Assembly (NCBI GenBank): GCA_011364985.1
Contig: RDOC01000001.1
Coordinates: 91,124 to 155,123 of the forward strand
Length of the DNA: 64,000 nucleotides
Reading direction: 5' to 3'
Origin: Candidatus Thorarchaeota archaeon
GTDB taxonomy: Archaea; Asgardarchaeota; Thorarchaeia; Thorarchaeales; Thorarchaeaceae
The translations under genes and the position numbers were made by a program. Within the stretch, counting starts at the first letter, position 1, and each line of letters opens with the position of its first letter. Shown here piece by piece: positions 1 through 64,000 of the stretch. The notes beneath the pieces were generated by a model. That model searched no databases, had not been told where the DNA came from, and worked only from the letters and a program-made list of their open reading frames with translations.

Positions 1-1147
1 CATCTATACTCAGAGCAAACTCCAATGCGATGGCCCACTGAACCGAGTTGGCAGGAGAACTTGGCCGATACTCATAGGGGACTATCCCTCCTCCGCCCGG
101 TAATTCCACATCGACCGTTGAACTGGCCCACTTTCCTCGTGTCATCTTGTAGAGACTGAATTGGAAGGGTCCATCAGCAGTCATTGTCATTGCTGGACCC
201 ATTGTAATTTGACCCAGGTCGACAGTGAAATGCTCATTCTTGTTGTAGTATTCAGCCAGCTGGCATCCTCCAGATTGTACATCGTTCCATACTGGGCTTC
301 CATTGTCAACCATGCCCAAGCTCTCGAAAGACATGTGAGGCAAATGCACAATCTGTTTCCGACCTGCGTGACCCCTAATGTCCCTCAAAGCCTCTAGCTG
401 GACCAGGGTTGTTTCTATATTTCCAACACAACCCAAGTTGTTGGGATGAAGATGGAGAGTATGAGGAAGCCCTAACAACTCAACGGCTTTGCATAGCATT
501 CGTGTGATTTCCCGCGGTGTGATTTCCCAATCGGGAACCTCCATATCAAGCGTTCGAATGTTTCTTCGATGAGCCCATGCGTATGTTCCTCCTGGATTTA
601 CCGCTTTAACTCCAAAACCACCCACAGCTCTAAGCACCCAGGCCAAGTATCCTGCAAGACCATTTAGATCGTCGTCGCGTACATAATGGAACGTCAGCAT
701 GGAGTTGCCAAACATGGGCATAAGTCCGGTATTAAGGTTGGAGAGGTTTGATAGCTCTTCCCAGCATGCCAGAGCTTTGAGAGCTTGCATAGCTGGCTCA
801 ATCACAGTGGTATATCCCATTGACGAGTATCTATAACCAATCACATATGAGGAAGGAACTGTATAACCAACTCCAGAGCGCGTCGACTTCGTTCTCGGAA
901 CTGGATCAAGACGATGGTAATCAGGCGAGATTGCACGAGCCAATGACATCTTGCTTCCTACGATGTGAGAATGAAGGTCGACTCCTCCTGGAAGTACTAT
1001 TCGACCCTTCAGATCAATAGACTTGGCGCCTGCGCCTTCCTTTTCAACAATCCTGCCGTCAGATATGCAAAGATCCATTTTCTCTCCGTTGATTCCATTG
1101 GCTGGATCAAAGACAAGTCCGTTTCTGAGAACGATTCCATCACTCAT
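1..1147 (-). CDS. fwdA: Formylmethanofuran dehydrogenase subunit A (amidohydrolase type), first ~382 codons; 3' end lies beyond window start
   Basis: Absent from ORF track because there is no stop inside the window. Minus-strand translation from ATG 1147 stays open to position 1: MSDGIVLRNGLVFDPANGINGEKMDLCISDGRIVEKEGAGAKSIDLKGRIVLPGGVDLHSHIVGSK...GFGVKAVNPGG...LHLHPNNLG, the FwdA/metal-amidohydrolase pattern. The ATG overlaps the fwdB stop (ATGA at 1144-1147). Confidence 0.75.
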   Translation of the reverse strand, partial: MSDGIVLRNGLVFDPANGINGEKMDLCISDGRIVEKEGAGAKSIDLKGRIVLPGGVDLHSHIVGSKMSLARAISPDYHRLDPVPRTKSTRSGVGYTVPSSYVIGYRYSSMGYTTVIEPAMQALKALACWEELSNLSNLNTGLMPMFGNSMLTFHYVRDDDLNGLAGYLAWVLRAVGGFGVKAVNPGGTYAWAHRRNIRTLDMEVPDWEITPREITRMLCKAVELLGLPHTLHLHPNNLGCVGNIETTLVQLEALRDIRGHAGRKQIVHLPHMSFESLGMVDNGSPVWNDVQSGGCQLAEYYNKNEHFTVDLGQITMGPAMTMTADGPFQFSLYKMTRGKWASSTVDVELPGGGGIVPYEYRPSSPANSVQWAIALEFALSID

Positions 1148-2490
1148 CTTTTGGTCACCATGCGAAGCCGCGCAATTATCAGTTTCAAGACATCCCTATC
1201 AGGAATTATTCCTTCAGGAGGTTCGACAATTTTCCGAAGATATAGAGGAAGGCCATCCATTCTAACTGCAGCGCCGTCGCACTCAATCCCGGCAATTGCG
1301 GTGGGAATGTTGACCTCAGCGATTAATGAAGTGACATTCCTCTTTGGATCCAAGTTGATTATAGGAATCCGCTTCAAATGTTCAAGAGCATCTCGTGGAA
1401 AGTGAGCGACGGGGTCCGCGGCTACATTGAGGAGAACATCGGTCTCTCTCCGACGAATGAGATCAACGGCAGAATATTCACCAGGTTGATATCGAGGGTA
1501 GCCTCTGGAATAGTCCACAGCAAAAGGGTAGCCAGTCTGCCATGTTGAAGTCTCATTGGCACCTGCAACATTGAAATGCCCACGCATTGGAATCATAACC
1601 CACTTGGTGAAAGAGTTCAAGTCTTGAATCAGGCGTATTGCGGCATCCACGTTTCTATGCTGCCCCTTGGATTGTGTAAGACCTAGTCCATAGAAGAAAA
1701 CGCCATAGCGTACCGATTTCATTGCTTCAGAGATCTTCGCCAAATCTTCTATTGCCAATCCTCCAACACGATCAATATCCATTTCGTGGCCACGGACAAG
1801 TGCTCGAATAACACTGATTACCTCTAAATCTGTGCCGGGCTCAATCTGAAAGAACTCATCTGCAATTCGCGATGTGGCAGTGCTTCTCACGTCGAAGACC
1901 CATATCTTGCGGTCCTTCTTAGGATTCTGCATGTATTCGCCCGGTTGTCGGATGTATCTGCTGATATGGCGAGGATGTGCAAATTGTGGATTCGATCCCC
2001 AATACACAACCAAGTCTGCACGATGTCTAACTTCCGCAAGAGATCCCAGTGGATCTCCAGACTCTTGCGAACCAATCATAGAAGTGCCGTGGCAGACGGA
2101 CGAGGTATTATCCACAACACCGCCAAGTAGTTCGGCAAGATAATAGGCTTCTTGATGGGTATCATTCTCAGTCGAACTCAACCCATAGATCAATGGGCGC
2201 CTTGCTGAAGTGAGAGCTTCAGCAGCATGTGCTACTGCCTTCTCAAGGGATACTTCTACCAGAATCCCATTAATCCTAACAGCTGGACCAAGAAGCCTGT
2301 CTTCTAAATGATTCAGGAATTTCGACTTGCTCAAGGAACACCCATTGATATTCTTCACTATTCTGTTATTCTCTACTTCAAGTGCTATATCATCGCACAA
2401 GCAGCCACAAAAAACACAAGGCACATTTTTAACAGTCTTTTTGGAAGAGATGCTAAATCCCTCCCTCGGATAGATGCAGCAAATCATCAA
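1144..2490 (-). CDS. fwdB: Formylmethanofuran dehydrogenase subunit B (molybdopterin/tungstopterin oxidoreductase-like)
   Basis: 448-aa ORF. It has the N-terminal Cys cluster VKNVPCVFCGCLCDDI typical of FwdB and a molybdopterin-oxidoreductase body. SSVCHG carries Cys, not an in-frame TGA, at the expected metal-ligand position. The true start is uncertain because the ORF start overlaps fwdD by 38 nt. Confidence 0.8.
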   Translation of the reverse strand: MMICCIYPREGFSISSKKTVKNVPCVFCGCLCDDIALEVENNRIVKNINGCSLSKSKFLNHLEDRLLGPAVRINGILVEVSLEKAVAHAAEALTSARRPLIYGLSSTENDTHQEAYYLAELLGGVVDNTSSVCHGTSMIGSQESGDPLGSLAEVRHRADLVVYWGSNPQFAHPRHISRYIRQPGEYMQNPKKDRKIWVFDVRSTATSRIADEFFQIEPGTDLEVISVIRALVRGHEMDIDRVGGLAIEDLAKISEAMKSVRYGVFFYGLGLTQSKGQHRNVDAAIRLIQDLNSFTKWVMIPMRGHFNVAGANETSTWQTGYPFAVDYSRGYPRYQPGEYSAVDLIRRRETDVLLNVAADPVAHFPRDALEHLKRIPIINLDPKRNVTSLIAEVNIPTAIAGIECDGAAVRMDGLPLYLRKIVEPPEGIIPDRDVLKLIIARLRMVTKR

Positions 2491-2854
2491 TAGTCCTTAC
2501 AGATGTATCTGGGGCGGGAAAGAGGATAACTGGAACGCCTTTGTAACTGGGCATTCCGCATCCATGTGTTTCCGAGCCGAGAATTGTATTGGCATGAGGA
2601 CCCCACGGCATGAACACAACTCCAGGACGAGCATTTTGGTCCAACTTGGACCTCACGACCACATCTCCGAGAAGAGTCTCTAATCGTACAGCATCTCCTT
2701 CGTGAATTCCGAGGACTTCCATTGTGTTGGCATCCATTTCACATACTGCGACCGAGCTCAGATAGTCTTCACTGAGTTTGCCCAGTTCACTTGTCCTTCC
2801 CTGCTGAAGGGTTCGTCCTGAGATAAGAACCGCCTTAACGCCAACCTTCTTCAT
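2453..2854 (-). CDS. fwdD: Formylmethanofuran dehydrogenase subunit D (molybdopterin dinucleotide-binding barrel)
   Basis: 133 aa. SGRTLQQG...GDAVRLETLLGDVVVRSKLDQNARPGVVFMPWGP resembles FwdD. It lies immediately upstream of fwdB on the same strand. Confidence 0.72.
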   Translation of the reverse strand: MKKVGVKAVLISGRTLQQGRTSELGKLSEDYLSSVAVCEMDANTMEVLGIHEGDAVRLETLLGDVVVRSKLDQNARPGVVFMPWGPHANTILGSETHGCGMPSYKGVPVILFPAPDTSVRTIDDLLHLSEGGI

Positions 2855-3031
2855 GCCGTGCCACTTCGTAACGTGAACAGAATAGAGGTCTAAGGATGAT
2901 TTGAGTTTCGTGGTTGTGGAGAATTCGGATGTTCACAGGAAGGAAGATGGATAAGATACAATACAAGCCATTTTAGCAAGGATACTCGATATCGTTGCTA
3001 GTTCGAAGCCTTTATCAGAATCGGGAAGCGG

Positions 3032-4042
3032 ATGCGCCTCAGAAGCCTCAATCAAGAATGGAAGATGTGGACAATGTCGGCAAAGAAAAAAACTCTAGTT
3101 GACCTCTATACACAGACAATCAAAATACGAAAATTCGAGGAGAAAGTTTGGGAGCTGTTTGGCCAAAACCTTGTACCAGGTACACTTCACCTCTACCTCG
3201 GTCAGGAAGCTGTTGCAGCTGGAGTGACTGCAGCATTGAAGAAGACCGATTGGATTCAGAGCACTCACAGAGGGCATGGACACGTTATCGGCAAAGGCGC
3301 TGACATGAATTCAGCACTTGCTGAACTTTTAGGAAAGAAGACCGGCTCCTGCAAGGGAAAAGGAGGAAGTATGCACATCACACAGTTTGACGTTGGTGTA
3401 CTGGGTGCAACTGGAGTAGTTGCATCTGGGTTGCCAATTGCAGTAGGTGCCGCGTTGTCAGCAAAAATGAGAGGTACTGATGAAGTAGTGGTCTGTTTCT
3501 TTGGAGATGGAGCATCGAACAACGGCACCTTCGGAGAGTCGCTGAATATGGCTGCAATTTGGAACCTTCCAGTAATCTGGGTAATTGAGAATAACCTGTA
3601 TGCTATGGGAACCCCGATTCAACTTACATGTCCAAGTCAGAATATTGCCGACCGTGGGGCAGGATACTGTACCCCATCAGTCGTTGTAGATGGGAATAAT
3701 GCATTGGAAGTGTATGAGGCTTCTGTTGAAGCCGTTAAAAGAGCTAGAGAAGGCAAAGGTCCAAGTCTCATTGAATGCAAGACATATAGAATGAGGGGGC
3801 ATTCACGTTTTGACCAAGCAAAATACAGACCGAAGGAAGAGGCCGAACATTGGTTGAATAAGGATGCTGTAGAGATTATCAAGAAGATTGCCATCGAACA
3901 AGGCGCGCTCACAGAAAAAGAAGCTGAAAATATAGCTAAGAATCTGCAGAAAGATGTAGATAAGGCTGCAGAATTTGCCATAAAGTCGGAACTCCCAGAA
4001 CCGGAAGATGCTCTGGACGATGTTTTTGCGGAGGTGGCCTAA
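3032..4042 (+). CDS. 2-oxoacid (pyruvate/acetoin/branched-chain) dehydrogenase E1 component alpha subunit, TPP-dependent
   Basis: 336 aa with LYLGQEAVAAGV, THRGHGH, GKGGSMH and FFGDGASNNG motifs. Start may be ATG 3074 (MSAKKKTL...). Confidence 0.85.
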   Translation: MRLRSLNQEWKMWTMSAKKKTLVDLYTQTIKIRKFEEKVWELFGQNLVPGTLHLYLGQEAVAAGVTAALKKTDWIQSTHRGHGHVIGKGADMNSALAELLGKKTGSCKGKGGSMHITQFDVGVLGATGVVASGLPIAVGAALSAKMRGTDEVVVCFFGDGASNNGTFGESLNMAAIWNLPVIWVIENNLYAMGTPIQLTCPSQNIADRGAGYCTPSVVVDGNNALEVYEASVEAVKRAREGKGPSLIECKTYRMRGHSRFDQAKYRPKEEAEHWLNKDAVEIIKKIAIEQGALTEKEAENIAKNLQKDVDKAAEFAIKSELPEPEDALDDVFAEVA

Positions 4043-5017
4043 ATGACAGAAATGACGTATCGCGAAGCTCTGAAAGCAGGTATCAGAGAAGAGATGCTTC
4101 ACGATGAAAGGGTGTTTCTGCTAGGCGAAGACATTGGAAGAAACTGGGGTGGTGCTTTCAAAGTAACAAAAGGGCTTGCTGAGGAGTTTGGCGATGAAAG
4201 AGTACGGGACACACCCATTTCAGAGAATACGATAGTAGGAGCTGCAATCGGAGCAGCGATTACTGGACTCCGCCCTATTGCAGAAATCATGTTTGGTGAC
4301 CTGATAAGCTTGGCAATGGACCAAGTTTGTAACCAAGCCGCGAAAATGCGGTTTATGTTCGGCGGCCAGACATCTGTCCCGGTTGTTGTAAGAAGCGTAT
4401 TTGGAGGCGGCAAGAACATAGCATCACATCACTCGCAAAGCCTTGAAGCTTGGTTCATGCATACTCCAGGACTGAAAATAGCCGTTCCTGCTTTCGCCTC
4501 TGATGCAAAGGGATTGATTAAGACAGCAATTAGAGACCCTAATCCCGTAATGTTCTTTGAGCACAAGCTGGTCTATGATAAGAAAGAGGAGGTCCCTGAT
4601 GAGGAGTATACAATCCCCTTTGGCGAAGCAAAGATAAGAAAAGAAGGAGCAGATGTAACAGTCTGGGGAACTTGGTTCATGCTTCACAAGGCACTAGATG
4701 TGGCCGAGGAATTGACGAAAGAGGGAATAAGCGTTGAAGTCATTGATCCGCGAACCCTCGTGCCACTTGACAAGAAGACCCTTCTCGAATCGGTGAAAAA
4801 GACCGGTCGACTTGTACTAGTAACTGAAGAAACGAAGACAGGAGCCACAACGGCAGAGATTGCTGCCATTGTTCAGGAAGAGGCTTTTGATTGGTTAGAT
4901 GCTCCAATCAAGAGGGTAAATGCGCCGGATACACCAGTTCCCTTTAGCCCTCCGCTTGAGGACTACTTCATCCCAAATCACAAGAGAATAGCAGAAGCAA
5001 TTCGTGAGATCGTTTGA
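4043..5017 (+). CDS. 2-oxoacid dehydrogenase E1 component beta subunit
   Basis: 324 aa with RVRDTPISENTIVGAAIGAAITGLRP and a transketolase-like C-terminal domain. Its ATG directly follows the E1alpha stop (TAAATG). Confidence 0.85.
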   Translation: MTEMTYREALKAGIREEMLHDERVFLLGEDIGRNWGGAFKVTKGLAEEFGDERVRDTPISENTIVGAAIGAAITGLRPIAEIMFGDLISLAMDQVCNQAAKMRFMFGGQTSVPVVVRSVFGGGKNIASHHSQSLEAWFMHTPGLKIAVPAFASDAKGLIKTAIRDPNPVMFFEHKLVYDKKEEVPDEEYTIPFGEAKIRKEGADVTVWGTWFMLHKALDVAEELTKEGISVEVIDPRTLVPLDKKTLLESVKKTGRLVLVTEETKTGATTAEIAAIVQEEAFDWLDAPIKRVNAPDTPVPFSPPLEDYFIPNHKRIAEAIREIV

Positions 5018-6254
5018 GGTGAGTGTTTTGGTCACAACCATGATTATGCAACGAATGAGCGTTGCTATGGAATATGGAGTCATCCTTAAATGGTTGAAGA
5101 AAGAAGGCGACAAAGTAAAGGCAGGAGAGCCCGTCGTTGAAATCTTTGGAGAGAAAAACGAGTTCGAACTGGAAGCTCCCACAGATGGTATATTGCTTAA
5201 AATTCTGTGTGATGTAAACGACGAGATACCAATTAGTGAGCCAATTGCGTTCATTGGGGAGGAAGGAGAAGAGATTCCTGATGTCAGGCCCAAGAAACTG
5301 ACTGCTCAGACTGCTGGAGCTGCACCGCAGCCAATTACGGCTGAAGCGGATGCGAAGATACTGGAGAAAGAAGCACCAACCAAGACAGAAGCTGCCGCAT
5401 CCCTTATGCTAAACGGGCGAATTAGAGCCTCTCCACGAGCTAGGAAGAAAGCAGAGGAAATGGGAGTAGACCTCACCTATGTGCAAGGATCTGGGCCAGA
5501 GGGTAGAATAATTGAGAAAGATATAATGGCCTATAAGCCCTATGAAGCTTTAGCTCCCTCGGATCGAAAAGTAAGAGGAATTGAAACCCTAAACCCCTTA
5601 AGAAGAACCATTGCCAGAAGAATGACCCAGAGCGCCCAGAATCCGCACATAACAATGATAACTGAAATTGACATGACGGAGGCTGTTTCCCTCAGAGAAG
5701 AAATCAACGCACGTTCGGAGAAGAAAGGCATCCGCGTGTCATTCAATGATATAATAGTCAAGGCGGTTGCAGATGTGCTGGAGCGGTTTCCGAAATTCAA
5801 TGCAACCTTGGTTGGAAATGATCTCCATCTTTTGGACGAAATAAACATTGGAGTGGCAATGGCAACAGAATCAGGTCTGTTGGTTCCCACTGTAAGAGAT
5901 GCCAACCAAAAGTCGATTACAGAGATTGCAGCAGAAACCAAAGAAATGGCAAGAAAGGTGAGGGGCAACGAAATCACGTCTGAGAAACTGACAGGTAGTA
6001 CCTTCACGGTTTCCAATTTGGGACCTTTCAAAGTGGACCTATTTATACCGATCATCAATCCACCTGAAACTGCAATCTTAGCTCTTGGGCAAATCAAGAA
6101 AAAACCGGTGGTTGTCGATGATGTGATTGCTGTGAGATCCACCATGATGGCTAGCTGTGCTGTGGACCACAGAGTACTAGATGGCGCCCCCGCAGGACAG
6201 TTCCTGCAAGCCCTGAAAGACTATCTTGAGAATCCGTACTTCATGAAGGTATGA
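5004..6254 (+). CDS. Dihydrolipoamide acyltransferase (E2 component)
   Basis: 416 aa. It has a lipoyl domain (GEPVVEIFGEKNEFELEAPTDG), a peripheral-subunit-binding segment (RASPRARKKAEEMGVDL) and a catalytic domain with DHRVLDGAPAGQF. GTG 5004 overlaps E1beta; ATG 5040 is an alternative start. Confidence 0.85.
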   Translation: MRSFEVSVLVTTMIMQRMSVAMEYGVILKWLKKEGDKVKAGEPVVEIFGEKNEFELEAPTDGILLKILCDVNDEIPISEPIAFIGEEGEEIPDVRPKKLTAQTAGAAPQPITAEADAKILEKEAPTKTEAAASLMLNGRIRASPRARKKAEEMGVDLTYVQGSGPEGRIIEKDIMAYKPYEALAPSDRKVRGIETLNPLRRTIARRMTQSAQNPHITMITEIDMTEAVSLREEINARSEKKGIRVSFNDIIVKAVADVLERFPKFNATLVGNDLHLLDEINIGVAMATESGLLVPTVRDANQKSITEIAAETKEMARKVRGNEITSEKLTGSTFTVSNLGPFKVDLFIPIINPPETAILALGQIKKKPVVVDDVIAVRSTMMASCAVDHRVLDGAPAGQFLQALKDYLENPYFMKV

Positions 6255-6309
6255 ATCCAGCGCATAAGATTATGAATCTCCCGGCGCTACATGACCCAGA
6301 GAAGAAGAG

Positions 6310-6621
6310 ATGATTAACTCAAAGTAATGTCCGAAGTGTGGAAACAGCAGTATTGCAGGACCCCATAACATCTGGGATGAAGATAGACACATTAGGATAG
6401 ACTTGCCAGGGATGTATACGGCAACACTTGTGGCATATACGTGTGCGAATTGCGGATACACTGAGCTATATAGCGACAGGATAGGTCTCGATAACGTCCG
6501 ACGAGATGGCAGGTTCTTGGTCGACCAAGAAAGGCCTGAGACAACTCGTTGCACACGTTGCGGTGCCCTGTTTAGACCGGGGAAAGGTATCTGCTACGAA
6601 TACGGAACGCAAGTGGATTAG
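6310..6621 (+). pseudogene. Small double zinc-ribbon protein interrupted by an in-frame TAA after codon 5 (the track ORF starts only at TTG 6403)
   Basis: The frame reads ATG ATT AAC TCA AAG TAA (6310-6327), then CPKCGNSSIAGPHNIWDEDRHIRIDLPGMYTATLVAYTCANCGYTELY...CTRCG. The CPKC knuckle (6328-6339) pairs with CANC but has no ATG/GTG/TTG between the TAA and 6403. Confidence 0.45.
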
Positions 6622-6733
6622 TTCTCAATAATGCTTGTTTTCCCATAGGACCTTAAATTCAAGGAAGAAGAATCAATCATGATGCAGCACTTCCCTCCTG
6701 CGTCTTGCCTCGAAAAACACGACATCTGCTCTT

Positions 6734-6757
6734 AGCCTCGGGATCTGCTCCGAGGCT
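6734..6757. other. Perfect 8-bp stem-loop AGCCTCGG-GATCTGCT-CCGAGGCT in the gap between the zinc-ribbon ORF and lplA
   Basis: Read directly from the sequence; the arms are exact reverse complements. Function unknown; a transcript 3' end or a regulatory structure are possibilities. Confidence 0.3.
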
Positions 6758-6884
6758 CGCTGGTGGTGGGTTTATTCCGCCACCAGCAAATACAACTTCC
6801 TTTTCATTGCGTATTTTCCTGTAAAGCGAAGTCTTAAGGCAGCCGTGATGTGTCAAAGCTGGAATCAAAACAGGTGACCAGTTA

Positions 6885-7691
6885 ATGCCTTGGAGACTGC
6901 TCGAAGAGAACGGTCGGGACATCTTTAGAAATCTGGCCATTGAAGAAGCCTTGGCGAGAGTGAACGTAGAATCCAAGAAGAAGATGAACACACTTCGGTT
7001 TTGGAGAACTGATTCTGCAGTTGTACTTGGTAGGTTTCAATGTCTCCACAAGGAAACAAATATCCGATTTTGCGAGGCGCACAAAATTGCGATTGCTCGG
7101 AGATTCACTGGAGGTGGAACAGTATATCAAGACAAGGGAAATCTCAACTTCAGCATATGCGCAGACCGGAGAGAGGACTATGCCAAAGGCACGTTACCTG
7201 AGCTGTACAAATCATTTGTAGGATGTATCGCTGAAGCACTTCAGAAAATAGGAGTTCCAGCGGAGTTTGATGAATATAGATCATGCATACGAATAGATGG
7301 AAAGAAAATCACAGGAACCGCAGGATGGATAAAGCAAGGTATTGCTTTCATTCATGGCACTCTCTTGATAGATTCCAATATTGACATTCTACTACAATGT
7401 CTCGACGCTCCAGAGAAACAACCGGTATATCTACGAGAAGGCAGAACCAGATGCATGGAAAGCAAGAGAGACATTGTCACCACTATTCATAGAGAAGTGG
7501 ACAGCCCTCCATCTGTTGAAGAGATAAAGACGGCTATTACAAATGGCATCAAGGAAATAACTAGGGACATTTTGATTCTCAAAACTCTCACAATGACTGA
7601 GATTCAACATTCAGAGCTTTTATATCAAAATCGATACAGCCATGCCAACTGGAACAGAGGAGAACTGGTTCCCAATAAGGATTTGAGTTGA
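6885..7691 (+). CDS. lplA: Lipoate-protein ligase A
   Basis: 268 aa with RFWRTDSAVVLGRFQ, ARRFTGGGTVYQDKGNLNFS and KITGTAGW motifs of the LplA/BPL_LplA_LipB family. It lies downstream of the E1/E2 genes. Confidence 0.8.
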   Translation: MPWRLLEENGRDIFRNLAIEEALARVNVESKKKMNTLRFWRTDSAVVLGRFQCLHKETNIRFCEAHKIAIARRFTGGGTVYQDKGNLNFSICADRREDYAKGTLPELYKSFVGCIAEALQKIGVPAEFDEYRSCIRIDGKKITGTAGWIKQGIAFIHGTLLIDSNIDILLQCLDAPEKQPVYLREGRTRCMESKRDIVTTIHREVDSPPSVEEIKTAITNGIKEITRDILILKTLTMTEIQHSELLYQNRYSHANWNRGELVPNKDLS

Positions 7692-7697
7692 TAAGAA

Positions 7698-8048
7698 ATG
7701 GACAATGACGTGGAAAAGACACTCAAAAGCTTCCAGAAACACTTCGGTGCATTGAACAGAGATATCCCTGATACGCGAAATGCGTTTACAGACTTGCTGA
7801 AAACAGTTCACAAGGATGGAGCACTGCCTGCGAAATTTAAGGAGATAATTTGCATAGTAGCTTCAATTCTGGCTCCATGTGAATCGTGCATGGTCTATCA
7901 TACAAAGCAGGCGCTATCAGCAGGTGCGACAAGAGAAGAAATAATGGAAGCTGCAGCTGTGGCAATAGTGATGGGTGGGGGACCAGCATCGACGCACATT
8001 GCAACTGTCCAAGATGCATTGGACTTGTGGGCTCCAAGAAAGGAATAG
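7698..8048 (+). CDS. Carboxymuconolactone decarboxylase / AhpD-like family protein
   Basis: 116 aa, all-helical, with a CESCMVYH motif typical of the CMD/AhpD family. Confidence 0.65.
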   Translation: MDNDVEKTLKSFQKHFGALNRDIPDTRNAFTDLLKTVHKDGALPAKFKEIICIVASILAPCESCMVYHTKQALSAGATREEIMEAAAVAIVMGGGPASTHIATVQDALDLWAPRKE

Positions 8049-8106
8049 AAACCATTTGGAAATTCTAGACATTCAAATACTTGAGCGTGAATCCGGACCC
8101 AAATTA

Positions 8107-9147
8107 CTACAGCTCTGTGAAAAGGACCTTTATTGCTTGTTGGGATTCCATCAGGTCGAACCCGTGTTCCCAATCACTAAGAGGAATACGATGGGTAATG
8201 AGTGAACTGAGACTCAGCTTCTTTGTTTCCATTAGCTTCAAGGTTGTGACCCACGATGAAGGCAGTGTGCCCCATGTACCAGTCATGGTAAGCTCCTTTA
8301 CGATGATGGGGTCCAAATCAATCGTGGCGGGCTGACCTCTTACTCCTATTAGGCAGATATGTCCTGCAACCTTGACGAATCTCAAGGCCTGTGTACAAGC
8401 AATGCAGGCTCCGGAGGCCTCGATGACAACATCAGCTCCAAGTCCCTTGGTGAGGTCTCGTATAATACTGTCGGCATCAGACTCGGTTTGAACATCGATT
8501 GTCACATCAGCGCCCATTCTTTCGGCAATATCAAGACGCCATCTGTCAGAGCTAACTCCGGTAACAATGACTTTCCCAGCACCCATTGCTTTTGCTACTT
8601 GCACTGAAATCAAACCCATTGTACCAGGCCCTTGAACGACGATAGTGTCTCCTGGGCAGATGTTTATTTTTTCAGTCACTCCGTGCACGACGCAGGCTGT
8701 TGGTTCAGCAAGTGCAGCTTCCTCTAAGGAAACCCCCTCGGGGACCTTGTGAATGATGTATTCTGGAGCTGTGAGGTACTTCGCAAAGGCACCATTGGCC
8801 AGAGATACGCCTAGGATTTTCTTGTCGGATGCAGTACACCGGTTCATGTGACCTGTCTTACAATGATAGCAGCGCCCACAATATGCAGTAGCAGGAGAAA
8901 CTACTAGATCGCCCACTTGAATATCCTGCACATCATTGCCAACCTCAACAACCTTCCCGGAATACTCATGTCCGAGGATGACAGGAGGCGTGTAGAAGGC
9001 GGTGTCATGCTTGATGTGAACATCGCTCCCGCAAATCCCCGCAGCTGCTACCTCAATCAAAACTTCATTCCTGTCAGGAGATGGCACGTCAACATCCCGG
9101 AGCTCCATGTTGCCGGGTCCACGAGCGATCTTCATTAGTCCTTTCAT
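8107..9147 (-). CDS. Zinc-dependent medium-chain alcohol/polyol (threonine/sorbitol-type) dehydrogenase
   Basis: GHEYSGKVVEVG, structural-zinc cluster CGRCYHCKTGHMNRC and Rossmann motif VQGPGTMGL. The ORF extends to 9162; MKGLMKIARGPG at 9147 fits the family N-terminus better. Confidence 0.8.
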   Translation of the reverse strand: MKGLMKIARGPGNMELRDVDVPSPDRNEVLIEVAAAGICGSDVHIKHDTAFYTPPVILGHEYSGKVVEVGNDVQDIQVGDLVVSPATAYCGRCYHCKTGHMNRCTASDKKILGVSLANGAFAKYLTAPEYIIHKVPEGVSLEEAALAEPTACVVHGVTEKINICPGDTIVVQGPGTMGLISVQVAKAMGAGKVIVTGVSSDRWRLDIAERMGADVTIDVQTESDADSIIRDLTKGLGADVVIEASGACIACTQALRFVKVAGHICLIGVRGQPATIDLDPIIVKELTMTGTWGTLPSSWVTTLKLMETKKLSLSSLITHRIPLSDWEHGFDLMESQQAIKVLFTEL

Positions 9148-9199
9148 AGGCTCTGACCTCATGATTGTCGAAACCTGTACTGTTATAGAATCTTGTGGC

Positions 9200-9475
9200 C
9201 TATTCTTGAACCAATGCAGTGAAAAAGTGAGGGCTCTCTTGACCCTCGTCCAACGATCTGACTCTAAAACCAGTTCCCAAATCGTTTCTCATTTTGTTTG
9301 CAGTTCGAGCACCCACAAACCGCAGACGAACTCCAGCAACCTTGCCAATCCATAACCAGATGCTTCTTGTGGACTCATCAATGACGCAATACACTGAATC
9401 GGATTGCAGCGTCTCCTTGGTCACACTCACCTCCAAGGTGGTGCCATCGTCCTGCATCAGTAAGACATTGGCCAT
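9200..9475 (-). CDS. Single gelsolin-domain protein (91 aa)
   Basis: MANVLLMQDDGTTLEVSVTKETLQSDSVYCVIDESTRSIWLWIGKVAGVRLRFVGARTANKMRNDLGTGFRVRSLDEGQESPHFFTAL follows the gelsolin-repeat pattern (L..V..., L.S.D.fiLD....I..W.G, long helix, v....EG.Ep..F). The upstream 105 codons of track ORF 9200..9790 overlap the neighbouring gene and are not used. Confidence 0.62.
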   Translation of the reverse strand: MANVLLMQDDGTTLEVSVTKETLQSDSVYCVIDESTRSIWLWIGKVAGVRLRFVGARTANKMRNDLGTGFRVRSLDEGQESPHFFTALVQE

Positions 9476-9527
9476 GTTTATTCGCCGGAATACCTTGCTA
9501 TTAAGTCGGTGTGATATTGTATTGAAA

Positions 9528-9929
9528 TCAGATTCTGTCGAACTGAGCTCGTACCGTACCACCACAATAATTGCATCGGGCTTCCAGAGGACCCGTCCAG
9601 TCAATGTCTTCGTGTGTGAGGCTTGCTCCACATGATGGACATCTTTCGGGCAATCGGACTGTTCGAATCTCGGAGCCATCGCTTCTGGTTTGCCCGCGGT
9701 ATCTTTTGGGGATGACAAATGACGGCGCTTCTGTCCTGAAACCATCAATTGCTTGAGTGCTGGCTTGACACGCCTTCCCCATGATAACAATAATCAAGAT
9801 GCATAGAATGGCGGGAATAATGAAGAACATTAGTGAGAATACACCGAATACCTCCCAAAAGATACCAAAGAGATTATCAAAGACTCCGAACTGCATATGA
9901 TTGTCCTCAAGCGAATTCTGCTGCGCCAA
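9528..9929 (-). CDS. Membrane-anchored zinc-ribbon protein
   Basis: 133 aa with one TM helix (FSLMFFIIPAILCILIIVIMG) followed by a CPSCG...CNYCG ribbon. It lies 52 nt upstream of the gelsolin-domain gene on the same strand. Confidence 0.5.
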   Translation of the reverse strand: MAQQNSLEDNHMQFGVFDNLFGIFWEVFGVFSLMFFIIPAILCILIIVIMGKACQASTQAIDGFRTEAPSFVIPKRYRGQTRSDGSEIRTVRLPERCPSCGASLTHEDIDWTGPLEARCNYCGGTVRAQFDRI

Positions 9930-10290
9930 TGCAGATTATTGCACTTATTATCTTTGTCAAAAGGATTTAGATTTTCTTTGGATACGCATCTAATCAGCCA
10001 TCTTCCTTCAGCTCCTAATGGAGAACCATCGCAAGAAGCCTCAGCTCCAAAGATAGTGCCTTACTGCAAAACGGGATGTCCTATATGAATATCCTTAATC
10101 TGTGCATGAATCTTCATAGTGAGCTTTCTTGGAACAATACTTTGAAGTCTAATTCTCCTACCTCGATCGCCCAAGAATGGCATGATTGCCTCCGATCTTC
10201 GCAAATCCTATAAATTATCCAACTTCGCAACGTATAAAAGATTCCCACTCTTCCGTCCATCCTAGAAACCTCATTGGAGGAACGTATCGT

Positions 10291-10650
10291 ATGAAAATCC
10301 CACCAAGCATTCTGAAAAGGCTCTATGTGAAGAATAGCCTTGAGAATTCAGAAGATGGATTTAGCTTCAAAATAAAGAACGCACTAGCAAATGGCACAGC
10401 TGTTTCAATGTCTCCAGTCAAAGTTGATGGAACAGAATACCCACTAGATGCCACAGTTATCAAGACTAGTGACGGTGATATACCTGCGGCAGAAGTATCA
10501 GGCGGCAATCCTGCACCAATCAAGGTTGGCGTTGAAGTTGTCATTCATGTGACAGCAGATCCACTTTCTGAAGGCGCTCACACAATTGGCATTGCGCTTG
10601 AAACCAGGGAAATTGGAGAGATTGCTTTCGAGGTCGATGATGAGATCTAA
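10291..10650 (+). CDS. Hypothetical small beta-rich protein
   Basis: 119 aa from ATG 10291, with GGAGG (10276-10280) 10 nt upstream; the longer track ORF starts at 10186. No family recognised. Confidence 0.5.
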   Translation: MKIPPSILKRLYVKNSLENSEDGFSFKIKNALANGTAVSMSPVKVDGTEYPLDATVIKTSDGDIPAAEVSGGNPAPIKVGVEVVIHVTADPLSEGAHTIGIALETREIGEIAFEVDDEI

Positions 10651-11023
10651 GCTATGAAAAAGTAAGCACAAGATGTTGCCCCTTCTGCATTCCCTTTTGT
10701 CTTACTTTACATGATCACATGATTATCTCCTAGGTTTCTGCGAGGAATACCATCAACAGAACAAGAATGAGAACTACTACCTAAGTGATCAGGAATAGTG
10801 CATTTCCTTCTCAGTTACTTTGATATTTGTAAAAAGGGTATGTTAGATCCTGATCAGTTTGGATGCCATTATCCAGCTCGTTCTACGATTCGCCCTCATC
10901 ACTCATTTGCATCAGGGATTTTCTCTATGTTCAACTCATCATATCACAGATAGGGATTCGGGCTAAGGTCTTGCCGGAATAGTTTTCTGCATTTCCTGTT
11001 CCTTTATCACGGTGGTTAGCGAC

Positions 11024-11935
11024 ATGTACGTTAAGATCAGACAAGATGGTGCAATTGGCATTGGCCGCGCAACTGAAGGACAAGCCGAAATCACAATGGG
11101 GTATGGAGAAGCACACATGATTGCTGCAGCACTAGAGAAGCTGGCTCAGACAGCACGCAGCTACAAGCAGGTTTACCACAAGACGACTGATGTCGGAGGG
11201 GGAAACAAAATCGAGTTTGAGCGGACTGACGATGGTACTATATCCATTTCCGGCGACAAGCAGTCCTACTTCTGTACTGAATGGGAAGTTCGCGACCTCG
11301 CAGAGAAGCTGAAGCATTTGCCGCCCGTAGAGGTGGCCCCTCCATCAGACTATGCGAAAAAAATCACTCCAAACAAAGGATTCTGCATAAATCTAACAAA
11401 CGGTGGACAGATAATTAGGCTCAAGCTGGCGGATGCCGCCTTGGTGAAGATAGCAGTTCAAAGCAGTGTGAATAGTCGCTTCTACGATGAAGTTATAGAT
11501 CTTGCAGATCGCAAGATTACCGTCAGAAGAAGCAGCGATCTGAAGTGGGAACTTGGAGATGGTAATAGCACGGTCAGGTTCACTGCCTACGAAGTTGAAG
11601 CGTTACTTACAGGACTTCATAATGCTGTGCTTGATGTTCTAATGGATATGGTCAAGTCCTTGGGCAGTGACGATTTGGCCGATATCAGAGCAAAATCACA
11701 GATTCAACGAATCGAGCAAGAATCAACCAAACTTCTGACTGATTACTCCAAGGGAAAGGGAATCACGAAAACCCTTCTGAAGAGCGCAAAGAGAATCCTT
11801 GGAAAAGGAATGGACGCGGACAGTCGCACAAACGAGTTCATAGATATCTGCAGATATGTTCTGGGAAATACTGACCCAAGATATCAAGGGCCAATTCTCG
11901 AACTTCTATCAACCACCTTTGTAGGGGAGTCCTGA
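11024..11935 (+). CDS. Hypothetical protein with three or four internal ~45-aa repeats
   Basis: Repeats of the form YVKIRQDGAIGIG...HMIAAALEKL, KIEFERTDDGTISISG...VRDLAEKLKHL and KITVRRSSDLKWELGDG...VEALLTGLHNAV. Convergent with the helicase gene. Confidence 0.5.
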   Translation: MYVKIRQDGAIGIGRATEGQAEITMGYGEAHMIAAALEKLAQTARSYKQVYHKTTDVGGGNKIEFERTDDGTISISGDKQSYFCTEWEVRDLAEKLKHLPPVEVAPPSDYAKKITPNKGFCINLTNGGQIIRLKLADAALVKIAVQSSVNSRFYDEVIDLADRKITVRRSSDLKWELGDGNSTVRFTAYEVEALLTGLHNAVLDVLMDMVKSLGSDDLADIRAKSQIQRIEQESTKLLTDYSKGKGITKTLLKSAKRILGKGMDADSRTNEFIDICRYVLGNTDPRYQGPILELLSTTFVGES

Positions 11936-11948
11936 CATTCCTGTATAA

Positions 11949-13388
11949 TCATTCAGAGAAGCATCTTGAGTCACTTTCAAGTAATGCAGTGGACCATGGA
12001 TATCTCTCAATTATCCGCTGCATCAGTCGTCGGACCTTCCGCTCCTCAGAGGTGCCTTCATAGACCAGAAGAATGACGAGTCCTCCTCGAGTTCTCTTGA
12101 ATTTCTGATACATTGTCTTAGAAGTGTTTATCGAATCGCAAACAACCATCACTTCAGCTTGGGGAATGTCAAGATCTCTCTCACCAACTGGAGACATGAT
12201 TAGCACCCTAGCATCATCATTCTCACGAAATTCCCTGAGAACTTCGCCCTTGTTTGGCTTTTTTCCAGTGATCGTAAGAACTCGGACCTGTGCCTTTTCC
12301 AAGACATCTTGGATTTGGGAAACCATCTCAAGATAGGAGGTTAGGATGAGAACCTTCTTGTACTTCAGCGAAATCTGGAACGCGCGAGTGACTTTTGCTG
12401 ATATTCTTGGAAGAGCCTTCCGAAGTTGGCTGACATTGAAATAGTGTTTCAGATAATCAGAATGGAACATCTTCAGAAACTGCCTTGGTGGCATTGCGAA
12501 GATATATTTCCGAAGCAACAGAAGACCAGAGTATCTTCCCTTCAGCTCTTCGGCTATAGGAAGACGCTCAATCATCAGATGCACTCGTCGTATGTCACCA
12601 TCAATCAAATCGAGATTGTCACCCTCAACAAGCTGGTTTACAATTTCAGAGCGAGTATTTCGAATGAGTTCATCCAAGACTCTGGCGATTGAACGTATCC
12701 GAACATCGACGACTGGAGAGATAGTAACAAAGGTTGGTTCCAAATAGGACTCTACATCGGTTCCGTAAAGCTCATTCATAGAGATTAGTTCTGAATTGGG
12801 GATATGCTGTGTCAGAGTCTTGAGTTCATTTCTTATTTCTACTTGCTCTTGGGTGAATATTGCATGATCATCACGCAGTGTGCCACTCATTCCAATTAGC
12901 CACTTGTCATCAAACAGGGAAAGCAGTGTTGGCCAAGGAAACACAAGTGCAGTTCGGCCGCCACTGCGGCGGATTAGCGTATCAACCTCATTAATCAGCA
13001 GCGCATCAAAAGACTCGAAAAGGCCCATGTCTTTTTTGGCCAAACCAGCAAGGACTTGCGGAGTAGCCACAACGACTCTACTCTCCTTTAAAACCGAAGG
13101 CCTACGACCAGAAGACACTCTCGATGACAACTCCCCCAATTCATTATCAAGTCCACCATATTCACCACGGAGGTAGTCAATGGTTTCTGCAAGTGATGAA
13201 GAGGAGTGAACCACGATAATGAAGCGTAAGCCAGGAAAAATCTCCGACACTATCTTGTGTGTAATGAATCGCTTCCCAAGCCCGCAGTCAAGCTCAAGAA
13301 GGAGATTTGTGCCCTTGAGCTGCCTTATTCGGTCCAAGATGTATGTCTGATAACCGCGAGTGGTGTACTTGGATTTCTCACTTGACAT
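11949..13388 (-). CDS. SF2 helicase-like protein, Hef/FANCM-type core, degenerate ATPase motifs, no nuclease domain
   Basis: 479 aa. It has TRGYQTYI, then LDCGLGKRF in place of PTGxGKT, VVVATPQVL, LINEVD in place of DEAH, MSGT, and YQKFKRTRGG in place of QRxGRxGR. The C-terminal RecA-like lobe is intact (VLILTSY..., VLIMSPVGERDLDIP). Confidence 0.6.
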   Translation of the reverse strand: MSSEKSKYTTRGYQTYILDRIRQLKGTNLLLELDCGLGKRFITHKIVSEIFPGLRFIIVVHSSSSLAETIDYLRGEYGGLDNELGELSSRVSSGRRPSVLKESRVVVATPQVLAGLAKKDMGLFESFDALLINEVDTLIRRSGGRTALVFPWPTLLSLFDDKWLIGMSGTLRDDHAIFTQEQVEIRNELKTLTQHIPNSELISMNELYGTDVESYLEPTFVTISPVVDVRIRSIARVLDELIRNTRSEIVNQLVEGDNLDLIDGDIRRVHLMIERLPIAEELKGRYSGLLLLRKYIFAMPPRQFLKMFHSDYLKHYFNVSQLRKALPRISAKVTRAFQISLKYKKVLILTSYLEMVSQIQDVLEKAQVRVLTITGKKPNKGEVLREFRENDDARVLIMSPVGERDLDIPQAEVMVVCDSINTSKTMYQKFKRTRGGLVILLVYEGTSEERKVRRLMQRIIERYPWSTALLESDSRCFSE

Positions 13389-13735
13389 TTCACTAGCTCA
13401 TCCATTCAGTGAGTTAAGAACTCGTTTCGAAAGCCAAGATAGACTGTTTTATGGGTCTTATAATGTTTGACAAGTACTGCATTTTGTGAGAACTACACGA
13501 GTAGTACGCAAGTGGGATAGAGATAGAACTGCGTTTGTTGATGTTATTGTCCAAACAGAGCTGGACGCGAGTGTTTCTTGCAGAAACTGCAGGTATTATC
13601 AGCACAACGAAGGTATCTGCGAAGGAGTAGCCTCCAGTTACTATAAGAAGAAGACACCATCCGCTGAACTCATACCTCCATCTTCAGAATGCGAAATAAG
13701 GTTGTCGCCGGGTCTTCTTGCCTTTGTCTGGTCTA

Positions 13736-14134
13736 TCAAAAGCTCTTGAAAACCTTGGCCAATGAAGGGGCTTCGACATGCATTTCAAACTCGTTGAATT
13801 GTCCAAAAGGAACAATGTGAACCTTGAATCCTCGGTCCTGAAGCCGCTTTGCAGTTTCCACAATGATGCTCTTGGCAAATGAAGACCTCGACTTGCTATC
13901 GCTCAAGTGTGCGAATGAATGAAGAACCACTGAGTCTACATTGACTTTGTCGCAAAGCCAACGAATGTTCTTGACCATTTTTCGAAGAACACCTGAACGG
14001 TCATCTTGGTCATGACGCTCCGATTGAATCCAGACAAGGAGCGATTCTCCAAGAGTCTCCTTTGCAGATTCCTTGGATTCGTCCTCTTCAGCGATATACC
14101 AGAAATGACTTACATGAAACATTAGTATCTTCAT
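13736..14134 (-). CDS. Free-standing archaeal ThrRS editing-domain-like protein
   Basis: 132 aa. MKILMFHVSHFWY...VVLHSFAHLSDSKSRSSFAKSIIVETAKRLQDRGFKVHIVPFGQFNEFEMHVEAPSLAKVF parallels the N-terminal editing domain of archaeal threonyl-tRNA synthetase (..YPFAHLS...GF.V...PFG....F...CKGHPL). Confidence 0.55.
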   Translation of the reverse strand: MKILMFHVSHFWYIAEEDESKESAKETLGESLLVWIQSERHDQDDRSGVLRKMVKNIRWLCDKVNVDSVVLHSFAHLSDSKSRSSFAKSIIVETAKRLQDRGFKVHIVPFGQFNEFEMHVEAPSLAKVFKSF

Positions 14135-14185
14135 TCTATGGATAGACTCCTACTTCGCTTGAGATAAGTCTCATGCCTTTGTAAA

Positions 14186-15058
14186 TCAATTTGCAAATGA
14201 ATTCTCGTCATTCGTGATTTGCTTGTCAAACGATGGTTCATTGGGAAGATTGTCAGACATCGGGCCAGGAACTTCAGGAGCAGAATCGGTCATCCTGCGA
14301 GGTATGGCCTTTCCATGTACCCAAATGGTATTGTCAGGAATGACCTTGTCTTTAGGTACAACGGTGTTCGCTCCAATAATGACATTGTTACCAATGTCTG
14401 CCCCAGCAAGAATGACTGCGTTCGCACCTACAGTGACATTGTTACCTATTCGTACTGTGTTGATATACAGGCGATCATCCTCGTAGACATGACCGCTTAT
14501 TACAGCATCATATCCGAAGAAGCAGTTGTCCCCGATTACTGTTCGTTCCGGATTAAACAGGCGCCCATTTCCCACAACAGTGTTGTAACCAATCTTTGCA
14601 CCAAACCAAATATGTCTGGGCTTGACATCGAAGAAAACTGAAAAGAACCAAGCGAAATACGGAAAGACAATATAGTAGACTTCGTAGAACTCATACAGGA
14701 GCCACACCTCAGATTTCAACGAGTAGTAACCGTCTTCAAGGAAAGGAATCAGTCTGCGGGAGAGCCTGAAAGTGATTGCAAGAAGGGCTAGAAAGATGCC
14801 ATAACAAACAAAGACAAGCGTGGGGAGAAACACTATGAACCAGAATCGCTCAAAGAGCACTATTGGAAAATAACCGCCAAGAAGGGCCTGAACGAGAGCT
14901 TTGATGTTCACAAAGGGCCAACCGATACCATCGATGAATGCATCAGTCTTGTCATAGGCGTCAACAACCAAGAAGACTGTTGGAATTGCAGATATTGTGA
15001 TGCTGACAAGTATTGAAATGGCCAAGTAGACGCCATAAACAATCGACCTGAGTTTCAT
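14186..15058 (-). CDS. Membrane-anchored hexapeptide-repeat (left-handed beta-helix) acyltransferase
   Basis: 290 aa with several N-terminal TM helices, then hexapeptide repeats (IGDNCFFGYDAVISGH, IGNNVTVGANAVILAGADIGNNVIIGANTVV). Confidence 0.65.
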   Translation of the reverse strand: MKLRSIVYGVYLAISILVSITISAIPTVFLVVDAYDKTDAFIDGIGWPFVNIKALVQALLGGYFPIVLFERFWFIVFLPTLVFVCYGIFLALLAITFRLSRRLIPFLEDGYYSLKSEVWLLYEFYEVYYIVFPYFAWFFSVFFDVKPRHIWFGAKIGYNTVVGNGRLFNPERTVIGDNCFFGYDAVISGHVYEDDRLYINTVRIGNNVTVGANAVILAGADIGNNVIIGANTVVPKDKVIPDNTIWVHGKAIPRRMTDSAPEVPGPMSDNLPNEPSFDKQITNDENSFAN

Positions 15059-15215
15059 CCTAGTACCTTCTCATAAATGAATTGCTTTGATTATATAGGA
15101 TACCTATTTTAACCATAGCAATATAGCCATTAGAATTAGATTACGTTAGAGAAATAAATATAGACGGAACAAAAGGCATGCAACCAATCAAAATGCCCCC
15201 TTGGAAGTCGTAAGA

Positions 15216-16445
15216 ATGGCACATGACCTCTTGATTGTTGGAACTGGCCCTGCCGGACTCATGACCGCAGAAAGAGCAGCTGAATATGGTCTGAATACAC
15301 TTGTCCTTGAAAGAAGAAAGGCTGTGACAGACTCCCTAATGGGAGAACTAGTAACCATGAACGCACTTAAACTACTAAGAGTGAAACCAGGATCGGAGTA
15401 CATTGGCAACAAGTACAAGGCAATCGTGGGAGAGAGTCTTGATACAGGAGCCAAAATCTCTGTGGGAGAGGGGCTCTTGGGCGACTCGTTTATTCTAGAC
15501 GAGGACCGATGTCAAGAACTGATGAGAAACCGTGCTGAGGCGAATGGGACTGAATTTCGATACAAATCCAAGGTCGCCTCTGTCATCAAAGAGAGAGCGC
15601 AAGTGGTCGGTGTGAGGTACAACGGGGCAGATCAAGCCAGGGCCAATCTCACCGTGGGTGCAGATGGCTCATTTAGTCGGGTTTCTGAGACCGCTGGATT
15701 CACACATCCGAAGTGGCTTCTGTCATACGGTATTAGATGGAAGCTTGAGAACTGCAAGGGAGTAGATGCAGACACAGCATACTTCTATGTGGGCAAAGAC
15801 ATTGGATTAGGCTATCTATGGCTTTATCCACGCAGCGAATCAGAGGTCAACCTAGGAATCGGAAGGGTCCCATCCTCAAAGAAGAACTGGGAGAACCTGC
15901 CTTCACTTATCGATGTTCTTAAGAAATATAAAAAGATTCTACCTGGCTTGAGAAATTCGAAAATCGCCGCGCAAAATGGAGGTGCGGTGCCTTGTGCAGG
16001 GCTAATTCCCAAATTCGCTGACGCAGGAGTTGCACTCGTAGGCAATGCTGCGGGACAAGTTTCCTCAATTGTGGGCGGAGGAGTGACAACCTGTTTCCAT
16101 GCTGGCACCGTCCTAGCAAGGCATGCCAAGCGAGCCGTTGAAGAGAATGATTTCTCTAAGAACAGTTTGATGAAGTATGAGAGGGAATACCGTCGCTCGA
16201 AATTGGCATGGAGTATTCAAAACACAGGAAAGGGCTTTTGGGCCATCTCAAAATACGCTAGATTCAACGATCCTATAAAAGCAGCTGAAACTGTACTGAG
16301 CCAACTAGATGCCAAAACTTTGAATGCACTTGTACAAGGTCAAGCAGGTGTTTCTGACATCATGACACTACTGAGGGATTTTATGCCGATAGTATTGACA
16401 ATTGGTAAGGGATACCTCAAGTCAATTGCTGTTAGTGGATTCTAA
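15216..16445 (+). CDS. Geranylgeranyl reductase family FAD-dependent oxidoreductase
   Basis: MAHDLLIVGTGPAGLMTAERAAEYG dinucleotide-binding motif, VGADGSFSRV and LVGNAAGQV. The track ORF starts at 15201. Confidence 0.75.
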   Translation: MAHDLLIVGTGPAGLMTAERAAEYGLNTLVLERRKAVTDSLMGELVTMNALKLLRVKPGSEYIGNKYKAIVGESLDTGAKISVGEGLLGDSFILDEDRCQELMRNRAEANGTEFRYKSKVASVIKERAQVVGVRYNGADQARANLTVGADGSFSRVSETAGFTHPKWLLSYGIRWKLENCKGVDADTAYFYVGKDIGLGYLWLYPRSESEVNLGIGRVPSSKKNWENLPSLIDVLKKYKKILPGLRNSKIAAQNGGAVPCAGLIPKFADAGVALVGNAAGQVSSIVGGGVTTCFHAGTVLARHAKRAVEENDFSKNSLMKYEREYRRSKLAWSIQNTGKGFWAISKYARFNDPIKAAETVLSQLDAKTLNALVQGQAGVSDIMTLLRDFMPIVLTIGKGYLKSIAVSGF

Positions 16446-16648
16446 GAAATAGTGGCCAAAGCAGGGTCAACCCCCCCGCACCCTGCTTCGCCACGGCGAT
16501 CTCCACTGCTGCCCTGTAACATGCCCAAGTGGATAGTTATCTACCCACTTGGAGTTCCTGCGTTTGCCTTTGTAGGGAAAGGAGATTTCCCAGCCATGAA
16601 AAGCATGGCTTGTAAGACATTATATAAGTTCCTTTTATAAACAGAACT

Positions 16649-17767
16649 ATGTCCACAAGTTGGCCATTTAGCTGGGAATTTGATAAATTTCGACACTTAG
16701 CAGAGGGAAATGACGTGAAATATGAAAACGATGTGATAAAGGCCCTGCAAACGCTGCAACTTGTTACGGAAGAAGGGAAGGAATCACGGGATATGCTCAT
16801 TTTAGAAACCATATTAAGAATGCAGAAGGAACCACCAGTTCATTTTTCCTTCTCTGAAATATTCAGTGCGCTTAAAGTGCATCACCCCTCTGCCAAGCTG
16901 AAGAAACCTGCCGTTCATAAGTCACTGCAGTGGCTGCTCGAGAACCAGCTTGTGCGGCTTGAAAGCTCAATAAAGTATCGCAAGAAGTACCTTGCTGACG
17001 CCAATACGCTGATGGCAGGACTCGAGAATCTCAAGATGCGTCTGAGCAAGGAGCTTCAAACCAAGAAAAGGCAAACGGAGAAAGCTCTGAAGTTGGTCGA
17101 ATCGTGCAATTGCTCTGAGCTTTCGCAGAGAATAATGACAGCGATCACTGGGAGGAGAGCATCCCCGAACTCACGATTCATGAGAGGAATGGAGGAGTTT
17201 GAGAGAGTCACAGACTCTACAATTTATGATAGAGCAACAGAAGGAGATGTAATAAGAAACTCTCTGCTTTGGATAGGTCCATTCACTGAAGGGGCCACTG
17301 AACGCTTCGGAAGAGTTGTAGAAGCGGCAAAAAAAGGAGCAGAAGTCAGATATGCTTCTCATCCTGATCTCCTATTGCAAAGTGATAAACTGAAGAAGGA
17401 CGTTTCTTCCGATTGGATTCAACATACCCTTGCAGATTTCATTGCAGTTAGGGCGGAGGGAAAGCTCATTGATTTGCGAATTATCGATGTAGACAAGAAA
17501 GGATACCAATTTGCAGCTCTGAACAACGAAGTCATGGCGTTCTTCATTTCAGAGGACCCCATCACAGCGGCATGGGTCACGCGGGAATTCAATCCAGACC
17601 TAATTGACAATGCAATTGCTGACTTTGATAAACGCTGGGAACAAGGAATCTCGATTTTTGAGATTACAGAAGAGAAATTGAGATCAATGCGTATTAATCC
17701 GAAGGGACATCTTCAAGCTGTGGTGTTGAAAGGTCTGAAGAAGAGAAAGAGTGGAGAGGGAGAATGA
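16649..17767 (+). CDS. TrmB-like transcriptional regulator, paralog 1 (wHTH, coiled coil, C-terminal domain)
   Basis: 372 aa. wHTH (FSEIFSALK...VHKSLQWLLENQLVRL), then a helical linker, then a C-terminal domain ending in NAIADFDKRWEQG. Same architecture as the next two genes. Confidence 0.55.
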   Translation: MSTSWPFSWEFDKFRHLAEGNDVKYENDVIKALQTLQLVTEEGKESRDMLILETILRMQKEPPVHFSFSEIFSALKVHHPSAKLKKPAVHKSLQWLLENQLVRLESSIKYRKKYLADANTLMAGLENLKMRLSKELQTKKRQTEKALKLVESCNCSELSQRIMTAITGRRASPNSRFMRGMEEFERVTDSTIYDRATEGDVIRNSLLWIGPFTEGATERFGRVVEAAKKGAEVRYASHPDLLLQSDKLKKDVSSDWIQHTLADFIAVRAEGKLIDLRIIDVDKKGYQFAALNNEVMAFFISEDPITAAWVTREFNPDLIDNAIADFDKRWEQGISIFEITEEKLRSMRINPKGHLQAVVLKGLKKRKSGEGE

Positions 17768-18678
17768 CGTATCAATCGCTTGAAGAGATACTGGAGCTTC
17801 TCGGGATGGACGTAGCCTCAAAACCAGTTGACATTTTGAGAGCTCTTCTTAATGCCCAGTCTGAATTGGGTGTCTTTCTAGAATTCTCTGATATAAGAAC
17901 CGAGTTAGAGTCACTAGTTGACGGAAAAAGCTTAGACCGTTCTTTGGTTCATCGTCAGCTCAAGTCATTAATAGAAGAAGGCTATGTTCGTGTTGATAAT
18001 AGTGGATATCGGCATAGATACATGACGAACATTAGCACACTGGCCAACGTTCTTGAGAAGAAGATCTCTGAATATCGTATCTTCTTGAAAGAGGAGATCG
18101 ACAGAATCGATAAGGATTTGTATCTTCTCGACCAGACAGACGCATCGGACCTTGGGAAATCGCTCATCGAGTTGATGAGTGGAATGAAGTCGGAAGAACG
18201 CCCTCATTTTGCATCAGGACTTGATGGATTACTCCGACTTGTTAAAGGAGAGGTTCAATCTAAGGCAAGAAGAGGGGAGACTATCAAGGCAACTGCTGAC
18301 TGGCTAAACACTGAGGCAGATCTTAAACCAGAACAGGTTGCCTGGATTTCTGACCTCGCTACCCGGGGCGTGAAGATGAAAGTATTAGGGCAGTTCAGAT
18401 CAGCAAAAGAAGCCCAGAAGAGAGTGAGGAAGCTGTATGATATAATGCAAATTCTAGGACTTGATATAGAATACAGAATTCGCCCTTTGAAGAAGGCGAC
18501 ATATCAATTCGTTGGCTTCAAGAGAATAGGGATTGTACTTGTTGTATCAGAGAACCCTCTCGCATCAACTTGGATTCCGAAGCAGAGCAATCCTCTGCTT
18601 ATTAACCATGCCATCGAAACCTTTGACAGGGACTTCGAAGCTGCCGAGCCAATAATCTTTGATGACTATCATGTATAG
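17764..18678 (+). CDS. TrmB-like transcriptional regulator, paralog 2
   Basis: 304 aa. wHTH (FSDIRTELE...VHRQLKSLIEEGYVRV), coiled coil, and a C-terminal domain ending in HAIETFDRDFEAA. Its ATG overlaps the paralog 1 stop (ATGA at 17764-17767). Confidence 0.55.
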   Translation: MTYQSLEEILELLGMDVASKPVDILRALLNAQSELGVFLEFSDIRTELESLVDGKSLDRSLVHRQLKSLIEEGYVRVDNSGYRHRYMTNISTLANVLEKKISEYRIFLKEEIDRIDKDLYLLDQTDASDLGKSLIELMSGMKSEERPHFASGLDGLLRLVKGEVQSKARRGETIKATADWLNTEADLKPEQVAWISDLATRGVKMKVLGQFRSAKEAQKRVRKLYDIMQILGLDIEYRIRPLKKATYQFVGFKRIGIVLVVSENPLASTWIPKQSNPLLINHAIETFDRDFEAAEPIIFDDYHV

Positions 18679-19651
18679 GTGGGAGAAGATGAGAATCCAA
18701 GAAAAAATGGAGACGCTCAGACGAGTAGGCATCAATCTCCTTGATTTTGAGATTGAATTGATTGGGTGTCTGTATCAGATTGGGGAAGGCTTCTCCAGCT
18801 GGGCCACTGCGACAGAGATTTGGCAACAGCTAACAAGCAGATCTGCAAAACCAAAGCAGATCTCTAAAGCATGGGTATATCGAGGGCTCAGCGAACTCGT
18901 AGAAAGAGGATTCATTCAGGTGGACCGAATAAATCGACCAATCAAGTTCATGATGACATCGGACACCCTAGTACAAGGAATTGAGCGAAAGAAGTCTGAG
19001 AAGAAGGAAGAGCTACTTGAAATGAGAAGAGTGCTTTCGAAGAGAGTCGATTCATTTGCTAGGATTGACGCTAAAGAATTGGCCACAGACCTGATGAATT
19101 ACCTGAAAGGAGAAGGGATGGCCGCAAAATCGGGAGTCATTGAAGGCATTGATAATGTTAGGGCTGTAATAGATCAAGAAATCGTTGGCAGAGCCCAAGC
19201 GGGAGACAAGATTTGGATAATCAATCCGATCTCTATACTGCAATTCGCTCAAATGAATAGCCCTACATATCGCAAGATCTTTGAGGCTACAGATCGCGAC
19301 GTCAATATCAGAGGCTTGCTAATTCTCACAGGAGAGGAAGAAACAACGAACCTCCCAAGAATAGACGTGCATATGACGAACACCATGAAGTTGTTTTTAG
19401 AGAGCATGCAACAAATGAGTATTGAGATTAGAGTCCTCCCTTCACAGGTCCGAACCTATAGAATGCTAGGTTTGAACAAGGAACGAATAATGCTGTACCT
19501 AAGTGATGTGGCTCAAGCTGACATTGCAGCGCTTATTCGTTACGAAGACAATCCATCCTTCGTGGAGGACGCAGCCAGTTCCTTCGAAAGACTATGGGAA
19601 CAGGGGCAGAACTTTCTTGCCCGCATGACGGAATTAGTTTCGGAATCATGA
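18659..19651 (+). CDS. TrmB-like transcriptional regulator, paralog 3
   Basis: 330 aa. wHTH (ATEIWQQL...VYRGLSELVERGFIQV), coiled coil, and a C-terminal domain ending in DAASSFERLWEQG. Candidate starts at 18659-18707 overlap or closely follow the paralog 2 stop (18678). Confidence 0.55.
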   Translation: MMTIMYRWEKMRIQEKMETLRRVGINLLDFEIELIGCLYQIGEGFSSWATATEIWQQLTSRSAKPKQISKAWVYRGLSELVERGFIQVDRINRPIKFMMTSDTLVQGIERKKSEKKEELLEMRRVLSKRVDSFARIDAKELATDLMNYLKGEGMAAKSGVIEGIDNVRAVIDQEIVGRAQAGDKIWIINPISILQFAQMNSPTYRKIFEATDRDVNIRGLLILTGEEETTNLPRIDVHMTNTMKLFLESMQQMSIEIRVLPSQVRTYRMLGLNKERIMLYLSDVAQADIAALIRYEDNPSFVEDAASSFERLWEQGQNFLARMTELVSES

Positions 19652-19668
19652 GTAGATGTCAGAAATCC

Positions 19669-20733
19669 TTAGTTTACAATCCAGTCCTGGCTCTTTGAGA
19701 GCATCAGAAAGATGTCATCGCATGCCGCTTCAAAGTCATCATATAGACCGTATTCTCCTCCAGCAGCATATACATGTCCCCCTCCACTGAAAAGCTTGGC
19801 TGCAGCATCACAAAGGATAGAATTACTGCCGCGCCTGATTCCTAGTAGTCCGCCTTGGCTAATAGTTATCAGAAGGTCTGCGACCTCCAGATTCTGGCCT
19901 TGAATCTGCAAGTTCTCAGCATCAGTCAAATAGGTGCCAATATCAGTAGTTGTAACGCCACTTGGAATTTCTACAACACGAACAAGTTTTCCATGAATCC
20001 TCTGATCACAATGTCCAGACAGTGCCTTCCTCATGCGCTTAAGACGCTCCTTGCGATATTGATGGACTTGTCTGTCCAGAAGTTCGTTTCTGAATCGCTT
20101 CGTAGAATCATTCCAGACTCCAGCAATACCATCCTCTGCCAGACTCTTGAGAAGAGGAAGAAGGGCTTCAGTGACATCTTCCTTTCTTGCAATGGAGTTG
20201 AATCTGCTGATGGACACTGCATCAGTCAAAGCAATAGCGGCATCTATCTGTCGCAGATTGAAGTCGGTGTCATGGGCAATTGAGGCAAGTTCCTCACATA
20301 TCTTGTCCCTTGGCATGAGAACCTTGTAGGCGATCTCCGCCGCGCAATAGTTGTGATTGATTCTCAGAATCGGTTTGTTTCCGAGAGACAAGATGGACTT
20401 GACAGCTCGAGGAGACCATTGATGATGGTCAAGCCAGACCACACGGCAGCCTTGCTGAATTGCACGTGATAATCCAGTTTGGGCCAATTCCACGGTAGTT
20501 TCGTCCATGCCCAAATCAGTAATAACGATCAGGGTATTTCGCCTTGATGATACGCTTGAAAACACCTGTTCGAACGAACCATAATCAGTGAGCTCAACGT
20601 CGTATTCAAGGGTCTTTGATTTGGCATATCTCCATACAATCGCTGATGAAGCTATGCCATCAACGTCTTTGTCATGGGAAATCGAGAGCAAGGATGCTAT
20701 TCTGTCCTTGGTGCTCTTTGGCTCAGAGGTCAT
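19669..20733 (-). CDS. DHH/DHHA1 family phosphoesterase (NrnA/RecJ-like)
   Basis: DKDVDGIASSAI, ITDLGMD, WLDHHQW and SGGGHVYAAGG motifs. The track ORF extends to 20826, but MTSEPKS at 20733 is the likelier start. Confidence 0.7.
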   Translation of the reverse strand: MTSEPKSTKDRIASLLSISHDKDVDGIASSAIVWRYAKSKTLEYDVELTDYGSFEQVFSSVSSRRNTLIVITDLGMDETTVELAQTGLSRAIQQGCRVVWLDHHQWSPRAVKSILSLGNKPILRINHNYCAAEIAYKVLMPRDKICEELASIAHDTDFNLRQIDAAIALTDAVSISRFNSIARKEDVTEALLPLLKSLAEDGIAGVWNDSTKRFRNELLDRQVHQYRKERLKRMRKALSGHCDQRIHGKLVRVVEIPSGVTTTDIGTYLTDAENLQIQGQNLEVADLLITISQGGLLGIRRGSNSILCDAAAKLFSGGGHVYAAGGEYGLYDDFEAACDDIFLMLSKSQDWIVN

Positions 20734-20844
20734 AGCGCATTCGTACTTTAACCCAAAAGAACCCTTTTTTTTCTTTCTTTGCTGCACCAAGAAAAACATG
20801 CATGTCGGAAGTGTTTTCTGATGCAATTACATCGGTGATGTGGA

Positions 20845-22737
20845 ATGATGATAATGGAATCCAGTTCCGGGTCCAAGGTTCTAATGAGTGGGAACGAGGC
20901 AATAGCCCGTGGAGCACTTGAAGCGGGGATTTGTTTTTGCGCGTCCTATCCTGGTACTCCCTCAACGGAGATTGCTGCTGCTTTGATGAAGTCCTCACAG
21001 AACCATGATATCTATGTGGAGTGGAGTGTGAACGAAAAGGTTGCACTTGAGGCCTGTGTGGCAGCAAGCTGGGCAGGAATTCCCGCCTTATGTTCAATGA
21101 AATCATTGGGTTTGAATGTAGCAGCAGACTTTCTTTTGAATGTTAATCTCTCAGGAACAGGTGCCGGAGGTGTTGTACTTGTTGTTTGTGATGATCCAAG
21201 AGGGCACAGCTCCAGTAACGAGCAGGACTCAAGATTCTACGCCAAGGCGGCCTATCTGCCACTTCTGGAGCCAAGTACATGCCAACAAGCTAAGGATGTC
21301 ATCTCAATAGCTCTTGCCCTCTCACAGAAGCATAGGATCCCGGTAATCGTCAGAAGCACAACCCGATTAAGCCATTCTCGCTCAGTGGTTAAACTCAGAG
21401 AGATTGCCTCAGCCACATGTACTACATCAGAAGAACTGGCTAATGCGCCATATAATGTACCAAATCCGCATCTGAAACACCAAGAGCTTGGGATGAAACT
21501 CAAGGAGATAGCACAAGATTTCGAGAAGTCCAAACTCAATTCTGTTTCAGGAGGAGAAAATACAGACACACTCATTATTGCGAGTGGTGTTGCTTTTCGT
21601 TATACTAAGGAAGCTGTTGACCTTCTCAACATTCCTTCTGTACAGATAGTTAATCTACTCACATCACATCCCCTTCCTCAGAAGGATGTAGTAGACTGGA
21701 TTAAGAATCGGCAGAAGGTGTTATTTGTTGAGGAAGTTGATCCTTTCATTGAGGATGGGGTGTTGGCTATCGCCGCCGAGCTACACTTGGACGAAATACC
21801 GACATTCTCAGGAAAGAGAAATGGTGTAGTTCCGTTCTTCGGAGAACTTGACACAAATACTGTCATGGATGCGTTGCGGTCCATTCAGGGAATTCCCCAG
21901 AAACATCAGGACGAACAGGATCTGAACACACTCAAATTGGCAAGACAGATGCTGATTCCAAGACGTTTGACCTTTTGTGCTGGGTGCACTCACCGGAATG
22001 TATACTGGGCTCTTGGGAGAGTGAAGAGGCGAATCAAAGAAGGATTGATTGTCACAGGGGATATCGGTTGCTATTCCTTGGGTGTGTTTTACAACGAGGC
22101 GATGAACACAATGCAGGCAATGGGCTCAGGAATTGGTACAGCCAGCGGTCTAGGGCAACTAGAACGGTTCGGTCTGAAGCAGAAGGTGGTGACGGTTGCC
22201 GGAGACTCGACTTTTTTCCATGCTTGCTTGCCAGGGCTCGTAAATGCCAAACACAAGAACGCAAACATGACATTTCTGATTCTTGATAACTCAACGACTG
22301 CAATGACGGGATTCCAACCTAATCCTGGCACTTCCAAGCAAAGGCTAGGTAACACTGTTGTCAGCATAGAAAGCATCGTAAGAGCAATTGAACCGTCGCA
22401 TTTTGAAATCATAAATGCAGTAGATATTGACGCTATGATTGAAACGATTCACAAGGCAGTAGAGATAGATGGTCTGAAAGTCATTCTAGTCAACAGCGTC
22501 TGCAGACTAGAGGAGCAACGGCTAGGGAAAACCCATGAGGAGTTTTCACGTGTTGTCGTTGATATCAACTTGTGCAAGGGAGAGAACTGCAGAATATGCA
22601 CCGACCAATTTTCCTGTCTGGCAATAGGATGGAATGAGAACCTCAAGAAGGCGGAGGTCATTGAGAACTTGTGCATTCGTTGCGGTGCCTGTATCCCAGT
22701 GTGTCCACATGACGCAATTAAGGGGGCAGAACCATGA
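20845..22737 (+). CDS. iorA: Indolepyruvate:ferredoxin oxidoreductase alpha subunit
   Basis: 630 aa. N-terminal SGNEAIARGALEAGICFCASYPGTPSTEI, a TPP-binding GDIGCY...GDSTFFH segment, and a C-terminal 2x[4Fe-4S] region (CKGENCRIC...CIRCGACIPVCP). It forms a two-subunit arrangement with the next gene. Confidence 0.8.
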   Translation: MMIMESSSGSKVLMSGNEAIARGALEAGICFCASYPGTPSTEIAAALMKSSQNHDIYVEWSVNEKVALEACVAASWAGIPALCSMKSLGLNVAADFLLNVNLSGTGAGGVVLVVCDDPRGHSSSNEQDSRFYAKAAYLPLLEPSTCQQAKDVISIALALSQKHRIPVIVRSTTRLSHSRSVVKLREIASATCTTSEELANAPYNVPNPHLKHQELGMKLKEIAQDFEKSKLNSVSGGENTDTLIIASGVAFRYTKEAVDLLNIPSVQIVNLLTSHPLPQKDVVDWIKNRQKVLFVEEVDPFIEDGVLAIAAELHLDEIPTFSGKRNGVVPFFGELDTNTVMDALRSIQGIPQKHQDEQDLNTLKLARQMLIPRRLTFCAGCTHRNVYWALGRVKRRIKEGLIVTGDIGCYSLGVFYNEAMNTMQAMGSGIGTASGLGQLERFGLKQKVVTVAGDSTFFHACLPGLVNAKHKNANMTFLILDNSTTAMTGFQPNPGTSKQRLGNTVVSIESIVRAIEPSHFEIINAVDIDAMIETIHKAVEIDGLKVILVNSVCRLEEQRLGKTHEEFSRVVVDINLCKGENCRICTDQFSCLAIGWNENLKKAEVIENLCIRCGACIPVCPHDAIKGAEP

Positions 22738-23339
22738 AGAACCAGTACAATATTCTAATCGCTGGAGTGGGAGGACAGGGAAACCTAGTGTGTGGGTGTG
22801 TCCTAGCAGAGGCGGCCCTTCAGCAAGGGCTCACTCCCACCACTGGAGAAACTTTCGGAGCCTCTCGGCGTGGTGGCACAGTCCTGACACATCTGCGTCT
22901 AGACGCGGATGATTTGGGACCCCTAATCCCGCGAGAACAACTTGACCTGTTGCTGGGACTAGAACCGCTAGAGTCCCTTAGAGCTGCAGTTGATCTAGCC
23001 ACATCACGTACCACAGCAATAATCAGCATGACCAAGATTGAAACCCCAGAGTCAATTGCAGGCAAAGTGAAGTATCCAGAGATTACAGAGATTAAGAGAT
23101 CTCTTCGAGCCATTTGCGGAAAGGTCTATTCTCTCGATCCCGGCCGAATCTTTGCTGAGACAGGCACAAGACGTGCACTGAATGCATACATGCTTGGTGC
23201 GATGGTCACCAGTGGAGTGACCTCGCTCACTGAGGAGCACATCCTAAGGGCGATTCAAACGACCTTGAAAGAATGGGATCTCAATCGTGTTGCTTTTGAG
23301 GCCGGTAAGAAGGACTTCAGGAGCTTGGTAGACCTCTAA
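22734..23339 (+). CDS. iorB: Indolepyruvate:ferredoxin oxidoreductase beta subunit
   Basis: 201 aa with NILIAGVGGQGNLVCGCVLAEAA (gamma-domain GGQG motif). Overlaps the iorA stop (ATGA). Confidence 0.75.
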   Translation: MKNQYNILIAGVGGQGNLVCGCVLAEAALQQGLTPTTGETFGASRRGGTVLTHLRLDADDLGPLIPREQLDLLLGLEPLESLRAAVDLATSRTTAIISMTKIETPESIAGKVKYPEITEIKRSLRAICGKVYSLDPGRIFAETGTRRALNAYMLGAMVTSGVTSLTEEHILRAIQTTLKEWDLNRVAFEAGKKDFRSLVDL

Positions 23340-25660
23340 TCACTTTTCATCTTCTTGGCCTCTGTTGCACGCCGCGCCTCTCTCCACATCAATTCTGAGA
23401 GAACGTGAAACATATCGGCAACTCCGTCACCCGTCTTCGCACTGCTCTCCATATAGAGAAAGCCCTGGTCCTCGGCCCATCGCTTTGCCTCGTCGGACGG
23501 CACTGCACGGTCAGGAAGGTCGATCTTGTTGCCCACCACTATCATCGGCACTCTTGTGCCAACGGACTCGTCTGCCTCCGTGACCCATTTTGATAACTCT
23601 GTGAAGGACCGCCGACGTGTCACGTCAAAGACAAGAATGACGCCAGCTGCACCGCTGTAGTACATCTTCCGTACAGCCTTGAATCGCGCCTGACCGGCCA
23701 CATCCCACGCCTGCAGTTTTATGCCCACGGCGTAATCGGTTTCGGAGGGCGATATATGGGCGAGTTTGACGGCGAACTGACTTCCGATCGTGGTTTTGTA
23801 ATCACGCTCAAATACACCAGTCACATAGCGATTGACGAGAGTTGTCTTGCCCACAGCACCCTCCCCAGTTACCATCACCTTGAACAGATAGGTATAGGTA
23901 TCGCTGGGTGTGCCAGGTCGAGGGGGTTTTGGTGTCCTACTTCTAATCTCAGTCACGAGCAGGCTCTCTGCGGTGGTTTCGTCCACCACGGGTATCGGTG
24001 TGACCTCAGCAGCAGATTCTTCAATCATCGCAGACACATCATCAAATTCGGACAGGGCTTGTGTGCCCTCTTCCTCAATTCCAAAGAGCTGGTCCAGAAG
24101 TTCTTCGGCGGCCTTCAGAGACTCGGACGAGTCATCGGAAGCGGTGGTACGCAGAATCTCTGCAGCCTTTTGTCTGGTGACCTCACCAAAGCCAGTTCCA
24201 CTAACAGGGGTGAAGGGGGACTCCTCTTCGATTATCGTTTCAGTTGGAGTGAATTCGACACTGGACTGCATCATCACTGAGGGCTCAGCTGCTGGGGCAG
24301 CAATCACTGCACCTTCTTCCACAAGAATAGCGGTTTCTGGTGTGGTGACCTGCTTGACCTGTCCCGTGGCGTCCGTCCACATGAGAACGATAGGTCTGAT
24401 AATAACGGATCCCTCGCTCTTTGGTGCGAGCTGAAGTTCTAGGCATTTTGTTTCACCCGGTCCAAGGTCGAAGCGAATCTGTTCCGGTGTAACATCTAAA
24501 TAGTCCTTGGGAAACCAGTAAAGCTTTCCTGTGATTCCATGGATAGGCTGATCGGACACATTTACTAGAGTGAGCCTTCCAGTAAGGTCTGCACTTGTCT
24601 TTACTTCAGTGCTCACTTCAAACTTCGGAATGATTTGATATAGTCCCTGAAAGGCCTTCAGCGGCCCGTCGGAGACCCCTACCAGAATCTCTTTCCTATC
24701 ATCCCGGTTTGCGTCCCCAACGCTTATTGAAAGAATCTTCATATCCAAGTCCATGGACGCAATCTGTTGGAACTCAGCCATCTGTAGGTTGTAGACCACA
24801 ACCTTATGATCGGAAGTCGCAATGATGAGTTCATCCATGTGGTCTGCATTGACCTCTTCAATCCTGACAGATAAGGCCTTGACATTCTCCAGCTTTGTGA
24901 ACAGGTCCAGCTTGCTCTCTTCATTCCGATAAACACGTACGGAGCCATCGCGAGTGACGACGCCGAGTTCCATCTTGCGGTCTCCGAGGACATCACCAGC
25001 AGCGACTGAGATGACAGGACTTGGCAGGTTAAGTACCTCAATCTGTTCAATGGAGTGATTTCGTACCTTGAACACTCTGAGTGTCTTGTCAAGATTCCCC
25101 GTGACTATCTCATCAATCTCATCCCCGATTACATCACAGGTACCGATCGCGATGGGCATATCCTCTAGTTGATGCTTGAGATATTCTGTGAGATTGTTGT
25201 CAGTGTCCATCTTGTAAATTCGAAGTGTAGAGTCACTTGCACCAACTAGAATCTCATTCTTGTTGTCCCCCGTCACGTCTGTGACATACACTGCTGTTAC
25301 AAAGGTTCCAACAGCTTTCTCTGCAAGGAGTTCTAGTTGACCGCTTGGTGCATATCGGTAGACTTGGACAGTACCAGCCTCACCCTCCACATCCTGAGGA
25401 CCCAGACTTCTTCCAACGACTATCTCCATGAAACCGTCGTTGTTTGCATCTGAAACTTTGGCTGAGAGAATACTTCCTTCGAGGTCTTTTTGGGCCAAGA
25501 ACTTGGTTTCACCATTGATTACTTCATAGAGCTTCAAAACGCCGTCTCTGTCCCCAGTGCAAATCTGTGAACTACCTGAACCAGTGATGCTTCCTACCGC
25601 AATAGCGCTTGTGCTCCTGTCATCTTCAACTTCGAAAAGAATCCTTGGCGAGGACAACAT
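23336..25660 (-). CDS. Multidomain protein: seven FG-GAP/VCBS-like repeats (predicted beta-propeller), beta-sandwich domain, acidic linker, C-terminal Rab/Ras-like small GTPase
   Basis: 774 aa. Residues 1-340 carry seven repeats with D-x-N/D-x-D-x-x-x-E-I/L-hydrophobic-V-G loops (SDANNDGFMEIVVG, TDVTGDNKNEILVG, CDVIGDEIDEIVTG, AGDVLGDRKMELGV, EEVNADHMDELIIA, VGDANRDDRKEILVG). Residues 589-760 carry all G motifs: GEGAVGKT (G1), YKTTIG (G2), WDVAGQ (G3), GNKID (G4) and SSAKTG (G5). There is no C-terminal Cys prenylation motif. Confidence 0.75.
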   Translation of the reverse strand: MLSSPRILFEVEDDRSTSAIAVGSITGSGSSQICTGDRDGVLKLYEVINGETKFLAQKDLEGSILSAKVSDANNDGFMEIVVGRSLGPQDVEGEAGTVQVYRYAPSGQLELLAEKAVGTFVTAVYVTDVTGDNKNEILVGASDSTLRIYKMDTDNNLTEYLKHQLEDMPIAIGTCDVIGDEIDEIVTGNLDKTLRVFKVRNHSIEQIEVLNLPSPVISVAAGDVLGDRKMELGVVTRDGSVRVYRNEESKLDLFTKLENVKALSVRIEEVNADHMDELIIATSDHKVVVYNLQMAEFQQIASMDLDMKILSISVGDANRDDRKEILVGVSDGPLKAFQGLYQIIPKFEVSTEVKTSADLTGRLTLVNVSDQPIHGITGKLYWFPKDYLDVTPEQIRFDLGPGETKCLELQLAPKSEGSVIIRPIVLMWTDATGQVKQVTTPETAILVEEGAVIAAPAAEPSVMMQSSVEFTPTETIIEEESPFTPVSGTGFGEVTRQKAAEILRTTASDDSSESLKAAEELLDQLFGIEEEGTQALSEFDDVSAMIEESAAEVTPIPVVDETTAESLLVTEIRSRTPKPPRPGTPSDTYTYLFKVMVTGEGAVGKTTLVNRYVTGVFERDYKTTIGSQFAVKLAHISPSETDYAVGIKLQAWDVAGQARFKAVRKMYYSGAAGVILVFDVTRRRSFTELSKWVTEADESVGTRVPMIVVGNKIDLPDRAVPSDEAKRWAEDQGFLYMESSAKTGDGVADMFHVLSELMWREARRATEAKKMKSD

Positions 25661-25776
25661 AGATTACCATCCATTCGCTAATGAGGATAGTGACCTTCTG
25701 CTAGGCAAATGGTATCTACCCTGATACCAGAAACTTCGTAAGCCGCCTTTTTGAACCTTGCTAGGTTTTAGTCCAT

Positions 25777-26652
25777 TTGTGCAATTCAAGGAGAAATGCA
25801 AATGATACAGTATTTAACCCACTTTCTTCCAAGAAAGGGCAGGTGTCCAGCTTGCCGAGATTGTCAGTTCAGGGGATATGGAAAGCGTACCCAAACGAAG
25901 AAGATGGGGAAACATTAGTACTTGAGGACATAAGCTTCGAGGTGAAGAATGGCGAGTTCCTCAGTATTGTAGGTCCGTCTGGATGCGGTAAGACGACTTT
26001 GCTCAAGATCATCGCGGGCCTTCTTGAGCCGGATAAGGGGCATGTTTCAATAGACAATGTACAAGTGAAGCCTGGCCACAATCAAGCTGGTTACATCTTT
26101 CAGCAGGAGTCGCTATTCCCTTGGCGCACTGTAAGGCAAAATATTGCATTTGGTCTTGAGATAGCAGAGATCCAAGAACCCGAAAAGAACCGCTCAATCG
26201 ATGAAATTGTTTCTATTGTAGGAATGAGAGGCCTTGAGGACAATTTTCCCCACGAGATTTCAGGCGGGCAAGCTCGTAAGACGGAAATGGCGCGCAGTCT
26301 CGTCACGAAGCCAGACATATTGATAGCGGATGAAGCACTATCAAACTTGGATGCCCAGACGAGAAACTACCTTCAAGAGGAGCTCATGAGGATAAGCCAA
26401 GAAACTGGGTCAACGGTGCTCTTTGTCTCGCATAATGTGGATGAAGCTGTCTTTATGTCTGATAGAATACTTGTAATGAGTAATCTTCCTGGGAAGTTGA
26501 TTGCTGAGTTTAGCATCGATCTTCCGAAGCCTCGCATCAGAACCTCACCCGAGTGCCTTTCATATCGCGCGCGAATTCTCGACCTCCTGAAAGTGGAGCA
26601 AGAAAAAGCCATGAGAGATCAAGCTAGACTGAAACCGCCTGTCGCCACCTAA
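25777..26652 (+). CDS. ABC transporter ATP-binding protein (NitT/TauT nitrate/sulfonate/bicarbonate family)
   Basis: GPSGCGKTTLL (Walker A), ISGGQARK (signature) and ILIADEALSNLD (Walker B). The start is uncertain; TTG 25861 (MSVQGIWKAY) is plausible. Confidence 0.8.
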   Translation: MCNSRRNANDTVFNPLSSKKGQVSSLPRLSVQGIWKAYPNEEDGETLVLEDISFEVKNGEFLSIVGPSGCGKTTLLKIIAGLLEPDKGHVSIDNVQVKPGHNQAGYIFQQESLFPWRTVRQNIAFGLEIAEIQEPEKNRSIDEIVSIVGMRGLEDNFPHEISGGQARKTEMARSLVTKPDILIADEALSNLDAQTRNYLQEELMRISQETGSTVLFVSHNVDEAVFMSDRILVMSNLPGKLIAEFSIDLPKPRIRTSPECLSYRARILDLLKVEQEKAMRDQARLKPPVAT

Positions 26653-27466
26653 GCAGACGTTGTTCTATTCTAAGAAATCCGTAGCTGAAAATGAAACCGA
26701 TCAGACCGATAACTAGCATGGTTGCTATGACCTCTGCTGTCCTCCCAACCTGCCAGCCATCCCATACGAGATATCCAAGACCAAGGCCTCCTCCAATCAT
26801 CTCTGCAGCCATGAGACACATCCAACCTATTCCAAACCCAATACGCAGACCCGAGAACATCTCGGGGGCAGCAGAGGGGATAACAACCTTTGCCAGAATT
26901 TCCGATTCCGTCGCTCCAAAGGTCTTTGCAACATCAATGTGGACAGGTTCGGTTCTCTTTACTCCTGTGGTTGTATCGATTAGAATAGGAAAGAAAGCTC
27001 CCACCCAAATGACGAACACCTGCGCACCAAGAAGATTCCCCGTGAAAACAATAAGTGCCAGAGGAATCCAAGCAATGGGTGGGATGGGTCGCATTGCGTC
27101 AATCACAGGTCCAAGAATAGCATCAACAGCCTTATAGCGCCCAACTGCTATTCCTAGGGGGATTCCAGTCAAAGCTGCTGCTAGAAAGCCGAGAAGTACT
27201 CTTGTCACACTCAACGCAGAATGGAACAGAAGAACCCTGTTATCACTATCGCCCTCAATCATCAGCTTTACAAAGGCCTGTGCGATATCGATGAGGGAAA
27301 CTCTTGATGGAATAGCAATTACCTGCCAAAGAAGAATTAGGACAATTGTTGGGAAAACTGCCCTATATAGGAAACCACGAAGAGCCATTAACCTAGCCTT
27401 TTCTCGCTTATGGACTTCTTTCTCTTGTCTTCTGTCGTCAGCAGCAAGGGCAGATTCTGATGCCAT
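26624..27466 (-). CDS. ABC transporter permease (NitT/TauT family)
   Basis: 280 aa, multi-TM, with BPD-type permease features. Its 3' end overlaps the convergent ATPase gene by 29 nt. Confidence 0.7.
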   Translation of the reverse strand: MASESALAADDRRQEKEVHKREKARLMALRGFLYRAVFPTIVLILLWQVIAIPSRVSLIDIAQAFVKLMIEGDSDNRVLLFHSALSVTRVLLGFLAAALTGIPLGIAVGRYKAVDAILGPVIDAMRPIPPIAWIPLALIVFTGNLLGAQVFVIWVGAFFPILIDTTTGVKRTEPVHIDVAKTFGATESEILAKVVIPSAAPEMFSGLRIGFGIGWMCLMAAEMIGGGLGLGYLVWDGWQVGRTAEVIATMLVIGLIGFIFSYGFLRIEQRLLRWRQAVSV

Positions 27467-27543
27467 GTCAATAAATAAGAGAACGTGGCATGCTTTTGTT
27501 TCTGCCGTTTTACACCATCCAAATCAGATGACGGATAGCCGAG

Positions 27544-28539
27544 CTAGCCTAATGCTTCCTCAATGTATGTTGTGTTAACAAAATCATGAATGAATGTAGG
27601 TGTGTCAGCAGGTATTTTATCTGAGTTAAGCAGCTCTTGGTCAATCAAGAAGTCGAGATACATTTCCAAGCCAGTATTGTTCACATTGTAGTCGTAGATG
27701 ATGCGGCTGAATGCTGTTTCGACGGGCTCTATCTCCATCTCAAGCCAGTCAACAGCTATTGCTACTGCCTCGGTTGGGTGTGTGATGATCCATTCCTGTG
27801 CCCGTACATGAATCTCAACGATTTTCTGAACTATATCTGGATGAAGGTTCATGAACTGATTTGCAGCTGCCAAAACACAGCAAGGATGCCGAGACCAAAT
27901 CTGACCTGAGAGCAGCAACGGCTCTGCTAGACCATCATATTCAGCCTTAGCGTTGAAGGGTTCCCATGCGACAAATGCGGGGATGTCTTCTGATAGAGAA
28001 CTAGCCATGTAAACCGGAGATGTTGTGTGGGTCCCGCTTAAATCAGTGAAATCTAGACCTGCTTGGTCAAGTGCCAGCCTAAGAAGGAAATTTTGAACAG
28101 TTGAAGACCCAGGCTGGTATACACCCTTTCCAGCAAGATCGGAAATACAAGTGATGGCTCCAGAATCATAGTCTGACTTGCGAACCATAATGGCTGAGCC
28201 CTCTAGATTTGCAGCGGCAAGAACAGTGATGAGGATATCTTGATTGATACGTTTCGTGAGAGCAGGAGCAGCTCCCAAATACCCCATATCGATTTGATCC
28301 CCAAGAAAACCATCCATTTCCAATGCACCATTCTGGAAAGTCACGAGGCCGACTCGAATCCCAGCCTCTTCAAACCAATCATTCTCCAGTGCGACACGCA
28401 AGGCAAGCTGATGAAGATCCTTGGAGAGATATCCAATCCTGACATCAGGGACTGATGTGACATACCAGAATGCGCCCAGCAGGGCAGCACCACCGATTAC
28501 TGCGATTATTCCAATAGCAAGTGCCTGCTGTTTGTTCAT
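27544..28539 (-). CDS. ABC transporter substrate-binding protein (NMT1/THI5-like, NitT/TauT family)
   Basis: MNKQQALAIGIIAVIGGAALL signal/anchor from ATG 28539, with GAGG upstream, followed by a periplasmic-binding-protein-like body. The track ORF extends to 28578. Confidence 0.65.
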   Translation of the reverse strand: MNKQQALAIGIIAVIGGAALLGAFWYVTSVPDVRIGYLSKDLHQLALRVALENDWFEEAGIRVGLVTFQNGALEMDGFLGDQIDMGYLGAAPALTKRINQDILITVLAAANLEGSAIMVRKSDYDSGAITCISDLAGKGVYQPGSSTVQNFLLRLALDQAGLDFTDLSGTHTTSPVYMASSLSEDIPAFVAWEPFNAKAEYDGLAEPLLLSGQIWSRHPCCVLAAANQFMNLHPDIVQKIVEIHVRAQEWIITHPTEAVAIAVDWLEMEIEPVETAFSRIIYDYNVNNTGLEMYLDFLIDQELLNSDKIPADTPTFIHDFVNTTYIEEALG

Positions 28540-28644
28540 AAGAAAAACCTCTTGTGTCGTTGCCGAACCTACACACAATTAAGCATTGACATTCATACGC
28601 GTCTTTCAGCAAATTGATTAGTAGGACTCGCATATTAAAGTAAT

Positions 28645-29022
28645 ATGGCACTCCGAGAAAGGATCCCAGACCAATTGAAGCTGAGAAACGAGGTAGTATC
28701 CATTACTATGGAAGACGACGTGTCTGTGTTCCCCACGAATGAATACATTCTGCTAGAGATATCTCACACTGTCGGTAAGATTAACATTCCACAGATTGCT
28801 GGAACAATACGCGATCTTGTCAAGAGCGATTCAAGAATGGTAGCTATCAGAGGGTATGGGTTCAAGGGAATCGGTCTTTCAGTTCGGATTGCTCATGAAT
28901 TGAAGAAGAGGGAGCAACGATTTCTCTATCAGATGACCTTTGATACCTTTGACGCAATTGATCCCAAGGATGAAAAAATACTCACTAGCGTACAGATCAT
29001 CGTAATGCCCCCAGAATCGTAG
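28645..29022 (+). CDS. Hypothetical protein, possibly Alba-fold (tentative)
   Basis: 125 aa. The order of predicted elements and the stretch RMVAIRGYGFKGIGLSVRIAHELKKRE resemble the Alba beta2-alpha2 region (..[20 protein letters not shown]). Similarity is weak and judged by eye. Confidence 0.3.
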   Translation: MALRERIPDQLKLRNEVVSITMEDDVSVFPTNEYILLEISHTVGKINIPQIAGTIRDLVKSDSRMVAIRGYGFKGIGLSVRIAHELKKREQRFLYQMTFDTFDAIDPKDEKILTSVQIIVMPPES

Positions 29023-29030
29023 GTGCGACG

Positions 29031-29759
29031 ATGGTAGGAGAATCTGGAAATATGAATGAAGAAAGTGTGGAGCAGGCAATTGGAAATGAATCCTCGATTC
29101 TTAGATGCAAGATATCAAACCTGCAGTTTCCAGAGATATGTCCTGTTTGCATGAAAGAAGGAGAGGACCTTATTGCAGTCACGGTCATAGAGAGAAGTCC
29201 AAGCAAGGAGAGGTATGACACTCACTCTTCATGGGGCAGTGGTGAAGATAAAGTGGGAGCTGCACTTGAGGCAGCAAGAGGTGCAACGGTTTTCTGGATT
29301 CCAACATGCCTCAAACATGGAAGCCGAAGCGTTCGCACCGAAAGGAAGCGACTGCTTGCATTTGCGGCCTATTTTGTCATGTTTTATCCAATGCTCTACT
29401 TTTTCCTCTCACTAAGAAATGCGATGCTTCAAGAAAGACCCTTTGAAATTCCACTCCTCGGACTTCTGGTGACTTTGCTGATATTCCTTTTAATGGCATT
29501 TTACGGCTTCTATCCAAGGTCTCTTGAGAAAGCCGTCACAATTCTGAATACAGAGAGAAGCAGGGATAGTGTATATCTAAGGATCAGAAACGATGAGTAC
29601 AGAAGAGCCTTCATGGAGCTCAATGAGATGTCCTGCGACTTCGTTTCTTCTGTTGCTGCCACTCAAGCTCAAGAAGAGGATCCATCAGAATTCAAGAGAC
29701 AAACCTCCATAGAAGGATACGGTATAGATGTTTCTTCGGGTGTGGCTGATGAAGAATAG
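29031..29759 (+). CDS. Membrane protein with N-terminal Cys motif
   Basis: 242 aa with CPVC...C..H near the N-terminus, two hydrophobic helices (LLAFAAYFVMFYPMLYFFL, LLGLLVTLLIFLLMAFYGF) and an acidic tail. Confidence 0.45.
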   Translation: MVGESGNMNEESVEQAIGNESSILRCKISNLQFPEICPVCMKEGEDLIAVTVIERSPSKERYDTHSSWGSGEDKVGAALEAARGATVFWIPTCLKHGSRSVRTERKRLLAFAAYFVMFYPMLYFFLSLRNAMLQERPFEIPLLGLLVTLLIFLLMAFYGFYPRSLEKAVTILNTERSRDSVYLRIRNDEYRRAFMELNEMSCDFVSSVAATQAQEEDPSEFKRQTSIEGYGIDVSSGVADEE

Positions 29760-30969
29760 AATTGGAAGGGTGTTTGCTGCCTTGTCGCTGGCTATGGTCA
29801 TTCTCGCTCAGACAGTGGTTTCGCCAAATATAGTGGCCGCAAGTCACGGGCACGTTACACCTATCTCAGTTTCACTGTCACAGATGCCAAGTGACTATAT
29901 TGAACACCTTCCGATATATGTTCAGGAGTCTAGTGACTTCATCAGTTTCGGTTTTGATGGAACAGGAACGCCCGACGATCCCTTTGCCATAGAAGGACTG
30001 AATATCACCGCAACAACAAGATGTGTGTATCTGCAGAATATCTCAGATCATGTTGTAATCCGAAATTGCTACTTTAGGGCTAGTAATTATCAATTTCCAT
30101 GTGTAGCTCTTGATCACACCAACCAAACGACATTCGAAAAGTGCATCTTTCAAGGAGGGTCGTGCGGTATGAGCCTAGCAAACACGGCTTTCATTTCAGC
30201 TGCTGACAACATATTTCTTGAAGCAGAGATAGGGATAAGAGCCACCTCTGCATTCATGTTCAATTGCTCCAGATGTCGAATTCTAAATAACGAATATGGC
30301 ATATTATTGAGTGAAAGTCATGTGTGCAACCTGACGAGAAATAAGGTATATCGAAACTCAGAATTTGGAATTTGCATGGGCTTGGAGTCTGTGAATAACC
30401 TAGTAACAGAGAATACAGTTGGGAGAAATCACGCCTCTGAAATAGAGATTAACGCAATAGACATTGGACTATCGAATAACTGGACTGGTAACTACTGGTC
30501 AGACTATGCTCCGCCAGGACCATATACGATTTCCGGTGCGGCGAGTTCGACCGACAACACACCAAGCAAGTTTCAGGACGACCAAAGCCCCTTTCTAGAA
30601 GCTCATCAAGACTTATTCTACGCAGAGGGAAGCACTGGAAATGAGATTCAATGGAATGCAACTGACGAATTCTCGTGGACCTATGTCATTACTAGAGGAA
30701 CACAAGTAGAGAAAGAAGGTACATGGATCAGCCAGATTATTACCTTCGAAATCGATGGTCTGCCTCAAGGAAATCACATGTTCCAGATCAGACTCTTTGA
30801 CATCGACGGGAATGAGGCATTCGATGATGTTGAAGTCTTCGTTTTCGTTATAATATTCAGTAACATTGGTACAACTGAACTCATGATAGGCTCCTTGGGA
30901 AGTGTTGGATTTGTGCTAGGAGTGTTAATATTCTTCAAAATGCGGCAGAAAAGACATTCTTCAATCTAG
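29749..30969 (+). CDS. Secreted, membrane-anchored right-handed parallel beta-helix (NosD/pectate-lyase-like) repeat protein
   Basis: Signal-like N-terminus MKNRIGRVFAALSLAMVILAQ, repeated beta-helix turns (NCYF, KCIF, NIFL, CRILNNEYGILL, NKVYRNSEFGICM) and a C-terminal TM anchor followed by basic residues (GFVLGVLIFFKMRQKR). Confidence 0.6.
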   Translation: MKNRIGRVFAALSLAMVILAQTVVSPNIVAASHGHVTPISVSLSQMPSDYIEHLPIYVQESSDFISFGFDGTGTPDDPFAIEGLNITATTRCVYLQNISDHVVIRNCYFRASNYQFPCVALDHTNQTTFEKCIFQGGSCGMSLANTAFISAADNIFLEAEIGIRATSAFMFNCSRCRILNNEYGILLSESHVCNLTRNKVYRNSEFGICMGLESVNNLVTENTVGRNHASEIEINAIDIGLSNNWTGNYWSDYAPPGPYTISGAASSTDNTPSKFQDDQSPFLEAHQDLFYAEGSTGNEIQWNATDEFSWTYVITRGTQVEKEGTWISQIITFEIDGLPQGNHMFQIRLFDIDGNEAFDDVEVFVFVIIFSNIGTTELMIGSLGSVGFVLGVLIFFKMRQKRHSSI

Positions 30970-31351
30970 TTGGAAATCTATTCGTAGTCCTTCAGCTATA
31001 AATGAGCAAAGTATCACTCCTTGTTGCCCCCGAGGACGTATTCGAAGCCAATTGACATTTGATAGGTTCGTTGTTTGCACCACTCATTCTTTTCTTGATC
31101 TTAGGGCTGACACAATCAATAGATGCGGTGGATGTTCTCGCCTGCATTATCATTCTTGCATGAAGAAACGCGCCTAGACATCGTCTCTTTGATGGTGTAG
31201 CTCTTCCTCGCTATGCCATCCTTCTTTTGAATAGAACCAGATTCTGCGCCTTCTATCAATTTGCGGTCAAGAACAGGTGCAATCCACTAAATACATAAGC
31301 ATGGCCTCTCGTGCCATCGATGAAGCTTCCCTATGTAGGTGAAGATAGATA

Positions 31352-31927
31352 ATGGCGCTTGACTTCGCGAAAGGAATCACTGAGTTCCGATGGCACGGAC
31401 GCGGCGGACAAGGTGTTGTCACATCGAATCAGATGCTTGGCAAGGCCGCTCTGGCGGAAGGCAACTACATACAGGCCTTCCCTGAGTTCGGGCCAGAACG
31501 AACCGGAGCCCCAGTGCGGGCATTTTTGAGAATCAGCAAGAGCCCCATCCAGGTCTACGCGCAGGTATATAATCCTGACATTGTGGTCTGCATAGACCCA
31601 ACCCTTCTGGACGTGGTTGACCCCTCAGAGGGCTTGAAGCCAGATGGAACGCTCGTGCTTAACACTACATTGAGCTCGGAGGAGATTCGCAAGAAGTTCA
31701 ACTTCAAGGGTGGCAAGGTGGTTAGTGTTGATGCCACCAAGATTGCGCTAGACATCCTCGGAAGGCCCTTTTACAATATGCCAACAATGGCAGCAGCTGT
31801 GAAAGCCTCCGGTGTTGTCAATATCGAGACCGTCATCAACGAAGTTGTAGAACGATACCCGGGCAAGATTGGCGACCTAAACAAGGCTGCGATGAAACGA
31901 GCTGTAGAGGAGGCAAGAATAGGATGA
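31352..31927 (+). CDS. 2-oxoacid:ferredoxin oxidoreductase gamma subunit (four-subunit POR/VOR type)
   Basis: 191 aa with FRWHGRGGQGVVTSNQMLGKAALAEG, typical of the gamma subunit. Confidence 0.8.
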   Translation: MALDFAKGITEFRWHGRGGQGVVTSNQMLGKAALAEGNYIQAFPEFGPERTGAPVRAFLRISKSPIQVYAQVYNPDIVVCIDPTLLDVVDPSEGLKPDGTLVLNTTLSSEEIRKKFNFKGGKVVSVDATKIALDILGRPFYNMPTMAAAVKASGVVNIETVINEVVERYPGKIGDLNKAAMKRAVEEARIG

Positions 31928-32220
31928 GCGAGAAATTCAACGAGATTCCGATGGCAGGTAATATTATTGAACCCGGTAATGCTGTGAAATACAGAACTGG
32001 AGGATGGCGAGCCCAAAGACCAGTCCATGACCCGACAAATTGCCTCTGGATAAAGAATGGTACCTGCGGAAGATGCTGGATATTCTGTCCTGATATGGCG
32101 ATTCGTCTTATCGAGAAGGATGGAAAGTACAGCTATGAATACAATCTGGATGCATGCAAGGGCTGTGGAATTTGCTCCAATGAGTGCCCTACAGATAGCA
32201 TCAAAATGAAGAGTGAGTAG
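31924..32220 (+). CDS. 2-oxoacid:ferredoxin oxidoreductase delta subunit (2x[4Fe-4S] ferredoxin)
   Basis: 98 aa with CGRCWIFCPDMAI and CKGCGICSNECPTDSI. Overlaps the gamma subunit stop (ATGA). Confidence 0.8.
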   Translation: MSEKFNEIPMAGNIIEPGNAVKYRTGGWRAQRPVHDPTNCLWIKNGTCGRCWIFCPDMAIRLIEKDGKYSYEYNLDACKGCGICSNECPTDSIKMKSE

Positions 32221-32229
32221 ATAGCTGCA

Positions 32230-32319
32230 GTGGAAAGAGCATCCCAAGAAAAGATTACGATTGAAAGACCCACCGGCGAAGCAGCAATTGCACATGCGCT
32301 GAAGCAGTGCGAGCATTAA
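32230..32319 (+). pseudogene. 29-codon stub of a 2-oxoacid:ferredoxin oxidoreductase alpha subunit 5' end
   Basis: GTG lies 10 nt after the delta subunit stop and reads MERASQEKITIERPTGEAAIAHALKQCEH-stop. It aligns codon for codon with the alpha subunit 5' end at 47325-47393 and terminates where that similarity ends. Confidence 0.7.
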
Positions 32320-32958
32320 TGGCACTGGACTTTCTGAAAACAATAGATTATATTGTTCTAGAGGATATGTTGTATCTCGGGATAGAGTTTCTTATTCCAA
32401 ACAAGACTCTGAGTTTGCCTGAGCATCAGGTTCGTTTCTCTTATACAAATAACAATGTTCTCCTAGGCAAGCATCTATATGGACTCGTACTTCGAATCGA
32501 TGCTCATCTCGGATGGGTTCGCTCATTCTCTCGTACAGGATTTCTCCTTCCAACTGCTGACACATCGTATGTTATTGCACCAAGCTTGGTTGAAGAACTC
32601 GTAAAGAAGAAAATGGGAGATAGTAGGGCAAAAATCATTAAGATGAATAACCTACTTTTTGCTCGTCGAGGATGGGAGTTACCTTGGGAGATCCACCAGA
32701 TTGAGATTCTCACTTGCTTGGAGAGTTGAGGTAGAAACAGCAGCAGGAGATAGATTGGTTCTTAATGAATCCCTGAGAGTCGCTTATAATGGAGAACAGT
32801 TTAGTCCGGCTCCTTTGTATCTTCGTCTTGGCATCGTTGGAGAAAGTACTATGTTCTATCTAATCTTGGCGCCTTCATGGTGCATTGCCATTGCAGCCAT
32901 TGCCTTTCTTCTCATGAAACGACGACTCTCTAGAATCTTGGTATTGAAGAGAGGATGA
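32307..32958 (+). pseudogene. Two overlapping ORFs in different frames (32307..32729, 32659..32958); possibly one decayed gene ending in a C-terminal TM anchor
   Basis: No family recognised. The second ORF ends with a TM helix plus basic tail (LILAPSWCIAIAAIAFLLMKRRLSR). The frame change would fall within the 70-nt overlap. Confidence 0.2.
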
Positions 32959-33032
32959 AGTTGAGACATGCAATTAAGAATCCCAAATAGTAGCTTTGTA
33001 GATTCTACCTGACAATAAACCGTGTCTTGTTA

Positions 33033-33045
33033 CAGATACACTGAC
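33033..33045 (+). repeat. 13-nt CAGATACACTGAC, exact direct copy of 47430-47442
   Basis: Read directly from the sequence. It lies in an ORF-poor stretch and is followed by a hairpin at 33047-33063. Confidence 0.5.
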
Positions 33046-33046
33046 A

Positions 33047-33063
33047 TTGCCTTACGAAGGCAA
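33047..33063. other. Perfect 7-bp stem, 3-nt loop hairpin TTGCCTT-ACG-AAGGCAA
   Basis: Read directly from the sequence. It begins 2 nt after the end of the 13-nt repeat (one intervening base, A at 33046). Confidence 0.4.
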
Positions 33064-33282
33064 CAAAATCCCCTCGACCAAGATCAGCTTGGCCTAGGTT
33101 GGTCCATCAGCTTGGGTTATTATATCAACGTTGTTGAGCATCAAGGTCTTGACCTCATCATCGGCATGATGACGTCAGCTGTTCCCCAATGAATTTGCGA
33201 ATCGGTATGATTCCGCTGCTAGCTATCATTGTGCTGAATATCCCCTAATGCAATGGTTATATCGAGCACCAAGATTTCAGTC

Positions 33283-34227
33283 CTAACAATATGAGTAAGT
33301 GAACTGCATATGCCTGTATGTTTCCCTAAGACCTACCTTGTGATACAATCCAATCGCTGCGGAATTATCGATATCTACAAGCAATTCCACCCTTGTGTGA
33401 CCTTTAAGATACGCGCGATTCATGACCTCCTGTAGAAGGCATAATCCATATCCTTTTCTTCGATGCTCAGCGAGTACTCCTAGGGCATTTATCTGCAGTA
33501 TTTTGCCATCCCTTTCATCAGTGCCACCAGAAACTGTCCAACCTACGCACAGCCCCACTGGAATGTTTCTGACTTCTCCCAATACAACGAGGTTAGGATC
33601 AAAGCCCACGAGCTTACTGCGTGATTCTAGGGACTGTGATGTGACTGGAGCATAGTACATTGTATTCTTGAATAGCTTATTCTGAAGGGTTGCCCATGTT
33701 TCCAGTTCTTTCTGGGGATGTAAAGCTCTCACTTTGAAGCCCCATGGATATAGCGCTGGTCTTACTGGTTCGGTGAAATCAAGTCTCATTTTGACGCGAG
33801 AATTAATGTGATGAAAACCAAGACTTGCAGCGAAAGCGATGGCATAAGGTCGGAAGCTCAGAGCCCGAAGGGATAACTCATTGACATGTTGATTCATTGC
33901 TCTTAAACGAAGCCGAAGGAATAGGCTTGTACCTATCCCCCTTCTACGATATTTCGGATGTACGTGAATGACAAGTTGTGCTCTTTTCAGTTCCTCGGAC
34001 ACGAATATTGTGCCAGCAGCAACAAGGAAACCTGCACTATCTCGTACTAGAACAACATCCTTGGACAGGTCGGTTCCAGATGACTGGAATGCAGAACGGA
34101 AATAACGTGCCGTATAGTCAGAATGATTCTTATTATCATAGCCCTCGCTAAGGTTGTACAACATGGCATAGTCGCTGAGCATCTCTTCGTCCCCAGGCCC
34201 ATAGAAGAATAGTTCTTCTTCAACCAT
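33283..34227 (-). CDS. Tandem GNAT (double acetyltransferase domain) protein
   Basis: 314 aa with two acetyl-CoA-binding motifs: HVHPKYRRRGIGTSLFLRL and GVLAEHRRKGYGLCLLQEV. Confidence 0.7.
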   Translation of the reverse strand: MVEEELFFYGPGDEEMLSDYAMLYNLSEGYDNKNHSDYTARYFRSAFQSSGTDLSKDVVLVRDSAGFLVAAGTIFVSEELKRAQLVIHVHPKYRRRGIGTSLFLRLRLRAMNQHVNELSLRALSFRPYAIAFAASLGFHHINSRVKMRLDFTEPVRPALYPWGFKVRALHPQKELETWATLQNKLFKNTMYYAPVTSQSLESRSKLVGFDPNLVVLGEVRNIPVGLCVGWTVSGGTDERDGKILQINALGVLAEHRRKGYGLCLLQEVMNRAYLKGHTRVELLVDIDNSAAIGLYHKVGLRETYRHMQFTYSYC

Positions 34228-34924
34228 GAGCCTGTTCCACCGTTCTTAATGGCTGGGCAGCGAGTTCAGCAACATGTCCCCAGAAACGTCTTTTTCTCAA
34301 ATGTTTGTAATGGAGGATTGCAGAACCCAAGTCAGTTATTTTCACATATTTCCTTCTGGAATGGCGTATTCTAGCTATGTAACCCGCTTTCTCCAAGTCA
34401 CTTAGGTGCCTGGAAACACCCGACCTTTGTATTCCGGTTTCCTTGGTTATATCCTTTTGATATGTCGGCACCGGCTGTTTTGCAAGAAAATCTAATATAT
34501 CCCGCTTTCTTCGGTGTAGATTCATCAACTCTGAGGGCCATATCTCAGTGATTTCAAATACATCGTCTGCCGTTGGGCAGAGTATTGTGGCATTTGTAAT
34601 CGCGGCCGCAACACATGCTGCAATTGCAAGGAGTCCCTTGCTCAATGCCACATTGAACTCAATTTGATATTCGTCAATCCTGTGGTGGTCCAAAGATCTT
34701 AGAACTGCTGTAAGAATGCTGTAAAAGTTGTATGGATCTACAGATACACTAGTGACAGGAAATCCTAATGCTGTGTATCTCTCCAGAATTCCAGCAGCAA
34801 GTTCTTGTTTATCCATGGGGTATATAATCACAAGCTCTGCAACTGATCTTCGCATCAAAACGCGCTCGATAGGTGCTCCCCCCTCCTCATCAAGTATTGC
34901 TACGTGGATTGTTGGTTGTGTCAT
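34220..34924 (-). CDS. Regulator with Rossmann-like (CARF/Csa3-like, tentative) N-terminal domain and C-terminal winged helix
   Basis: 234 aa. The N-terminal half alternates beta and alpha elements (IHVAIL, LVIIYP, IEFNVALSKGLLAIAACVAAAI, ATILCP), as in Csa3-type sensor domains. The C-terminal part is an ArsR-like wHTH (ILDFLAKQPVPTYQKDITKETGIQRSGVSRHLSDLEKAGYIARI). It overlaps the GNAT gene by 8 nt. Confidence 0.45.
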   Translation of the reverse strand: MTQPTIHVAILDEEGGAPIERVLMRRSVAELVIIYPMDKQELAAGILERYTALGFPVTSVSVDPYNFYSILTAVLRSLDHHRIDEYQIEFNVALSKGLLAIAACVAAAITNATILCPTADDVFEITEIWPSELMNLHRRKRDILDFLAKQPVPTYQKDITKETGIQRSGVSRHLSDLEKAGYIARIRHSRRKYVKITDLGSAILHYKHLRKRRFWGHVAELAAQPLRTVEQAHG

Positions 34925-35277
34925 TTGACATCCGACCTCGTGGTTTTTTCACGCTCAAGAGACCCCTATTGAAGCACAAGTCCGTGTTTCAGGGCTGTTC
35001 TTGATTCCTTCGTGGTATGGATTGTCGTTTTCAAGGCGAGGGACTAGACACTCTCCACCTACCTGTTTCTCGTATTGCATCTCAATATTCCAAGTTTGTC
35101 CCTGTTCCTATCTAAAACAATACAAGATTTGGGTATATAAGCAAACGATTCCTTCTCAATATGGCGTTCTAATGCAGAAATCGAAGGTTTAGCGTGCAGT
35201 CCCCATTTTGGCCAGTAGCATTCATCAACGATTTTGAATTTTTCAAAGATAATTGATACCGGATGCTCCTTGCAAGT

Positions 35278-37176
35278 CTAACCGCGTCTCTTGACCACCG
35301 GTACGGTTGCAAGAGCAGACTTGGCCGTTTTACGCGTTGGCGCTTCACATTCCTCTTCCAGCGAGTCAATCCATATGTCTATCTCTCTGTCTGGAGATAA
35401 CCATCTTTGCCTTTCCTCACTCCAGAGATGTTCGGGGAATCGCCATTGGCCCCATATACCACTTCCGAGGGGAGAGGCAACTACATTCCAACCGAGTTTC
35501 CTAATTGTGTCCATCATCTTGGTTGACCCGCCAATGGGAAGGTCGATGAGCATTGTGAGATCTCGTCTCTTACCATATTGCAGAACAACGTGCGGAATCT
35601 CTCTTGACCATGCGTCAAGCATGCTACTGATTCTGCTGTCTGTGGCACGGAGAGCCACTCTTTCAACCAAGCCAATATTGTGTGCATCCCAGACGCTCCG
35701 AATCAGTCCAGCAGACCGCAACCGCTTCATACGACGCGAAAGCTGGTTTTGTCCAATGCCTAGTCGCTTTCTTAGTGCTCTCGTTGAAGAAACATTTTCG
35801 TGAATATAGCTTAAGATCATTATGTCAGTGTTGTCAATGTATTCATTTGTTGTTAGTGAAGGTGTATCAATCTGCTCTATCACCTTGTCTAGTGATTCTC
35901 TCTCTATCCTTTGTCCCCATCCCAGCATTGCCACCCATGGAATAGCCCATTGGTGGTTTGCCACATCATAATGGTAGAACGAGAATGAATGACCCGCTGA
36001 ATGCGTTTCCCCTATGTCCACTGTTACGTCAATGTCATTGAGCCGCTTTGCCATAAGCTTGAGCGATTTGATATTGTCATAATTGTCAGGAACAGCCAAT
36101 CTAGCCATTACTTGCCATGGTCCGTTAAGGATATGTCTAATGCTGTACAAGAAAGGGCACTTATTCAAGAAACGAGAAGGGTCAAGTGAAGGTATACCAG
36201 AGAGCAAGACGTGAAAAGATCGAATTCCGATTCTTGAAAATGGCGTCGTTGTAAGGCCAATCAAAACACATTTCCGTTTGAGCCTATTGATTTGAGTGGA
36301 AATCCACGAACTGCTAAGCCCGGTCAATGATGCCAACACGTCATTTGATGCTTCCTGATTTCTCAGCAAGATATCTAGAATCTTCACCTCTGCATGCCCC
36401 AGTGACACTTGAATGTCTTGGCTTCTTCGAGCCATATACTCGATATATTCCTCAAAGTCTAGCACATGGCCATACCGTGCCATAGCCACAAGCTCATGAA
36501 TGAGAAGTCCAAAATGGCGTCTTCCCCCTAGTGCGCTTATCCATTTCATCAGCTTGAATGAGTTATACTCAAGGTTTGAGCGCATCCTTCTTGAAGGAAT
36601 TGCCTTCCATAACTCAATCCAACGACTCTGTTCATTCTTGTTCAGATACTGGCGGGCGTATTCTGTACCAAAATCCCTTTGAGCTTCAGTACAAAGATCA
36701 TTAGGTAGGGCTGCAATGAAACTCTCTCTGAAAACAACTCCCTTAAGTGATAGTCTACCACTTGCGACTTTTTCTGAGATCTTGAGTTCGCGAATTTTGG
36801 CATTGAAGTGTCCCCCAATTCGCAGAACTCCACTTTCAGGAGAAATTGCTATGTCAGTGGGACCCAAGGGCACCTCAAGTCCATAACACTCTTGGATCAC
36901 CTTTGCAGAAGCAGACCAATAGTCTGCAATATTGGATTCTAGTGAAATCATCACCATCTTCGGTTTACTTGAGGCCTTAAGAGCTTGTGGTGTTTTAAGT
37001 GTGTTTGGAAAAACGCCAATTGCTGAGGTGTTTTCCGTAGAGTTGTCGTATGGAACGCAACTTATCATCTGGACGTACATTTCGACCGTCATAGTTTGAA
37101 TTGAAATCCTGCGCAGAATAGCCGATGAAAATGTACGGACCACCAGAGAATCCCATAGAACCGTGGTAATGGTCAA
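35278..37176 (-). CDS. Large regulator with at least two Lrp/AsnC-type wHTH modules
   Basis: 632 aa with VKILDILLRNQEASNDVLASLTGLSSSWISTQINRLKRKCVL and IMILSYIHENVSSTRALRKRLGIGQNQLSRRMKRLRSAGLI, each followed by a ~100-aa domain. The N-terminal ~250 aa are unassigned. Confidence 0.5.
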   Translation of the reverse strand: MTITTVLWDSLVVRTFSSAILRRISIQTMTVEMYVQMISCVPYDNSTENTSAIGVFPNTLKTPQALKASSKPKMVMISLESNIADYWSASAKVIQECYGLEVPLGPTDIAISPESGVLRIGGHFNAKIRELKISEKVASGRLSLKGVVFRESFIAALPNDLCTEAQRDFGTEYARQYLNKNEQSRWIELWKAIPSRRMRSNLEYNSFKLMKWISALGGRRHFGLLIHELVAMARYGHVLDFEEYIEYMARRSQDIQVSLGHAEVKILDILLRNQEASNDVLASLTGLSSSWISTQINRLKRKCVLIGLTTTPFSRIGIRSFHVLLSGIPSLDPSRFLNKCPFLYSIRHILNGPWQVMARLAVPDNYDNIKSLKLMAKRLNDIDVTVDIGETHSAGHSFSFYHYDVANHQWAIPWVAMLGWGQRIERESLDKVIEQIDTPSLTTNEYIDNTDIMILSYIHENVSSTRALRKRLGIGQNQLSRRMKRLRSAGLIRSVWDAHNIGLVERVALRATDSRISSMLDAWSREIPHVVLQYGKRRDLTMLIDLPIGGSTKMMDTIRKLGWNVVASPLGSGIWGQWRFPEHLWSEERQRWLSPDREIDIWIDSLEEECEAPTRKTAKSALATVPVVKRRG

Positions 37177-37298
37177 ATTAGACTGAGCATTATAGTAAAC
37201 ACTACTGAGTCAGCGGTTTAGATGGTCAATCGCCTGAACATAGGCATCTCCATCGAGCGCCAGCTTACGATTACTGAGTTGCAGAGGTATCTTGGATT

Positions 37299-38675
37299 AT
37301 GACGATGATAGTTGTCCCCTTATTATCGGCGGCTATCCAGCTAACAGGGGTAATACTCGGTGCCCAGTTTGTCAAGGATGACAATCCAAACCCTTTTGGA
37401 GTCTTCCTCTCGGCTTCTTGTATTGCGCTACTTGTTAGGAGCCTTTCTCTTCTGGTGACGCAGAGCTTTAATGAATTCAGCGGGGTAATGGACTATCCTT
37501 TTGAAGTACTACTGCTTCTTGTTTCAGGAGTTCTTGTAGGAATGACTTATGCCTTGACTGAGTCTTTGCCAGAAACAGGCAAGATCTTACCTTCAATTTC
37601 AATACATCCGGAATTGCACCTGCTCAGAGCAACTCTTGAGTCAACAGCCGAAGGCATTCTTGTGGTTGATGATGCAGGCACACATCTTCTCAGCAACACG
37701 CGATTTGCCGAGATGTGCAGAATTCCAAGGTCTCTGACGACCAAGGGAGTAGATGTCAATTCTCTTGACTATGTAACAGATCAGTTGGAGGACTCACTAA
37801 GATTCCAATCATACTTCAATGAACTCAGACATAGTATGAAAGCGGATATCTTTGATCTCAAGTTTCTTGATGGACGGCTGTTCGAGTGCTACACTGTTCC
37901 GATAGTTCAGGGCGATCGAAGCTTCAGTAGAATCTGGAGCTTCCGAGATGTGACAATACTTAGACGCGCCGAGGACAAAGCAATGCTCTATCTGGACCTA
38001 ATGAGTCACGATATCAGAAACCGCCTTCAAGGTATTGCCATGAGTCTGGAGATACTAAACCTCTTTGTACAAGATAGCAGCTCAATTGAAACGATCAATG
38101 ATATTGAAAACAATGTTCAGAGATGCGCCAGCCTTATTTCTAAGGTCAAAGCAACCGAAAAAATAGACAAAGCACCTCTTGCTGGAAGATCTTTGTCAAC
38201 CGCTATTGAACAATCACTGAAGGCGATCCAGTCGAGTTTTGATGGGGTCGAAGTAGACTACTCATCAAACGTTGAGAATGCGATTGTACAATCAGATAGC
38301 TTCCTCGAAACACTTCTAGCCAATGTACTTGAGAATGCGGTCATTCATAATCACAGCAATAAGAAGTGTATCTGGGTGAATCTCAGGAAACTGGATCAGG
38401 GATACGAGGTTACAATAGCAGATAATGGTCCAGGAATTCATGACGAACTCAAGGCTGACTTATTCCACAAAGACAGAAGATACGGCGGAGTGGGACTTCA
38501 TCTGGTTTCGCATGTAACGGAGAAGTATGGTGGTAGCTTGCAGATTTCAGACCGTATTCCCGGGTGCCCCGAACAAGGCTTAGAGTTTCGATTGTGGATT
38601 CCTAGTCTTGAGGAAGAACGAAGCTGTTTTGACTATGCTTGCAAGACAGATATAGGGTCATCTAGCAGAATGTAA
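37299..38675 (+). CDS. Membrane-bound PAS sensor histidine kinase
   Basis: 458 aa with N-terminal TM helices, a PAS region (LESTAEGILVVDDAGTHLLSN), an H-box (LMSHDIRNRLQGI) and an ATPase domain (NAVIHN, DNGPGI, GGVGLHLV). Confidence 0.8.
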   Translation: MTMIVVPLLSAAIQLTGVILGAQFVKDDNPNPFGVFLSASCIALLVRSLSLLVTQSFNEFSGVMDYPFEVLLLLVSGVLVGMTYALTESLPETGKILPSISIHPELHLLRATLESTAEGILVVDDAGTHLLSNTRFAEMCRIPRSLTTKGVDVNSLDYVTDQLEDSLRFQSYFNELRHSMKADIFDLKFLDGRLFECYTVPIVQGDRSFSRIWSFRDVTILRRAEDKAMLYLDLMSHDIRNRLQGIAMSLEILNLFVQDSSSIETINDIENNVQRCASLISKVKATEKIDKAPLAGRSLSTAIEQSLKAIQSSFDGVEVDYSSNVENAIVQSDSFLETLLANVLENAVIHNHSNKKCIWVNLRKLDQGYEVTIADNGPGIHDELKADLFHKDRRYGGVGLHLVSHVTEKYGGSLQISDRIPGCPEQGLEFRLWIPSLEEERSCFDYACKTDIGSSSRM

Positions 38676-38679
38676 ACGC

Positions 38680-39729
38680 CTAATCCACAATGGGTAAGAG
38701 AATCTCAAAAGATGCGCCCCTTCGGATATCCGAATCGATGAGCTCAATGCTGCCGCCCATTGTCTCTAATACACGTCTTGACAGGTACAGCCCAAGTCCG
38801 CCTCCTCGGGTGGAAACTCCCTTCTGGAATAATGCTCCTCTAATCTCCTTTGCCACTCCAGGTCCATCATCAGCCACCACAACTCTAAGAGTATCATCTT
38901 GTTTTGAAATCGAAATAGTAACGGTTGGATGGTTTCCTGCATAGACTTCGGCATTCCGCAGGAGGTTATCAAAAACAAGTGGAAGAAGCTGGCTAGCGGG
39001 AATACGAACACCCTTGACGCTTTCATCGACCATAACTTCAACTTTCATGCCCATGCTGGCTATCTTGATCTGGTTTGCGATTCTTCCTATCATAGCAATG
39101 GGATCGGTATCGGCCATTTTGGCAGCTGCTCCAAATGCATTCAGGAGATTCAGCATTCGTTCACAAACGGCTTCGGTTGAGGCAAGAATCTCATCCAACA
39201 CATCATCTCTATCTGATATGGTCATCTTGGCAATCTCAACATTCCCCAAGATTACCCCGAGATCGTTCCGAAAATCGTGTCTCAGCAGGGATGCATAGAG
39301 CTCAAGTTCATGATGTAGTTGATCCTTGGTCCTCTCAACCTGTTTCAGTTCCATGTAACGACCAAGCTCTGCCGCCACCGTATCGATGAAGTTCCTTTCG
39401 TGAAGTAGAAAAGGGCCTTCTTCCGCACAGGGTTTCTCTTCAAGGTAATAGACTTCCACCGCACCAATAGGAGTGTCCCCTATTGCTATTTCAGCTCTTT
39501 GCAGCCAATCAGTCGTTCTGAAATTCGCCGAAGAAATCTTTTTGTTATCCCAAATCACTCTGGCACAGGTATCGTTAGGGTATTGCCAAGCCTCGGGAAG
39601 CAAGTGCACTAGAGTATTTATGACTTCAGAGGTTTCCTTCTGTGATTCTTTGAAGAGCTTGGAGATCACATTAAGACACAGTATTTGGTGTGCTATTGCT
39701 TCAATTGATTGAACATTTTTCTCCGGCAA
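38680..39729 (-). CDS. Cytoplasmic sensor histidine kinase
   Basis: 349 aa with an H-box (LLRHDFRNDLGVILG), N-box (LLRNAEVYA), DDGPGV and GGGLGLYL. The N-terminal sensor domain is unassigned. Confidence 0.8.
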   Translation of the reverse strand: MPEKNVQSIEAIAHQILCLNVISKLFKESQKETSEVINTLVHLLPEAWQYPNDTCARVIWDNKKISSANFRTTDWLQRAEIAIGDTPIGAVEVYYLEEKPCAEEGPFLLHERNFIDTVAAELGRYMELKQVERTKDQLHHELELYASLLRHDFRNDLGVILGNVEIAKMTISDRDDVLDEILASTEAVCERMLNLLNAFGAAAKMADTDPIAMIGRIANQIKIASMGMKVEVMVDESVKGVRIPASQLLPLVFDNLLRNAEVYAGNHPTVTISISKQDDTLRVVVADDGPGVAKEIRGALFQKGVSTRGGGLGLYLSRRVLETMGGSIELIDSDIRRGASFEILLPIVD

Positions 39730-40108
39730 GTGAATGCTAACCTCATGTGACTAATAGGATCTATTGGTAGACAGACAGCGAGAATAGGTCCAATATGTAT
39801 CTAAGAATGTTTCGTCAAACGTATTTTCAGGATTATAAGTTGCTACTAGCTCTAAGTGAATATGAAATCGAATCGTTCGATCCCCCCCCTCCGTAATGGG
39901 ATATCTTGAACAGAAACTTCTGCAATACGAGATTAATCGGTAAACTGAAAGAAGAGGATTTGAGCTTACATAAAAGGAGGAGGGAGTAGATAGGGAGTAT
40001 GCTAAAAAGGGAATTTCAGATGAATATAATGATGATTTGCAACGAAGTTGCTCAGAATCCCTCATGATGTTGTGATGCATAATCAGAGGAATTGGAGGTA
40101 ATGAAGGA

Positions 40109-41212
40109 ATGGAGAATCTCCAACTTATCGTATCCCTCATTGAAGGCACTAACGATCTAATTCACAGCATTCAGGCAGATGAAAGCATGGAATTCGTAAA
40201 CAGATCTTGGTTGGAAACCATGGGCTATTCCCACAAGGATATTGAAACGTTGAAGACAAAGGATTATGTTTTTCCCGGCCAAATTAGGAAGTATCAAGAA
40301 CTCGTAAAGGAAATCTTTCGTGGCAAGACTAAGAAGGATGTTCAGGTGACCTTTGTCACGAAGAATGGTGATTTGATTGAGACGGAGGGAAACATGTTTC
40401 CAAGACAAGAGGGTGGCAAAGTTGTTGCTGCAGTTGGCTTCTTCAGAGATGTCACAGAGAAAATGGAAACCAAGAAAAGGCTTCAGGAAGCAAAAGCAGA
40501 CACCGAGTTCTTTGTGGACTTGATGGTTCATGACATAGCAAATATCCACCAAGAACTCCTATCTGCTCTCGAAATCCTTCTCTTTAATCGGGAGATGCCG
40601 AGTGAAATTGAGGCCATTGTCAAAGAAAGTCTTGCTGAATTAGAAAGAGGATCAGACCTGATTTCCAATGTCAGGAAATTGACGCGTCTTTACAAAGAAG
40701 CCTTGGAAACAAGGGAGAAGGACTTGGCGAGTAGCATCTCTATTTCCGCCAAGAACGTTGAGAGAAGCTTCCCTGAAAAGAAGTTACTTCTTCGAATGAA
40801 TATCGAACCTGGGGACTTCGTCGTTAGGGCCGATGAGTATCTTGAGGATGTATTCTTCGGACTTCTACACAACTCGATGAAGTTTGACGAGAAGAATGAG
40901 GTTGAAGTGGATATGCAGATTGAAGCCATCAAGCACACACCTTTTCTCAAGATTCAAATTAAGGACCACGGCCCTGGAATTAGGGACGAGGAAAAGGAGT
41001 CTGTATTTGCGCGTTTCGCTCATAGGCGGGAAAGCGTTATGGGCCTAGGTCTTGGTTTGACTTTGGTAAGGAAAATTCTTGAGAACTATGGTGCGTATAT
41101 TCGCGTAGAGGATCGTGTTGAGGGCGATCATACTAAGGGGGCCAATTTTGTGATACTTATGCGATATGAAGAACTCGGAAGCAAGAGAATAGCAAAGGAG
41201 GTTGAGGCGTGA
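40109..41212 (+). CDS. PAS sensor histidine kinase
   Basis: 367 aa with a PAS region, H-box (LMVHDIANIHQEL), LHNSMKF, DHGPGI and GLGLGLTLV. Its stop overlaps the receiver gene start. Confidence 0.8.
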   Translation: MENLQLIVSLIEGTNDLIHSIQADESMEFVNRSWLETMGYSHKDIETLKTKDYVFPGQIRKYQELVKEIFRGKTKKDVQVTFVTKNGDLIETEGNMFPRQEGGKVVAAVGFFRDVTEKMETKKRLQEAKADTEFFVDLMVHDIANIHQELLSALEILLFNREMPSEIEAIVKESLAELERGSDLISNVRKLTRLYKEALETREKDLASSISISAKNVERSFPEKKLLLRMNIEPGDFVVRADEYLEDVFFGLLHNSMKFDEKNEVEVDMQIEAIKHTPFLKIQIKDHGPGIRDEEKESVFARFAHRRESVMGLGLGLTLVRKILENYGAYIRVEDRVEGDHTKGANFVILMRYEELGSKRIAKEVEA

Positions 41213-41571
41213 TGGTAAGTATACTCATTGTCGATGATGACAAATTCCTGCACAAAGTGTTGGAGAAAATCCTAATCATTGGCGGCCATCAGGTTGTCGA
41301 CCACGCATACGACGGAGCAGAGGCACTGGAGAAGTTTGTGAAACTCAATCCAAAGCCTGATATTATTCTGATGGACCATCGAATGCCTGTCATGAATGGC
41401 GCCACTGCCACAAGAGAAATCACCCGCTTGAATCTAGATAGTCTAATCATTTTCATCAGTGCTGATGACACTGTGAAGGAAGAAGCGATGCAGTCCGGCG
41501 CCCGTGATTTCCTTACAAAGCCCATTCGCAGCTCAGAGCTTTTCTCAGTAATTGACAAACATTCGGCATAA
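41209..41571 (+). CDS. Single-domain response regulator receiver (CheY-like)
   Basis: MVSILIVDDD, phospho-acceptor context IILMDHRMPVMNG, FISADD and LTKP. The likely start is ATG 41212 (TGATG overlap with the kinase stop). Confidence 0.85.
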   Translation: MMVSILIVDDDKFLHKVLEKILIIGGHQVVDHAYDGAEALEKFVKLNPKPDIILMDHRMPVMNGATATREITRLNLDSLIIFISADDTVKEEAMQSGARDFLTKPIRSSELFSVIDKHSA

Positions 41572-41946
41572 CAACTTCATGAGATGCTCGATATGTGAAG
41601 CATTCGTATCTGGAATAGAGGCTCGCTTTCTGAGCATCTGACAACTCCAAGGATGCCAAAGATCCTTAAGAGAGCAGATCCTCCGGCCAATCTGTCAGGA
41701 TACGAGTTTCTACCATGCACTCACATACTTGTGTGCAGAGTTGAGAATCACTGAACACTGGCCGTAGCTGTTTCTGTCATGACTATTTTCATCGGTAAAG
41801 TAAAGGTCAGAGCCCGCCTTGTCAGAAGAAATCTCGTGAGACCGACACTTTGCTACAAAGCAAGGTTGAAGAGTGAGTTTCAAGGATGCTTGCCAATCCT
41901 CAACGAATGCCAAAGCTGAGATTCCATTTGCAGTGACTACTCCAAA

Positions 41947-43236
41947 TTACACAACCAAGTCCTCGAAGCTCGAACTCCACACTTCAAGGCAAGAAGTCAT
42001 TGCCTCTTTCGAGATCCTTTCGGCAGTCGCAGAACCCAATTTCTGTGAAACTTGATTCGCCAAATCCTTCTGAATAGACTCAAGAGCATCAGATAGCTGG
42101 AGCAAATTTCTGATTTCGAGAGCCTCTTCAAGCCGACAAGTGATTTTGAAACCTCTGCTGCATTCTATTCTAGTGGCCCATGGAATTTGAGCCACAGTTC
42201 TTTCAATTGCCAGATTGAAGTAGTTTCTTATTGATTTCGCATCCAAAAGGTTTGAGGCCCTTTTGAGCATCATTGTGAGGATACATTCATTGACAAGAAC
42301 TAGCTTTCGTTCAAGCGTGACTCTTTGAATGTATCCTCCATTCGTCAACAGACCAAGTTCAATCATCAGCGTTTCGCTAGAGTCCAATTTCAGCTTACGC
42401 AGAATATGAATCAGTTTTGTCCTATTATTTAGTGATCCAATGACCTTCAGCGTATCTAGTCGAAGTTTCTTTGGATTTTGCATGTCTAGTAAGAAACTGC
42501 CTGACTCCTCTGATAGCATGAGAATATCATCGTCAGGCGGAACAAAAACAACATGAATGAATCTATTCCACAGTGCCCTTGATATCAGTTCTGTAATCTC
42601 TTCAAACGATACCTCTAGAAGCTGCATTGCTGATGAAAGCGTCATCCGGTCCTCAATTTGAGTGAGTAGCTTCTTAATATTGTATGACCATCGAGGCGAT
42701 TCACAGTGAACAAAGTTCTCTCTCCAATCATAACCTTTCAGAATTATGGCTCTGTTGGATAGTCTGTCTGCAACAAACAATCTCCTTACGAACTGGTCGA
42801 AATCGCGAAATGCACTTCCTTCAAATCCATCAGCTTCCCTGAGTATCGCAAAGCTATCTTCAAATTCTCTCACTATCCTACGAAGTTTGCTTCTTGCCTC
42901 GCTTGTTTCTTTCTTTACAACAAGAACGCCCATTGCCCATTCGCCCTCTTCAACAATGAGGGTTGTATCGGAGCCATACTCTGTCTTCCAGTGAGTACGT
43001 CTAGTTCCAGTTATTTCTTGCATGAAAGATGTAAGTGCTGAAATCAAACCTGATAGCACCTGTGTATCTTGTGATACAGCAACGAATTCATGAGAATATG
43101 GCGCGACACCCGAAAATGCATTCAGAATGAACAAGAATTGCTCATTTGATAGTGTGGAGTAATCCTTTGTCGCAAAGGACTCCCTATCCGATCTAAGAAA
43201 TGAAACCAAATCACTTCCTGACGGAAATCGACTCAT
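41947..43236 (-). CDS. Hypothetical regulator-like protein; N-terminal region roadblock/longin-like (tentative), central wHTH-like segments
   Basis: 429 aa. VSQDTQVLSGLISALTSFMQEITG...TTLIVEEGEWAMGVLVVKKETSEARSKLRRIVREFEDSF resembles roadblock/LC7-type alpha-beta sandwiches. It lies 37 nt downstream of the Asn-variant receiver gene on the same strand. Confidence 0.4.
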   Translation of the reverse strand: MSRFPSGSDLVSFLRSDRESFATKDYSTLSNEQFLFILNAFSGVAPYSHEFVAVSQDTQVLSGLISALTSFMQEITGTRRTHWKTEYGSDTTLIVEEGEWAMGVLVVKKETSEARSKLRRIVREFEDSFAILREADGFEGSAFRDFDQFVRRLFVADRLSNRAIILKGYDWRENFVHCESPRWSYNIKKLLTQIEDRMTLSSAMQLLEVSFEEITELISRALWNRFIHVVFVPPDDDILMLSEESGSFLLDMQNPKKLRLDTLKVIGSLNNRTKLIHILRKLKLDSSETLMIELGLLTNGGYIQRVTLERKLVLVNECILTMMLKRASNLLDAKSIRNYFNLAIERTVAQIPWATRIECSRGFKITCRLEEALEIRNLLQLSDALESIQKDLANQVSQKLGSATAERISKEAMTSCLEVWSSSFEDLVV

Positions 43237-43273
43237 AGTATTGCATCCTTCTCTTCAGGTTTGCGTTATCGTG

Positions 43274-43636
43274 TTATTTAGTATATCTGCCAATTTCCTC
43301 AAAATGATTCTTGCTTTGAGTTGGCTTTGTCATGAAGCCCAGCGCGCCGAACTTCATTGCTCTCTGTTTCACCGAATCGTCGGCGCTGATGAACACTACG
43401 ACTGTATCGGGATTCATTTCCTTGCACTCCTGTGTTGCCGCGACACCATTCATCACAGGCATCCGGTGATTCATCAGCACGATATCCGGTTTAGGATTCA
43501 GTGTGACATACCTTTGGAGAGCTTCTGCCCCATTGAATGCATGTTCAGTTACAGCATGACCGCCCAAGCCCTGGAGACGTTCAAGGATTTCGTGAAGAAA
43601 TACATCATCGTCCACAATCATAATCGACACCATCAT
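43274..43636 (-). CDS. Receiver-domain protein with Asn replacing the phospho-acceptor Asp (pseudo-receiver)
   Basis: MMVSIMIVDDD, DIVLMNHRMPVMNG (AAT codon at 43469-43471 where the paralog at 41209 has Asp), FISADD and MTKP. It is otherwise about 60% identical by eye to the 41209 receiver. The track ORF extends to 43678. Confidence 0.8.
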   Translation of the reverse strand: MMVSIMIVDDDVFLHEILERLQGLGGHAVTEHAFNGAEALQRYVTLNPKPDIVLMNHRMPVMNGVAATQECKEMNPDTVVVFISADDSVKQRAMKFGALGFMTKPTQSKNHFEEIGRYTK

Positions 43637-44651
43637 TAGGCATTCTCCTACGATTTCTTCGACCGTTTTGACATTCAATAAAGGTGCGACTGCTCACTTC
43701 GAGCTACTACTTTATATCTGCTCCCCAATGATTTCCATTGTTTTTCTGCATATTTGATGAAGTTGCAGAGGTTTCTTGGAGCTAGCAACTGCGACTACAT
43801 CATCTCATCTATTTTTCGGTGGTTGGTACCTCTTCCTATAATATGCGTTTTCGTCTTCTTTCCCAACCAAAGGCCTTGTAAGACTGGCTAAAGCTTCGCT
43901 TTTCTGTGTTCTGGTCACTTTTGTTTGACTTGCCTACTTCTCCCACCTCACATGAATCATGCGTTATTATTGCTATATCAGAAGGGGTTGCATAAGTCTC
44001 GATCAAGGAACTCAGAATCATCATTGGGATTAATGCTTTCAATCGCATGGTTGATCCCCTCAAATGATTGTGGTATAGGCATGTCCAGTCCAATAGATTC
44101 ACATAAGTTCAGATTTGAGTCAGTTTGTTCTCTGTTGTTGAAGCTTTTGGAACTCTACTCTTTGTCACATTATGAATCTTGCTTGCAGGAATTCTACTTC
44201 ATGTTGTGCCATTCTTCAGCAGATGCGGTATAGAATAGTCATAAGGCACTGAGAGTCAGAATTGGTTCTGATAGAGAAAGGATTTGAGAATGGATATATG
44301 CCTCCATAGATTGGGTTCGTTATTGTTGGATGGACATATTCTACTAGAAACTGCTGTTTTTCAATTGATCTTCTGTGTCATTTTCTGCTAACAGAGTTGA
44401 CTGGATTAGGCACCACTAGGATAGAGAATCCAGTGCATCTTCTTTTCCATATGCTTCGAGAGATATCATTTGCATTACACTTTGGATTCTGACGAAATGA
44501 AGATGCAATACTCTCGACATCTAAACAGTCAGAAGATTGACCTGCTTTAGAGACAAAACAACAAAGCATTTGCAAATTGGCTAGTAGCGTTTCAGCATAA
44601 GATCATATTGCGAAAGACTGAGGGTGATTTGCAAGTCAATGCTATGAATAC

Positions 44652-46148
44652 CTAACCATATCGAGCAGAATCAATTGGCACAGCAGGAATCTCTATGATA
44701 AACCTCGCCCCCTGACTGTAATCTCCTGGCACTCTGTTTTCCACAACGATTTTCCCCCCATAATGACTAATGATGCGGTTTAGTAAGGTAAGACCAACTC
44801 CAGTTCCAAGGTGGCCAGAACTTAAGAGCGATACTCTTCCAAATAGTAGTCCTTTTGTTTGATCAGGGATTCCCGTCCCATGATCTGCAATGTCAATTCT
44901 AATCCTTGATTTATCTTCACTCATGACCATACTGATATCTACATCAACTGAAGGTTCTGGATCGAATCTCATTGCATTATGAAGGACTGCATAGAAAGCA
45001 TCTGTCAAGTACTCATCGGCCATTACTTCAAGCAACTCTGGTTCAATCTTGGTCTTCAGATTGAGTTCCTTGTAAGGCAAGTCTTTCTGGACTCTGTCCG
45101 TGGCTTTTGTTAATGCAGCAAGAGGGTTAGTGGGCGTAAGTTCGGGGGGTGAGTCCTCTATCTTTTTGAATTTTTGAACATTCTTGATTAGCCGGTTGCT
45201 TCGAATCATTTGATATAATCCCTCTTGAATCAGTTCTTTTGTCCTATTTGTAAGGCCTGTATCCAACAGAAGAATATCGAAGATCCCATATACAGCCTGA
45301 TTGATATTAGATAAATCGTGACTCATCAAATCCAAAAAGAACTCGGCCCGATTCCGAGACTCTTCTATCTTCTTCTCTGATTCTATTCTGTCAGTATTAT
45401 CTACCTGAACAATCTGGATTGCATCTTCTCCATCATACTGAATGACAGCGAAATGTGAATTAATCCATCTACAAGTCCCATCTCTGCGAATTATCCTAAA
45501 TTGCTGATGTGTTGATGTCTCAGATCCTTCAAGAAATCTCGAATATGCCTCTCTCAATATAACGACATCCTCAGTATGGATGAAGTTCGACATATGCTTT
45601 ACCTCAAGATTCAGAATCTCATCAATAGTGCACCCCATCATATCAGCGTATGCCTGATTTGAGTAGACAATTCTGTCATCTTGGAGAATCGCGATACCAT
45701 GAACAGAAGACTCAGCTAAAGCTTTGTAATTTTCCTCACTTCGTTTAAGGTTATTCTCAGCTTGTTTTCGTTCAGTAATATCAGATATGACCGTTTGTAT
45801 AACCTTTTCTTTACCTATATCAACAAAATTAGACGAAACATCAGCAATGAATGTTTCGCCGTTCTTCCTTCTTAACGTTGCCTCAATTCTGGTCCAACCT
45901 TGCACGTTGATTGCCTCTACAATCTGTTGAATGGTTTCTTTGTCAGCAATTTTGGTGAGTTTTATGGAGAGCAGCTCATCTCTTGTGTAACCAAAAAGGT
46001 CCACAGCGCTCTGATTTGCATCAAGTGTATTTCCATTCAGGCTTCGGATCAGAATTGCATCTCTGGTTGAATGAAAGAGCTGGCTGTATTTCTCCTCACT
46101 CATTCGAAGCTCCTCTACAGCTTCCTTCTGTGGTGTTATATCCTGCAT
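44652..46148 (-). CDS. Multi-PAS sensor histidine kinase
   Basis: 498 aa with three PAS-like segments separated by DITERK/EELR-type linkers, an H-box (LMSHDLSNINQAV), LHNAMRF, DHGTGI and GTGVGLTLL. Paralog of the 40109 kinase. Confidence 0.8.
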   Translation of the reverse strand: MQDITPQKEAVEELRMSEEKYSQLFHSTRDAILIRSLNGNTLDANQSAVDLFGYTRDELLSIKLTKIADKETIQQIVEAINVQGWTRIEATLRRKNGETFIADVSSNFVDIGKEKVIQTVISDITERKQAENNLKRSEENYKALAESSVHGIAILQDDRIVYSNQAYADMMGCTIDEILNLEVKHMSNFIHTEDVVILREAYSRFLEGSETSTHQQFRIIRRDGTCRWINSHFAVIQYDGEDAIQIVQVDNTDRIESEKKIEESRNRAEFFLDLMSHDLSNINQAVYGIFDILLLDTGLTNRTKELIQEGLYQMIRSNRLIKNVQKFKKIEDSPPELTPTNPLAALTKATDRVQKDLPYKELNLKTKIEPELLEVMADEYLTDAFYAVLHNAMRFDPEPSVDVDISMVMSEDKSRIRIDIADHGTGIPDQTKGLLFGRVSLLSSGHLGTGVGLTLLNRIISHYGGKIVVENRVPGDYSQGARFIIEIPAVPIDSARYG

Positions 46149-46548
46149 TTGTACAATATAGCCTTGTACTCATGACATAGTCTACTGTTGCGTTGCCGTT
46201 TATCGCGGAGGTGTAGTTTATTGTGCCCAGAGTGGTTACGCCGAATCTTGTGGTCTTCAGGGTTTGATCATTTAGTTCTGAAGGTTCGAAAATGAGGTCT
46301 GGATTCAGTACGAAATAGCCAGATGGATTCTGGCGAATCCTAACGTATTGGATAATATCATTTGGATTGTAATAGATATTATCACATTCATACTCATCGA
46401 GAGCGCACTCATATTCTGACTGTATAGCTTGGGCTTCAAGCTCATGAATGAATGTGAACACCTGCATTGCTCCTCCTAGTAACAAGAAGACCAGCGCTAT
46501 GCCCAGAACATAGTTGGCCGCATACCTTCCAGGCACTCCATTCGTCAC
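46096..46548 (-). CDS. Hypothetical membrane-anchored protein
   Basis: 150 aa with one N-terminal TM helix (YVLGIALVFLLLGGAMQVF), then a probably extracytoplasmic domain. Its 3' end overlaps the kinase start by 53 nt in another frame. Confidence 0.35.
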   Translation of the reverse strand: MTNGVPGRYAANYVLGIALVFLLLGGAMQVFTFIHELEAQAIQSEYECALDEYECDNIYYNPNDIIQYVRIRQNPSGYFVLNPDLIFEPSELNDQTLKTTRFGVTTLGTINYTSAINGNATVDYVMSTRLYCTNAGYNTTEGSCRGASNE

Positions 46549-47309
46549 AATACAACCAGTCCCCTTCTCTTAATTCCTGACAAGATAAATTAAGTTTATC
46601 TTGCATTTCTATCCATTCTCGAAATCATAGAACTGCGCACCTCTCACCTGTGCCATATACGTCCTTCCTCACATGTCCGATATGATGTAATGACCCTCCT
46701 ATGCCATCATCACTCAGCAAGAGCTTTGCAGGATTCCGTTCAATGAAGAACAGATCACCAATTCGAACGTTCCTCAGGTCGATCTTTGAGGCAGTAATGA
46801 CGGGGCAGACTACCACTTTTCTATCTCGTCTATGTTGGTGAAGATCTATATCAGATTCTCCTTTGGAGATTTCTGATTATGCTAATTGACGGGTATAGAC
46901 TAGATCTATGAATTGACACACTCCGTGAGGGTGTATGGAATCTTAGCACCACTTCCTGATTCTGTTCGTGATCCGGCTTCTCCATTATATGGCTCATAGT
47001 GTGGTCTACTCATCTACGTTCTGGATCTGTGCGTGTATTCATGACAAATTCCAATGCTGTAATGTTCCTAGAATTACTTGCTATCTCTGTAGGTTTCGGT
47101 CTTACTGCATACTATCCCTTGCCGAGCCGAAAAGAAGAATGAACAGTATACATTGGATAGCATTACATAGCCACGGGCATGAGTGCGTTCTCCAGGATAG
47201 GAGATCATGACAGATGTGATTCGTTTTCGGAAGTTCTTCTTCATATGAGTTTTGTCAATAGGTAAGATACTTAAAAGACGGAAGTTTGTGGAACACTTGG
47301 AGATGGCAA

Positions 47310-48541
47310 TTGACGCCAACGATAAGTGAAAATGCAATTTCTATTGAAGGTCTAACTGGCGACGCCGCCATAGCACATGCCCTGAAGCAATGCGACCTGG
47401 ATGTCCTTGCAGCGTATCCTATTACGCCTCAGATACACTGACCCTCGTGGTCCTTGTAGAGGTAACTATAATCGTAGAAGACTTCCAGAAGTTTGCAGCA
47501 GATGGAGAAGTTCACACAGCAGTTATTCCAGTTGAGTCTGAACACAGTGCAATGAGTGCTTGTGTGGGAGCATCAGCCATTGGAGCCAGAGTTGCTACGG
47601 CCTCAGCATCAGCAGGACTCGCCCTGATGTGGGAAATTCTGTACTGCGCGGCTTCAATGCGAATGCCAATCGTCTTCACTGTGGCAAACCGAGCACTTTC
47701 AGCCCCTATCAACATCCACAATGACCATAGTGATGGAATGGGTATGCGTGATAGCGGCTTTGTGCAGTTGTACTGTCAGTCCTCGCAGGAGGCCTATGAC
47801 ACCACTATTATGGCCTTTAAGTTGGCTGAGGACCACGACGTCCTGCTCCCAGTAATGGTGGGCATTGATGGATTCATTCTCAGTCACAACGTTGAGAGAG
47901 TAGAGATGCTTCCAACAGAGATGGTCCACAAGTTCCTTGGAGTACGCGATCCTGTCCAACCCCTAGACCCGAAGAATCCGATAACCATGGGTCCACTGGC
48001 TCTAACTGACTATTACTTCGAGTTCAAAGAGCAGCAAGACAGGGCAATGTGGCGAGTCCCTGAGGCCTACAAGAAGGTTGAAGAGGAGTTCAAGAAGATC
48101 ACTGGGCGATCCTATGGAATGTTTGAAGATTACAAGACCAAGGATGCTGACATTATCATCCTCGCAATGAGCACCATGGGAGGAACTGCAAAGGCTGTAG
48201 CCGATGTGCTTCGTGAGAAGGGCGAGAAGGTCGGAGTCATTCGACTGAAGATGTTCAGGCCATTCCCATCAGAAGAGATTGCCGAGGCGGTTGGTGATGC
48301 CAAGGCAGTTATGATCTTCGAGAAGGCTATGTCTTTCGGTGCGGTCACAAGCCCTCTTGCCATGGAAGTGAGAAGCGCCCTCTATAATGTTGACAAGCGA
48401 CCAATGGTCGTTGACTTTGTAGTCGGGCTCGGTGGAAGGGATGTGCCCCCGACAACCTTTGTTGAAGGATACGAGAAGACGAAGAGGTATTTGGAGAAAG
48501 GACAAGCTCCACTGTACGAAACCTTGGGGGTGCGAAAATAA
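47310..48541 (+). pseudogene. 2-oxoacid:ferredoxin oxidoreductase alpha subunit, reading frame broken by a 32-nt insertion at 47433-47464
   Basis: From TTG 47310 (GGAGA at 47299-47303) it reads MTPTISENAISIEGLTGDAAIAHALKQCDLDVLAAYPITPQ, then IH and TGA (47439-47441). The body continues in the frame of track ORF 47390..48541 from ACT 47465: TIIVEDFQKFAADGEVHTAVIPVESEHSAMSACVGASAIGARVATASASAGLALM...NRALSAPINIHNDHSD, a canonical alpha subunit. Confidence 0.75.
47430..47442 (+). repeat. 13-nt CAGATACACTGAC, exact direct copy of 33033-33045
   Basis: Read directly from the sequence. It spans the Gln codon of PITPQ and the first 10 nt of the 32-nt insertion. Confidence 0.5.
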
Positions 48542-49491
48542 TGGAAGAAGCAGCTGTATCAATCAAGGACATGCTACAAAAAGACCAAATCCTCTCTTCT
48601 GGCCATAGGATGTGCGCCGGTTGCGCCGCTCCTACAATTGTGAAATTGATGGGCATGGCACTAAGAGGCCCTACAATAGTCTGTGAAGCCACAGGCTGCC
48701 TTGAGGTTGCAACCACAATCTATCCCTTTACTGCGTGGAAGATACCTTGGATACACGTGGCCTTCGAGAACGCCGCAGCGGTGGCCTCTGGTGTCATTGA
48801 GGCTCAGAAGATAATGAGAGAGAAGGACCGTTCTGAGTACGAGCATGTCGACGTTATTGCTATTGGTGGTGATGGTGGAACCTTTGACATTGGATTTGGA
48901 GCAATAAGCGGCATGCTGGAGAGAGGACACGACGTCGTATACATGGTATACGATAATGGTGCCTATCAGAATACTGGAATCCAACGGTCTGGCGCTACAC
49001 TACCCGGACAAGAGACCACAACATCTTGGGCAGGTAAGGTGGAACCTGGCAAGCGACAACGGAAGAAACCCTTGGCTGAGATTGTTGCCGCACACAAGAC
49101 TCCATACGTTGCCACGGTTGACCCATACCACTACAGGGACTTCATCATGAAGTTCAGAAAGGCTTTGGAGGTTGATGGACCAGCGTTCATCCATGCGTTT
49201 TCCCCATGTCCAAGAGGCTGGCGGTCAGATACGTCAAGAAGTATCGAGCTGGCAAAGATGGCTGTTGAGGTTGGAATTCACCCGCTCTACGAAGTCATCG
49301 ACGGAGAAGAATGGATAATGTCAGGACCAAGTAAACGCATCAAAGAGCTCACTCCACTGGAGGAATTCTGGGCACTTCAAGGGCAGTTTCGACACCTGAA
49401 AGACCCCAAGTGGAGTGATTTCAAGAAGGATCTCCAGGACCAAGTCAACCATGATTGGGAACTTCTGAAGAAACGTTGCGGTATCGAATGA
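48541..49491 (+). CDS. 2-oxoacid:ferredoxin oxidoreductase beta subunit (TPP-binding)
   Basis: 316 aa with GHRMCAGCAAP, GCLEV and IGGDGGTFDIGFGAISGMLERGHDVVYMVYDNGAYQNTG. Its ATG overlaps the alpha subunit stop (TAATG). Confidence 0.85.
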   Translation: MEEAAVSIKDMLQKDQILSSGHRMCAGCAAPTIVKLMGMALRGPTIVCEATGCLEVATTIYPFTAWKIPWIHVAFENAAAVASGVIEAQKIMREKDRSEYEHVDVIAIGGDGGTFDIGFGAISGMLERGHDVVYMVYDNGAYQNTGIQRSGATLPGQETTTSWAGKVEPGKRQRKKPLAEIVAAHKTPYVATVDPYHYRDFIMKFRKALEVDGPAFIHAFSPCPRGWRSDTSRSIELAKMAVEVGIHPLYEVIDGEEWIMSGPSKRIKELTPLEEFWALQGQFRHLKDPKWSDFKKDLQDQVNHDWELLKKRCGIE

Positions 49492-49642
49492 CCGCTATGT
49501 TTCAGGGGCGCTCTTGCGCTCCTAATTCTCATTTTTCACGTAATCGCTTACCTCTGGAGACCAGATAACAGACTCAGGAACGCCTGCTGCTTGATACCAG
49601 CACTCACAATGACAAGATAATGATTGGCAATTCACATACGTC

Positions 49643-50806
49643 TTAACCAAGCAAAGCTAGATTCTTCGTCCTTGAGTATAGGCTTCTCAAGGGGTGCAGC
49701 AAGACGAGTAATATCAAGGTTCCCAATACCATTGTGAGAGGCAACAAATAGGCAAGGGGGCTACTGGCTTCTCCAGACTCGAATATGAAAAGCCCGCAAA
49801 TGGAGGCAGTCACAGAAACAAATGCGTACTGGATGATTTCGGTAGGTTTCTCGTCCCACTCAATCCGCCTTATTCGATAATAGAGAACACCTGAAGCAAG
49901 CAGAATTGCAAGCCCGTAAGAACCAAGCATGGGCAAAATTGATTCCCAGACATACTGCGACGCAAACAGGCCTGCTAGGGCTGAAACTAATAGACCGAGA
50001 CCCCAGAGGAAGATATAGCTTCGCCCATGCTCTTCAAGCTGTTCTTCTACAGAACCGGTGAGCGGCTTGAATACGTGAGCACGAATCTCCTTGTTCCAAA
50101 CTAGAAGACTGATACAAATCGGGCCGAGAAACCCTAACATGATTAACACTCTCGGAGCATTTCTGCTCATAGTTTGCACGAGATAGTCAAGATCTGTTTC
50201 GTATGCTAGCTTTTGAGAGGATAGTGCCAATCGTACAAAGTCCCATTCATTGGAGGAGGTTACATTGAATGTCAATCCCTGCAGAATCCCATCTCTAATC
50301 TCCCATGCCATGAAGAATTCCAAGTTTGGTTCTGTACTGACGGATCCAGTTAGGGTCATTTCACCCCACCACTCCTCTCTAAGTGCAAGAAGGGAAAATT
50401 CACTAAGACGAGTTTCAATCTCAGACCAATATCCAACGGGCATGAAGAACGGCAAACTTGACTCTAGTGGAACCCATCCTTGCCCAACCTGCCGCTCCAC
50501 AGGCACAACTCCAGTAAAGGTGAATATACCTTCGGCTATTGCAGTTGTATTGATGACAGAAGGAGTTTCTGCCACACGTATTCGGAGCTGTGTTGCAGAC
50601 TCTATACCGTAATGAGACAGAAATTCCGTCACAAACGTGTTGCCAGCGTTTATGCAGCTTTCCACATTGTACTGAACCTCATCATACTGCCTTACCATCC
50701 AACCTTGAGACGTCGTTGATGGCGGAAATCCAAAATACACCCAGCAACAAATAAAGGCAACTGAAACCAAGAGCAGTGTGAGCACTTTCTTTGATCTGGT
50801 TTGCAA
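49643..50806 (-). CDS. Hypothetical integral membrane protein
   Basis: 387 aa with an N-terminal TM helix, a ~200-aa probably extracytoplasmic domain and several C-terminal TM helices. Confidence 0.5.
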   Translation of the reverse strand: MQTRSKKVLTLLLVSVAFICCWVYFGFPPSTTSQGWMVRQYDEVQYNVESCINAGNTFVTEFLSHYGIESATQLRIRVAETPSVINTTAIAEGIFTFTGVVPVERQVGQGWVPLESSLPFFMPVGYWSEIETRLSEFSLLALREEWWGEMTLTGSVSTEPNLEFFMAWEIRDGILQGLTFNVTSSNEWDFVRLALSSQKLAYETDLDYLVQTMSRNAPRVLIMLGFLGPICISLLVWNKEIRAHVFKPLTGSVEEQLEEHGRSYIFLWGLGLLVSALAGLFASQYVWESILPMLGSYGLAILLASGVLYYRIRRIEWDEKPTEIIQYAFVSVTASICGLFIFESGEASSPLAYLLPLTMVLGTLILLVLLHPLRSLYSRTKNLALLG

Positions 50807-50887
50807 TACGATGCCTCACTGTGAAGAGAATTCTCATCTTCGTATATCATCTTTGCTGCAAGTGAGTTTGATACCTTGATTGTATCT

Positions 50888-53113
50888 TCATGGACTTACT
50901 CTGATTCGTCCTTTGCCCTTGGCTGTAATCCGCCCAATCATTTTTGCATGTTCTACATGACGTGCTTGGAGATTTCGAAGTAGTAAGTCGCATCGTTTTT
51001 CTGGAACACTGATAAGAAGTCCACCGGAGGTCTGCGCATCAGCCAGCAGGACCCGATCCAATTCTGACAATGCATCGTCAAAATCAACGTGTGGTCTTAC
51101 ATGAGCGAGATTATCAAGAGTGCCACCGGGAACCACGTTCGCGACGGCAAGGTTTCGCGCCTCCTGAAGTATCGGTACATGACTAGCGACAAGTTCAACA
51201 TCTACTTTACTGCCTGCAGCCATTTCTCTTAGGTGTCCCAGAAGCCCAAAACCGGTGATATCGGTACAGGCACTCACGCCAACTTCAATCATGACCTCGG
51301 CGGCGGTCTTGTTGAGTTCAGCCATTATTCGCGTTGCTTCTTCAGCCATAGCCACATCGACAAGACCTCGTTTGATGCCAGTGGCTATAATTCCCAAACC
51401 GATTGGTTTTGTCAAGACAAGCACATCATCGAGCTGAGCAGTACTATTTCGGAGTATCCTGTCAGGGTGAACGAACCCGGTCACTGCCAATCCATACTTT
51501 GGTTCGGTATCGTCAACCGTATGACCACCAACTATGCTGATACCAGCTTCTTTGACCTTATCTTGTGCGCCCCTGATGATATCTTTCAGAACAGATAGTG
51601 GAAGTCTATTTGATGGGAAGCCAACTACGCTCAGAGCAAAAAGCGGTTTTGCACCCATGGCATAAATGTCACTGAGTGAGTTTGCTGCTGATATTGCCCC
51701 GAACCAATATGCGTCATCGACAATAGGAGTGAAAAAGTCAACAGTTTCCACAAGGGCATACTCATCATTTAGTTTGTAGACTGCAGCATCATCAGCGGTC
51801 TCAATGCCTACCAAGACAGAGGCATCAGTTGGAATGGGGAGGTCTCTAAGCACCTCCTCAAGAGCCTGCGGCCGAAGCTTGCAGGCACATCCTAGGCCAT
51901 GAGTATATTGCGTGAGCTTGTACTCTTTTTGTTCATCCGTCTTCGTCACAGAAGCTGTGCTTGCATCGGGCTGAAGTCTTCTAACGGCTTCAGTCACTAT
52001 TGTTGCAGCCTGTTCAATATCCTCTTTGGTTGTATATTTGCCCACAGAAAAACGAATTGTGCCCATTGCCCACTCTAGCGGTACATCCATAGCCTGTAAA
52101 ACCTGAGATACCTCAACCTCCTCTGCATGACAAGCAGCCCCAGCGGATGCAGCGACTCTATCCCCAATCTCAGACAGCAAGGTATTGGCTTCCACATTTC
52201 GAAAACTTAGACTTAGCGTGTTTGGAAGACGCTTCTCAGGATGTCCATTTAGCCTGATCGACTCCTCACCAAGAGCATCAACCAAGTCATTATATAGAAG
52301 GTCCCGCAGTTCCCTGACCTTCTTCATATTCTTCTCAAGGTTGCGGTTTGCAAGCTCACAAGCCTTTCCAAGTCCTACAATTTCAAGAACATTCTCTGTT
52401 CCGGGACGCCGATCAAGCTCATGATTCGCTCCATGCATCAGCTTGCTTAGTTTAGTGCCAGTCCTGACATAGAGTACTCCGATTCCCTTAGGAGCATAGA
52501 GCTTGTGTCCTGCCACCGACAAAAGATCGACATGAAGGTTGTCAACTGCCACAGGGATTTTTCCTACAGACTGCGCAGCATCTGTATGAAAGAGTGCACC
52601 ATTCTCGTGTGCAATCTCCGTCAATTCTGTAATAGGTTGAATAGTTCCAACCTCATTATTGGCATGCATGATAGTTACAAGAATTGTTTCGGAGTCTATC
52701 GCCTTCTCAAGGTCATCTGGATTCACAAGCCCATTCTCATCGACTGGAAGGATAGTGATACGGAAGCCCTGGTCCTTCAACCAATCACAAACCTCAGCAA
52801 CGGCAGGATGTTCAATTGCAGACGTGATTATGTGATTGCCATGTTCTCGTCGGGACATCGCAACGCCCTTGATTGCGTAATTATTGCTCTCAGTTCCCCC
52901 GCTAGTGAAGACAATCTCATGGGCTCTGCAATTAAGAAGGGAGGCAACCTGTGCTCTCGCCTTCTCCACAGCCCTCTTTGCCTTTGCACCATAAAGATGG
53001 CTGCTGGATGGATTTCCGAAATGCTCGTACAGATATGGAGCCATCTCGTCAGCAACTTCCTTGTCAATCGGCGTTGTTGCATTATAGTCTAGATATATGG
53101 GACGGTCAGGCAT
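50888..53113 (-). CDS. selD: Fusion protein: NifS/IscS-like cysteine desulfurase (class V aminotransferase) plus selenophosphate synthetase SelD
   Basis: The N-terminal half has YLDYNATTP, GGTESNN and SVAGHKLYAPKGIGVLY (PLP Lys context). The C-terminal half has KLTQYTHGLGCACKL (the SelD Cys/Lys active-site loop, Cys form) and AIR-synthase-like domains. The track ORF extends to 53206; MPDRPIYLDYN at 53113 is the likelier start. Confidence 0.8.
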   Translation of the reverse strand: MPDRPIYLDYNATTPIDKEVADEMAPYLYEHFGNPSSSHLYGAKAKRAVEKARAQVASLLNCRAHEIVFTSGGTESNNYAIKGVAMSRREHGNHIITSAIEHPAVAEVCDWLKDQGFRITILPVDENGLVNPDDLEKAIDSETILVTIMHANNEVGTIQPITELTEIAHENGALFHTDAAQSVGKIPVAVDNLHVDLLSVAGHKLYAPKGIGVLYVRTGTKLSKLMHGANHELDRRPGTENVLEIVGLGKACELANRNLEKNMKKVRELRDLLYNDLVDALGEESIRLNGHPEKRLPNTLSLSFRNVEANTLLSEIGDRVAASAGAACHAEEVEVSQVLQAMDVPLEWAMGTIRFSVGKYTTKEDIEQAATIVTEAVRRLQPDASTASVTKTDEQKEYKLTQYTHGLGCACKLRPQALEEVLRDLPIPTDASVLVGIETADDAAVYKLNDEYALVETVDFFTPIVDDAYWFGAISAANSLSDIYAMGAKPLFALSVVGFPSNRLPLSVLKDIIRGAQDKVKEAGISIVGGHTVDDTEPKYGLAVTGFVHPDRILRNSTAQLDDVLVLTKPIGLGIIATGIKRGLVDVAMAEEATRIMAELNKTAAEVMIEVGVSACTDITGFGLLGHLREMAAGSKVDVELVASHVPILQEARNLAVANVVPGGTLDNLAHVRPHVDFDDALSELDRVLLADAQTSGGLLISVPEKRCDLLLRNLQARHVEHAKMIGRITAKGKGRIRVSP

Positions 53114-53209
53114 TCTATCTTCAACCCCTATATTGAATTCGGGTCTAGGACCCTCAAAATTCTTTTGAAATGCACAAATGTTATCTTGCTCAGCTCTGGC
53201 GACCATGAA

Positions 53210-54652
53210 TCAAGCTAAGCCAACAAGAAGATGCAGTAGGTCAACAAGCCACAGATAGACTGATTCCCCGTAGAACACAAACAGAAGAAAAGCAGTCCAT
53301 CCAAATACCGCATAGCCTGCGGATATCCATCTATTGCGGGTTCTTGAAAATTGCTTCTTTACAGATTTCATCTCCCTAACCCTTTGCTCGTAGAAGAGAG
53401 CCAGACCATTGTTCGTGATTGCGAGTGCATTTCCTTCTTGGTAGAGGAGGCCGCTTCTCTTTGCAATCTGGATGTGTTTGAATATGCCTTTTTTCTCAAG
53501 GTCCTTGAAGCCAAGCACTGCGTGGACATCAAAATAGCGAAAGCCGAGCTTTACGCCCCGCAGGAATCTCTTGGTTAGCTCTTCTTCTGTCATTGGTTCC
53601 CTAGCTAGCTGTGCCAGTATCCAGTGAGTGATCAGGTCGTCATATTGGTCACTAGCGGCGAGGTGAATTGTGTCCACGCTGAGCTCGCTACCAGCCTGAA
53701 TCAGCTCCCGCAGTGCTTCAATCCCTTCCCAGACAACAATCAGGGCTATGAGAATAGCCACAATTGAATCAACAACATAGATTCCAATCTCGGCAAATAG
53801 CAGTCCGACTAAAACGCCAACGCCAATTTTAATGTGCGAACCATCCTCCTTGGCATCACTAACCAAAGCGAGATTCCCGGTCATCCGTCCAACTAGAGTT
53901 TTGATATAAATTAACATCAGATTCAGCAATATAGAGAGAACTGCTACTACGTAGCCCCAATAACTAGTTGTTATTACTTCCTCTGATAAGAGGCTAATGA
54001 AGGCATTGAACCCAAGTAGAGTTCCTGAGATTAGCATAAACAGCATTATTGTAATTGCACCAAAACGATCCTTGTTGTATTTTAGACTAAGTGCAATTAT
54101 ACCAACAACGATTAGGTCAGTCAGGTTCTCAAATCCATCTGTAATCAATGCATGGCTGGAAATACTAAAGCCAACCCAGAGCTTCACGATGACTAGAAAA
54201 ATAAGGAATAGCGCAGACATCAAGACAGCATTCCGCTCAGTTAGGAATCGCTTCATCCAATAGCTCTGATGCAATAGGTGTCTCCTTGCGGTATGAAGCA
54301 AATCCATGCCTTTTGGAGTGAGTGTGAACCGCCCTTCGTTTTGTTCTATTAATTCTTCATTTGCTCCATGCTGTAGAGCAACATCGATGTCAATTGGCGA
54401 GATTGACAATCGCCCGAGTCTCATGACAAACATCACATCCAATTGGTCATAGAGAGCGGGACGTGTGTCATGACCCTCATAGATTGAGCACAAAACAGCA
54501 TAGACTAGAGTTTCAGCAGGTTCTCCTCGCAAGGTCTGCTTCAACTGACGCTCCTTTTGAGGCGATCTTCGGCTACGTGTTTCTCTTCGAATCTCATCAT
54601 CTGAGAAATTCCAGAGTTCATCTATGTTCTTAGTTGATGTCGATTCGGGCAA
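53210..54652 (-). CDS. Cation diffusion facilitator-like transporter with wHTH-like cytoplasmic extensions (atypical)
   Basis: 480 aa. The central six-TM core has CDF-like motifs (ALITDGFENLTDL, ALVSDAKEDGSHIKIGVGVLVG, VDSIVAILIALIVVWEG). The N-terminal ~130 aa and a post-core segment look like winged-helix modules, and two further hydrophobic helices lie at the extreme C-terminus. Confidence 0.5.
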   Translation of the reverse strand: MPESTSTKNIDELWNFSDDEIRRETRSRRSPQKERQLKQTLRGEPAETLVYAVLCSIYEGHDTRPALYDQLDVMFVMRLGRLSISPIDIDVALQHGANEELIEQNEGRFTLTPKGMDLLHTARRHLLHQSYWMKRFLTERNAVLMSALFLIFLVIVKLWVGFSISSHALITDGFENLTDLIVVGIIALSLKYNKDRFGAITIMLFMLISGTLLGFNAFISLLSEEVITTSYWGYVVAVLSILLNLMLIYIKTLVGRMTGNLALVSDAKEDGSHIKIGVGVLVGLLFAEIGIYVVDSIVAILIALIVVWEGIEALRELIQAGSELSVDTIHLAASDQYDDLITHWILAQLAREPMTEEELTKRFLRGVKLGFRYFDVHAVLGFKDLEKKGIFKHIQIAKRSGLLYQEGNALAITNNGLALFYEQRVREMKSVKKQFSRTRNRWISAGYAVFGWTAFLLFVFYGESVYLWLVDLLHLLVGLA

Positions 54653-54743
54653 AAGGGCATCCTCAAACTTAGAGGCGTCTAACTTTTCTTATAAACTTGC
54701 GCTGAAGTAGAACTTAAGAGAAGATTATACTTCACTTTACTCA

Positions 54744-55556
54744 ATGTTCGAGTCCAAGATATTTGATATTGGAAGACCACTTATAATGGCACATCGAGGA
54801 GACCCCAGTAGTGCACCCGAGAACACCCTACTGGCCATGCAATTCGCTGTAGATGCAGGAGCAGATGTGCTTGAAACAGACCTTCAACTGACGGCCGACA
54901 AGGAATTCGTTTTGTTCCATGATGAAGACCTCCGTCGAATCGCAGGCATGGATGTATCTGTGAACGACTTAACCCTAGAGGAGCTTCGAGAAGTGGATTT
55001 TGGGTATAATTTCACTTTGGATAACGGACACAGCTTCCCCTTTCGTGGTCAAGGTCATACTGCAGTGACTCTTCGAGAAGCACTCGAGGCGTTTCCCAAT
55101 TCTCGTTTCAGTCTTGACATAAGGGATTTGGGCTCTGACGCGCCTCAGATGTTTGCTTCAATTCTCAAGGAGCTAGAAAGAGAAGACTCTGTCATTGTCG
55201 CTTCCTTCACCCCAACGCAGCTGGAGCGCTTCAGAAAGATCATGCCTTCAGTTCCCACGTATGCGCACCCCAAAGAGGTCAGGAATTTCGTTTATGGAAT
55301 GAAGCTGAGATTGCTGCCTTTGTTCTTAAGAAATATCAGATACCGTGCATTTGCAGTTCCCATTAAGTGGAACGGGACAACAGTTGTTAGTCCTCGTTTT
55401 GTCAGCAGTGCCCATAGAAGAAACATTGCTGTCCATGTATGGACAATAAACGACGCCCCAACAATGGAATGGCTTATTGACCTTGACGTAGATGGAATCT
55501 TCACTGATAAACCTAGACTTCTAATAGAAACACTCTCCCGAAGAGGGTTGCTCTAG
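54744..55556 (+). CDS. Glycerophosphodiester phosphodiesterase
   Basis: 270 aa with IMAHRGDPSSAPENTLLAM, DVLETDLQLTADKEFVLFHD and VHVWTIND motifs of the GDPD family. Confidence 0.8.
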   Translation: MFESKIFDIGRPLIMAHRGDPSSAPENTLLAMQFAVDAGADVLETDLQLTADKEFVLFHDEDLRRIAGMDVSVNDLTLEELREVDFGYNFTLDNGHSFPFRGQGHTAVTLREALEAFPNSRFSLDIRDLGSDAPQMFASILKELEREDSVIVASFTPTQLERFRKIMPSVPTYAHPKEVRNFVYGMKLRLLPLFLRNIRYRAFAVPIKWNGTTVVSPRFVSSAHRRNIAVHVWTINDAPTMEWLIDLDVDGIFTDKPRLLIETLSRRGLL

Positions 55557-55689
55557 CAAAGCCATTCGCCTTATGACTGCAAATTCTTGAAGAAAATAGC
55601 CGAAATAGCTTAATATGCAGCGAGAGAAAGCCCCCATTTGGTGGTTCTACCCATCACATATGTGAAGGGACTCGAAATCGCTACGACCA

Positions 55690-55845
55690 ATGTTGGAGAC
55701 CGAATTGATGACATGCCCAGAGTTCAATGCAGAAGAGAATAAGTGCGGAGTAGATGGCTTTCGTTTTTTTGAGGGTATGGTCAAGCCTTGCGAGGCCCCC
55801 GGAATAACGAAGGAAAAATGCCCAAGGTTTGCCATGAAAGGCTGA
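55690..55845 (+). CDS. Possible 51-aa Cys-rich small protein (below ORF-track cutoff)
   Basis: MLETELMTCPEFNAEENKCGVDGFRFFEGMVKPCEAPGITKEKCPRFAMKG has four Cys in two pairs. No family recognised, and it could be spurious. Confidence 0.2.
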   Translation: MLETELMTCPEFNAEENKCGVDGFRFFEGMVKPCEAPGITKEKCPRFAMKG

Positions 55846-55878
55846 CCCAAGCTTATTCTTCTGGAAAAAGAGAAAGAA

Positions 55879-55915
55879 GACTGGACTCAGTGTTGATACG
55901 CACTGAGTCTCAGTC
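55879..55915. other. Long stem-loop: GACTGGACTCAGTG-TTGATACG-CACTGAGTC(T)CAGTC (14 bp with one bulged T)
   Basis: Read directly from the sequence. It lies inside the 1.27-kb ORF-poor gap 55557-56827. Confidence 0.4.
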
Positions 55916-56827
55916 CAATACTCACATTAGTTCTTCAGCCATCTTCAATAGCCTTTTCATCTGTGATTGCACATCACACAAGAAAACAAGCTACTGATGT
56001 GCAGCAGCCCACCTCTGAATATCCTCAAGAATCCTATTCACACCTTATTGATTCCACAAACTCGTTCTTTCTGCGTCTATCAAAATGCGTTCCCGAAACG
56101 ATGAAACCAACGAATCTAAGGTGCTGGCGCAGATATCCAAGGCAAGAAGAAGTGGATTGCCTTCCTCTACGATATTGGAAACGGAGAAACGCTCCTAGAA
56201 GACGGCAGTTGATTGGGGAGTATAAACACCCTCATACTCACTTCCCTGTGGTGATGACTATTGAATATCGTTTCAAGGATTCTTATCTCCGAGCCTTGGT
56301 AGAAGAAAGTGGTTGGGATGCCAGAAGATACCACTATCATGGTCAATTCCAAGCTCGCTTCTCTTGGGCGACTAATCCAGAAGAAGCACAGCCTGCTCTA
56401 CAACAACCTCATCTCGCATCTTTATTCGTATATGCTGGGACAAAGGAAGTCGGTATTAAGACAGTTTTTGATGCCCTTCACCAGAACTATCCAGCGTATT
56501 CATTATGACTCCGAATCATGATGTAGGAACTTAAGCGCTTATGAATTGGCCTAAGCGGCAGCCAAAAAAATGTGCCGAAAGTAAAGACGCCAACTCAAAT
56601 CAGAGGGCTTTGACTTGAATAGCAAAGAAGAGTAATGCCGCGGGTGTGATTTGAATGTGCGTTTTATTTCTATTCTACGAAGCTGTAGCTAATACAGGTC
56701 CATTTCATAAGCCTATATAAGTGGGCAAGGAAATGTTAATCATTCTCGTCAAAAATGTTCATGTTTTGATCTCAACTACGTTTTGAATGAGAGAGAATAA
56801 CTTTACAGATTACTTTTCGTAGCCTCG

Positions 56828-58087
56828 CTAGTTTTGAGTTTCGACATCGATTGTAGAGAATACAGTGCGAATGATATATGCCAGAAGTGCCACACAGAGA
56901 AGGATGAGCATGATGGTGCCTCCAGATGCAAGATTGAACCACACCACTTGATAGTTTACGGAAATCTGTAGTAGATTAATAACCACGACCTCAAGTGCAA
57001 AAAGCTCGCCAAGAGCAATCAGACCCTTGACCCGACCTATGAATCTGTCTTTTCTGACCATTCCTTTTCTAAGTGCCATTGAAACCTCTTGTGGGTCTGA
57101 ATCCACAAGATCTGAGATGGGCTCTCTCGAAGGTCCCATCATTAGAATGACGATCGCAAAAACCAAGGGTAGTGCCAAGATTATTGCGTTAACAAATAGC
57201 AAGTTAGGAGCGGGTAGTGGAGCGGAGAACGCTGCTATCGCCCCTAGTATGACCAGAAGAACTTGGACCTCTATCATTAGGTCATGACGTTCTTTCTCCA
57301 GACTATCGAATCTTCCAGTGAAATATCCAATCCATAGGATTGGATTCTCGACCTGCTCTAACTTGGCAGTGCCTTCCTCGACTTCAGTAATCTGGCGTCT
57401 TGTCACCCCAAAAAACATGCAGAGCCCGAAAAATCCGAAGATCACGTTCAACCCAGAATAATAACCCACAAGTGATCGTTCATACTGGTCCAAATGAATT
57501 TCATTCTCTGAGTAGTAGACCATGTATGTGAAGTTCATACCGTTGAGCGGCGTAGGTGTGGGAAAGGTGTTATTCTGATGGTCTGTGGAAAGGAGGGAAA
57601 TATGAAAGGTGATAACATCAGTCGCTGTGTGTTCAGGAATTCTAACACTGTGGTGACTTGAGGAGCCGTATCCACTTGGATTTCCTGACGTAAGATTCAG
57701 TGACCACCCATCAATTGTCATATCGGGTGTTCCGTTGAGGACTAGGACCTCCATATAGCATATGTTCAGGTATCCCGGATACCCCCAGTTTGCTACTTCA
57801 ATCTTGGCTTCGTGTTCCGAGGTTACTATGTTTGACTCTGTTTCTAAATAGCCCAAGGAGGGTATAACTGTCAAATTGACATTCTCACTCGTATAGGCAG
57901 GCAGGGGGCTGATTCCAATTTCCTCATTCAAGGTCGAATTGGTCCATGAAGGCATGATGAACCACCAGTAGCAGGAATAGGACACCCAAAGGAGAACTGC
58001 AACAAGAAGAGCTGCCTTCTTCTTACTCTTGCGAATATTCGAGAGGGGTGCTTTCAGCCCATTTCTGACTCCATCCCTTCTGCTCAT
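56828..58087 (-). CDS. Hypothetical integral membrane protein
   Basis: 419 aa with an N-terminal TM helix (AALLVAVLLWVSYSCYWWFI), a ~180-aa probably extracytoplasmic domain with N-x-S/T sites, and C-terminal TM helices. Confidence 0.5.
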   Translation of the reverse strand: MSRRDGVRNGLKAPLSNIRKSKKKAALLVAVLLWVSYSCYWWFIMPSWTNSTLNEEIGISPLPAYTSENVNLTVIPSLGYLETESNIVTSEHEAKIEVANWGYPGYLNICYMEVLVLNGTPDMTIDGWSLNLTSGNPSGYGSSSHHSVRIPEHTATDVITFHISLLSTDHQNNTFPTPTPLNGMNFTYMVYYSENEIHLDQYERSLVGYYSGLNVIFGFFGLCMFFGVTRRQITEVEEGTAKLEQVENPILWIGYFTGRFDSLEKERHDLMIEVQVLLVILGAIAAFSAPLPAPNLLFVNAIILALPLVFAIVILMMGPSREPISDLVDSDPQEVSMALRKGMVRKDRFIGRVKGLIALGELFALEVVVINLLQISVNYQVVWFNLASGGTIMLILLCVALLAYIIRTVFSTIDVETQN

Positions 58088-58550
58088 CGGATCTAATTCC
58101 TCGTCGTGGACCTTGCCAAGTCTTAATCCGTTTTAATGCAATATAATCCTTTATGCAGAATATTTAGGAGTAAAGTTGCTACTTAGCATTGTTAATGGAT
58201 CTCAGATCCACCAAAGAATTTGCCATATGCTGAACAGAATTTCATCGCTGATGCTCGGCTAGTCCCAGCAGAAGTGAACAGCAGATTTCCAATGCGTTCC
58301 ATGGTAACACACTTCAGACTCTTGTATCCTTGAATTGAGATTTCTCCAGTCCTGAATTATCTCATCTCTTTCTCGCTTTCCAGACTTCTTTGGTTGTTGG
58401 CCTTATTCCCCAGCTTTAGGTCCATAATTCCCCCTTAGAGCTTGGCCATCAAGCTCAATGAGCATTGTTCACTCTTAGGGAAACAAGGAGATTGGTAAGA
58501 GTTATCAATAGCGTGAATCTGTAATCGACTAGCAATTGAGGAAGATGTCA

Positions 58551-58817
58551 ATGGTCAAGGCATATGTTCTGATAAAGACAATCGGTGGAAAAGAAGACGC
58601 CATCATTAGGGAGCTGCTAAAGCTCTCTGTCACCGAAGAGGCACACAAGGTCTTTGGACCTTATGACATTATCGTTGAAATCCGAGGGAGGGATATGGAG
58701 GCAATTGTTGACATCCTTCTGACAAAGATTAGACCCATTTCAGGCCTCATCGAAACTCAGTCGCTTCTTGTAATAGATGCCGAACTCGACATGCTTTCGA
58801 CGAACCTTGGAACCTAG
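58551..58817 (+). CDS. Stand-alone Lrp/AsnC ligand-binding (RAM) domain protein
   Basis: MVKAYVLIKTIGGKEDAIIRELLKLSVTEEAHKVFGPYDIIVEIRGRDMEAIVDILLTKIRPISGLIETQSLLVI is the RAM-domain pattern. GAGGAAG lies upstream of ATG 58551; the track ORF starts at 58536. Confidence 0.7.
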   Translation: MVKAYVLIKTIGGKEDAIIRELLKLSVTEEAHKVFGPYDIIVEIRGRDMEAIVDILLTKIRPISGLIETQSLLVIDAELDMLSTNLGT

Positions 58818-58957
58818 TTAGAAGCTCTGCAGTCTGAGTCCCTACTGGTTTATCTGAATATTTGTTAAAAAGGAGTAGAACCCCAAAATAAAGTGGGACC
58901 AATTAGTCAAAGGAGGAATTAGTCATTCCTAGTAAGACACTATCAAGAAACCCCTAC

Positions 58958-59689
58958 ATGTTGATGCTCATGGATGACTCCGGCGAAGTTCAACCAGTGA
59001 AGCTCGATCCAGCACTAGTTACAAGTGACAATGCAATCATTGTTCTGGACGAGTATGGTGATACTTGTTGGGTGTTCATTGGAAGAAATGTCAGCATGCC
59101 AACGAGAATGCATGCGCTTCGAATCGGAAAGAGCATGCAGAAATCCGGATATAAAATCGGGATTACTACAATCGGGTTGGCTTCCACAAATCTTGTCGAA
59201 ATGCTCGAGAAGGATGACAGCGATCCAGATGTGGCTACAAGTATCAGCAGATTCAGAGAGCAAATATCGAGGCACTGGAACTTCGAAGACAAGTTCTTAG
59301 CAATAGATGCATCACTAGCCTCTTCGGCTCCTATGGGACCAATTGCAGGTGCACCAACTCCAAAGTCAGTGGTAAAGGAGACACCAGTAGTGACTGCAGA
59401 AACTGTCAAGAAGGAAACATCATCACTTCCAAAGGTCGCTCCGATAAGCCCTCTTAACGAGGTGGAAAGGAAGACAGCGTTCTTGCTGTATGCTGCAATT
59501 AAGAATTCGGACCTTATATATGTAGAACGCTTCTCACGAAATCGCAAAATGGGAGTGAAGATTGAAGCCCCCGGTGAGATGGTCATTGAAGCAGTTCAGG
59601 ATGGACCCGTCCTGAAGATTGACCCTCCGGGCTTTGGTGACTCCGAAACTGCAGCCAAGACAAAAGAAGACTTCAAGTCCTGGGCATAG
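58958..59689 (+). CDS. Protein with N-terminal gelsolin-like domain (tentative), low-complexity linker and unassigned C-terminal domain
   Basis: MLMLMDDSGEVQPVKLDPALVTSDNAIIVLDEYGDTCWVFIGRNVSMPTRMHALRIGKSM parallels the 9200..9475 protein (LLMQDDG...L.SD..y.viDE....iW.wIG) and the gelsolin-repeat pattern. Confidence 0.45.
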   Translation: MLMLMDDSGEVQPVKLDPALVTSDNAIIVLDEYGDTCWVFIGRNVSMPTRMHALRIGKSMQKSGYKIGITTIGLASTNLVEMLEKDDSDPDVATSISRFREQISRHWNFEDKFLAIDASLASSAPMGPIAGAPTPKSVVKETPVVTAETVKKETSSLPKVAPISPLNEVERKTAFLLYAAIKNSDLIYVERFSRNRKMGVKIEAPGEMVIEAVQDGPVLKIDPPGFGDSETAAKTKEDFKSWA

Positions 59690-59744
59690 CCAATCCAGTA
59701 GGCACCAGCTGGAGCATCGAACTGCTCCAGCTAAGCTGTTTTCT

Positions 59745-60503
59745 TTATTCGCCATCCAGTAGGCGATACCAATAATTGTAGAGAGTCTTGAACCCCAGAG
59801 ATTTGTAGAAGGCGATTGCTGGCTTGTTTCTTGTTTCCACTTGAAGATATGCATTTGTCGACCCCAAGCTCTCTGCCCACATCGCAAGTCCGGAATTCAG
59901 ATCTGCGCCAATCCCATGCCTTCTGTATTTCTTGTCGACAATCAATGCGAAAATACCTAACCAAGTATTCTCAACGACACCCAAGCAGACTCCAACAATT
60001 TCATCATTGACTGAAAGAGATGCAAAGCCCTTTTGCAGAGGAATGCGATCCATGATTCCCCGTCGGATTTCAAGAGACAAGCCGCTGTATTCGCCCAACC
60101 GACCGTAAGCAGCTATCCAATTGTCCTTTGGGGAGAAGTCTATCGTCACATCATGCCTCATCGAAGTAGCAATGATGTTGCTCAGAGAATTGATCTGAAT
60201 GTGGACAGAGAGACCAATGGAAAAGCCGTCTTCATCCAGAATCTTGTCAAGTTCAGGGGGCCCACATGCAGGAGTCATCTGAAAACGCGGAGTTATGTTC
60301 CTCTTCTGATAAAAATTAATCACATCAGTTATTGCTAATTCAACTTCAACGGAGGGAGAACCCAAGGGAAGTACACTATTCGCTCGTCGCGTTATCCCAT
60401 TATCAGCTCGCAAGAGCCAACCGCCAATTTTCCTCGTTTCTCTTGCAGGCCACGCATTAGCGGCAAGCGTTTCGAGCTTCATAATCTCGTTCAAGTCGGT
60501 CAT
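59745..60503 (-). CDS. GNAT family N-acetyltransferase
   Basis: 252 aa with LIVDKKYRRHGIGADLNSGLAMWAESLG, an acetyl-CoA-binding motif. Confidence 0.7.
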   Translation of the reverse strand: MTDLNEIMKLETLAANAWPARETRKIGGWLLRADNGITRRANSVLPLGSPSVEVELAITDVINFYQKRNITPRFQMTPACGPPELDKILDEDGFSIGLSVHIQINSLSNIIATSMRHDVTIDFSPKDNWIAAYGRLGEYSGLSLEIRRGIMDRIPLQKGFASLSVNDEIVGVCLGVVENTWLGIFALIVDKKYRRHGIGADLNSGLAMWAESLGSTNAYLQVETRNKPAIAFYKSLGFKTLYNYWYRLLDGE

Positions 60504-60621
60504 ATCAAACTCCCAATAAGACGGCTACTAATAGAAATTCTCATACTGCTCTCCCAGTCGTAAGGCTAGCTTCGGCATCTTAATGTGCAAGTACAAAACT
60601 GGGAGAGAGAGAGGCTTAATA

Positions 60622-61560
60622 ATGGGTCGACTTCGATGGAACGAGATGCTGGGCGAATGGGTAATAATTGCACCAAGCAGATCAGACAGACCCTTCCAAG
60701 ATGAAGAAAGAGTGTGTCCATTCTGTCCAGATAATGGAGAAACCTCCGGTAACTGGTGCGTCCTGACGCTTGACAACAAGTACCCAGCACTAGAACCGAA
60801 TCCAGAATACCCACCCATATTCAGTGATATAATCATCGAAACCGCTGCTCACGGGTACTGCAAGGTGATTGTCACCTCAAGAAACCATAACGAACAGCTT
60901 GAAGATATGAGTAAGAAGCAGGTCACACGAGTGCTTCAGGAATTCGCTCGAGTATTTCAGGAACTTGATGAGAAAGAGAACATCAAGTACGTCGCACAAT
61001 TTGAGAATCGTGGAAAAGCAGTTGGTGTAAGCCTGAATCATCCTCACGCTCAGGTCTATGCCCTGCCCTTCATCCCTCCGAAGATTGAGCGCGAAGTTCA
61101 GCAGGTCAAGAAGACTTGGGAAACAGAGGAAAGATGCATTGTATGTGATGCCATAGAAAATGAGCGAAAAACCGGCACAAGAATTATCAAGGAAACAGCC
61201 AACTACATCTCTTGTGTGCCCTTTGCAGCAAGATTGCCATATGAGGTGCATGTCTACCCAAGAATGCATGTTGCGAGTCTAGTAGAACTGGAAGAAAGCC
61301 TTGAAGAATTGGGTGAGATGCTTCAAGATGTGGCAAGAAGATATGCAGCCTTCTTCGAGGAAGTGGCATATGTAATGGTCTTCCATGCACGTCCCTCTAA
61401 TGGTGACTATCCATTCTGGCACTTTCATATCGAATTCTACCCCCCTTGGAGGGACAAGTCGCAACGAAAGCACCTCGCGGGAATTGAGAAGGGAACTGGA
61501 ACGTATACGAATGATTCGACTCCAGAGTGCAGTGCAAAGCAGCTTCGCGAGGCCATTTAG
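60622..61560 (+). CDS. galT: Galactose-1-phosphate uridylyltransferase (HIT-type)
   Basis: CPFCPDN zinc motif, SLNHPHAQVYALPFIPP (HxHxQ active site) and a C-terminal half-domain. ATG 60622 is preceded by a GA-rich SD-like stretch; the track ORF starts at 60583. Confidence 0.8.
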   Translation: MGRLRWNEMLGEWVIIAPSRSDRPFQDEERVCPFCPDNGETSGNWCVLTLDNKYPALEPNPEYPPIFSDIIIETAAHGYCKVIVTSRNHNEQLEDMSKKQVTRVLQEFARVFQELDEKENIKYVAQFENRGKAVGVSLNHPHAQVYALPFIPPKIEREVQQVKKTWETEERCIVCDAIENERKTGTRIIKETANYISCVPFAARLPYEVHVYPRMHVASLVELEESLEELGEMLQDVARRYAAFFEEVAYVMVFHARPSNGDYPFWHFHIEFYPPWRDKSQRKHLAGIEKGTGTYTNDSTPECSAKQLREAI

Positions 61561-62718
61561 ATGCAGATTCCTCAGAACCTACGTGAAAAGATGGTTGACG
61601 TTTTTCAGGATTTCAGACGATCTCCAATGGCGGTTAGAGCTCCAGGGAGAATTGAAGTGCTTGGCAATCATACTGACTACAACGGGGGAGATGTATTAGC
61701 CGCGACAATGGACCGGTATGTATGGAGCGTAGGAGTGCGTTCTAAAGAAGTAGAGATTCACTCGCTAGATCTTGGAGAACAAACTACGTTTCATCCAAAT
61801 TTCATCACACCACGAAACGACCTAACGTGGAAGAGCTACGCGAAAGGAGTCTATTGGGCACTGGAACGGCGAAGACATCAGGTCACTGGCACAACGGCAA
61901 TCATTCATGGTAATGTCCCACAAGGAGCAGGACTCAGTTCTTCTGCGGCGTTTGAGATTTCCTTCGTCAACCTTGTCTTGGGACTGAGCGGCATAGAGCT
62001 CAATCCGAAATCTATTGCAATGCTGGCATTTGAGGCTGAAAGGATGTACTGCGGTGTTGCATGCGGCATCATGGACCAGTTCAGCGCACAGCTGGGCAAG
62101 CCTAATCATCTTCTGGCGATTCGCTGCTCAAATATGATCACTGGGGACGTCCCGTGGGATTCTAGACTGAAACTCGTAGTCGTTGACTCTAGAGTGTCAA
62201 GGGCAGCCAAGGATATCCTCAATCAGAGACGTTATGAATGCCAGCAGGGGCTGCATGAACTAGTTGAAGCAGGATGGGAGATATCAAATCTCAGTGAGAT
62301 ACAACCAGAGAAACTGCATCTTGTTGACGCATTGCTCGATTCGGTATTGGCGAGAAGAGTGAGGCATGTTGTACTTGAAAACCAGAGAGTCAGAAGGGGG
62401 GTCCAGGCGCTCAGAGAAGGTAGGGTTTCAGATTTCGGAAGAGAGATGTTCGAGTCCCATGCCAGTTCCAGAAACCTCTACGAAGTGTCACACCCGAAGC
62501 TTGACATCCTAGTCGACCTTGCAAGGAATATGAAAGGTGTTATAGGCAGTCGCCTAACAGGAGCAGGATTGGGTGGGGCCACTCTCACAGTAGTTGAAGA
62601 CAAGTTCTCCCGATCCTTCATCCAGAACATAAGCCAGAATTATGAGTCAGCAACAGGGATTACTCCAGATATTATAGAAACGGGAATACCCGGGGGGGTT
62701 GCTAGTTCGTACATTTAG
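61561..62718 (+). CDS. galK: Galactokinase (GHMP kinase)
   Basis: RAPGRIEVLGNHTDYNGG (galactokinase signature), PQGAGLSSSAAF (GHMP motif) and LTGAGLGG. Its start directly abuts the galT stop. Confidence 0.85.
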   Translation: MQIPQNLREKMVDVFQDFRRSPMAVRAPGRIEVLGNHTDYNGGDVLAATMDRYVWSVGVRSKEVEIHSLDLGEQTTFHPNFITPRNDLTWKSYAKGVYWALERRRHQVTGTTAIIHGNVPQGAGLSSSAAFEISFVNLVLGLSGIELNPKSIAMLAFEAERMYCGVACGIMDQFSAQLGKPNHLLAIRCSNMITGDVPWDSRLKLVVVDSRVSRAAKDILNQRRYECQQGLHELVEAGWEISNLSEIQPEKLHLVDALLDSVLARRVRHVVLENQRVRRGVQALREGRVSDFGREMFESHASSRNLYEVSHPKLDILVDLARNMKGVIGSRLTGAGLGGATLTVVEDKFSRSFIQNISQNYESATGITPDIIETGIPGGVASSYI

Positions 62719-62786
62719 GACAATTCGAACTATTCATATGGCGCATAGACGTTTTGCTGTTCCAACTCCTTTCGATGTGACCGACC

Positions 62787-64000
62787 ATGAAAGAGAATGA
62801 GATTGAATCAATTCTAATTAGCGAGACTCACTGGGACCGCGCGTGGTACTTGACTTTCCAACAATTCAGAATGAAGCTAGTGAAACTCGTTGACATGCTC
62901 TTGGATATTCTCGAAACGGATCCAGAGTTCAGGACCTTCACCTTTGATGGTCAGACTGTGGTTCTTGAAGATTATCTTGAGGTCAAGCCAGACCAGAGAG
63001 AGAGAATCAAGAAACTTGTTCAGAAGGGCCGCATTGACATTGGACCATTCTACGTCCTTCCTGATGTCTTTCTGGTTTCTGGTGAAGCGTTGATTCGCAA
63101 CTTGCTTATTGGCAGGAGACTTGCACAGGAGTTTGGTCGAATCATGGATGTTGGGTACATTCCTGACCCATTTGGACTTGTAAGCCAGATACCACAAATC
63201 CTGTCGCAATTTGGATACGATTCAGTCGTCTTTGCACGGGGGACTGGCGAAGAGGTTGACAGGCTCAAATCAGAATTCATTTGGGAAGGCAGTGATGGTA
63301 GCGAGGTTCTAGCTCACTGGCTGCCCCTTTCATACGGCAACGCAGCCAATTTGCCCGAGGATATAGAAGATGCTGTCTTTACGTTGGAGGAAGTTCTCAA
63401 GCAGTTGCGAAAGTACACTCGAATCGGGACTCTTCTTCTAATGAATGGATCAGACCATTTGCTGCCGCAGCCACATGTTCCTGAGGTCATTAGGACATAC
63501 AACAACAAACATGACAACAAGATTGTACTGGGAACGCTGCCGATGTTTGTTGAACGCATTCGGAAAGAACGAGATTCTCTACCTAGGTATAGAGGGGAGT
63601 TCAGGCAGTCCAAGCATCAGAATCTTCTCTCAGGCGTCTATTCCACAAGAGTTTACTTGAAGCAGATGAACGAACATACGCAGAGGAACCTTGAGAGGAT
63701 TGTTGAGCCTTGGAACGTAGTAGCTAGCGTTCTTGGAGATCATTATCCGACCGATGAACTGCGGCTGGCTTGGAAATACCTTCTGAAAAATCATCCTCAT
63801 GACGACATCTGTGGGTGCAGTATTGATGAGGTCCATGACGACATGGTTCAGAGAAGCAGATGGATTCGAGAGATTGCGGAGTCCATCTTGGACTCTGCAG
63901 AGAGAACTATCTTGGAGCGATTCACCAACGAGAAGCCGGGTGTTTTGCTGCTCAATTCATCACCAACTACAAGAAATGGAATAGCCTTCCTGAGGATACC
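62787..64000 (+). CDS. Glycoside hydrolase family 38 alpha-mannosidase, N-terminal ~404 codons; continues past window end
   Basis: Absent from the ORF track because there is no stop in the window. From ATG 62787 it reads MKENEIESILISETHWDRAWYLTFQQFR...IDIGPFYVLPDVFLVSGEALIRNLLIGRRL...GYIPDPFG...LMNGSDH...HPHDDICGCSIDEV, the GH38 N-terminal domain. Confidence 0.75.
   Translation, partial: MKENEIESILISETHWDRAWYLTFQQFRMKLVKLVDMLLDILETDPEFRTFTFDGQTVVLEDYLEVKPDQRERIKKLVQKGRIDIGPFYVLPDVFLVSGEALIRNLLIGRRLAQEFGRIMDVGYIPDPFGLVSQIPQILSQFGYDSVVFARGTGEEVDRLKSEFIWEGSDGSEVLAHWLPLSYGNAANLPEDIEDAVFTLEEVLKQLRKYTRIGTLLLMNGSDHLLPQPHVPEVIRTYNNKHDNKIVLGTLPMFVERIRKERDSLPRYRGEFRQSKHQNLLSGVYSTRVYLKQMNEHTQRNLERIVEPWNVVASVLGDHYPTDELRLAWKYLLKNHPHDDICGCSIDEVHDDMVQRSRWIREIAESILDSAERTILERFTNEKPGVLLLNSSPTTRNGIAFLRI

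Follow-up and report, generated by a model that had tools for sequence, protein, structure and literature searches.

Analysis of the window (the whole 64,000-nucleotide stretch of the Candidatus Thorarchaeota contig) revealed a gene for a 774-aa protein in which a seven-bladed FG-GAP-type beta-propeller, an Ig-like beta-sandwich and an acidic linker precede a Rab-like small GTPase domain (Table 1). The gene is intact and occurs in essentially all Thorarchaeota, where the four parts stay together as a single copy and strong purifying selection acts on them throughout the class. A Rab-like switch is thus fused, in Asgard archaea, to the kind of propeller found in two eukaryotic complexes, the BBSome and KICSTOR; the architecture is new, made of known domains and apparently undescribed in the literature searched. 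We tentatively favour the reading that the protein could be a “large Rab-like GTPase” of the cytosol, specific to Thorarchaeia, whose propeller-Ig interaction platform is gated by nucleotide state.

Table 1. Features of the fusion gene and its product (positions are those of the window).
Feature	Residues	Positions	Strand	Basis or remark
Whole gene, propeller-Ig-linker-Rab-like GTPase	1-774	23336..25660	(-)	774 aa; stop codon 23336-23338; uninterrupted ORF
Seven-bladed FG-GAP/BBS/ITFG2-type beta-propeller (predicted)	1-340	24641..25660	(-)	Pfam, AF2, Foldseek
Ig-like (E-set) beta-sandwich packed on propeller (predicted)	341-447	24320..24640	(-)	AF2, Foldseek
Acidic low-complexity linker, 141 residues	448-588	23897..24319	(-)	Composition, per-window conservation
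Linker island 1, TGFG	489-492	24185..24196	(-)	T489, G490, F491 at least 90% conserved, 29 orthologues
Linker island 2, SLKAAEELLDQLFG	514-527	24080..24121	(-)	Conservation in 29 orthologues
Linker island 3, ES.LV.EIR.R.PKPPRPG	565-583	23912..23968	(-)	Proline-rich basic motif, directly before G domain
Rab-like small GTPase domain	589-760	23381..23896	(-)	Pfam, TIGR, PDB sequence search
G1/P-loop GEGAVGKT	599-606	23843..23866	(-)	Invariant in 29 orthologues
Switch I/G2 YKTTIGSQF, with T624	621-629	23774..23800	(-)	Invariant in 29 orthologues
G3/switch II start WDVAGQ, predicted catalytic Gln657	652-657	23690..23707	(-)	Invariant in 29 orthologues
G4 GNKID	710-714	23519..23533	(-)	G710, N711, K712, D714 invariant, 29 orthologues
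G5 SSAK	739-742	23435..23446	(-)	S739, S740, A741 invariant; K742 at least 90%, 29 orthologues
Short basic C-terminal tail EARRATEAKKMKSD without Cys	761-774	23339..23380	(-)	Direct reading

The open reading frame starts with ATG, and its product is identical to the NCBI protein NHI82772.1 (“GTP-binding protein [Candidatus Thorarchaeota archaeon]”), which is encoded on a 471 kb contig. The GC content of the gene (0.48–0.51, against a range of 0.40–0.51 in the window) showed no compositional anomaly. Full-length orthologues with 61–89% identity were found in about 68 species-level genomes, at one locus each; they form more than 120 clusters at 90% identity, and the closed 3.16 Mb chromosome CP070761.1 carries the gene too. 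Synteny was conserved among the orthologue genomes, with an Ior oxidoreductase, an ABC transporter and a DHH protein as neighbours, and no GEF, GAP, roadblock or longin gene was linked to the locus. An exhaustive search of 1.84 billion representatives detected the architecture only in the Thorarchaeia family and in one deep offshoot of about 40% identity. The clusters and genomes, the closed chromosome, the conserved synteny and the offshoot with the same architecture demonstrate that the fusion is genuine and old. The first-pass annotation had proposed the fusion of propeller, sandwich and GTPase, with the reservation that a join or frameshift in the linker might have created it and that the domain order should be sought in other genomes. 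The uninterrupted frame, Pfam and AlphaFold2 agree with the fusion, the domain order recurs as described, and in-frame linker indels among the orthologues, together with the number of clusters and genomes, refute an artefact. The nearest sequence relatives of the propeller outside the family are large FG-GAP repeat proteins with 24–30% identity, and a G domain was present in none of the nearest 150. Multidomain Asgard GTPases have been described with fusions to roadblock or longin domains or, in MK-D1, to “unknown” domains, none of the described proteins being a propeller-Ig fusion (PMC10933270).

Conservation among the orthologues was highest in the G domain (0.84), followed by the propeller (0.70), the sandwich (0.66) and the linker (0.46). 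The propeller contains seven acidic A-B loops at residues 24, 71, 128, 176, 223, 269 and 316, spaced by 46–57 residues; each leads into a hydrophobic strand with a final G, after which comes a ..R(V/I)(Y/F) strand. The pattern [DE]-x-x-x-D-x-x-x-E is matched by six of the seven loops, the first (SITGSGSSQ) being degenerate. This count and the Pfam FG-GAP matches uphold the seven repeats of integrin-alpha/FG-GAP pattern read earlier. The profile searches gave significant matches to FG-GAP_3 (E = 1e-18, in five stretches), FG-GAP (1.6e-8), Beta-prop_BBS7 (2e-19), BBS2_Mid (3e-13) and Itfg2 (2e-8; 34 bits, cut-off 27), and the propeller also matched PTHB1_N and BBS1. The AlphaFold2 (AF2) model of residues 1–450 (pLDDT 90.3, pTM 0.86) shows a closed seven-bladed propeller of 28 strands, as had been expected, in which the N-terminal strand (residues 7–11) forms the last strand of blade 7 in a velcro closure. 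Conservation within the propeller peaks in blades 4 and 5.

The sandwich spans residues ~343–447 in the AF2 model and reached a pLDDT of 91.7 on its own; the pTM of the 1–450 model suggests rigid packing, with a fixed orientation relative to the propeller. Foldseek matched the sandwich alone to TRAP lumenal domains (TMq 0.79), MSP/VAP, complement MG, a COPI leaf chain and CARDB 3idu (TMq 0.71), all at E-values of 2e-5 to 1e-3, in keeping with the Ig/CARDB-like sandwich that had been placed at ~345–447. The only Pfam match was a sub-threshold ASH (E = 0.0012, 19 bits against a cut-off of 27). Foldseek gave no specific match to adaptin-ear/GAE appendages, and the BBS GAE domain was absent from the best 50 matches; as modelled, the sandwich is a generic Ig-like/E-set fold and not specifically an adaptin-ear appendage.

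The linker (E 16%, T 11%, A 11%, S 11%, P 8.5%; net charge -22) is acidic and Pro/Thr-rich, as first described, and no Pfam domain was found in it. It is poorly conserved except for the three islands. Island 2, which to judge from its sequence is probably an amphipathic helix, has four residues invariant in the 29 orthologues (A518, E519, L522, F526) and five conserved in at least 90% of them (S514, L515, L521, L525, G527), with a window conservation of 0.69–0.75 against ~0.3 in the flanks. In island 3, S566, I572, R575 and P582 are invariant, and K578 and G583 at least 90% conserved, in the same set. The divergent P0122 branch lacks islands 1 and 2 and keeps island 3 as PKPRKPGRP; thus, the first two islands are not essential to the architecture.

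The G domain was matched by the Pfam models Ras (E = 5e-45, 153 bits, residues 594–756), Roc (1e-30, 107 bits, residues 594–714) and Arf (7e-13, 49 bits) and by TIGR00231 small_GTP (1e-24). The best PDB sequence match was the Thorarchaeota Rab 7EZB (E = 2.6e-42), and the other 59 matches listed were all Rab/Ypt/Sec4. By its motifs, the domain is predicted to be a catalytically complete Rab-like domain, and the Ras match and the conserved motifs sustain the earlier claim of a complete Rab/Ras-like GTPase with five G motifs, for which the nucleotide range had been calculated correctly. The lack of a C-terminal prenylation Cys was likewise recognised correctly: Cys is absent from the G domain and from the tail, which ends in ...EAKKMKSD, and the tails of the 29 orthologues are also basic, none with a C-terminal Cys.

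The fusion protein is predicted to be cytosolic because no signal peptide or transmembrane segment was detected in its 774 residues (maximum KD19 1.32). In the favoured reading, the G domain would be a nucleotide switch and the propeller-Ig module a platform for protein interactions within the same chain, in the role of effector or adaptor. The nucleotide state of the G domain would probably gate this platform. [quoted passage not shown] A precedent is the BBS1 propeller, which is bound at blades 1 and 7 by ARL6-GTP through its switch regions (PMC10356136); by analogy, one polypeptide would do here what ARL6-GTP does in trans. Regulators (a GEF or GAP of roadblock/longin type) or other partners might dock on the conserved linker islands, including PKPPRPG. 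As the protein lacks a lipid anchor, it could associate with membranes only through partners or its short basic tail. In HeLa cells, the crystallised stand-alone Thor-Rab was not targeted to membranes (PMC10933270).

Alternatively, the propeller-Ig module might serve as a sensor that binds Ca2+/Mg2+ or another ligand, via the integrin-type acidic loops or the top face, and so tunes nucleotide exchange or hydrolysis by the Rab-like domain tethered to it, with the G domain signalling to separate effectors. The protein would then be a Ca-regulated large Rab, as in Rab44/46; we consider this possible but rather unlikely. The acidic loops are conserved among the orthologues, and in those of blades 2 (DANNDGFME), 6 (EVNADHMDE) and 7 (DANRDDRKE), loop positions 1, 3, 5 and 9 fit the coordinating pattern of integrins. 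The A-B loop of integrin-type propellers carries a DxDxDG motif that binds Ca2+ (PMC8023676), and large Rabs sense Ca via their N-terminal domains (PMC8303950). However, the full DxNxDG is present in blade 2 only, blade 3 has Thr at position 3, and the highly conserved blades 4 and 5 have hydrophobic residues there and cannot coordinate metal in the canonical manner. Moreover, the Ca sites of integrin propellers are structural, not regulatory. Integrin-alpha and prokaryotic FG-GAP-VCBS propellers (PMC8023676) share FG-GAP repeats and acidic A-B loops with the fusion; proteins of both kinds usually lie at the cell surface or are secreted, and many are very large, whereas the fusion has neither signal peptide nor transmembrane segment and is joined to a cytosolic GTPase. 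A precedent for the overall layout, also in the favoured reading, is provided by the large Rabs (Rab44, Rab45/RASEF and Rab46/CRACR2A), in which Ca-binding and coiled-coil domains at the N-terminus are combined with a Rab domain at the C-terminus (PMC8303950). Their layout resembles that of the fusion in the N-terminal, potentially Ca-binding domain with interaction modules, the proline-rich stretch and the C-terminal Rab-type G domain. A proline-rich region is present in CRACR2A. However, the EF-hands and coiled coil of the large Rabs are unrelated to the FG-GAP propeller and Ig-like sandwich, and large Rabs are prenylated, unlike the fusion GTPase; the similarity is convergent architecture, not homology.

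A further explanation, which we regard as improbable, is that the propeller-sandwich is a specific relative of BBS1/2/7/9 (propeller plus GAE) or of ITFG2/KPTN. The fusion of this Asgard archaeon would then record an ancestral partnership of small GTPase and propeller that was later split in eukaryotes (ARL6 and the BBSome; Rag and KICSTOR/GATOR). The best Foldseek matches of residues 1–450 by E-value were BBS2 (2e-18), BBS9, BBS7 and BBS1, then ITFG2 (TMt 0.67–0.71), ahead of integrin and all WD40 propellers, although the small number of FG-GAP propellers from prokaryotes in the PDB makes Foldseek favour eukaryotic matches. Integrin alpha6 was also among the top matches, and PDB 4v0n was among the matches. 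Full-length BBS9 scored better than its propeller alone (7e-17 against 1e-10 for 4yd8), and the alignments extended over 470–545 columns, a hint that the post-propeller domain also aligns. Beta-prop_BBS7 (70 bits) was on par with FG-GAP_3 (68 bits). On sequence, the links were weak: the family profile matched ITFG2 at E = 3e-8 in the same N-terminal register, but BBS7 and BBS2 at only ~1e-3, and the BBS2_Mid, BBS7, BBS1 and Itfg2 models also match ordinary prokaryotic FG-GAP proteins. As judged from the sequences, the BBS-likeness of the propeller is at the superfamily level only, so that the ARL6-BBS1 precedent is an analogy.

In the BBSome (PDB 6VBU, 6VOA, 4V0N; review PMC10356136), a propeller of the same class likewise pairs with a small GTPase; however, ARL6 is non-covalently bound, Arf-like and membrane-anchored, whereas the GTPase of the fusion is covalent, Rab-like (Ras outscoring Arf) and without an anchor. 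After the propeller, BBS2/7/9 have coiled-coil, GAE, platform and helical domains; the fusion lacks the coiled-coil, platform and helical ones, and its propeller is followed by the single generic sandwich. The family is also limited to Thorarchaeia and one offshoot, and Thorarchaeia are, to our knowledge, not usually placed as the lineage closest to eukaryotes. ITFG2 of the KICSTOR complex (PDB 9V6E, 9O5A) is the one protein of solved structure that the family profile matches with clear significance; it shares the repeat signature GD.x.D...E(L/I)VVG..DG.(L/V).(V/L)(Y/F) and superposes over the whole propeller (TMt 0.66–0.71, rmsd ~4 Å), but the significant sequence match covers about the first two blades only. 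Unlike the fusion, ITFG2 consists of a propeller alone and is one of four proteins in its complex; it is described as acting in a GTPase-regulating pathway with GATOR1 and Rag GTPases. Of the coat and trafficking analogy, which the first-pass annotation marked as speculation, the propeller part gains partial support, with coat-like BBS2/9/7/1 as best matches, whereas the appendage part does not, and the BBS Pfam matches are not specific. On the models, the link to eukaryotic coat machinery appears to be fold resemblance, not established ancestry.

That the G domain is a ROCO/GAD-type Roc domain cycling by dimerisation, with the propeller in the role of the LRRK2-like WD40, is very improbable. 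The Roc match is significant, and ROCO proteins are multidomain, often with propellers; however, Ras outscores Roc, and the N-terminal propeller with the G domain last is the reverse of the LRRK2 order. The ROCO family is defined by a Roc-COR tandem, and the 14 residues after the G domain leave no room for a COR domain, which effectively refutes membership. Finally, the chance that the gene is a misassembly or frameshift joining two genes in the low-complexity linker, or a mobile NTPase-propeller defence or toxin protein (NTPase-plus-repeat architectures and VCBS/FG-GAP propellers occur in conflict systems; PMC8023676, citing Makarova 2019), is negligible, both being refuted by the comparative data above, the single copy, the stable synteny, the ordinary GC content and the absence of a PADLOC match for the gene.

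Among solved structures, the best match of the G domain, crystallised Thor-Rab (PDB 7EZB; Tran et al., 2024, PMC10933270), is 42% identical to it and has the same five G motifs, a short tail and no prenylatable C-terminal Cys. Thor-Rab is a stand-alone protein of ~180 aa, whereas the G domain of the fusion is the last quarter of 774 aa. Direct reading showed that RabF-like motifs are partly kept in the G domain of the fusion (IGSQF, KLQAW, YYSGA and LVFDVT), the switch I sequence YKTTIGSQF being similar to RabF1 IGVDF.

The open reading frame at 23336-25660 on the minus strand starts with ATG and was translated without interruption into 774 amino acids, exactly as the first-pass annotation had placed it. 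The product, a fusion of a propeller, a sandwich, a linker, and a G domain, is identical to NHI82772.1 from a 471 kb contig of Candidatus Thorarchaeota, and its database name is only "GTP-binding protein." Full-length relatives of the fusion, collected from NCBI, JGI, ENA, and Logan assemblies, formed more than 120 clusters at the 90% identity level, with lengths of 740-826 aa, 63-89% identity, and about 99% query coverage. Among the GTDB species representatives, the fusion locus was present in about 68 genomes, one in each, with residues 2-450 showing 61-84% identity; one of the fusion-bearing genomes is the closed chromosome CP070761.1 (3.16 Mb). In an alignment of 29 orthologues, the indels of the linker were in-frame, and the propeller, sandwich, and G domain kept the frame. 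Thus, the earlier concern that an assembly join or a frameshift in the linker had produced the fusion was excluded.

Nearly all of the fusion-bearing genomes are titled Thorarchaeota, and a few are labelled "Promethearchaeota," "Hermodarchaeota," or "uncultured archaeon." The taxon labels of some orthologue-bearing MAGs clash between databases (P0279/L051 on WJMJ01000128.1, L011, and P0022): one orthologue contig is assigned to Lokiarchaeota in one source and to Promethearchaeota in another, and other MAGs are labelled Hermodarchaeota or Sifarchaeia. The proteins of these MAGs all fall inside the set of full-length orthologues, hereafter the Thor family, at 65-70% identity.

At the locus, the IorA/IorB genes are convergent and an ABC ATPase gene is divergent, accompanied by genes for a permease, a binding protein, a DHH protein, and three uncharacterized paralogues; the gene order around the fusion was identical in other Thor genomes. 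No functional link was suggested by this neighbourhood, in which IorAB, the ABC transporter, the DHH gene, and the three paralogues lie on mixed strands. At 23336-23339, the fusion gene (-) and the convergent IorB-like gene at 22734-23339 (+) overlap by 4 bp with their stop-codon ends, so that there is no intergenic space for a terminator between the two genes. The same tight convergent layout of the fusion orthologue and its neighbour was observed in CP070761.1 (L001 10271-10274).

Residues 1-340 are predicted to form a closed seven-bladed FG-GAP-type β-propeller. Direct reading of the translation revealed seven acidic loops at residues 24, 71, 128, 176, 223, 269, and 316, spaced by 46-57 residues, each followed by a hydrophobic strand with a terminal Gly and then by a ..R(V/I)(Y/F) strand. 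Profile annotation with Pfam matched FG-GAP_3 (PF13517; 68 bits, cut-off 26.9, E = 1e-18) in five stretches and FG-GAP (PF01839; 34.6 bits, cut-off 22.1, E = 1.6e-8), in addition to Ras. The AlphaFold2 model of residues 1-450, for which the 29-sequence alignment served as input (pLDDT 90.3, pTM 0.86), contained 28 strands up to residue 337, that is, seven sets of four matching seven four-stranded blades, and the N-terminal strand 7-11 closed blade 7. The seven-repeat propeller proposed in the first-pass annotation was thus borne out by the loops, the FG-GAP_3 score, and the closed model; all structural statements on the fusion rest on predictions of this kind. The superfamily of the propeller is the FG-GAP/integrin type (PMC8023676).

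C-terminal to the propeller, the same model placed a β-sandwich at residues 343-447, and the high pTM suggests that its orientation relative to the propeller is fixed. The sandwich modelled alone reached a pLDDT of 91.7. Its Foldseek matches in the PDB, all with E-values from 2e-5 to 1e-3, included TRAP lumenal (TMq 0.79), MSP/VAP, complement MG, one COPI-leaf chain, CARDB (3idu), and SPD-2/ASH, and the BBS GAE domain was absent from the top 50. In Pfam, ASH alone was matched, below the threshold. Because the structural matches were mixed and weak and only this sub-threshold match was obtained, we describe the predicted fold as a generic Ig-like/E-set domain. The earlier description as "Ig/CARDB-like" agrees with the model and with the CARDB match, whereas "appendage-like" found no specific support; the weak, mixed Ig-fold matches, from which BBS GAE was missing, left the identity as an adaptin-ear/GAE appendage unsupported.

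The region between the sandwich and the G domain (residues 448-588) is enriched in Glu, Thr, Ala, Ser, and Pro, with a net charge of -22, in agreement with its previous description as an acidic Pro/Thr-rich linker. It is mostly unconserved among the 29 orthologues, with three conserved islands. Only the last of these was kept in the branch of P0122, a full-length relative that forms a deep offshoot.

Conserved islands of the linker and nucleotide-binding motifs of the G domain in the 774-aa fusion protein
Feature	Sequence	Residues	Remark
Linker island	TGFG	489-492	
Linker island	SLKAAEELLDQLFG	514-527	sequence pattern fits an amphipathic helix
Linker island	ES.LV.EIR.R.PKPPRPG	565-583	
G1 P-loop	GEGAVGKT	599-606	
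Switch-I Thr	T	624	
G3	WDVAGQ	652-657	
G4	GNKID	710-714	
G5	SSAK	739-742	

Judged from its sequence, the G domain is a motif-complete, Rab-like member of the Ras superfamily. It was matched by Ras of Pfam (E = 5e-45, residues 594-756) and by small_GTP of NCBIfam (1.4e-24), and the Pfam score for Ras was 153 bits vs. 49 bits for Arf. The five G motifs were found in the correct order and spacing and were invariant or nearly so in the 29 orthologues. The closest solved relative was Thor-Rab (PDB 7EZB), a stand-alone crystallised Rab of Thorarchaeota (E = 2.6e-42, 42% identity); the remaining 59 of the 60 PDB matches listed were Rab, Ypt, or Sec4. Direct reading gave a partial match to the RabF consensus motifs: IGSQF for F1 (3/5), KLQAW for F2 (4/5), RFKAVR for F3 (3/6), YYSGA for F4 (4/5), and LVFDVT for F5 (4/6). 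No Cys was present in residues 589-774, and the tail behind the G domain is basic and only 14 residues long. The complete small GTPase without a prenylation Cys that had been recognized from the sequence was therefore upheld, and the absent Cys together with the short tail indicates a Rab-like G domain and not a bona fide eukaryotic-type Rab. Thor-Rab likewise has no prenylated C-terminal extension (PMC10933270).

Membership in the ROCO family was rejected: the Roc score (107 bits) was lower than that of Ras, COR was absent, and the 14 residues following the G domain leave no room for it. The fusion shares with the large Rabs (Rab44/45/46) only its overall logic and the placement of the G domain; in contrast to them, it had no Pfam match to an EF-hand or a coiled-coil, and the Cys for prenylation is absent.

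A sequence-pattern search of the 64 kb window recovered no small GTPase gene besides the fusion. In CP070761.1, a stand-alone Ras-family GTPase of 177 aa, which shares 35% identity with the G domain of the fusion, is encoded at L001 14110-14643, about 4 kb from the fusion orthologue; in the window, no counterpart of this gene lies between the IorA and DHH genes. Close to the divergent orthologue of about 40% identity in GCA_053940065.1, the stretch L004 11794-15144 encodes a protein of 319 aa that contains an Arf-family domain and, next to it, a 772-aa protein without a Pfam match; this stretch may represent another multidomain-GTPase neighbourhood.

The spread of the architecture was determined with HMMER, by searching residues 1-450 exhaustively against 1.84 billion representatives at 50% identity. 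Only the Thor family and P0122 (781 aa, 40% identity over residues 6-448) were matched at full length. The C-terminus of P0122 is a Ras domain too, and its branch consists of a single small cluster. All the remaining matches had at most 30% identity and covered the propeller alone. Outside the Thor family and the P0122 group, a G domain was found in none of the best 150 distant propeller relatives, and the nearest non-family relatives had uninformative names, being mostly unnamed metagenome proteins. The search for the same domain order elsewhere thus located it throughout the Thor family and in P0122. Since the architecture is confined to these, we conclude that the fusion arose once, either within the Thorarchaeia or shortly before their lineage, and has been retained since. 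Mean column identity was highest in the G domain (0.84), followed by the propeller (0.70), the sandwich (0.66), and the linker (0.46).

The obtained data establish that the Rab-like switch is complete and under strong constraint, and that it is permanently joined to a propeller-Ig module that is likewise constrained. The fusion protein is taken to be cytosolic, as its sequence contains neither a signal peptide nor a TM segment nor a lipidation site. We tentatively favour a model in which the propeller-Ig module would act as an in-built interaction platform, and the nucleotide state of the G domain would gate the availability or assembly of this platform. Most plausibly, the switch regions would dock, in cis or intermolecularly, on the propeller/Ig module or on the conserved, probably helical island of the linker. 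A possible lead is the binding of Rab8 by OCRL1 through its ASH domain and a helix, a precedent for an Ig/ASH-like domain as a Rab-binding element. For the gating itself, one precedent is ARL6-GTP, which binds the BBS1 propeller at blades 1 and 7 (PMC10356136), and a second is the location of regulatory/interaction domains N-terminal to the Rab domain in eukaryotic large Rabs (PMC8303950).

In the main rival model, which we consider rather unlikely, the direction of signalling is reversed: Ca2+ or a ligand would be sensed by the integrin-type loops of the propeller, which would thereby tune the GTPase. This model draws on the coordinating residues at loop positions 1, 3, 5, and 9 in blades 2, 6, and 7; the full Ca2+-type motif of the DxDxDG class is restricted to blade 2 (DANNDG), and the sequence pattern of blades 4 and 5 lacks the coordinating residues.

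A further question is whether the propeller is specifically related to eukaryotic ones. In the Foldseek comparison with the PDB, the model matched, in order, BBS2 (E = 2e-18), BBS9, BBS7, BBS1, ITFG2, integrin alpha6, and generic WD40 propellers (beta'-COP, Lis1, and others). Seven-bladed propellers were matched at TMt up to 0.8, and ITFG2 was matched over the whole propeller at TMt 0.66-0.71 and an rmsd of about 4 Å; the ranking of BBS1/2/7/9 and ITFG2 as nearest structures is biased, as the PDB is poor in prokaryotic FG-GAP propellers. The Pfam models of the BBS propellers (BBS7, BBS2, PTHB1, and BBS1) were matched above the cut-offs, with 70 bits for BBS7 and 50 bits for BBS2_Mid; however, unrelated prokaryotic FG-GAP proteins (P0127, P0128, P0136, P0142, and others among the search matches) also matched BBS2_Mid, Beta-prop_BBS7, BBS1, and Itfg2. 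The resemblance to BBS proteins is therefore less specific than the Pfam table implies, and BBSome orthology argued from these matches was dropped. The Itfg2 match (34.4 bits, cut-off 27) covered only profile positions 62-119 of 330. When the Thor family profile was compared with PDB sequences, BBS7 and BBS2 reached only about 1e-3 and ITFG2 reached E = 3e-8, mainly over residues 6-81, with the repeat signature and N-terminal register common to both. Within the FG-GAP/integrin-type superfamily, the solved structures nearest to the model are the cytosolic eukaryotic BBS1/2/7/9 and ITFG2, and any orthology with them is hypothetical.

In BBS1/2/7/9 of the BBSome, the propeller precedes coiled-coil, GAE, platform, and alpha-helical domains. 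In the fusion, it leads into a single Ig-like sandwich, after which a disordered linker begins, and the later BBS regions had no Pfam match in the fusion protein. The BBSome is an octamer that includes the TPR subunits BBS4/8, as well as BBS5 and BBS18. A specific proto-BBSome/KICSTOR ancestry of the fusion is, in our judgement, very unlikely. Equally improbable is the broader scenario in which the fusion would keep a pre-eukaryotic combination of a Ras-superfamily switch with an FG-GAP/BBS/ITFG2-type propeller-sandwich adaptor, and in which eukaryotes would later have inherited this propeller lineage and parted it from its GTPase, as BBS1/2/7/9 (with ARL6) and, in the Rag pathway, ITFG2/KPTN. 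If true, the BBSome/KICSTOR propellers would be Asgard in origin, and GTPase-gated adaptor recruitment would be older than internal membranes. A role in a defence system had no support, and the candidate of an anti-phage defence protein was rejected, with no PADLOC-DB family matching the fusion protein at E ≤ 0.01.

All of the domains are known individually, and their combination is provisionally regarded as undescribed: neither a propeller-Ig-Rab-like fusion nor a link of a BBS/ITFG2-type propeller to Asgard was found in the full-text articles covered, which come mostly from outside subscription journals. Multidomain GTPases are known in large numbers from Asgard archaea, together with fusions of eukaryote-signature proteins that are restricted to particular lineages (Liu et al. 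preprint; Tran et al., PMC10933270), and the present protein would be a further example of the domain shuffling described by Liu et al. Asgard small GTPases are many and their targets largely obscure; here, a GTPase and a candidate effector/adaptor platform share one polypeptide, which is kept across the whole class, and the platform belongs to the propeller class found in the ARL6-recruited BBSome and in KICSTOR. Because both parts are held in one conserved chain, the fusion offers a tractable, self-contained test case for how, in the absence of lipid anchors and internal membranes, an archaeal Rab-like switch is coupled to a scaffold. Should a specific relationship of the propeller to BBS/ITFG2 be confirmed, it would provide an archaeal root for those eukaryotic complexes; if not, the fusion is still an undescribed, lineage-defining multidomain GTPase.

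Several other genes of the window were also noted. The 772-aa ORF at 50888-53206 (-) combines a class-V aminotransferase of the NifS/cysteine-desulfurase type (Aminotran_5, E = 5.5e-84, residues 37-399) with AIR-synthase-related N and C domains of the SelD/ThiL/HypE type (residues 472-770); this fusion may function as an enzyme that mobilises sulfur or selenium. At 16649-19651 (+), three tandem, end-overlapping ORFs of 372, 304, and 330 aa look paralogous, judged by eye from a common C-terminal motif (...NP.L(I/V).. A...F(D/E)..(W/F)E..); they had essentially no Pfam match, with a weak IclR-type HTH in one. Other Thor genomes contain a similar unannotated trio at the corresponding syntenic position (L001 15931-18274 and L002 13966-16921). 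The ORF at 35278-37176 (-) encodes a protein of 632 aa with at least two winged-helix DNA-binding domains of the MarR/AsnC type, and that at 44652-46148 (-) encodes a sensor histidine-kinase-like protein of 498 aa with a PAS-PAS-HATPase_c arrangement. The latter gene overlaps the segment of lowest GC content in the window (44001-46000; 0.397 vs. about 0.44-0.51 elsewhere).

Follow-up and report, generated by a model that had tools for sequence, protein, structure and literature searches.

A predicted mini-intron of the tRNA-splicing type in Thorarchaeota porA, adjoining a split pyruvate:ferredoxin oxidoreductase operon

In a 64-kb window (the whole stretch of DNA analysed here) from a Candidatus Thorarchaeota archaeon, the four-gene operon for pyruvate:ferredoxin oxidoreductase is interrupted by about 15 kb; porG and porD are followed by a stub of porA, then by the intervening block, and only then by porA and porB (47310-49491). 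This raises the question as to how the operon came to be split and whether the detached porA can still give rise to a complete alpha subunit. All of these genes are read from the forward strand. porG (gamma subunit; 31352-31927; Pfam POR PF01558, E 7e-41) is the resident copy and is 83-90% identical to gamma subunits from contiguous operons; porD (delta subunit, 2x[4Fe-4S]; 31924-32220; Fer4_21 and other Fer4 families) shares 70-90% identity with the delta subunits of relatives, and porB (beta subunit, TPP-binding; 48541-49491; TPP_enzyme_C) shares 75-89% with their beta subunits. Together with POR_N and PFOR_II in porA, these Pfam matches agree with the four subunits named in an initial annotation of the locus, which had also described the split of about 15 kb and the two diverged alpha 5' ends, an observation that is real.

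The same annotation had treated the rest of the alpha subunit as one gene; it is not one open reading frame, a 32-nt interruption with an in-frame stop having been overlooked. The frame that opens at TTG 47310 ends at TGA 47439-47441, and the main POR_N frame does not reopen until 47465; unspliced, porA would specify only a 43-residue peptide. Exon 1 (47310-47432) comprises 41 codons ending in ...AAYPITPQ, and its translation is identical to homologues between IEGLTGD and PITPQ; exon 2 (47465-48541) comprises 358 codons plus the stop and carries POR_N (positions 20-230) and PFOR_II. The intervening 32 nt (47433-47464) separate codon 41 from codon 42, that is PITPQ from TIIVEDF, and their removal yields a 399-aa protein in which PITPQ/TIIVEDF reads as in all intron-less homologues. 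Aligned over 99% of its length, this spliced PorA shares 88-91% identity with full-length Thorarchaeota PorA, and the residues across the junction are the same. Homologous 31-nt inserts occupy the same codon boundary in four of the related loci that were fetched (L062, L075, L076 and L077); across clades the copies share site and fold at about 66% identity. To our knowledge, introns of the tRNA-splicing type are very rare inside protein-coding genes; Thorarchaeota porA would offer a mini-intron of this type within a gene of central metabolism, adjoining an operon split.

From the frame break, the fold and the homologous inserts, we infer that the 32 nt are an intron of the bulge-helix-bulge (BHB) type removed by splicing (motif approximately 47419-47474). 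A central helix of 4 bp, CCUC (47427-30) with GAGG (47459-62), lies between two 3-nt bulges, AGA (47431-33) and UAA (47463-65), and the intronic helix pairs UACA (47434-37) with UGUA (47455-58), plus GACC with GGUC. In BHB motifs, cleavage takes place between bulge residues 2 and 3 (PMC2738675); this rule hits the homology-defined exon borders in the window, L062, L075/L076 and L077, with inserts of 32, 31, 31 and 31 nt, the predicted splice junction in the window being CCUCAG/ACUAUAAUC. The minimum-energy folds of three relatives are canonical hBHBh' motifs (z-scores -3.8 to -5.0). Helix h, the exonic one, is weak in the window, where a mismatch follows its single G-C pair, and the motif there is only relaxed, HBh'-like, since the full hBHBh' conformation costs about 6 kcal/mol more than the minimum-energy fold. 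Pair cells are paired in 94.6% of cases versus 27-50% when the partners are slid, and two pairs are altered on both sides, a compensatory change; with only four distinct intron sequences, covariation has little statistical force (the observed value is reached in 79 of 500 shuffles). The motif by itself proves nothing, as 45 candidates that would join ORFs turn up when the window is scanned for relaxed BHB motifs.

The resident start of porA persists as a decaying remnant at 32221-32319, identified by tblastn, blastn and alignment to L004/L060; alpha residues 6-29 match 32242-32313 (tblastn). Its porA homology begins immediately 3' of the porD stop, at 32221, where the ancestral ATG has become ATA; a stop codon lies at 32317-32319, and four replacements (G>R, L>P, D>E, D>E) fall on otherwise invariant residues. 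The initial annotation had rightly recognised a stub, and its translation of 32230-32319 was reproduced; the GTG that it proposed as the initiator at 32230 is the ancestral codon 4 and not the start. Within the window, the stub and exon 1 match over 59 nt (32254-32312 / 47337-47395; 78% identity, blastn E 3e-7), the sole significant internal repeat at either locus, and the similarity breaks off as sharply as had been described, past AAGCARTGCGA. The proposal that both 5' ends evolved as coding sequence, and do not stem from a fresh duplication, accords with dN 0.13 and dS 1.1 between them in the window, and with dN 0.045 and saturated dS between stub and exon 1 in L077.

The empty site suggested as a synteny check exists; the porG-porD-porA-porB operon is unbroken in about 60 related loci of Thorarchaeota, which share the synteny of the window, with a NosD-like neighbour upstream and GDPD and others downstream, and none of these loci holds any gene of the block. 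With so many relatives contiguous amid the same neighbours, the 15-kb block of the window was inserted. Split loci are patchily distributed, falling in three separate clades (the window; L062/L077; L040/L081), each nested among relatives with contiguous, intron-less operons. L077 shows the complete arrangement on one contig, with NosD, porG, porD and a stub, then 3.1 kb, the promoter, exon 1, the intron, exon 2, porB and GDPD. Up to the break, its porG-porD-stub segment is about 97-98% identical to that of the contiguous, intron-less L045, all seven differences between stub and functional exon 1 are synonymous, and the resident gene is broken precisely at the intron-insertion site (codon 41, versus codon 29 in the window). 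Cassette and gene body differ in identity, in a mosaic fashion, in L062, L075 and L077. Between L062 and L077, identity is 93-100% across the promoter, exon 1, the intron and some 70-130 nt of exon 2 and drops to 80-88% in the remaining porA, each mosaic coming from one metagenome assembly and possibly being a strain chimera; in L075, the last ~15 nt of exon 1 match the cassette type and all of the preceding exon 1 sequence is stub-like, and this is the sole mosaic reproduced in a second locus (L076).

These patterns probably reflect the recombination into porA of a foreign cassette of promoter, exon 1 and intron, which split the operon and left porA to be restored by splicing of the BHB intron. 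Besides native-like cargo, the entering segment would have brought with it, on the right, the foreign or allelic 5' cassette of a detached porA; the right joint would have formed by homologous recombination within porA and the left one illegitimately, stranding the resident start 3' of porD, where it would since have lost its ATG and begun to decay. The initial annotation had already put forward a homology anchor on the right with an illegitimate join on the left, and this fits the relatives, namely the L062/L077 mosaic and the likeness of the L077 porG-porD-stub to L045. In the window itself, exon 1 is 77% identical to other cassette copies and 72% to its clade-mates over 60 nt, a difference within noise; as nucleotide identity to every locus is 70-83%, with no close relative available, the foreign origin of its cassette, the right-hand crossover and, more broadly, the direction and mechanism of transfer are read indirectly from sequence. 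Homology-facilitated illegitimate recombination has been described in Acinetobacter and Streptococcus pneumoniae; the por loci resemble it in that a single anchor, porA exon 2, is homologous and the other joint illegitimate, with foreign DNA beside the anchor and a short conversion tract inside it, but differ in that the process is described for naturally transformable bacteria and not for archaea, and is here suggested by comparative sequence patterns only.

After such an event, the old promoter would drive porG-porD, and the cassette promoter porA-porB. Separate transcription of alpha and beta, raised in the initial annotation, is plausible; a promoter-like (TATA/BRE-like) 12-mer, AAGATACTTAAA (47264-47275, forward strand), overlaps the TTAAAAG box noted there, occurs once in the 64 kb and, among 76 loci, recurs only in L040 and L062, as well as in the later-fetched L077, in each locus 34-60 nt 5' of the detached porA start. 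Its function is assigned by prediction. EndA, the splicing endonuclease of archaea, would cut each 3-nt bulge between its second and third residues, and the exons would be ligated by RtcB, an RNA ligase, restoring the frame and the conserved PITPQ/TIIVEDF; Asgard archaea have been reported to possess a broad-specificity (alpha-beta)2 EndA carrying an L1 loop (PMC5829648).

A purely vertical history, in which one ancient split and one ancient intron gain in an early Thorarchaeote were followed by many reversions (deletion between the exon-1 repeats re-fusing the operon; intron loss) and nothing in the window is foreign, is an unlikely but serious competitor. It would account for the homology of the promoter 12-mer and of the intron across clades, for L075, which resembles a re-fusion product, and for cargo that differs among split loci, as expected of an old gap gathering DNA; gain and loss are moreover described for the cbf5 intron of Crenarchaeota (PMC2738675). 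However, with three split clades each nested among contiguous, intron-less relatives, it requires many independent and precise reversions; the L077 stub, near-identical to the intact gene of an intron-less neighbour species and differing from functional exon 1 at synonymous sites only, is unlike a long-dead remnant, and the cassette is shared at 93-100% identity by lineages whose gene bodies differ by 12-20%.

It is quite improbable that porA is a pseudogene or a product of sequencing or assembly error, with the 32 nt disabling and the enzyme lost or supplied elsewhere. The frameshift and the stop are truly in the sequence, gene callers, NCBI's among them, yield no full-length protein, and no record exists of the 383-aa ORF. 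Against this, the homologous insert recurs at the same codon boundary in five independent assemblies from different samples, its length (31 or 32 nt) is never a multiple of three, its structure is conserved, and the predicted cuts excise it to the nucleotide. The intron-bearing porA genes are also under strong purifying selection; none has lost the exon 2 ORF, and omega is 0.03-0.07 (0.04-0.07 for exon 2 of the window; 0.067 for the window versus L077; dN 0.036 and dS 1.03 for exon 2 of L062 versus L077).

The initial annotation had alternatively invoked an integrative element, and integrase-mediated, site-specific entry at the porA 5' end, bringing a replacement promoter and gene start, would explain why a stub lies at one border, why the gene at the opposite border has been restored with a diverged 5' portion and a promoter of its own, and why three clades are struck at the same site. 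This reading is highly improbable. No integrase or recombinase domain was found with Pfam in the block (32320-47263) or in the corresponding DNA of L062, L077, L040 and L081; no identical att core was found at the junctions, where the repeats are 76-78% identical throughout; and the left breaks fall at different codons. The block, which encodes a GNAT acetyltransferase, two HTH regulators, four histidine kinases, two CheY-like receivers, a Thorarchaeota-specific 429-aa gene and small unknown ORFs, matches its flanks in GC content and tetranucleotide profile, so that the compositional break once looked for is absent. Its cargo is a typical Thorarchaeota HK/RR cluster; the HK-RR-429aa module is present on other Thorarchaeota contigs without por genes, and the cargo of each split locus is unrelated to that of the others and resembles native Thorarchaeota DNA. 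The block interior (33895-46196, short of both junctions) is reproduced at 100% identity in an independent Logan assembly. Genomic islands with dusA-specific integrases enter the 5' end of their target gene and bring a replacement start; the por split shares with them the stranded native 5' fragment and the gene restored by an incoming promoter and 5' end, but comes without integrase or att core, with variable break points and variable, native-like cargo. Least probable of all is that the 32 nt are skipped in translation by programmed ribosomal bypassing or frameshifting, since, although a stop close behind the take-off point and a stable hairpin within the skipped stretch recall T4 gene 60, none of the four sequences has matching take-off and landing codons around the gap, no Rfam element matches, and the gap borders coincide with BHB bulge positions that bypassing would not require.

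Splicing by protein enzymes, independent of the spliceosome, is known for the HAC1/XBP1 mRNAs, where the IRE1 endonuclease and the RtcB/Trl1 ligase act in a regulatory pathway. The endonuclease and its stem-loop sites are different there, and porA shows no sign of regulation; the predicted porA reaction shares with it a short, frame-shifting mRNA intron, splice sites defined by RNA structure and ligation of the tRNA type. Nearer to porA is the intron in the cbf5 pre-mRNA of Crenarchaeota (Watanabe et al. 2002; Yokobori et al. 2009, PMC2738675), which is likewise short, lies within a protein-coding ORF, is bounded by a BHB-like motif with predicted cleavage between bulge residues 2 and 3, and is patchily distributed through gain and loss. 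In contrast to cbf5, an RNA-modification protein whose motifs are described as unconventional or relaxed, porA specifies a subunit of a central-metabolism enzyme in an Asgard (Thorarchaeota) host, three of its four intron versions are canonical hBHBh', its splicing is a prediction, and its intron adjoins a recombination junction and a detached promoter. BHB motifs also serve to join the split and permuted tRNA genes of Nanoarchaeum and Caldivirga (Chan et al. 2011, PMC3218864). Unlike in split tRNA genes, trans-splicing of porA is neither needed nor possible; the cassette supplies a complete exon 1 in cis, the window stub ends before the BHB half, and the L077 stub cannot pair the central helix with the distal GAGG because it has CCGC in place of CCUC. 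As in those tRNA genes, the breaks made by genome rearrangement fall where BHB introns sit, the break in L077 lying at the intron site.

The window locus is a four-subunit (porGDAB-type) 2-oxoacid:ferredoxin oxidoreductase, all four subunit domains of which were detected with Pfam: porG (gamma, 31352-31927; POR), porD (delta, 2x[4Fe-4S], 31924-32220; Fer4), the main ORF of porA (alpha, 47390-48541; POR_N positions 20-230 and PFOR_II) and porB (beta, 48541-49491; TPP_enzyme_C). Pfam thus confirms the ORFs and domains proposed for these genes in the initial annotation, which had nonetheless treated the rest of the alpha subunit as one gene and overlooked that it is broken by 32 nt. The frame opened by TTG 47310 reads ...LDVLAAYPITPQ and then meets a TGA stop at 47439, and the POR_N frame picks up again at 47465 with TIIVEDFQKF. 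Since all full-length PorA homologues run uninterrupted across this frame break (...AAYPITPQTIIVED(F/Y)QKF), the surplus in the window porA amounts to exactly 32 nt, 47433-47464. A complete alpha subunit is obtained only once these are taken out: the resulting 399-aa protein aligns over 99% of its length with homologues of 397-401 aa and is 88-91% identical to PorA of Candidatus Thorarchaeota MAGs. Since one protein encoded between the two halves of the operon also matches, at 100% identity, a hypothetical protein of a Thorarchaeota MAG (EAX81_00620), the window is DNA of an Asgard archaeon; the organism also occurs in SRR11241199.

The substrate motif of the archaeal endonuclease EndA, the bulge-helix-bulge (BHB), is defined by a 4-nt helix with two flanking 3-nt bulges (PMC7714728) and is cleaved between bulge residues 2 and 3 (PMC2738675). 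In the window, a 4-bp central helix is formed by CCUC (47427-30) and GAGG (47459-62), flanked on opposite strands by the 3-nt bulges AGA (47431-33) and UAA (47463-65). The cleavage rule predicts cuts at 47432|47433 and 47464|47465 with release of 32 nt; these are the exon borders demanded by protein homology, and the join, PITPQ|TIIVEDF, is that of intron-less homologues (predicted spliced junction ...CCTCAG joined to ACTATAATC..., predicted junction peptide AAYPITPQTIIVEDFQK).

Inserts of 31 nt occur in related Thorarchaeota loci: in L062 (Thorarchaeota CSMAG_1051), at the same codon boundary, among 72 loci from species-representative genomes; in L075 (an ENA scaffold) and L076 (a Logan contig from a different run), both reached via the truncated protein P0113; and in L077 (a JGI contig), the sole new locus from a metagenome pattern scan that demanded CCTCAR and GAGG and is blind to introns with other Pro/Gln codons. 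The 4-bp central helix with two 3-nt bulges is found in the window, L062, L075 and L077, with all 16 cells of the helix paired and with the CCUC:GAGG bulges reading AAA/ACA, AGU/AUA and AAA/ACA in L062, L075 and L077, respectively; in all four, the cleavage rule leaves a Gln codon closing exon 1 and a Thr codon opening exon 2. Across the four sequences, 94.6% of pair cells are paired, against 27-50% with slid partners. In two base pairs both partners are exchanged, as where A-U is replaced by G-C in the intronic helix, and the shuffle control is weak with four sequences (79/500).

The canonical hBHBh' form, in which the exon-side helix h and the intron-side helix h' each comprise at least 2 Watson-Crick pairs, is adopted by the minimum-energy folds of L062, L075 and L077, which are textbook examples (z-scores -3.8 to -5.0) with an h of 2+6 bp and an h' of 9 bp. 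In the window, h' measures 4+4 bp (UACA:UGUA plus GACC:GGUC), h consists of a single G-C pair followed by a C.U mismatch, and the full hBHBh' conformation lies ~6 kcal/mol above the minimum-energy fold; the window motif is a relaxed, HBh'-like version. Cleavage of such relaxed motifs has been reported for the (alpha-beta)2 EndA, and an enzyme of this architecture, with the L1 loop of the broad-specificity type, is reported in Asgard archaea, including a Thorarchaeote (PMC5829648). The window insert is probably a BHB pre-mRNA intron with a weakly developed exonic helix, and its excision is predicted.

Exon 2 of L062 and L077 differs with a dN of 0.036 and a dS of 1.03, and omega is 0.033 for L075 against L077 and 0.067 for the window against L077; by these substitution patterns, the intron-bearing porA genes are not dead. 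Because several lineages retain a frame-breaking insert in genes that are otherwise intact and under strong constraint, it must be either removed or bypassed. Bypassing, in which the ribosome would skip the 32 nt in translation instead of their being spliced from the RNA, is disfavoured: matching take-off and landing codons are missing, and Rfam gives no match around the intron. Most likely, the porA insert is removed by splicing, whereby EndA would cut both bulges and an RNA ligase (RtcB) would join the porA exons.

In the literature, BHB introns within ORFs are represented by the cbf5 intron, plus one Haloferax mRNA endonuclease substrate, and cbf5 of Crenarchaeota is essentially the one accepted precedent in protein-coding genes. 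The literature searched, the coverage of which was incomplete, contains no description of a BHB intron in a protein-coding gene of Asgard archaea, which is absence of evidence only. If an Asgard archaeon carries a conserved BHB intron in a gene of core energy metabolism, this would widen the class and extend it into the lineage closest to eukaryotes; it would also account for automated annotation calling these genes truncated or broken.

A window-wide scan for relaxed BHB motifs returned 45 matches, of which homology supports none except that in porA; the candidate at 46068-46098 was rejected, as its excision would remove a conserved PAS N-cap motif. No tRNA genes lie within the window, and no copies of the intron were found elsewhere in the DNA examined. 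In BLAST searches, the 3' half of the intron has short matches in intron-less porA genes, at ATHGTNGAGGAC within exon 2. This 3' half (...ATTGCGGAGGAC in the relatives, ...CTTGTAGAGGTA in the window) is also similar to the stretch of exon 2 that follows it, ATAATCGTNGAGGAC, which encodes IIVED (window 47447-47464 against 47465-47482; L077 8006-8023 against 8024-8041). The likeness hints that the intron began as a short local duplication; the GAGG strand that pairs with CCUC would then derive from the duplicated copy.

Self-comparison of the window gives a single significant internal repeat, 32254-32312 against 47337-47395 (59 nt, 78% identity, E 3e-7), which links the detached porA to a stub behind porD. 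The translation of this stub given in the initial annotation is borne out; its start has to be moved, since porA homology begins right after the porD stop, at 32221, rather than at a GTG. Alignment to contiguous operons shows the ancestral porA ATG changed to ATA at 32221, and four replacements (G>R, L>P, D>E, D>E) fall on residues invariant across all functional homologues; the window stub (32221-32319) reads as a decaying remnant of the resident porA 5' end. It ends 13 codons short of the splice site. Trans-splicing from the stub was rejected on this early end and on the L077 stub, which has no central helix capacity. Directly 3' of the stub, 32313-32345 (TAATGGCACTGGACTTTCTGAAA, MALDFLK) resembles the start of porG (TAATGGCGCTTGACTTCGCGAAA, MALDFAK, 31349-); the differing bases are mostly at third codon positions, and the likeness, which is below BLAST significance and unseen at the L077 junction, may be chance or a vestige of some more intricate rearrangement. 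A consensus match to a hairpin with a T-rich tail (32417-32441), ~100 nt beyond the stub, could be a putative terminator of the porG-porD transcript.

The gene order porG-porD-porA-porB is contiguous in L001, L002 and ~60 other Thorarchaeota loci. Both window flanks (20.8-31 kb and 53.2-64 kb) share synteny with the surroundings of such operons, and homologues of the ORFs between stub and detached porA occur in none of these surroundings; the empty site anticipated in the initial annotation is thus found in ~60 loci. On synteny, the 15-kb block (32320-47263) is an insertion into a conserved context. It encodes a GNAT acetyltransferase, HTH regulators, four histidine kinases (HK), two receivers (RR) and unknown proteins. 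Pfam reveals no mobile-element signatures in the larger ORFs of the window, L062 and L077, and the compositional comparison proposed initially shows no break, GC content and tetranucleotide correlation matching the flanks. A 429-aa gene of the block belongs to a Thorarchaeota-specific family, members of which lie in HK-RR clusters without por genes on the comparison contigs L078 and L079. Because its composition matches the flanks, no integrase is found and the 429-aa gene recurs in such por-less clusters, the block is, by these features, native-type DNA with no recognisable mobile element. Within region 40109-43678, two CheY-like receiver paralogues, at 41209-41571 (+) and 43274-43678 (-), point towards each other from either side of the 429-aa gene (41947-43236, -). 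As L078 and L079 carry HK, RR and the 429-aa gene in that order on one strand and have just one RR, the block, on this gene order, has undergone an inversion, and a gene is duplicated where the inverted part joins.

The same architecture is found in L077, where one contig carries NosD, porG, porD, a stub that is the whole of exon 1, 3.1 kb of DNA, the promoter-like element, exon 1, intron, exon 2, porB and GDPD. In three further loci, L062, L040 and L081, porA-porB stands without porG-porD within 10 kb upstream and next to unrelated upstream genes; the detached porA of L040 and L081 is intron-less. Common to all detached porA genes is the promoter-like 12-mer AAGATACTTAWA, 34-60 nt before the start; it occurs once in the window and, among 76 loci scanned, only in L040 and L062; L077, added later, has it ahead of porA as well. 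In L062, the region preceding the detached porA encodes a 1034-aa HerA-like ATPase with a membrane anchor (1273-4377, -; DUF87, marginal score), along with a nucleotidyltransferase and a subtilase. The segment L062 4482-4694 has a homologue in L077 at 4823-5035, immediately to the right of the stub there; the inserts of the two loci therefore share both ends and differ in their interiors.

In a neighbour-joining tree of PorA(71-399)+PorB, the window, L062/L077 and L081 belong to three distinct clades, and every one of these sits within relatives whose operon is contiguous and intron-less; a gamma+delta tree supports these positions for the window and L077. Vertical inheritance of the split with many reversions is given a low probability. 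On the tree and the mosaic identities together, the cassette of promoter, exon 1 and intron appears to move between lineages. L062 and L077 are 93-100% identical from the promoter through exon 1 and the intron to a point ~70-130 nt into exon 2 and 80-88% beyond; L062 and L075 are ~100% identical downstream of that point and 53-93% upstream. The porG-porD-stub segment of L077 is ~97-98% identical to contiguous, intron-less L045 until CCGCA| at codon 41/42, where similarity collapses; the core of this stub differs from the functional exon 1 of L075 at seven positions, all synonymous, and the stub differs from exon 1 of its own cassette at 22 of 90 positions (dN 0.045). Each of the mosaics in L062 and L077 comes from a single metagenome assembly; that of L075 is the only one reproduced, by L076. 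L075, contiguous and intron-bearing, looks like a secondary re-fusion, with a probable crossover near the end of exon 1. A donor-to-recipient-like switch inside the homologous anchor is thus seen in the relatives; the window has no close relative available, its porA being 70-83% identical throughout to each of ten relatives, which is uninformative on mosaic structure. A foreign origin of the window cassette is inferred from the tree and from two features common to other loci, the promoter element and the intron, rather than from a mosaic.

The split is best likened to homology-facilitated illegitimate recombination; it would combine one homologous anchor with a second joint that lacks homology. 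On the right, the incoming cassette would recombine with the porA already present; on the left, that gene would be broken where its homology to the incoming intron-bearing allele ends (in the window, 13 codons earlier); the foreign promoter and 5' exon would then take over porA and leave the native start to decay. A right-side homology anchor with an illegitimate left join had been proposed initially; the relatives' mosaics support it. The comparative data offer an unusually clear view of operon splitting.

A bolder version, which we regard as unlikely, makes the cassette a DNA-level mobile unit with homing-like behaviour, which would invade porA alleles that lack the intron and do so exactly where the intron is inserted. 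The break would lie at the homology/heterology boundary, and the four-gene operon would repeatedly be turned into two transcription units, the gap then gathering cargo DNA. If true, this would be the first case of endonuclease-type introns that spread horizontally in protein-coding genes of Asgard archaea, and it would provide a concrete route for introns and gene/operon fission arising together. An integrase-type island with a replacement gene end, the integrative-element alternative raised earlier, fails on the features examined: no tyrosine or serine recombinase domain is found in the block ORFs, in the corresponding DNA of L062 and L077 or in the precomputed Pfam lists of L081, the repeats are 78% identical in the window and 76% in L077 with no identical att core at the break, and the break points vary between loci. 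A chimeric assembly is disfavoured, as a chimera should join identical repeats rather than 78%-identical ones and L077 has the same design; the Logan contig L080 matches the block interior (33895-46196), short of both junctions, and exact-protein look-ups for delta, beta and a 383-aa ORF returned no independent assembly with the window junctions.

Further disrupted por genes occur in Thorarchaeota MAGs: in L043 (8430-8722), porD is matched in two overlapping frames, indicating a frameshift or another small insert, and in L072 (1450-1550), porA is short of ~200 internal codons. Outside the split operon, a conserved upstream gene of the window (20839-22734, +) has a weak PorA-like match (21% identity, E 4e-4), and its product may be another 2-oxoacid oxidoreductase-family protein. 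Downstream of porB, a 772-aa ORF (50888-53206, -), its translation read by eye as a NifS-like cysteine desulfurase fused to a selenophosphate synthetase (SelD)-like domain, and the adjoining membrane protein gene (49643-50806) are missing from the flanks of most related por loci and may represent a second, smaller insertion.
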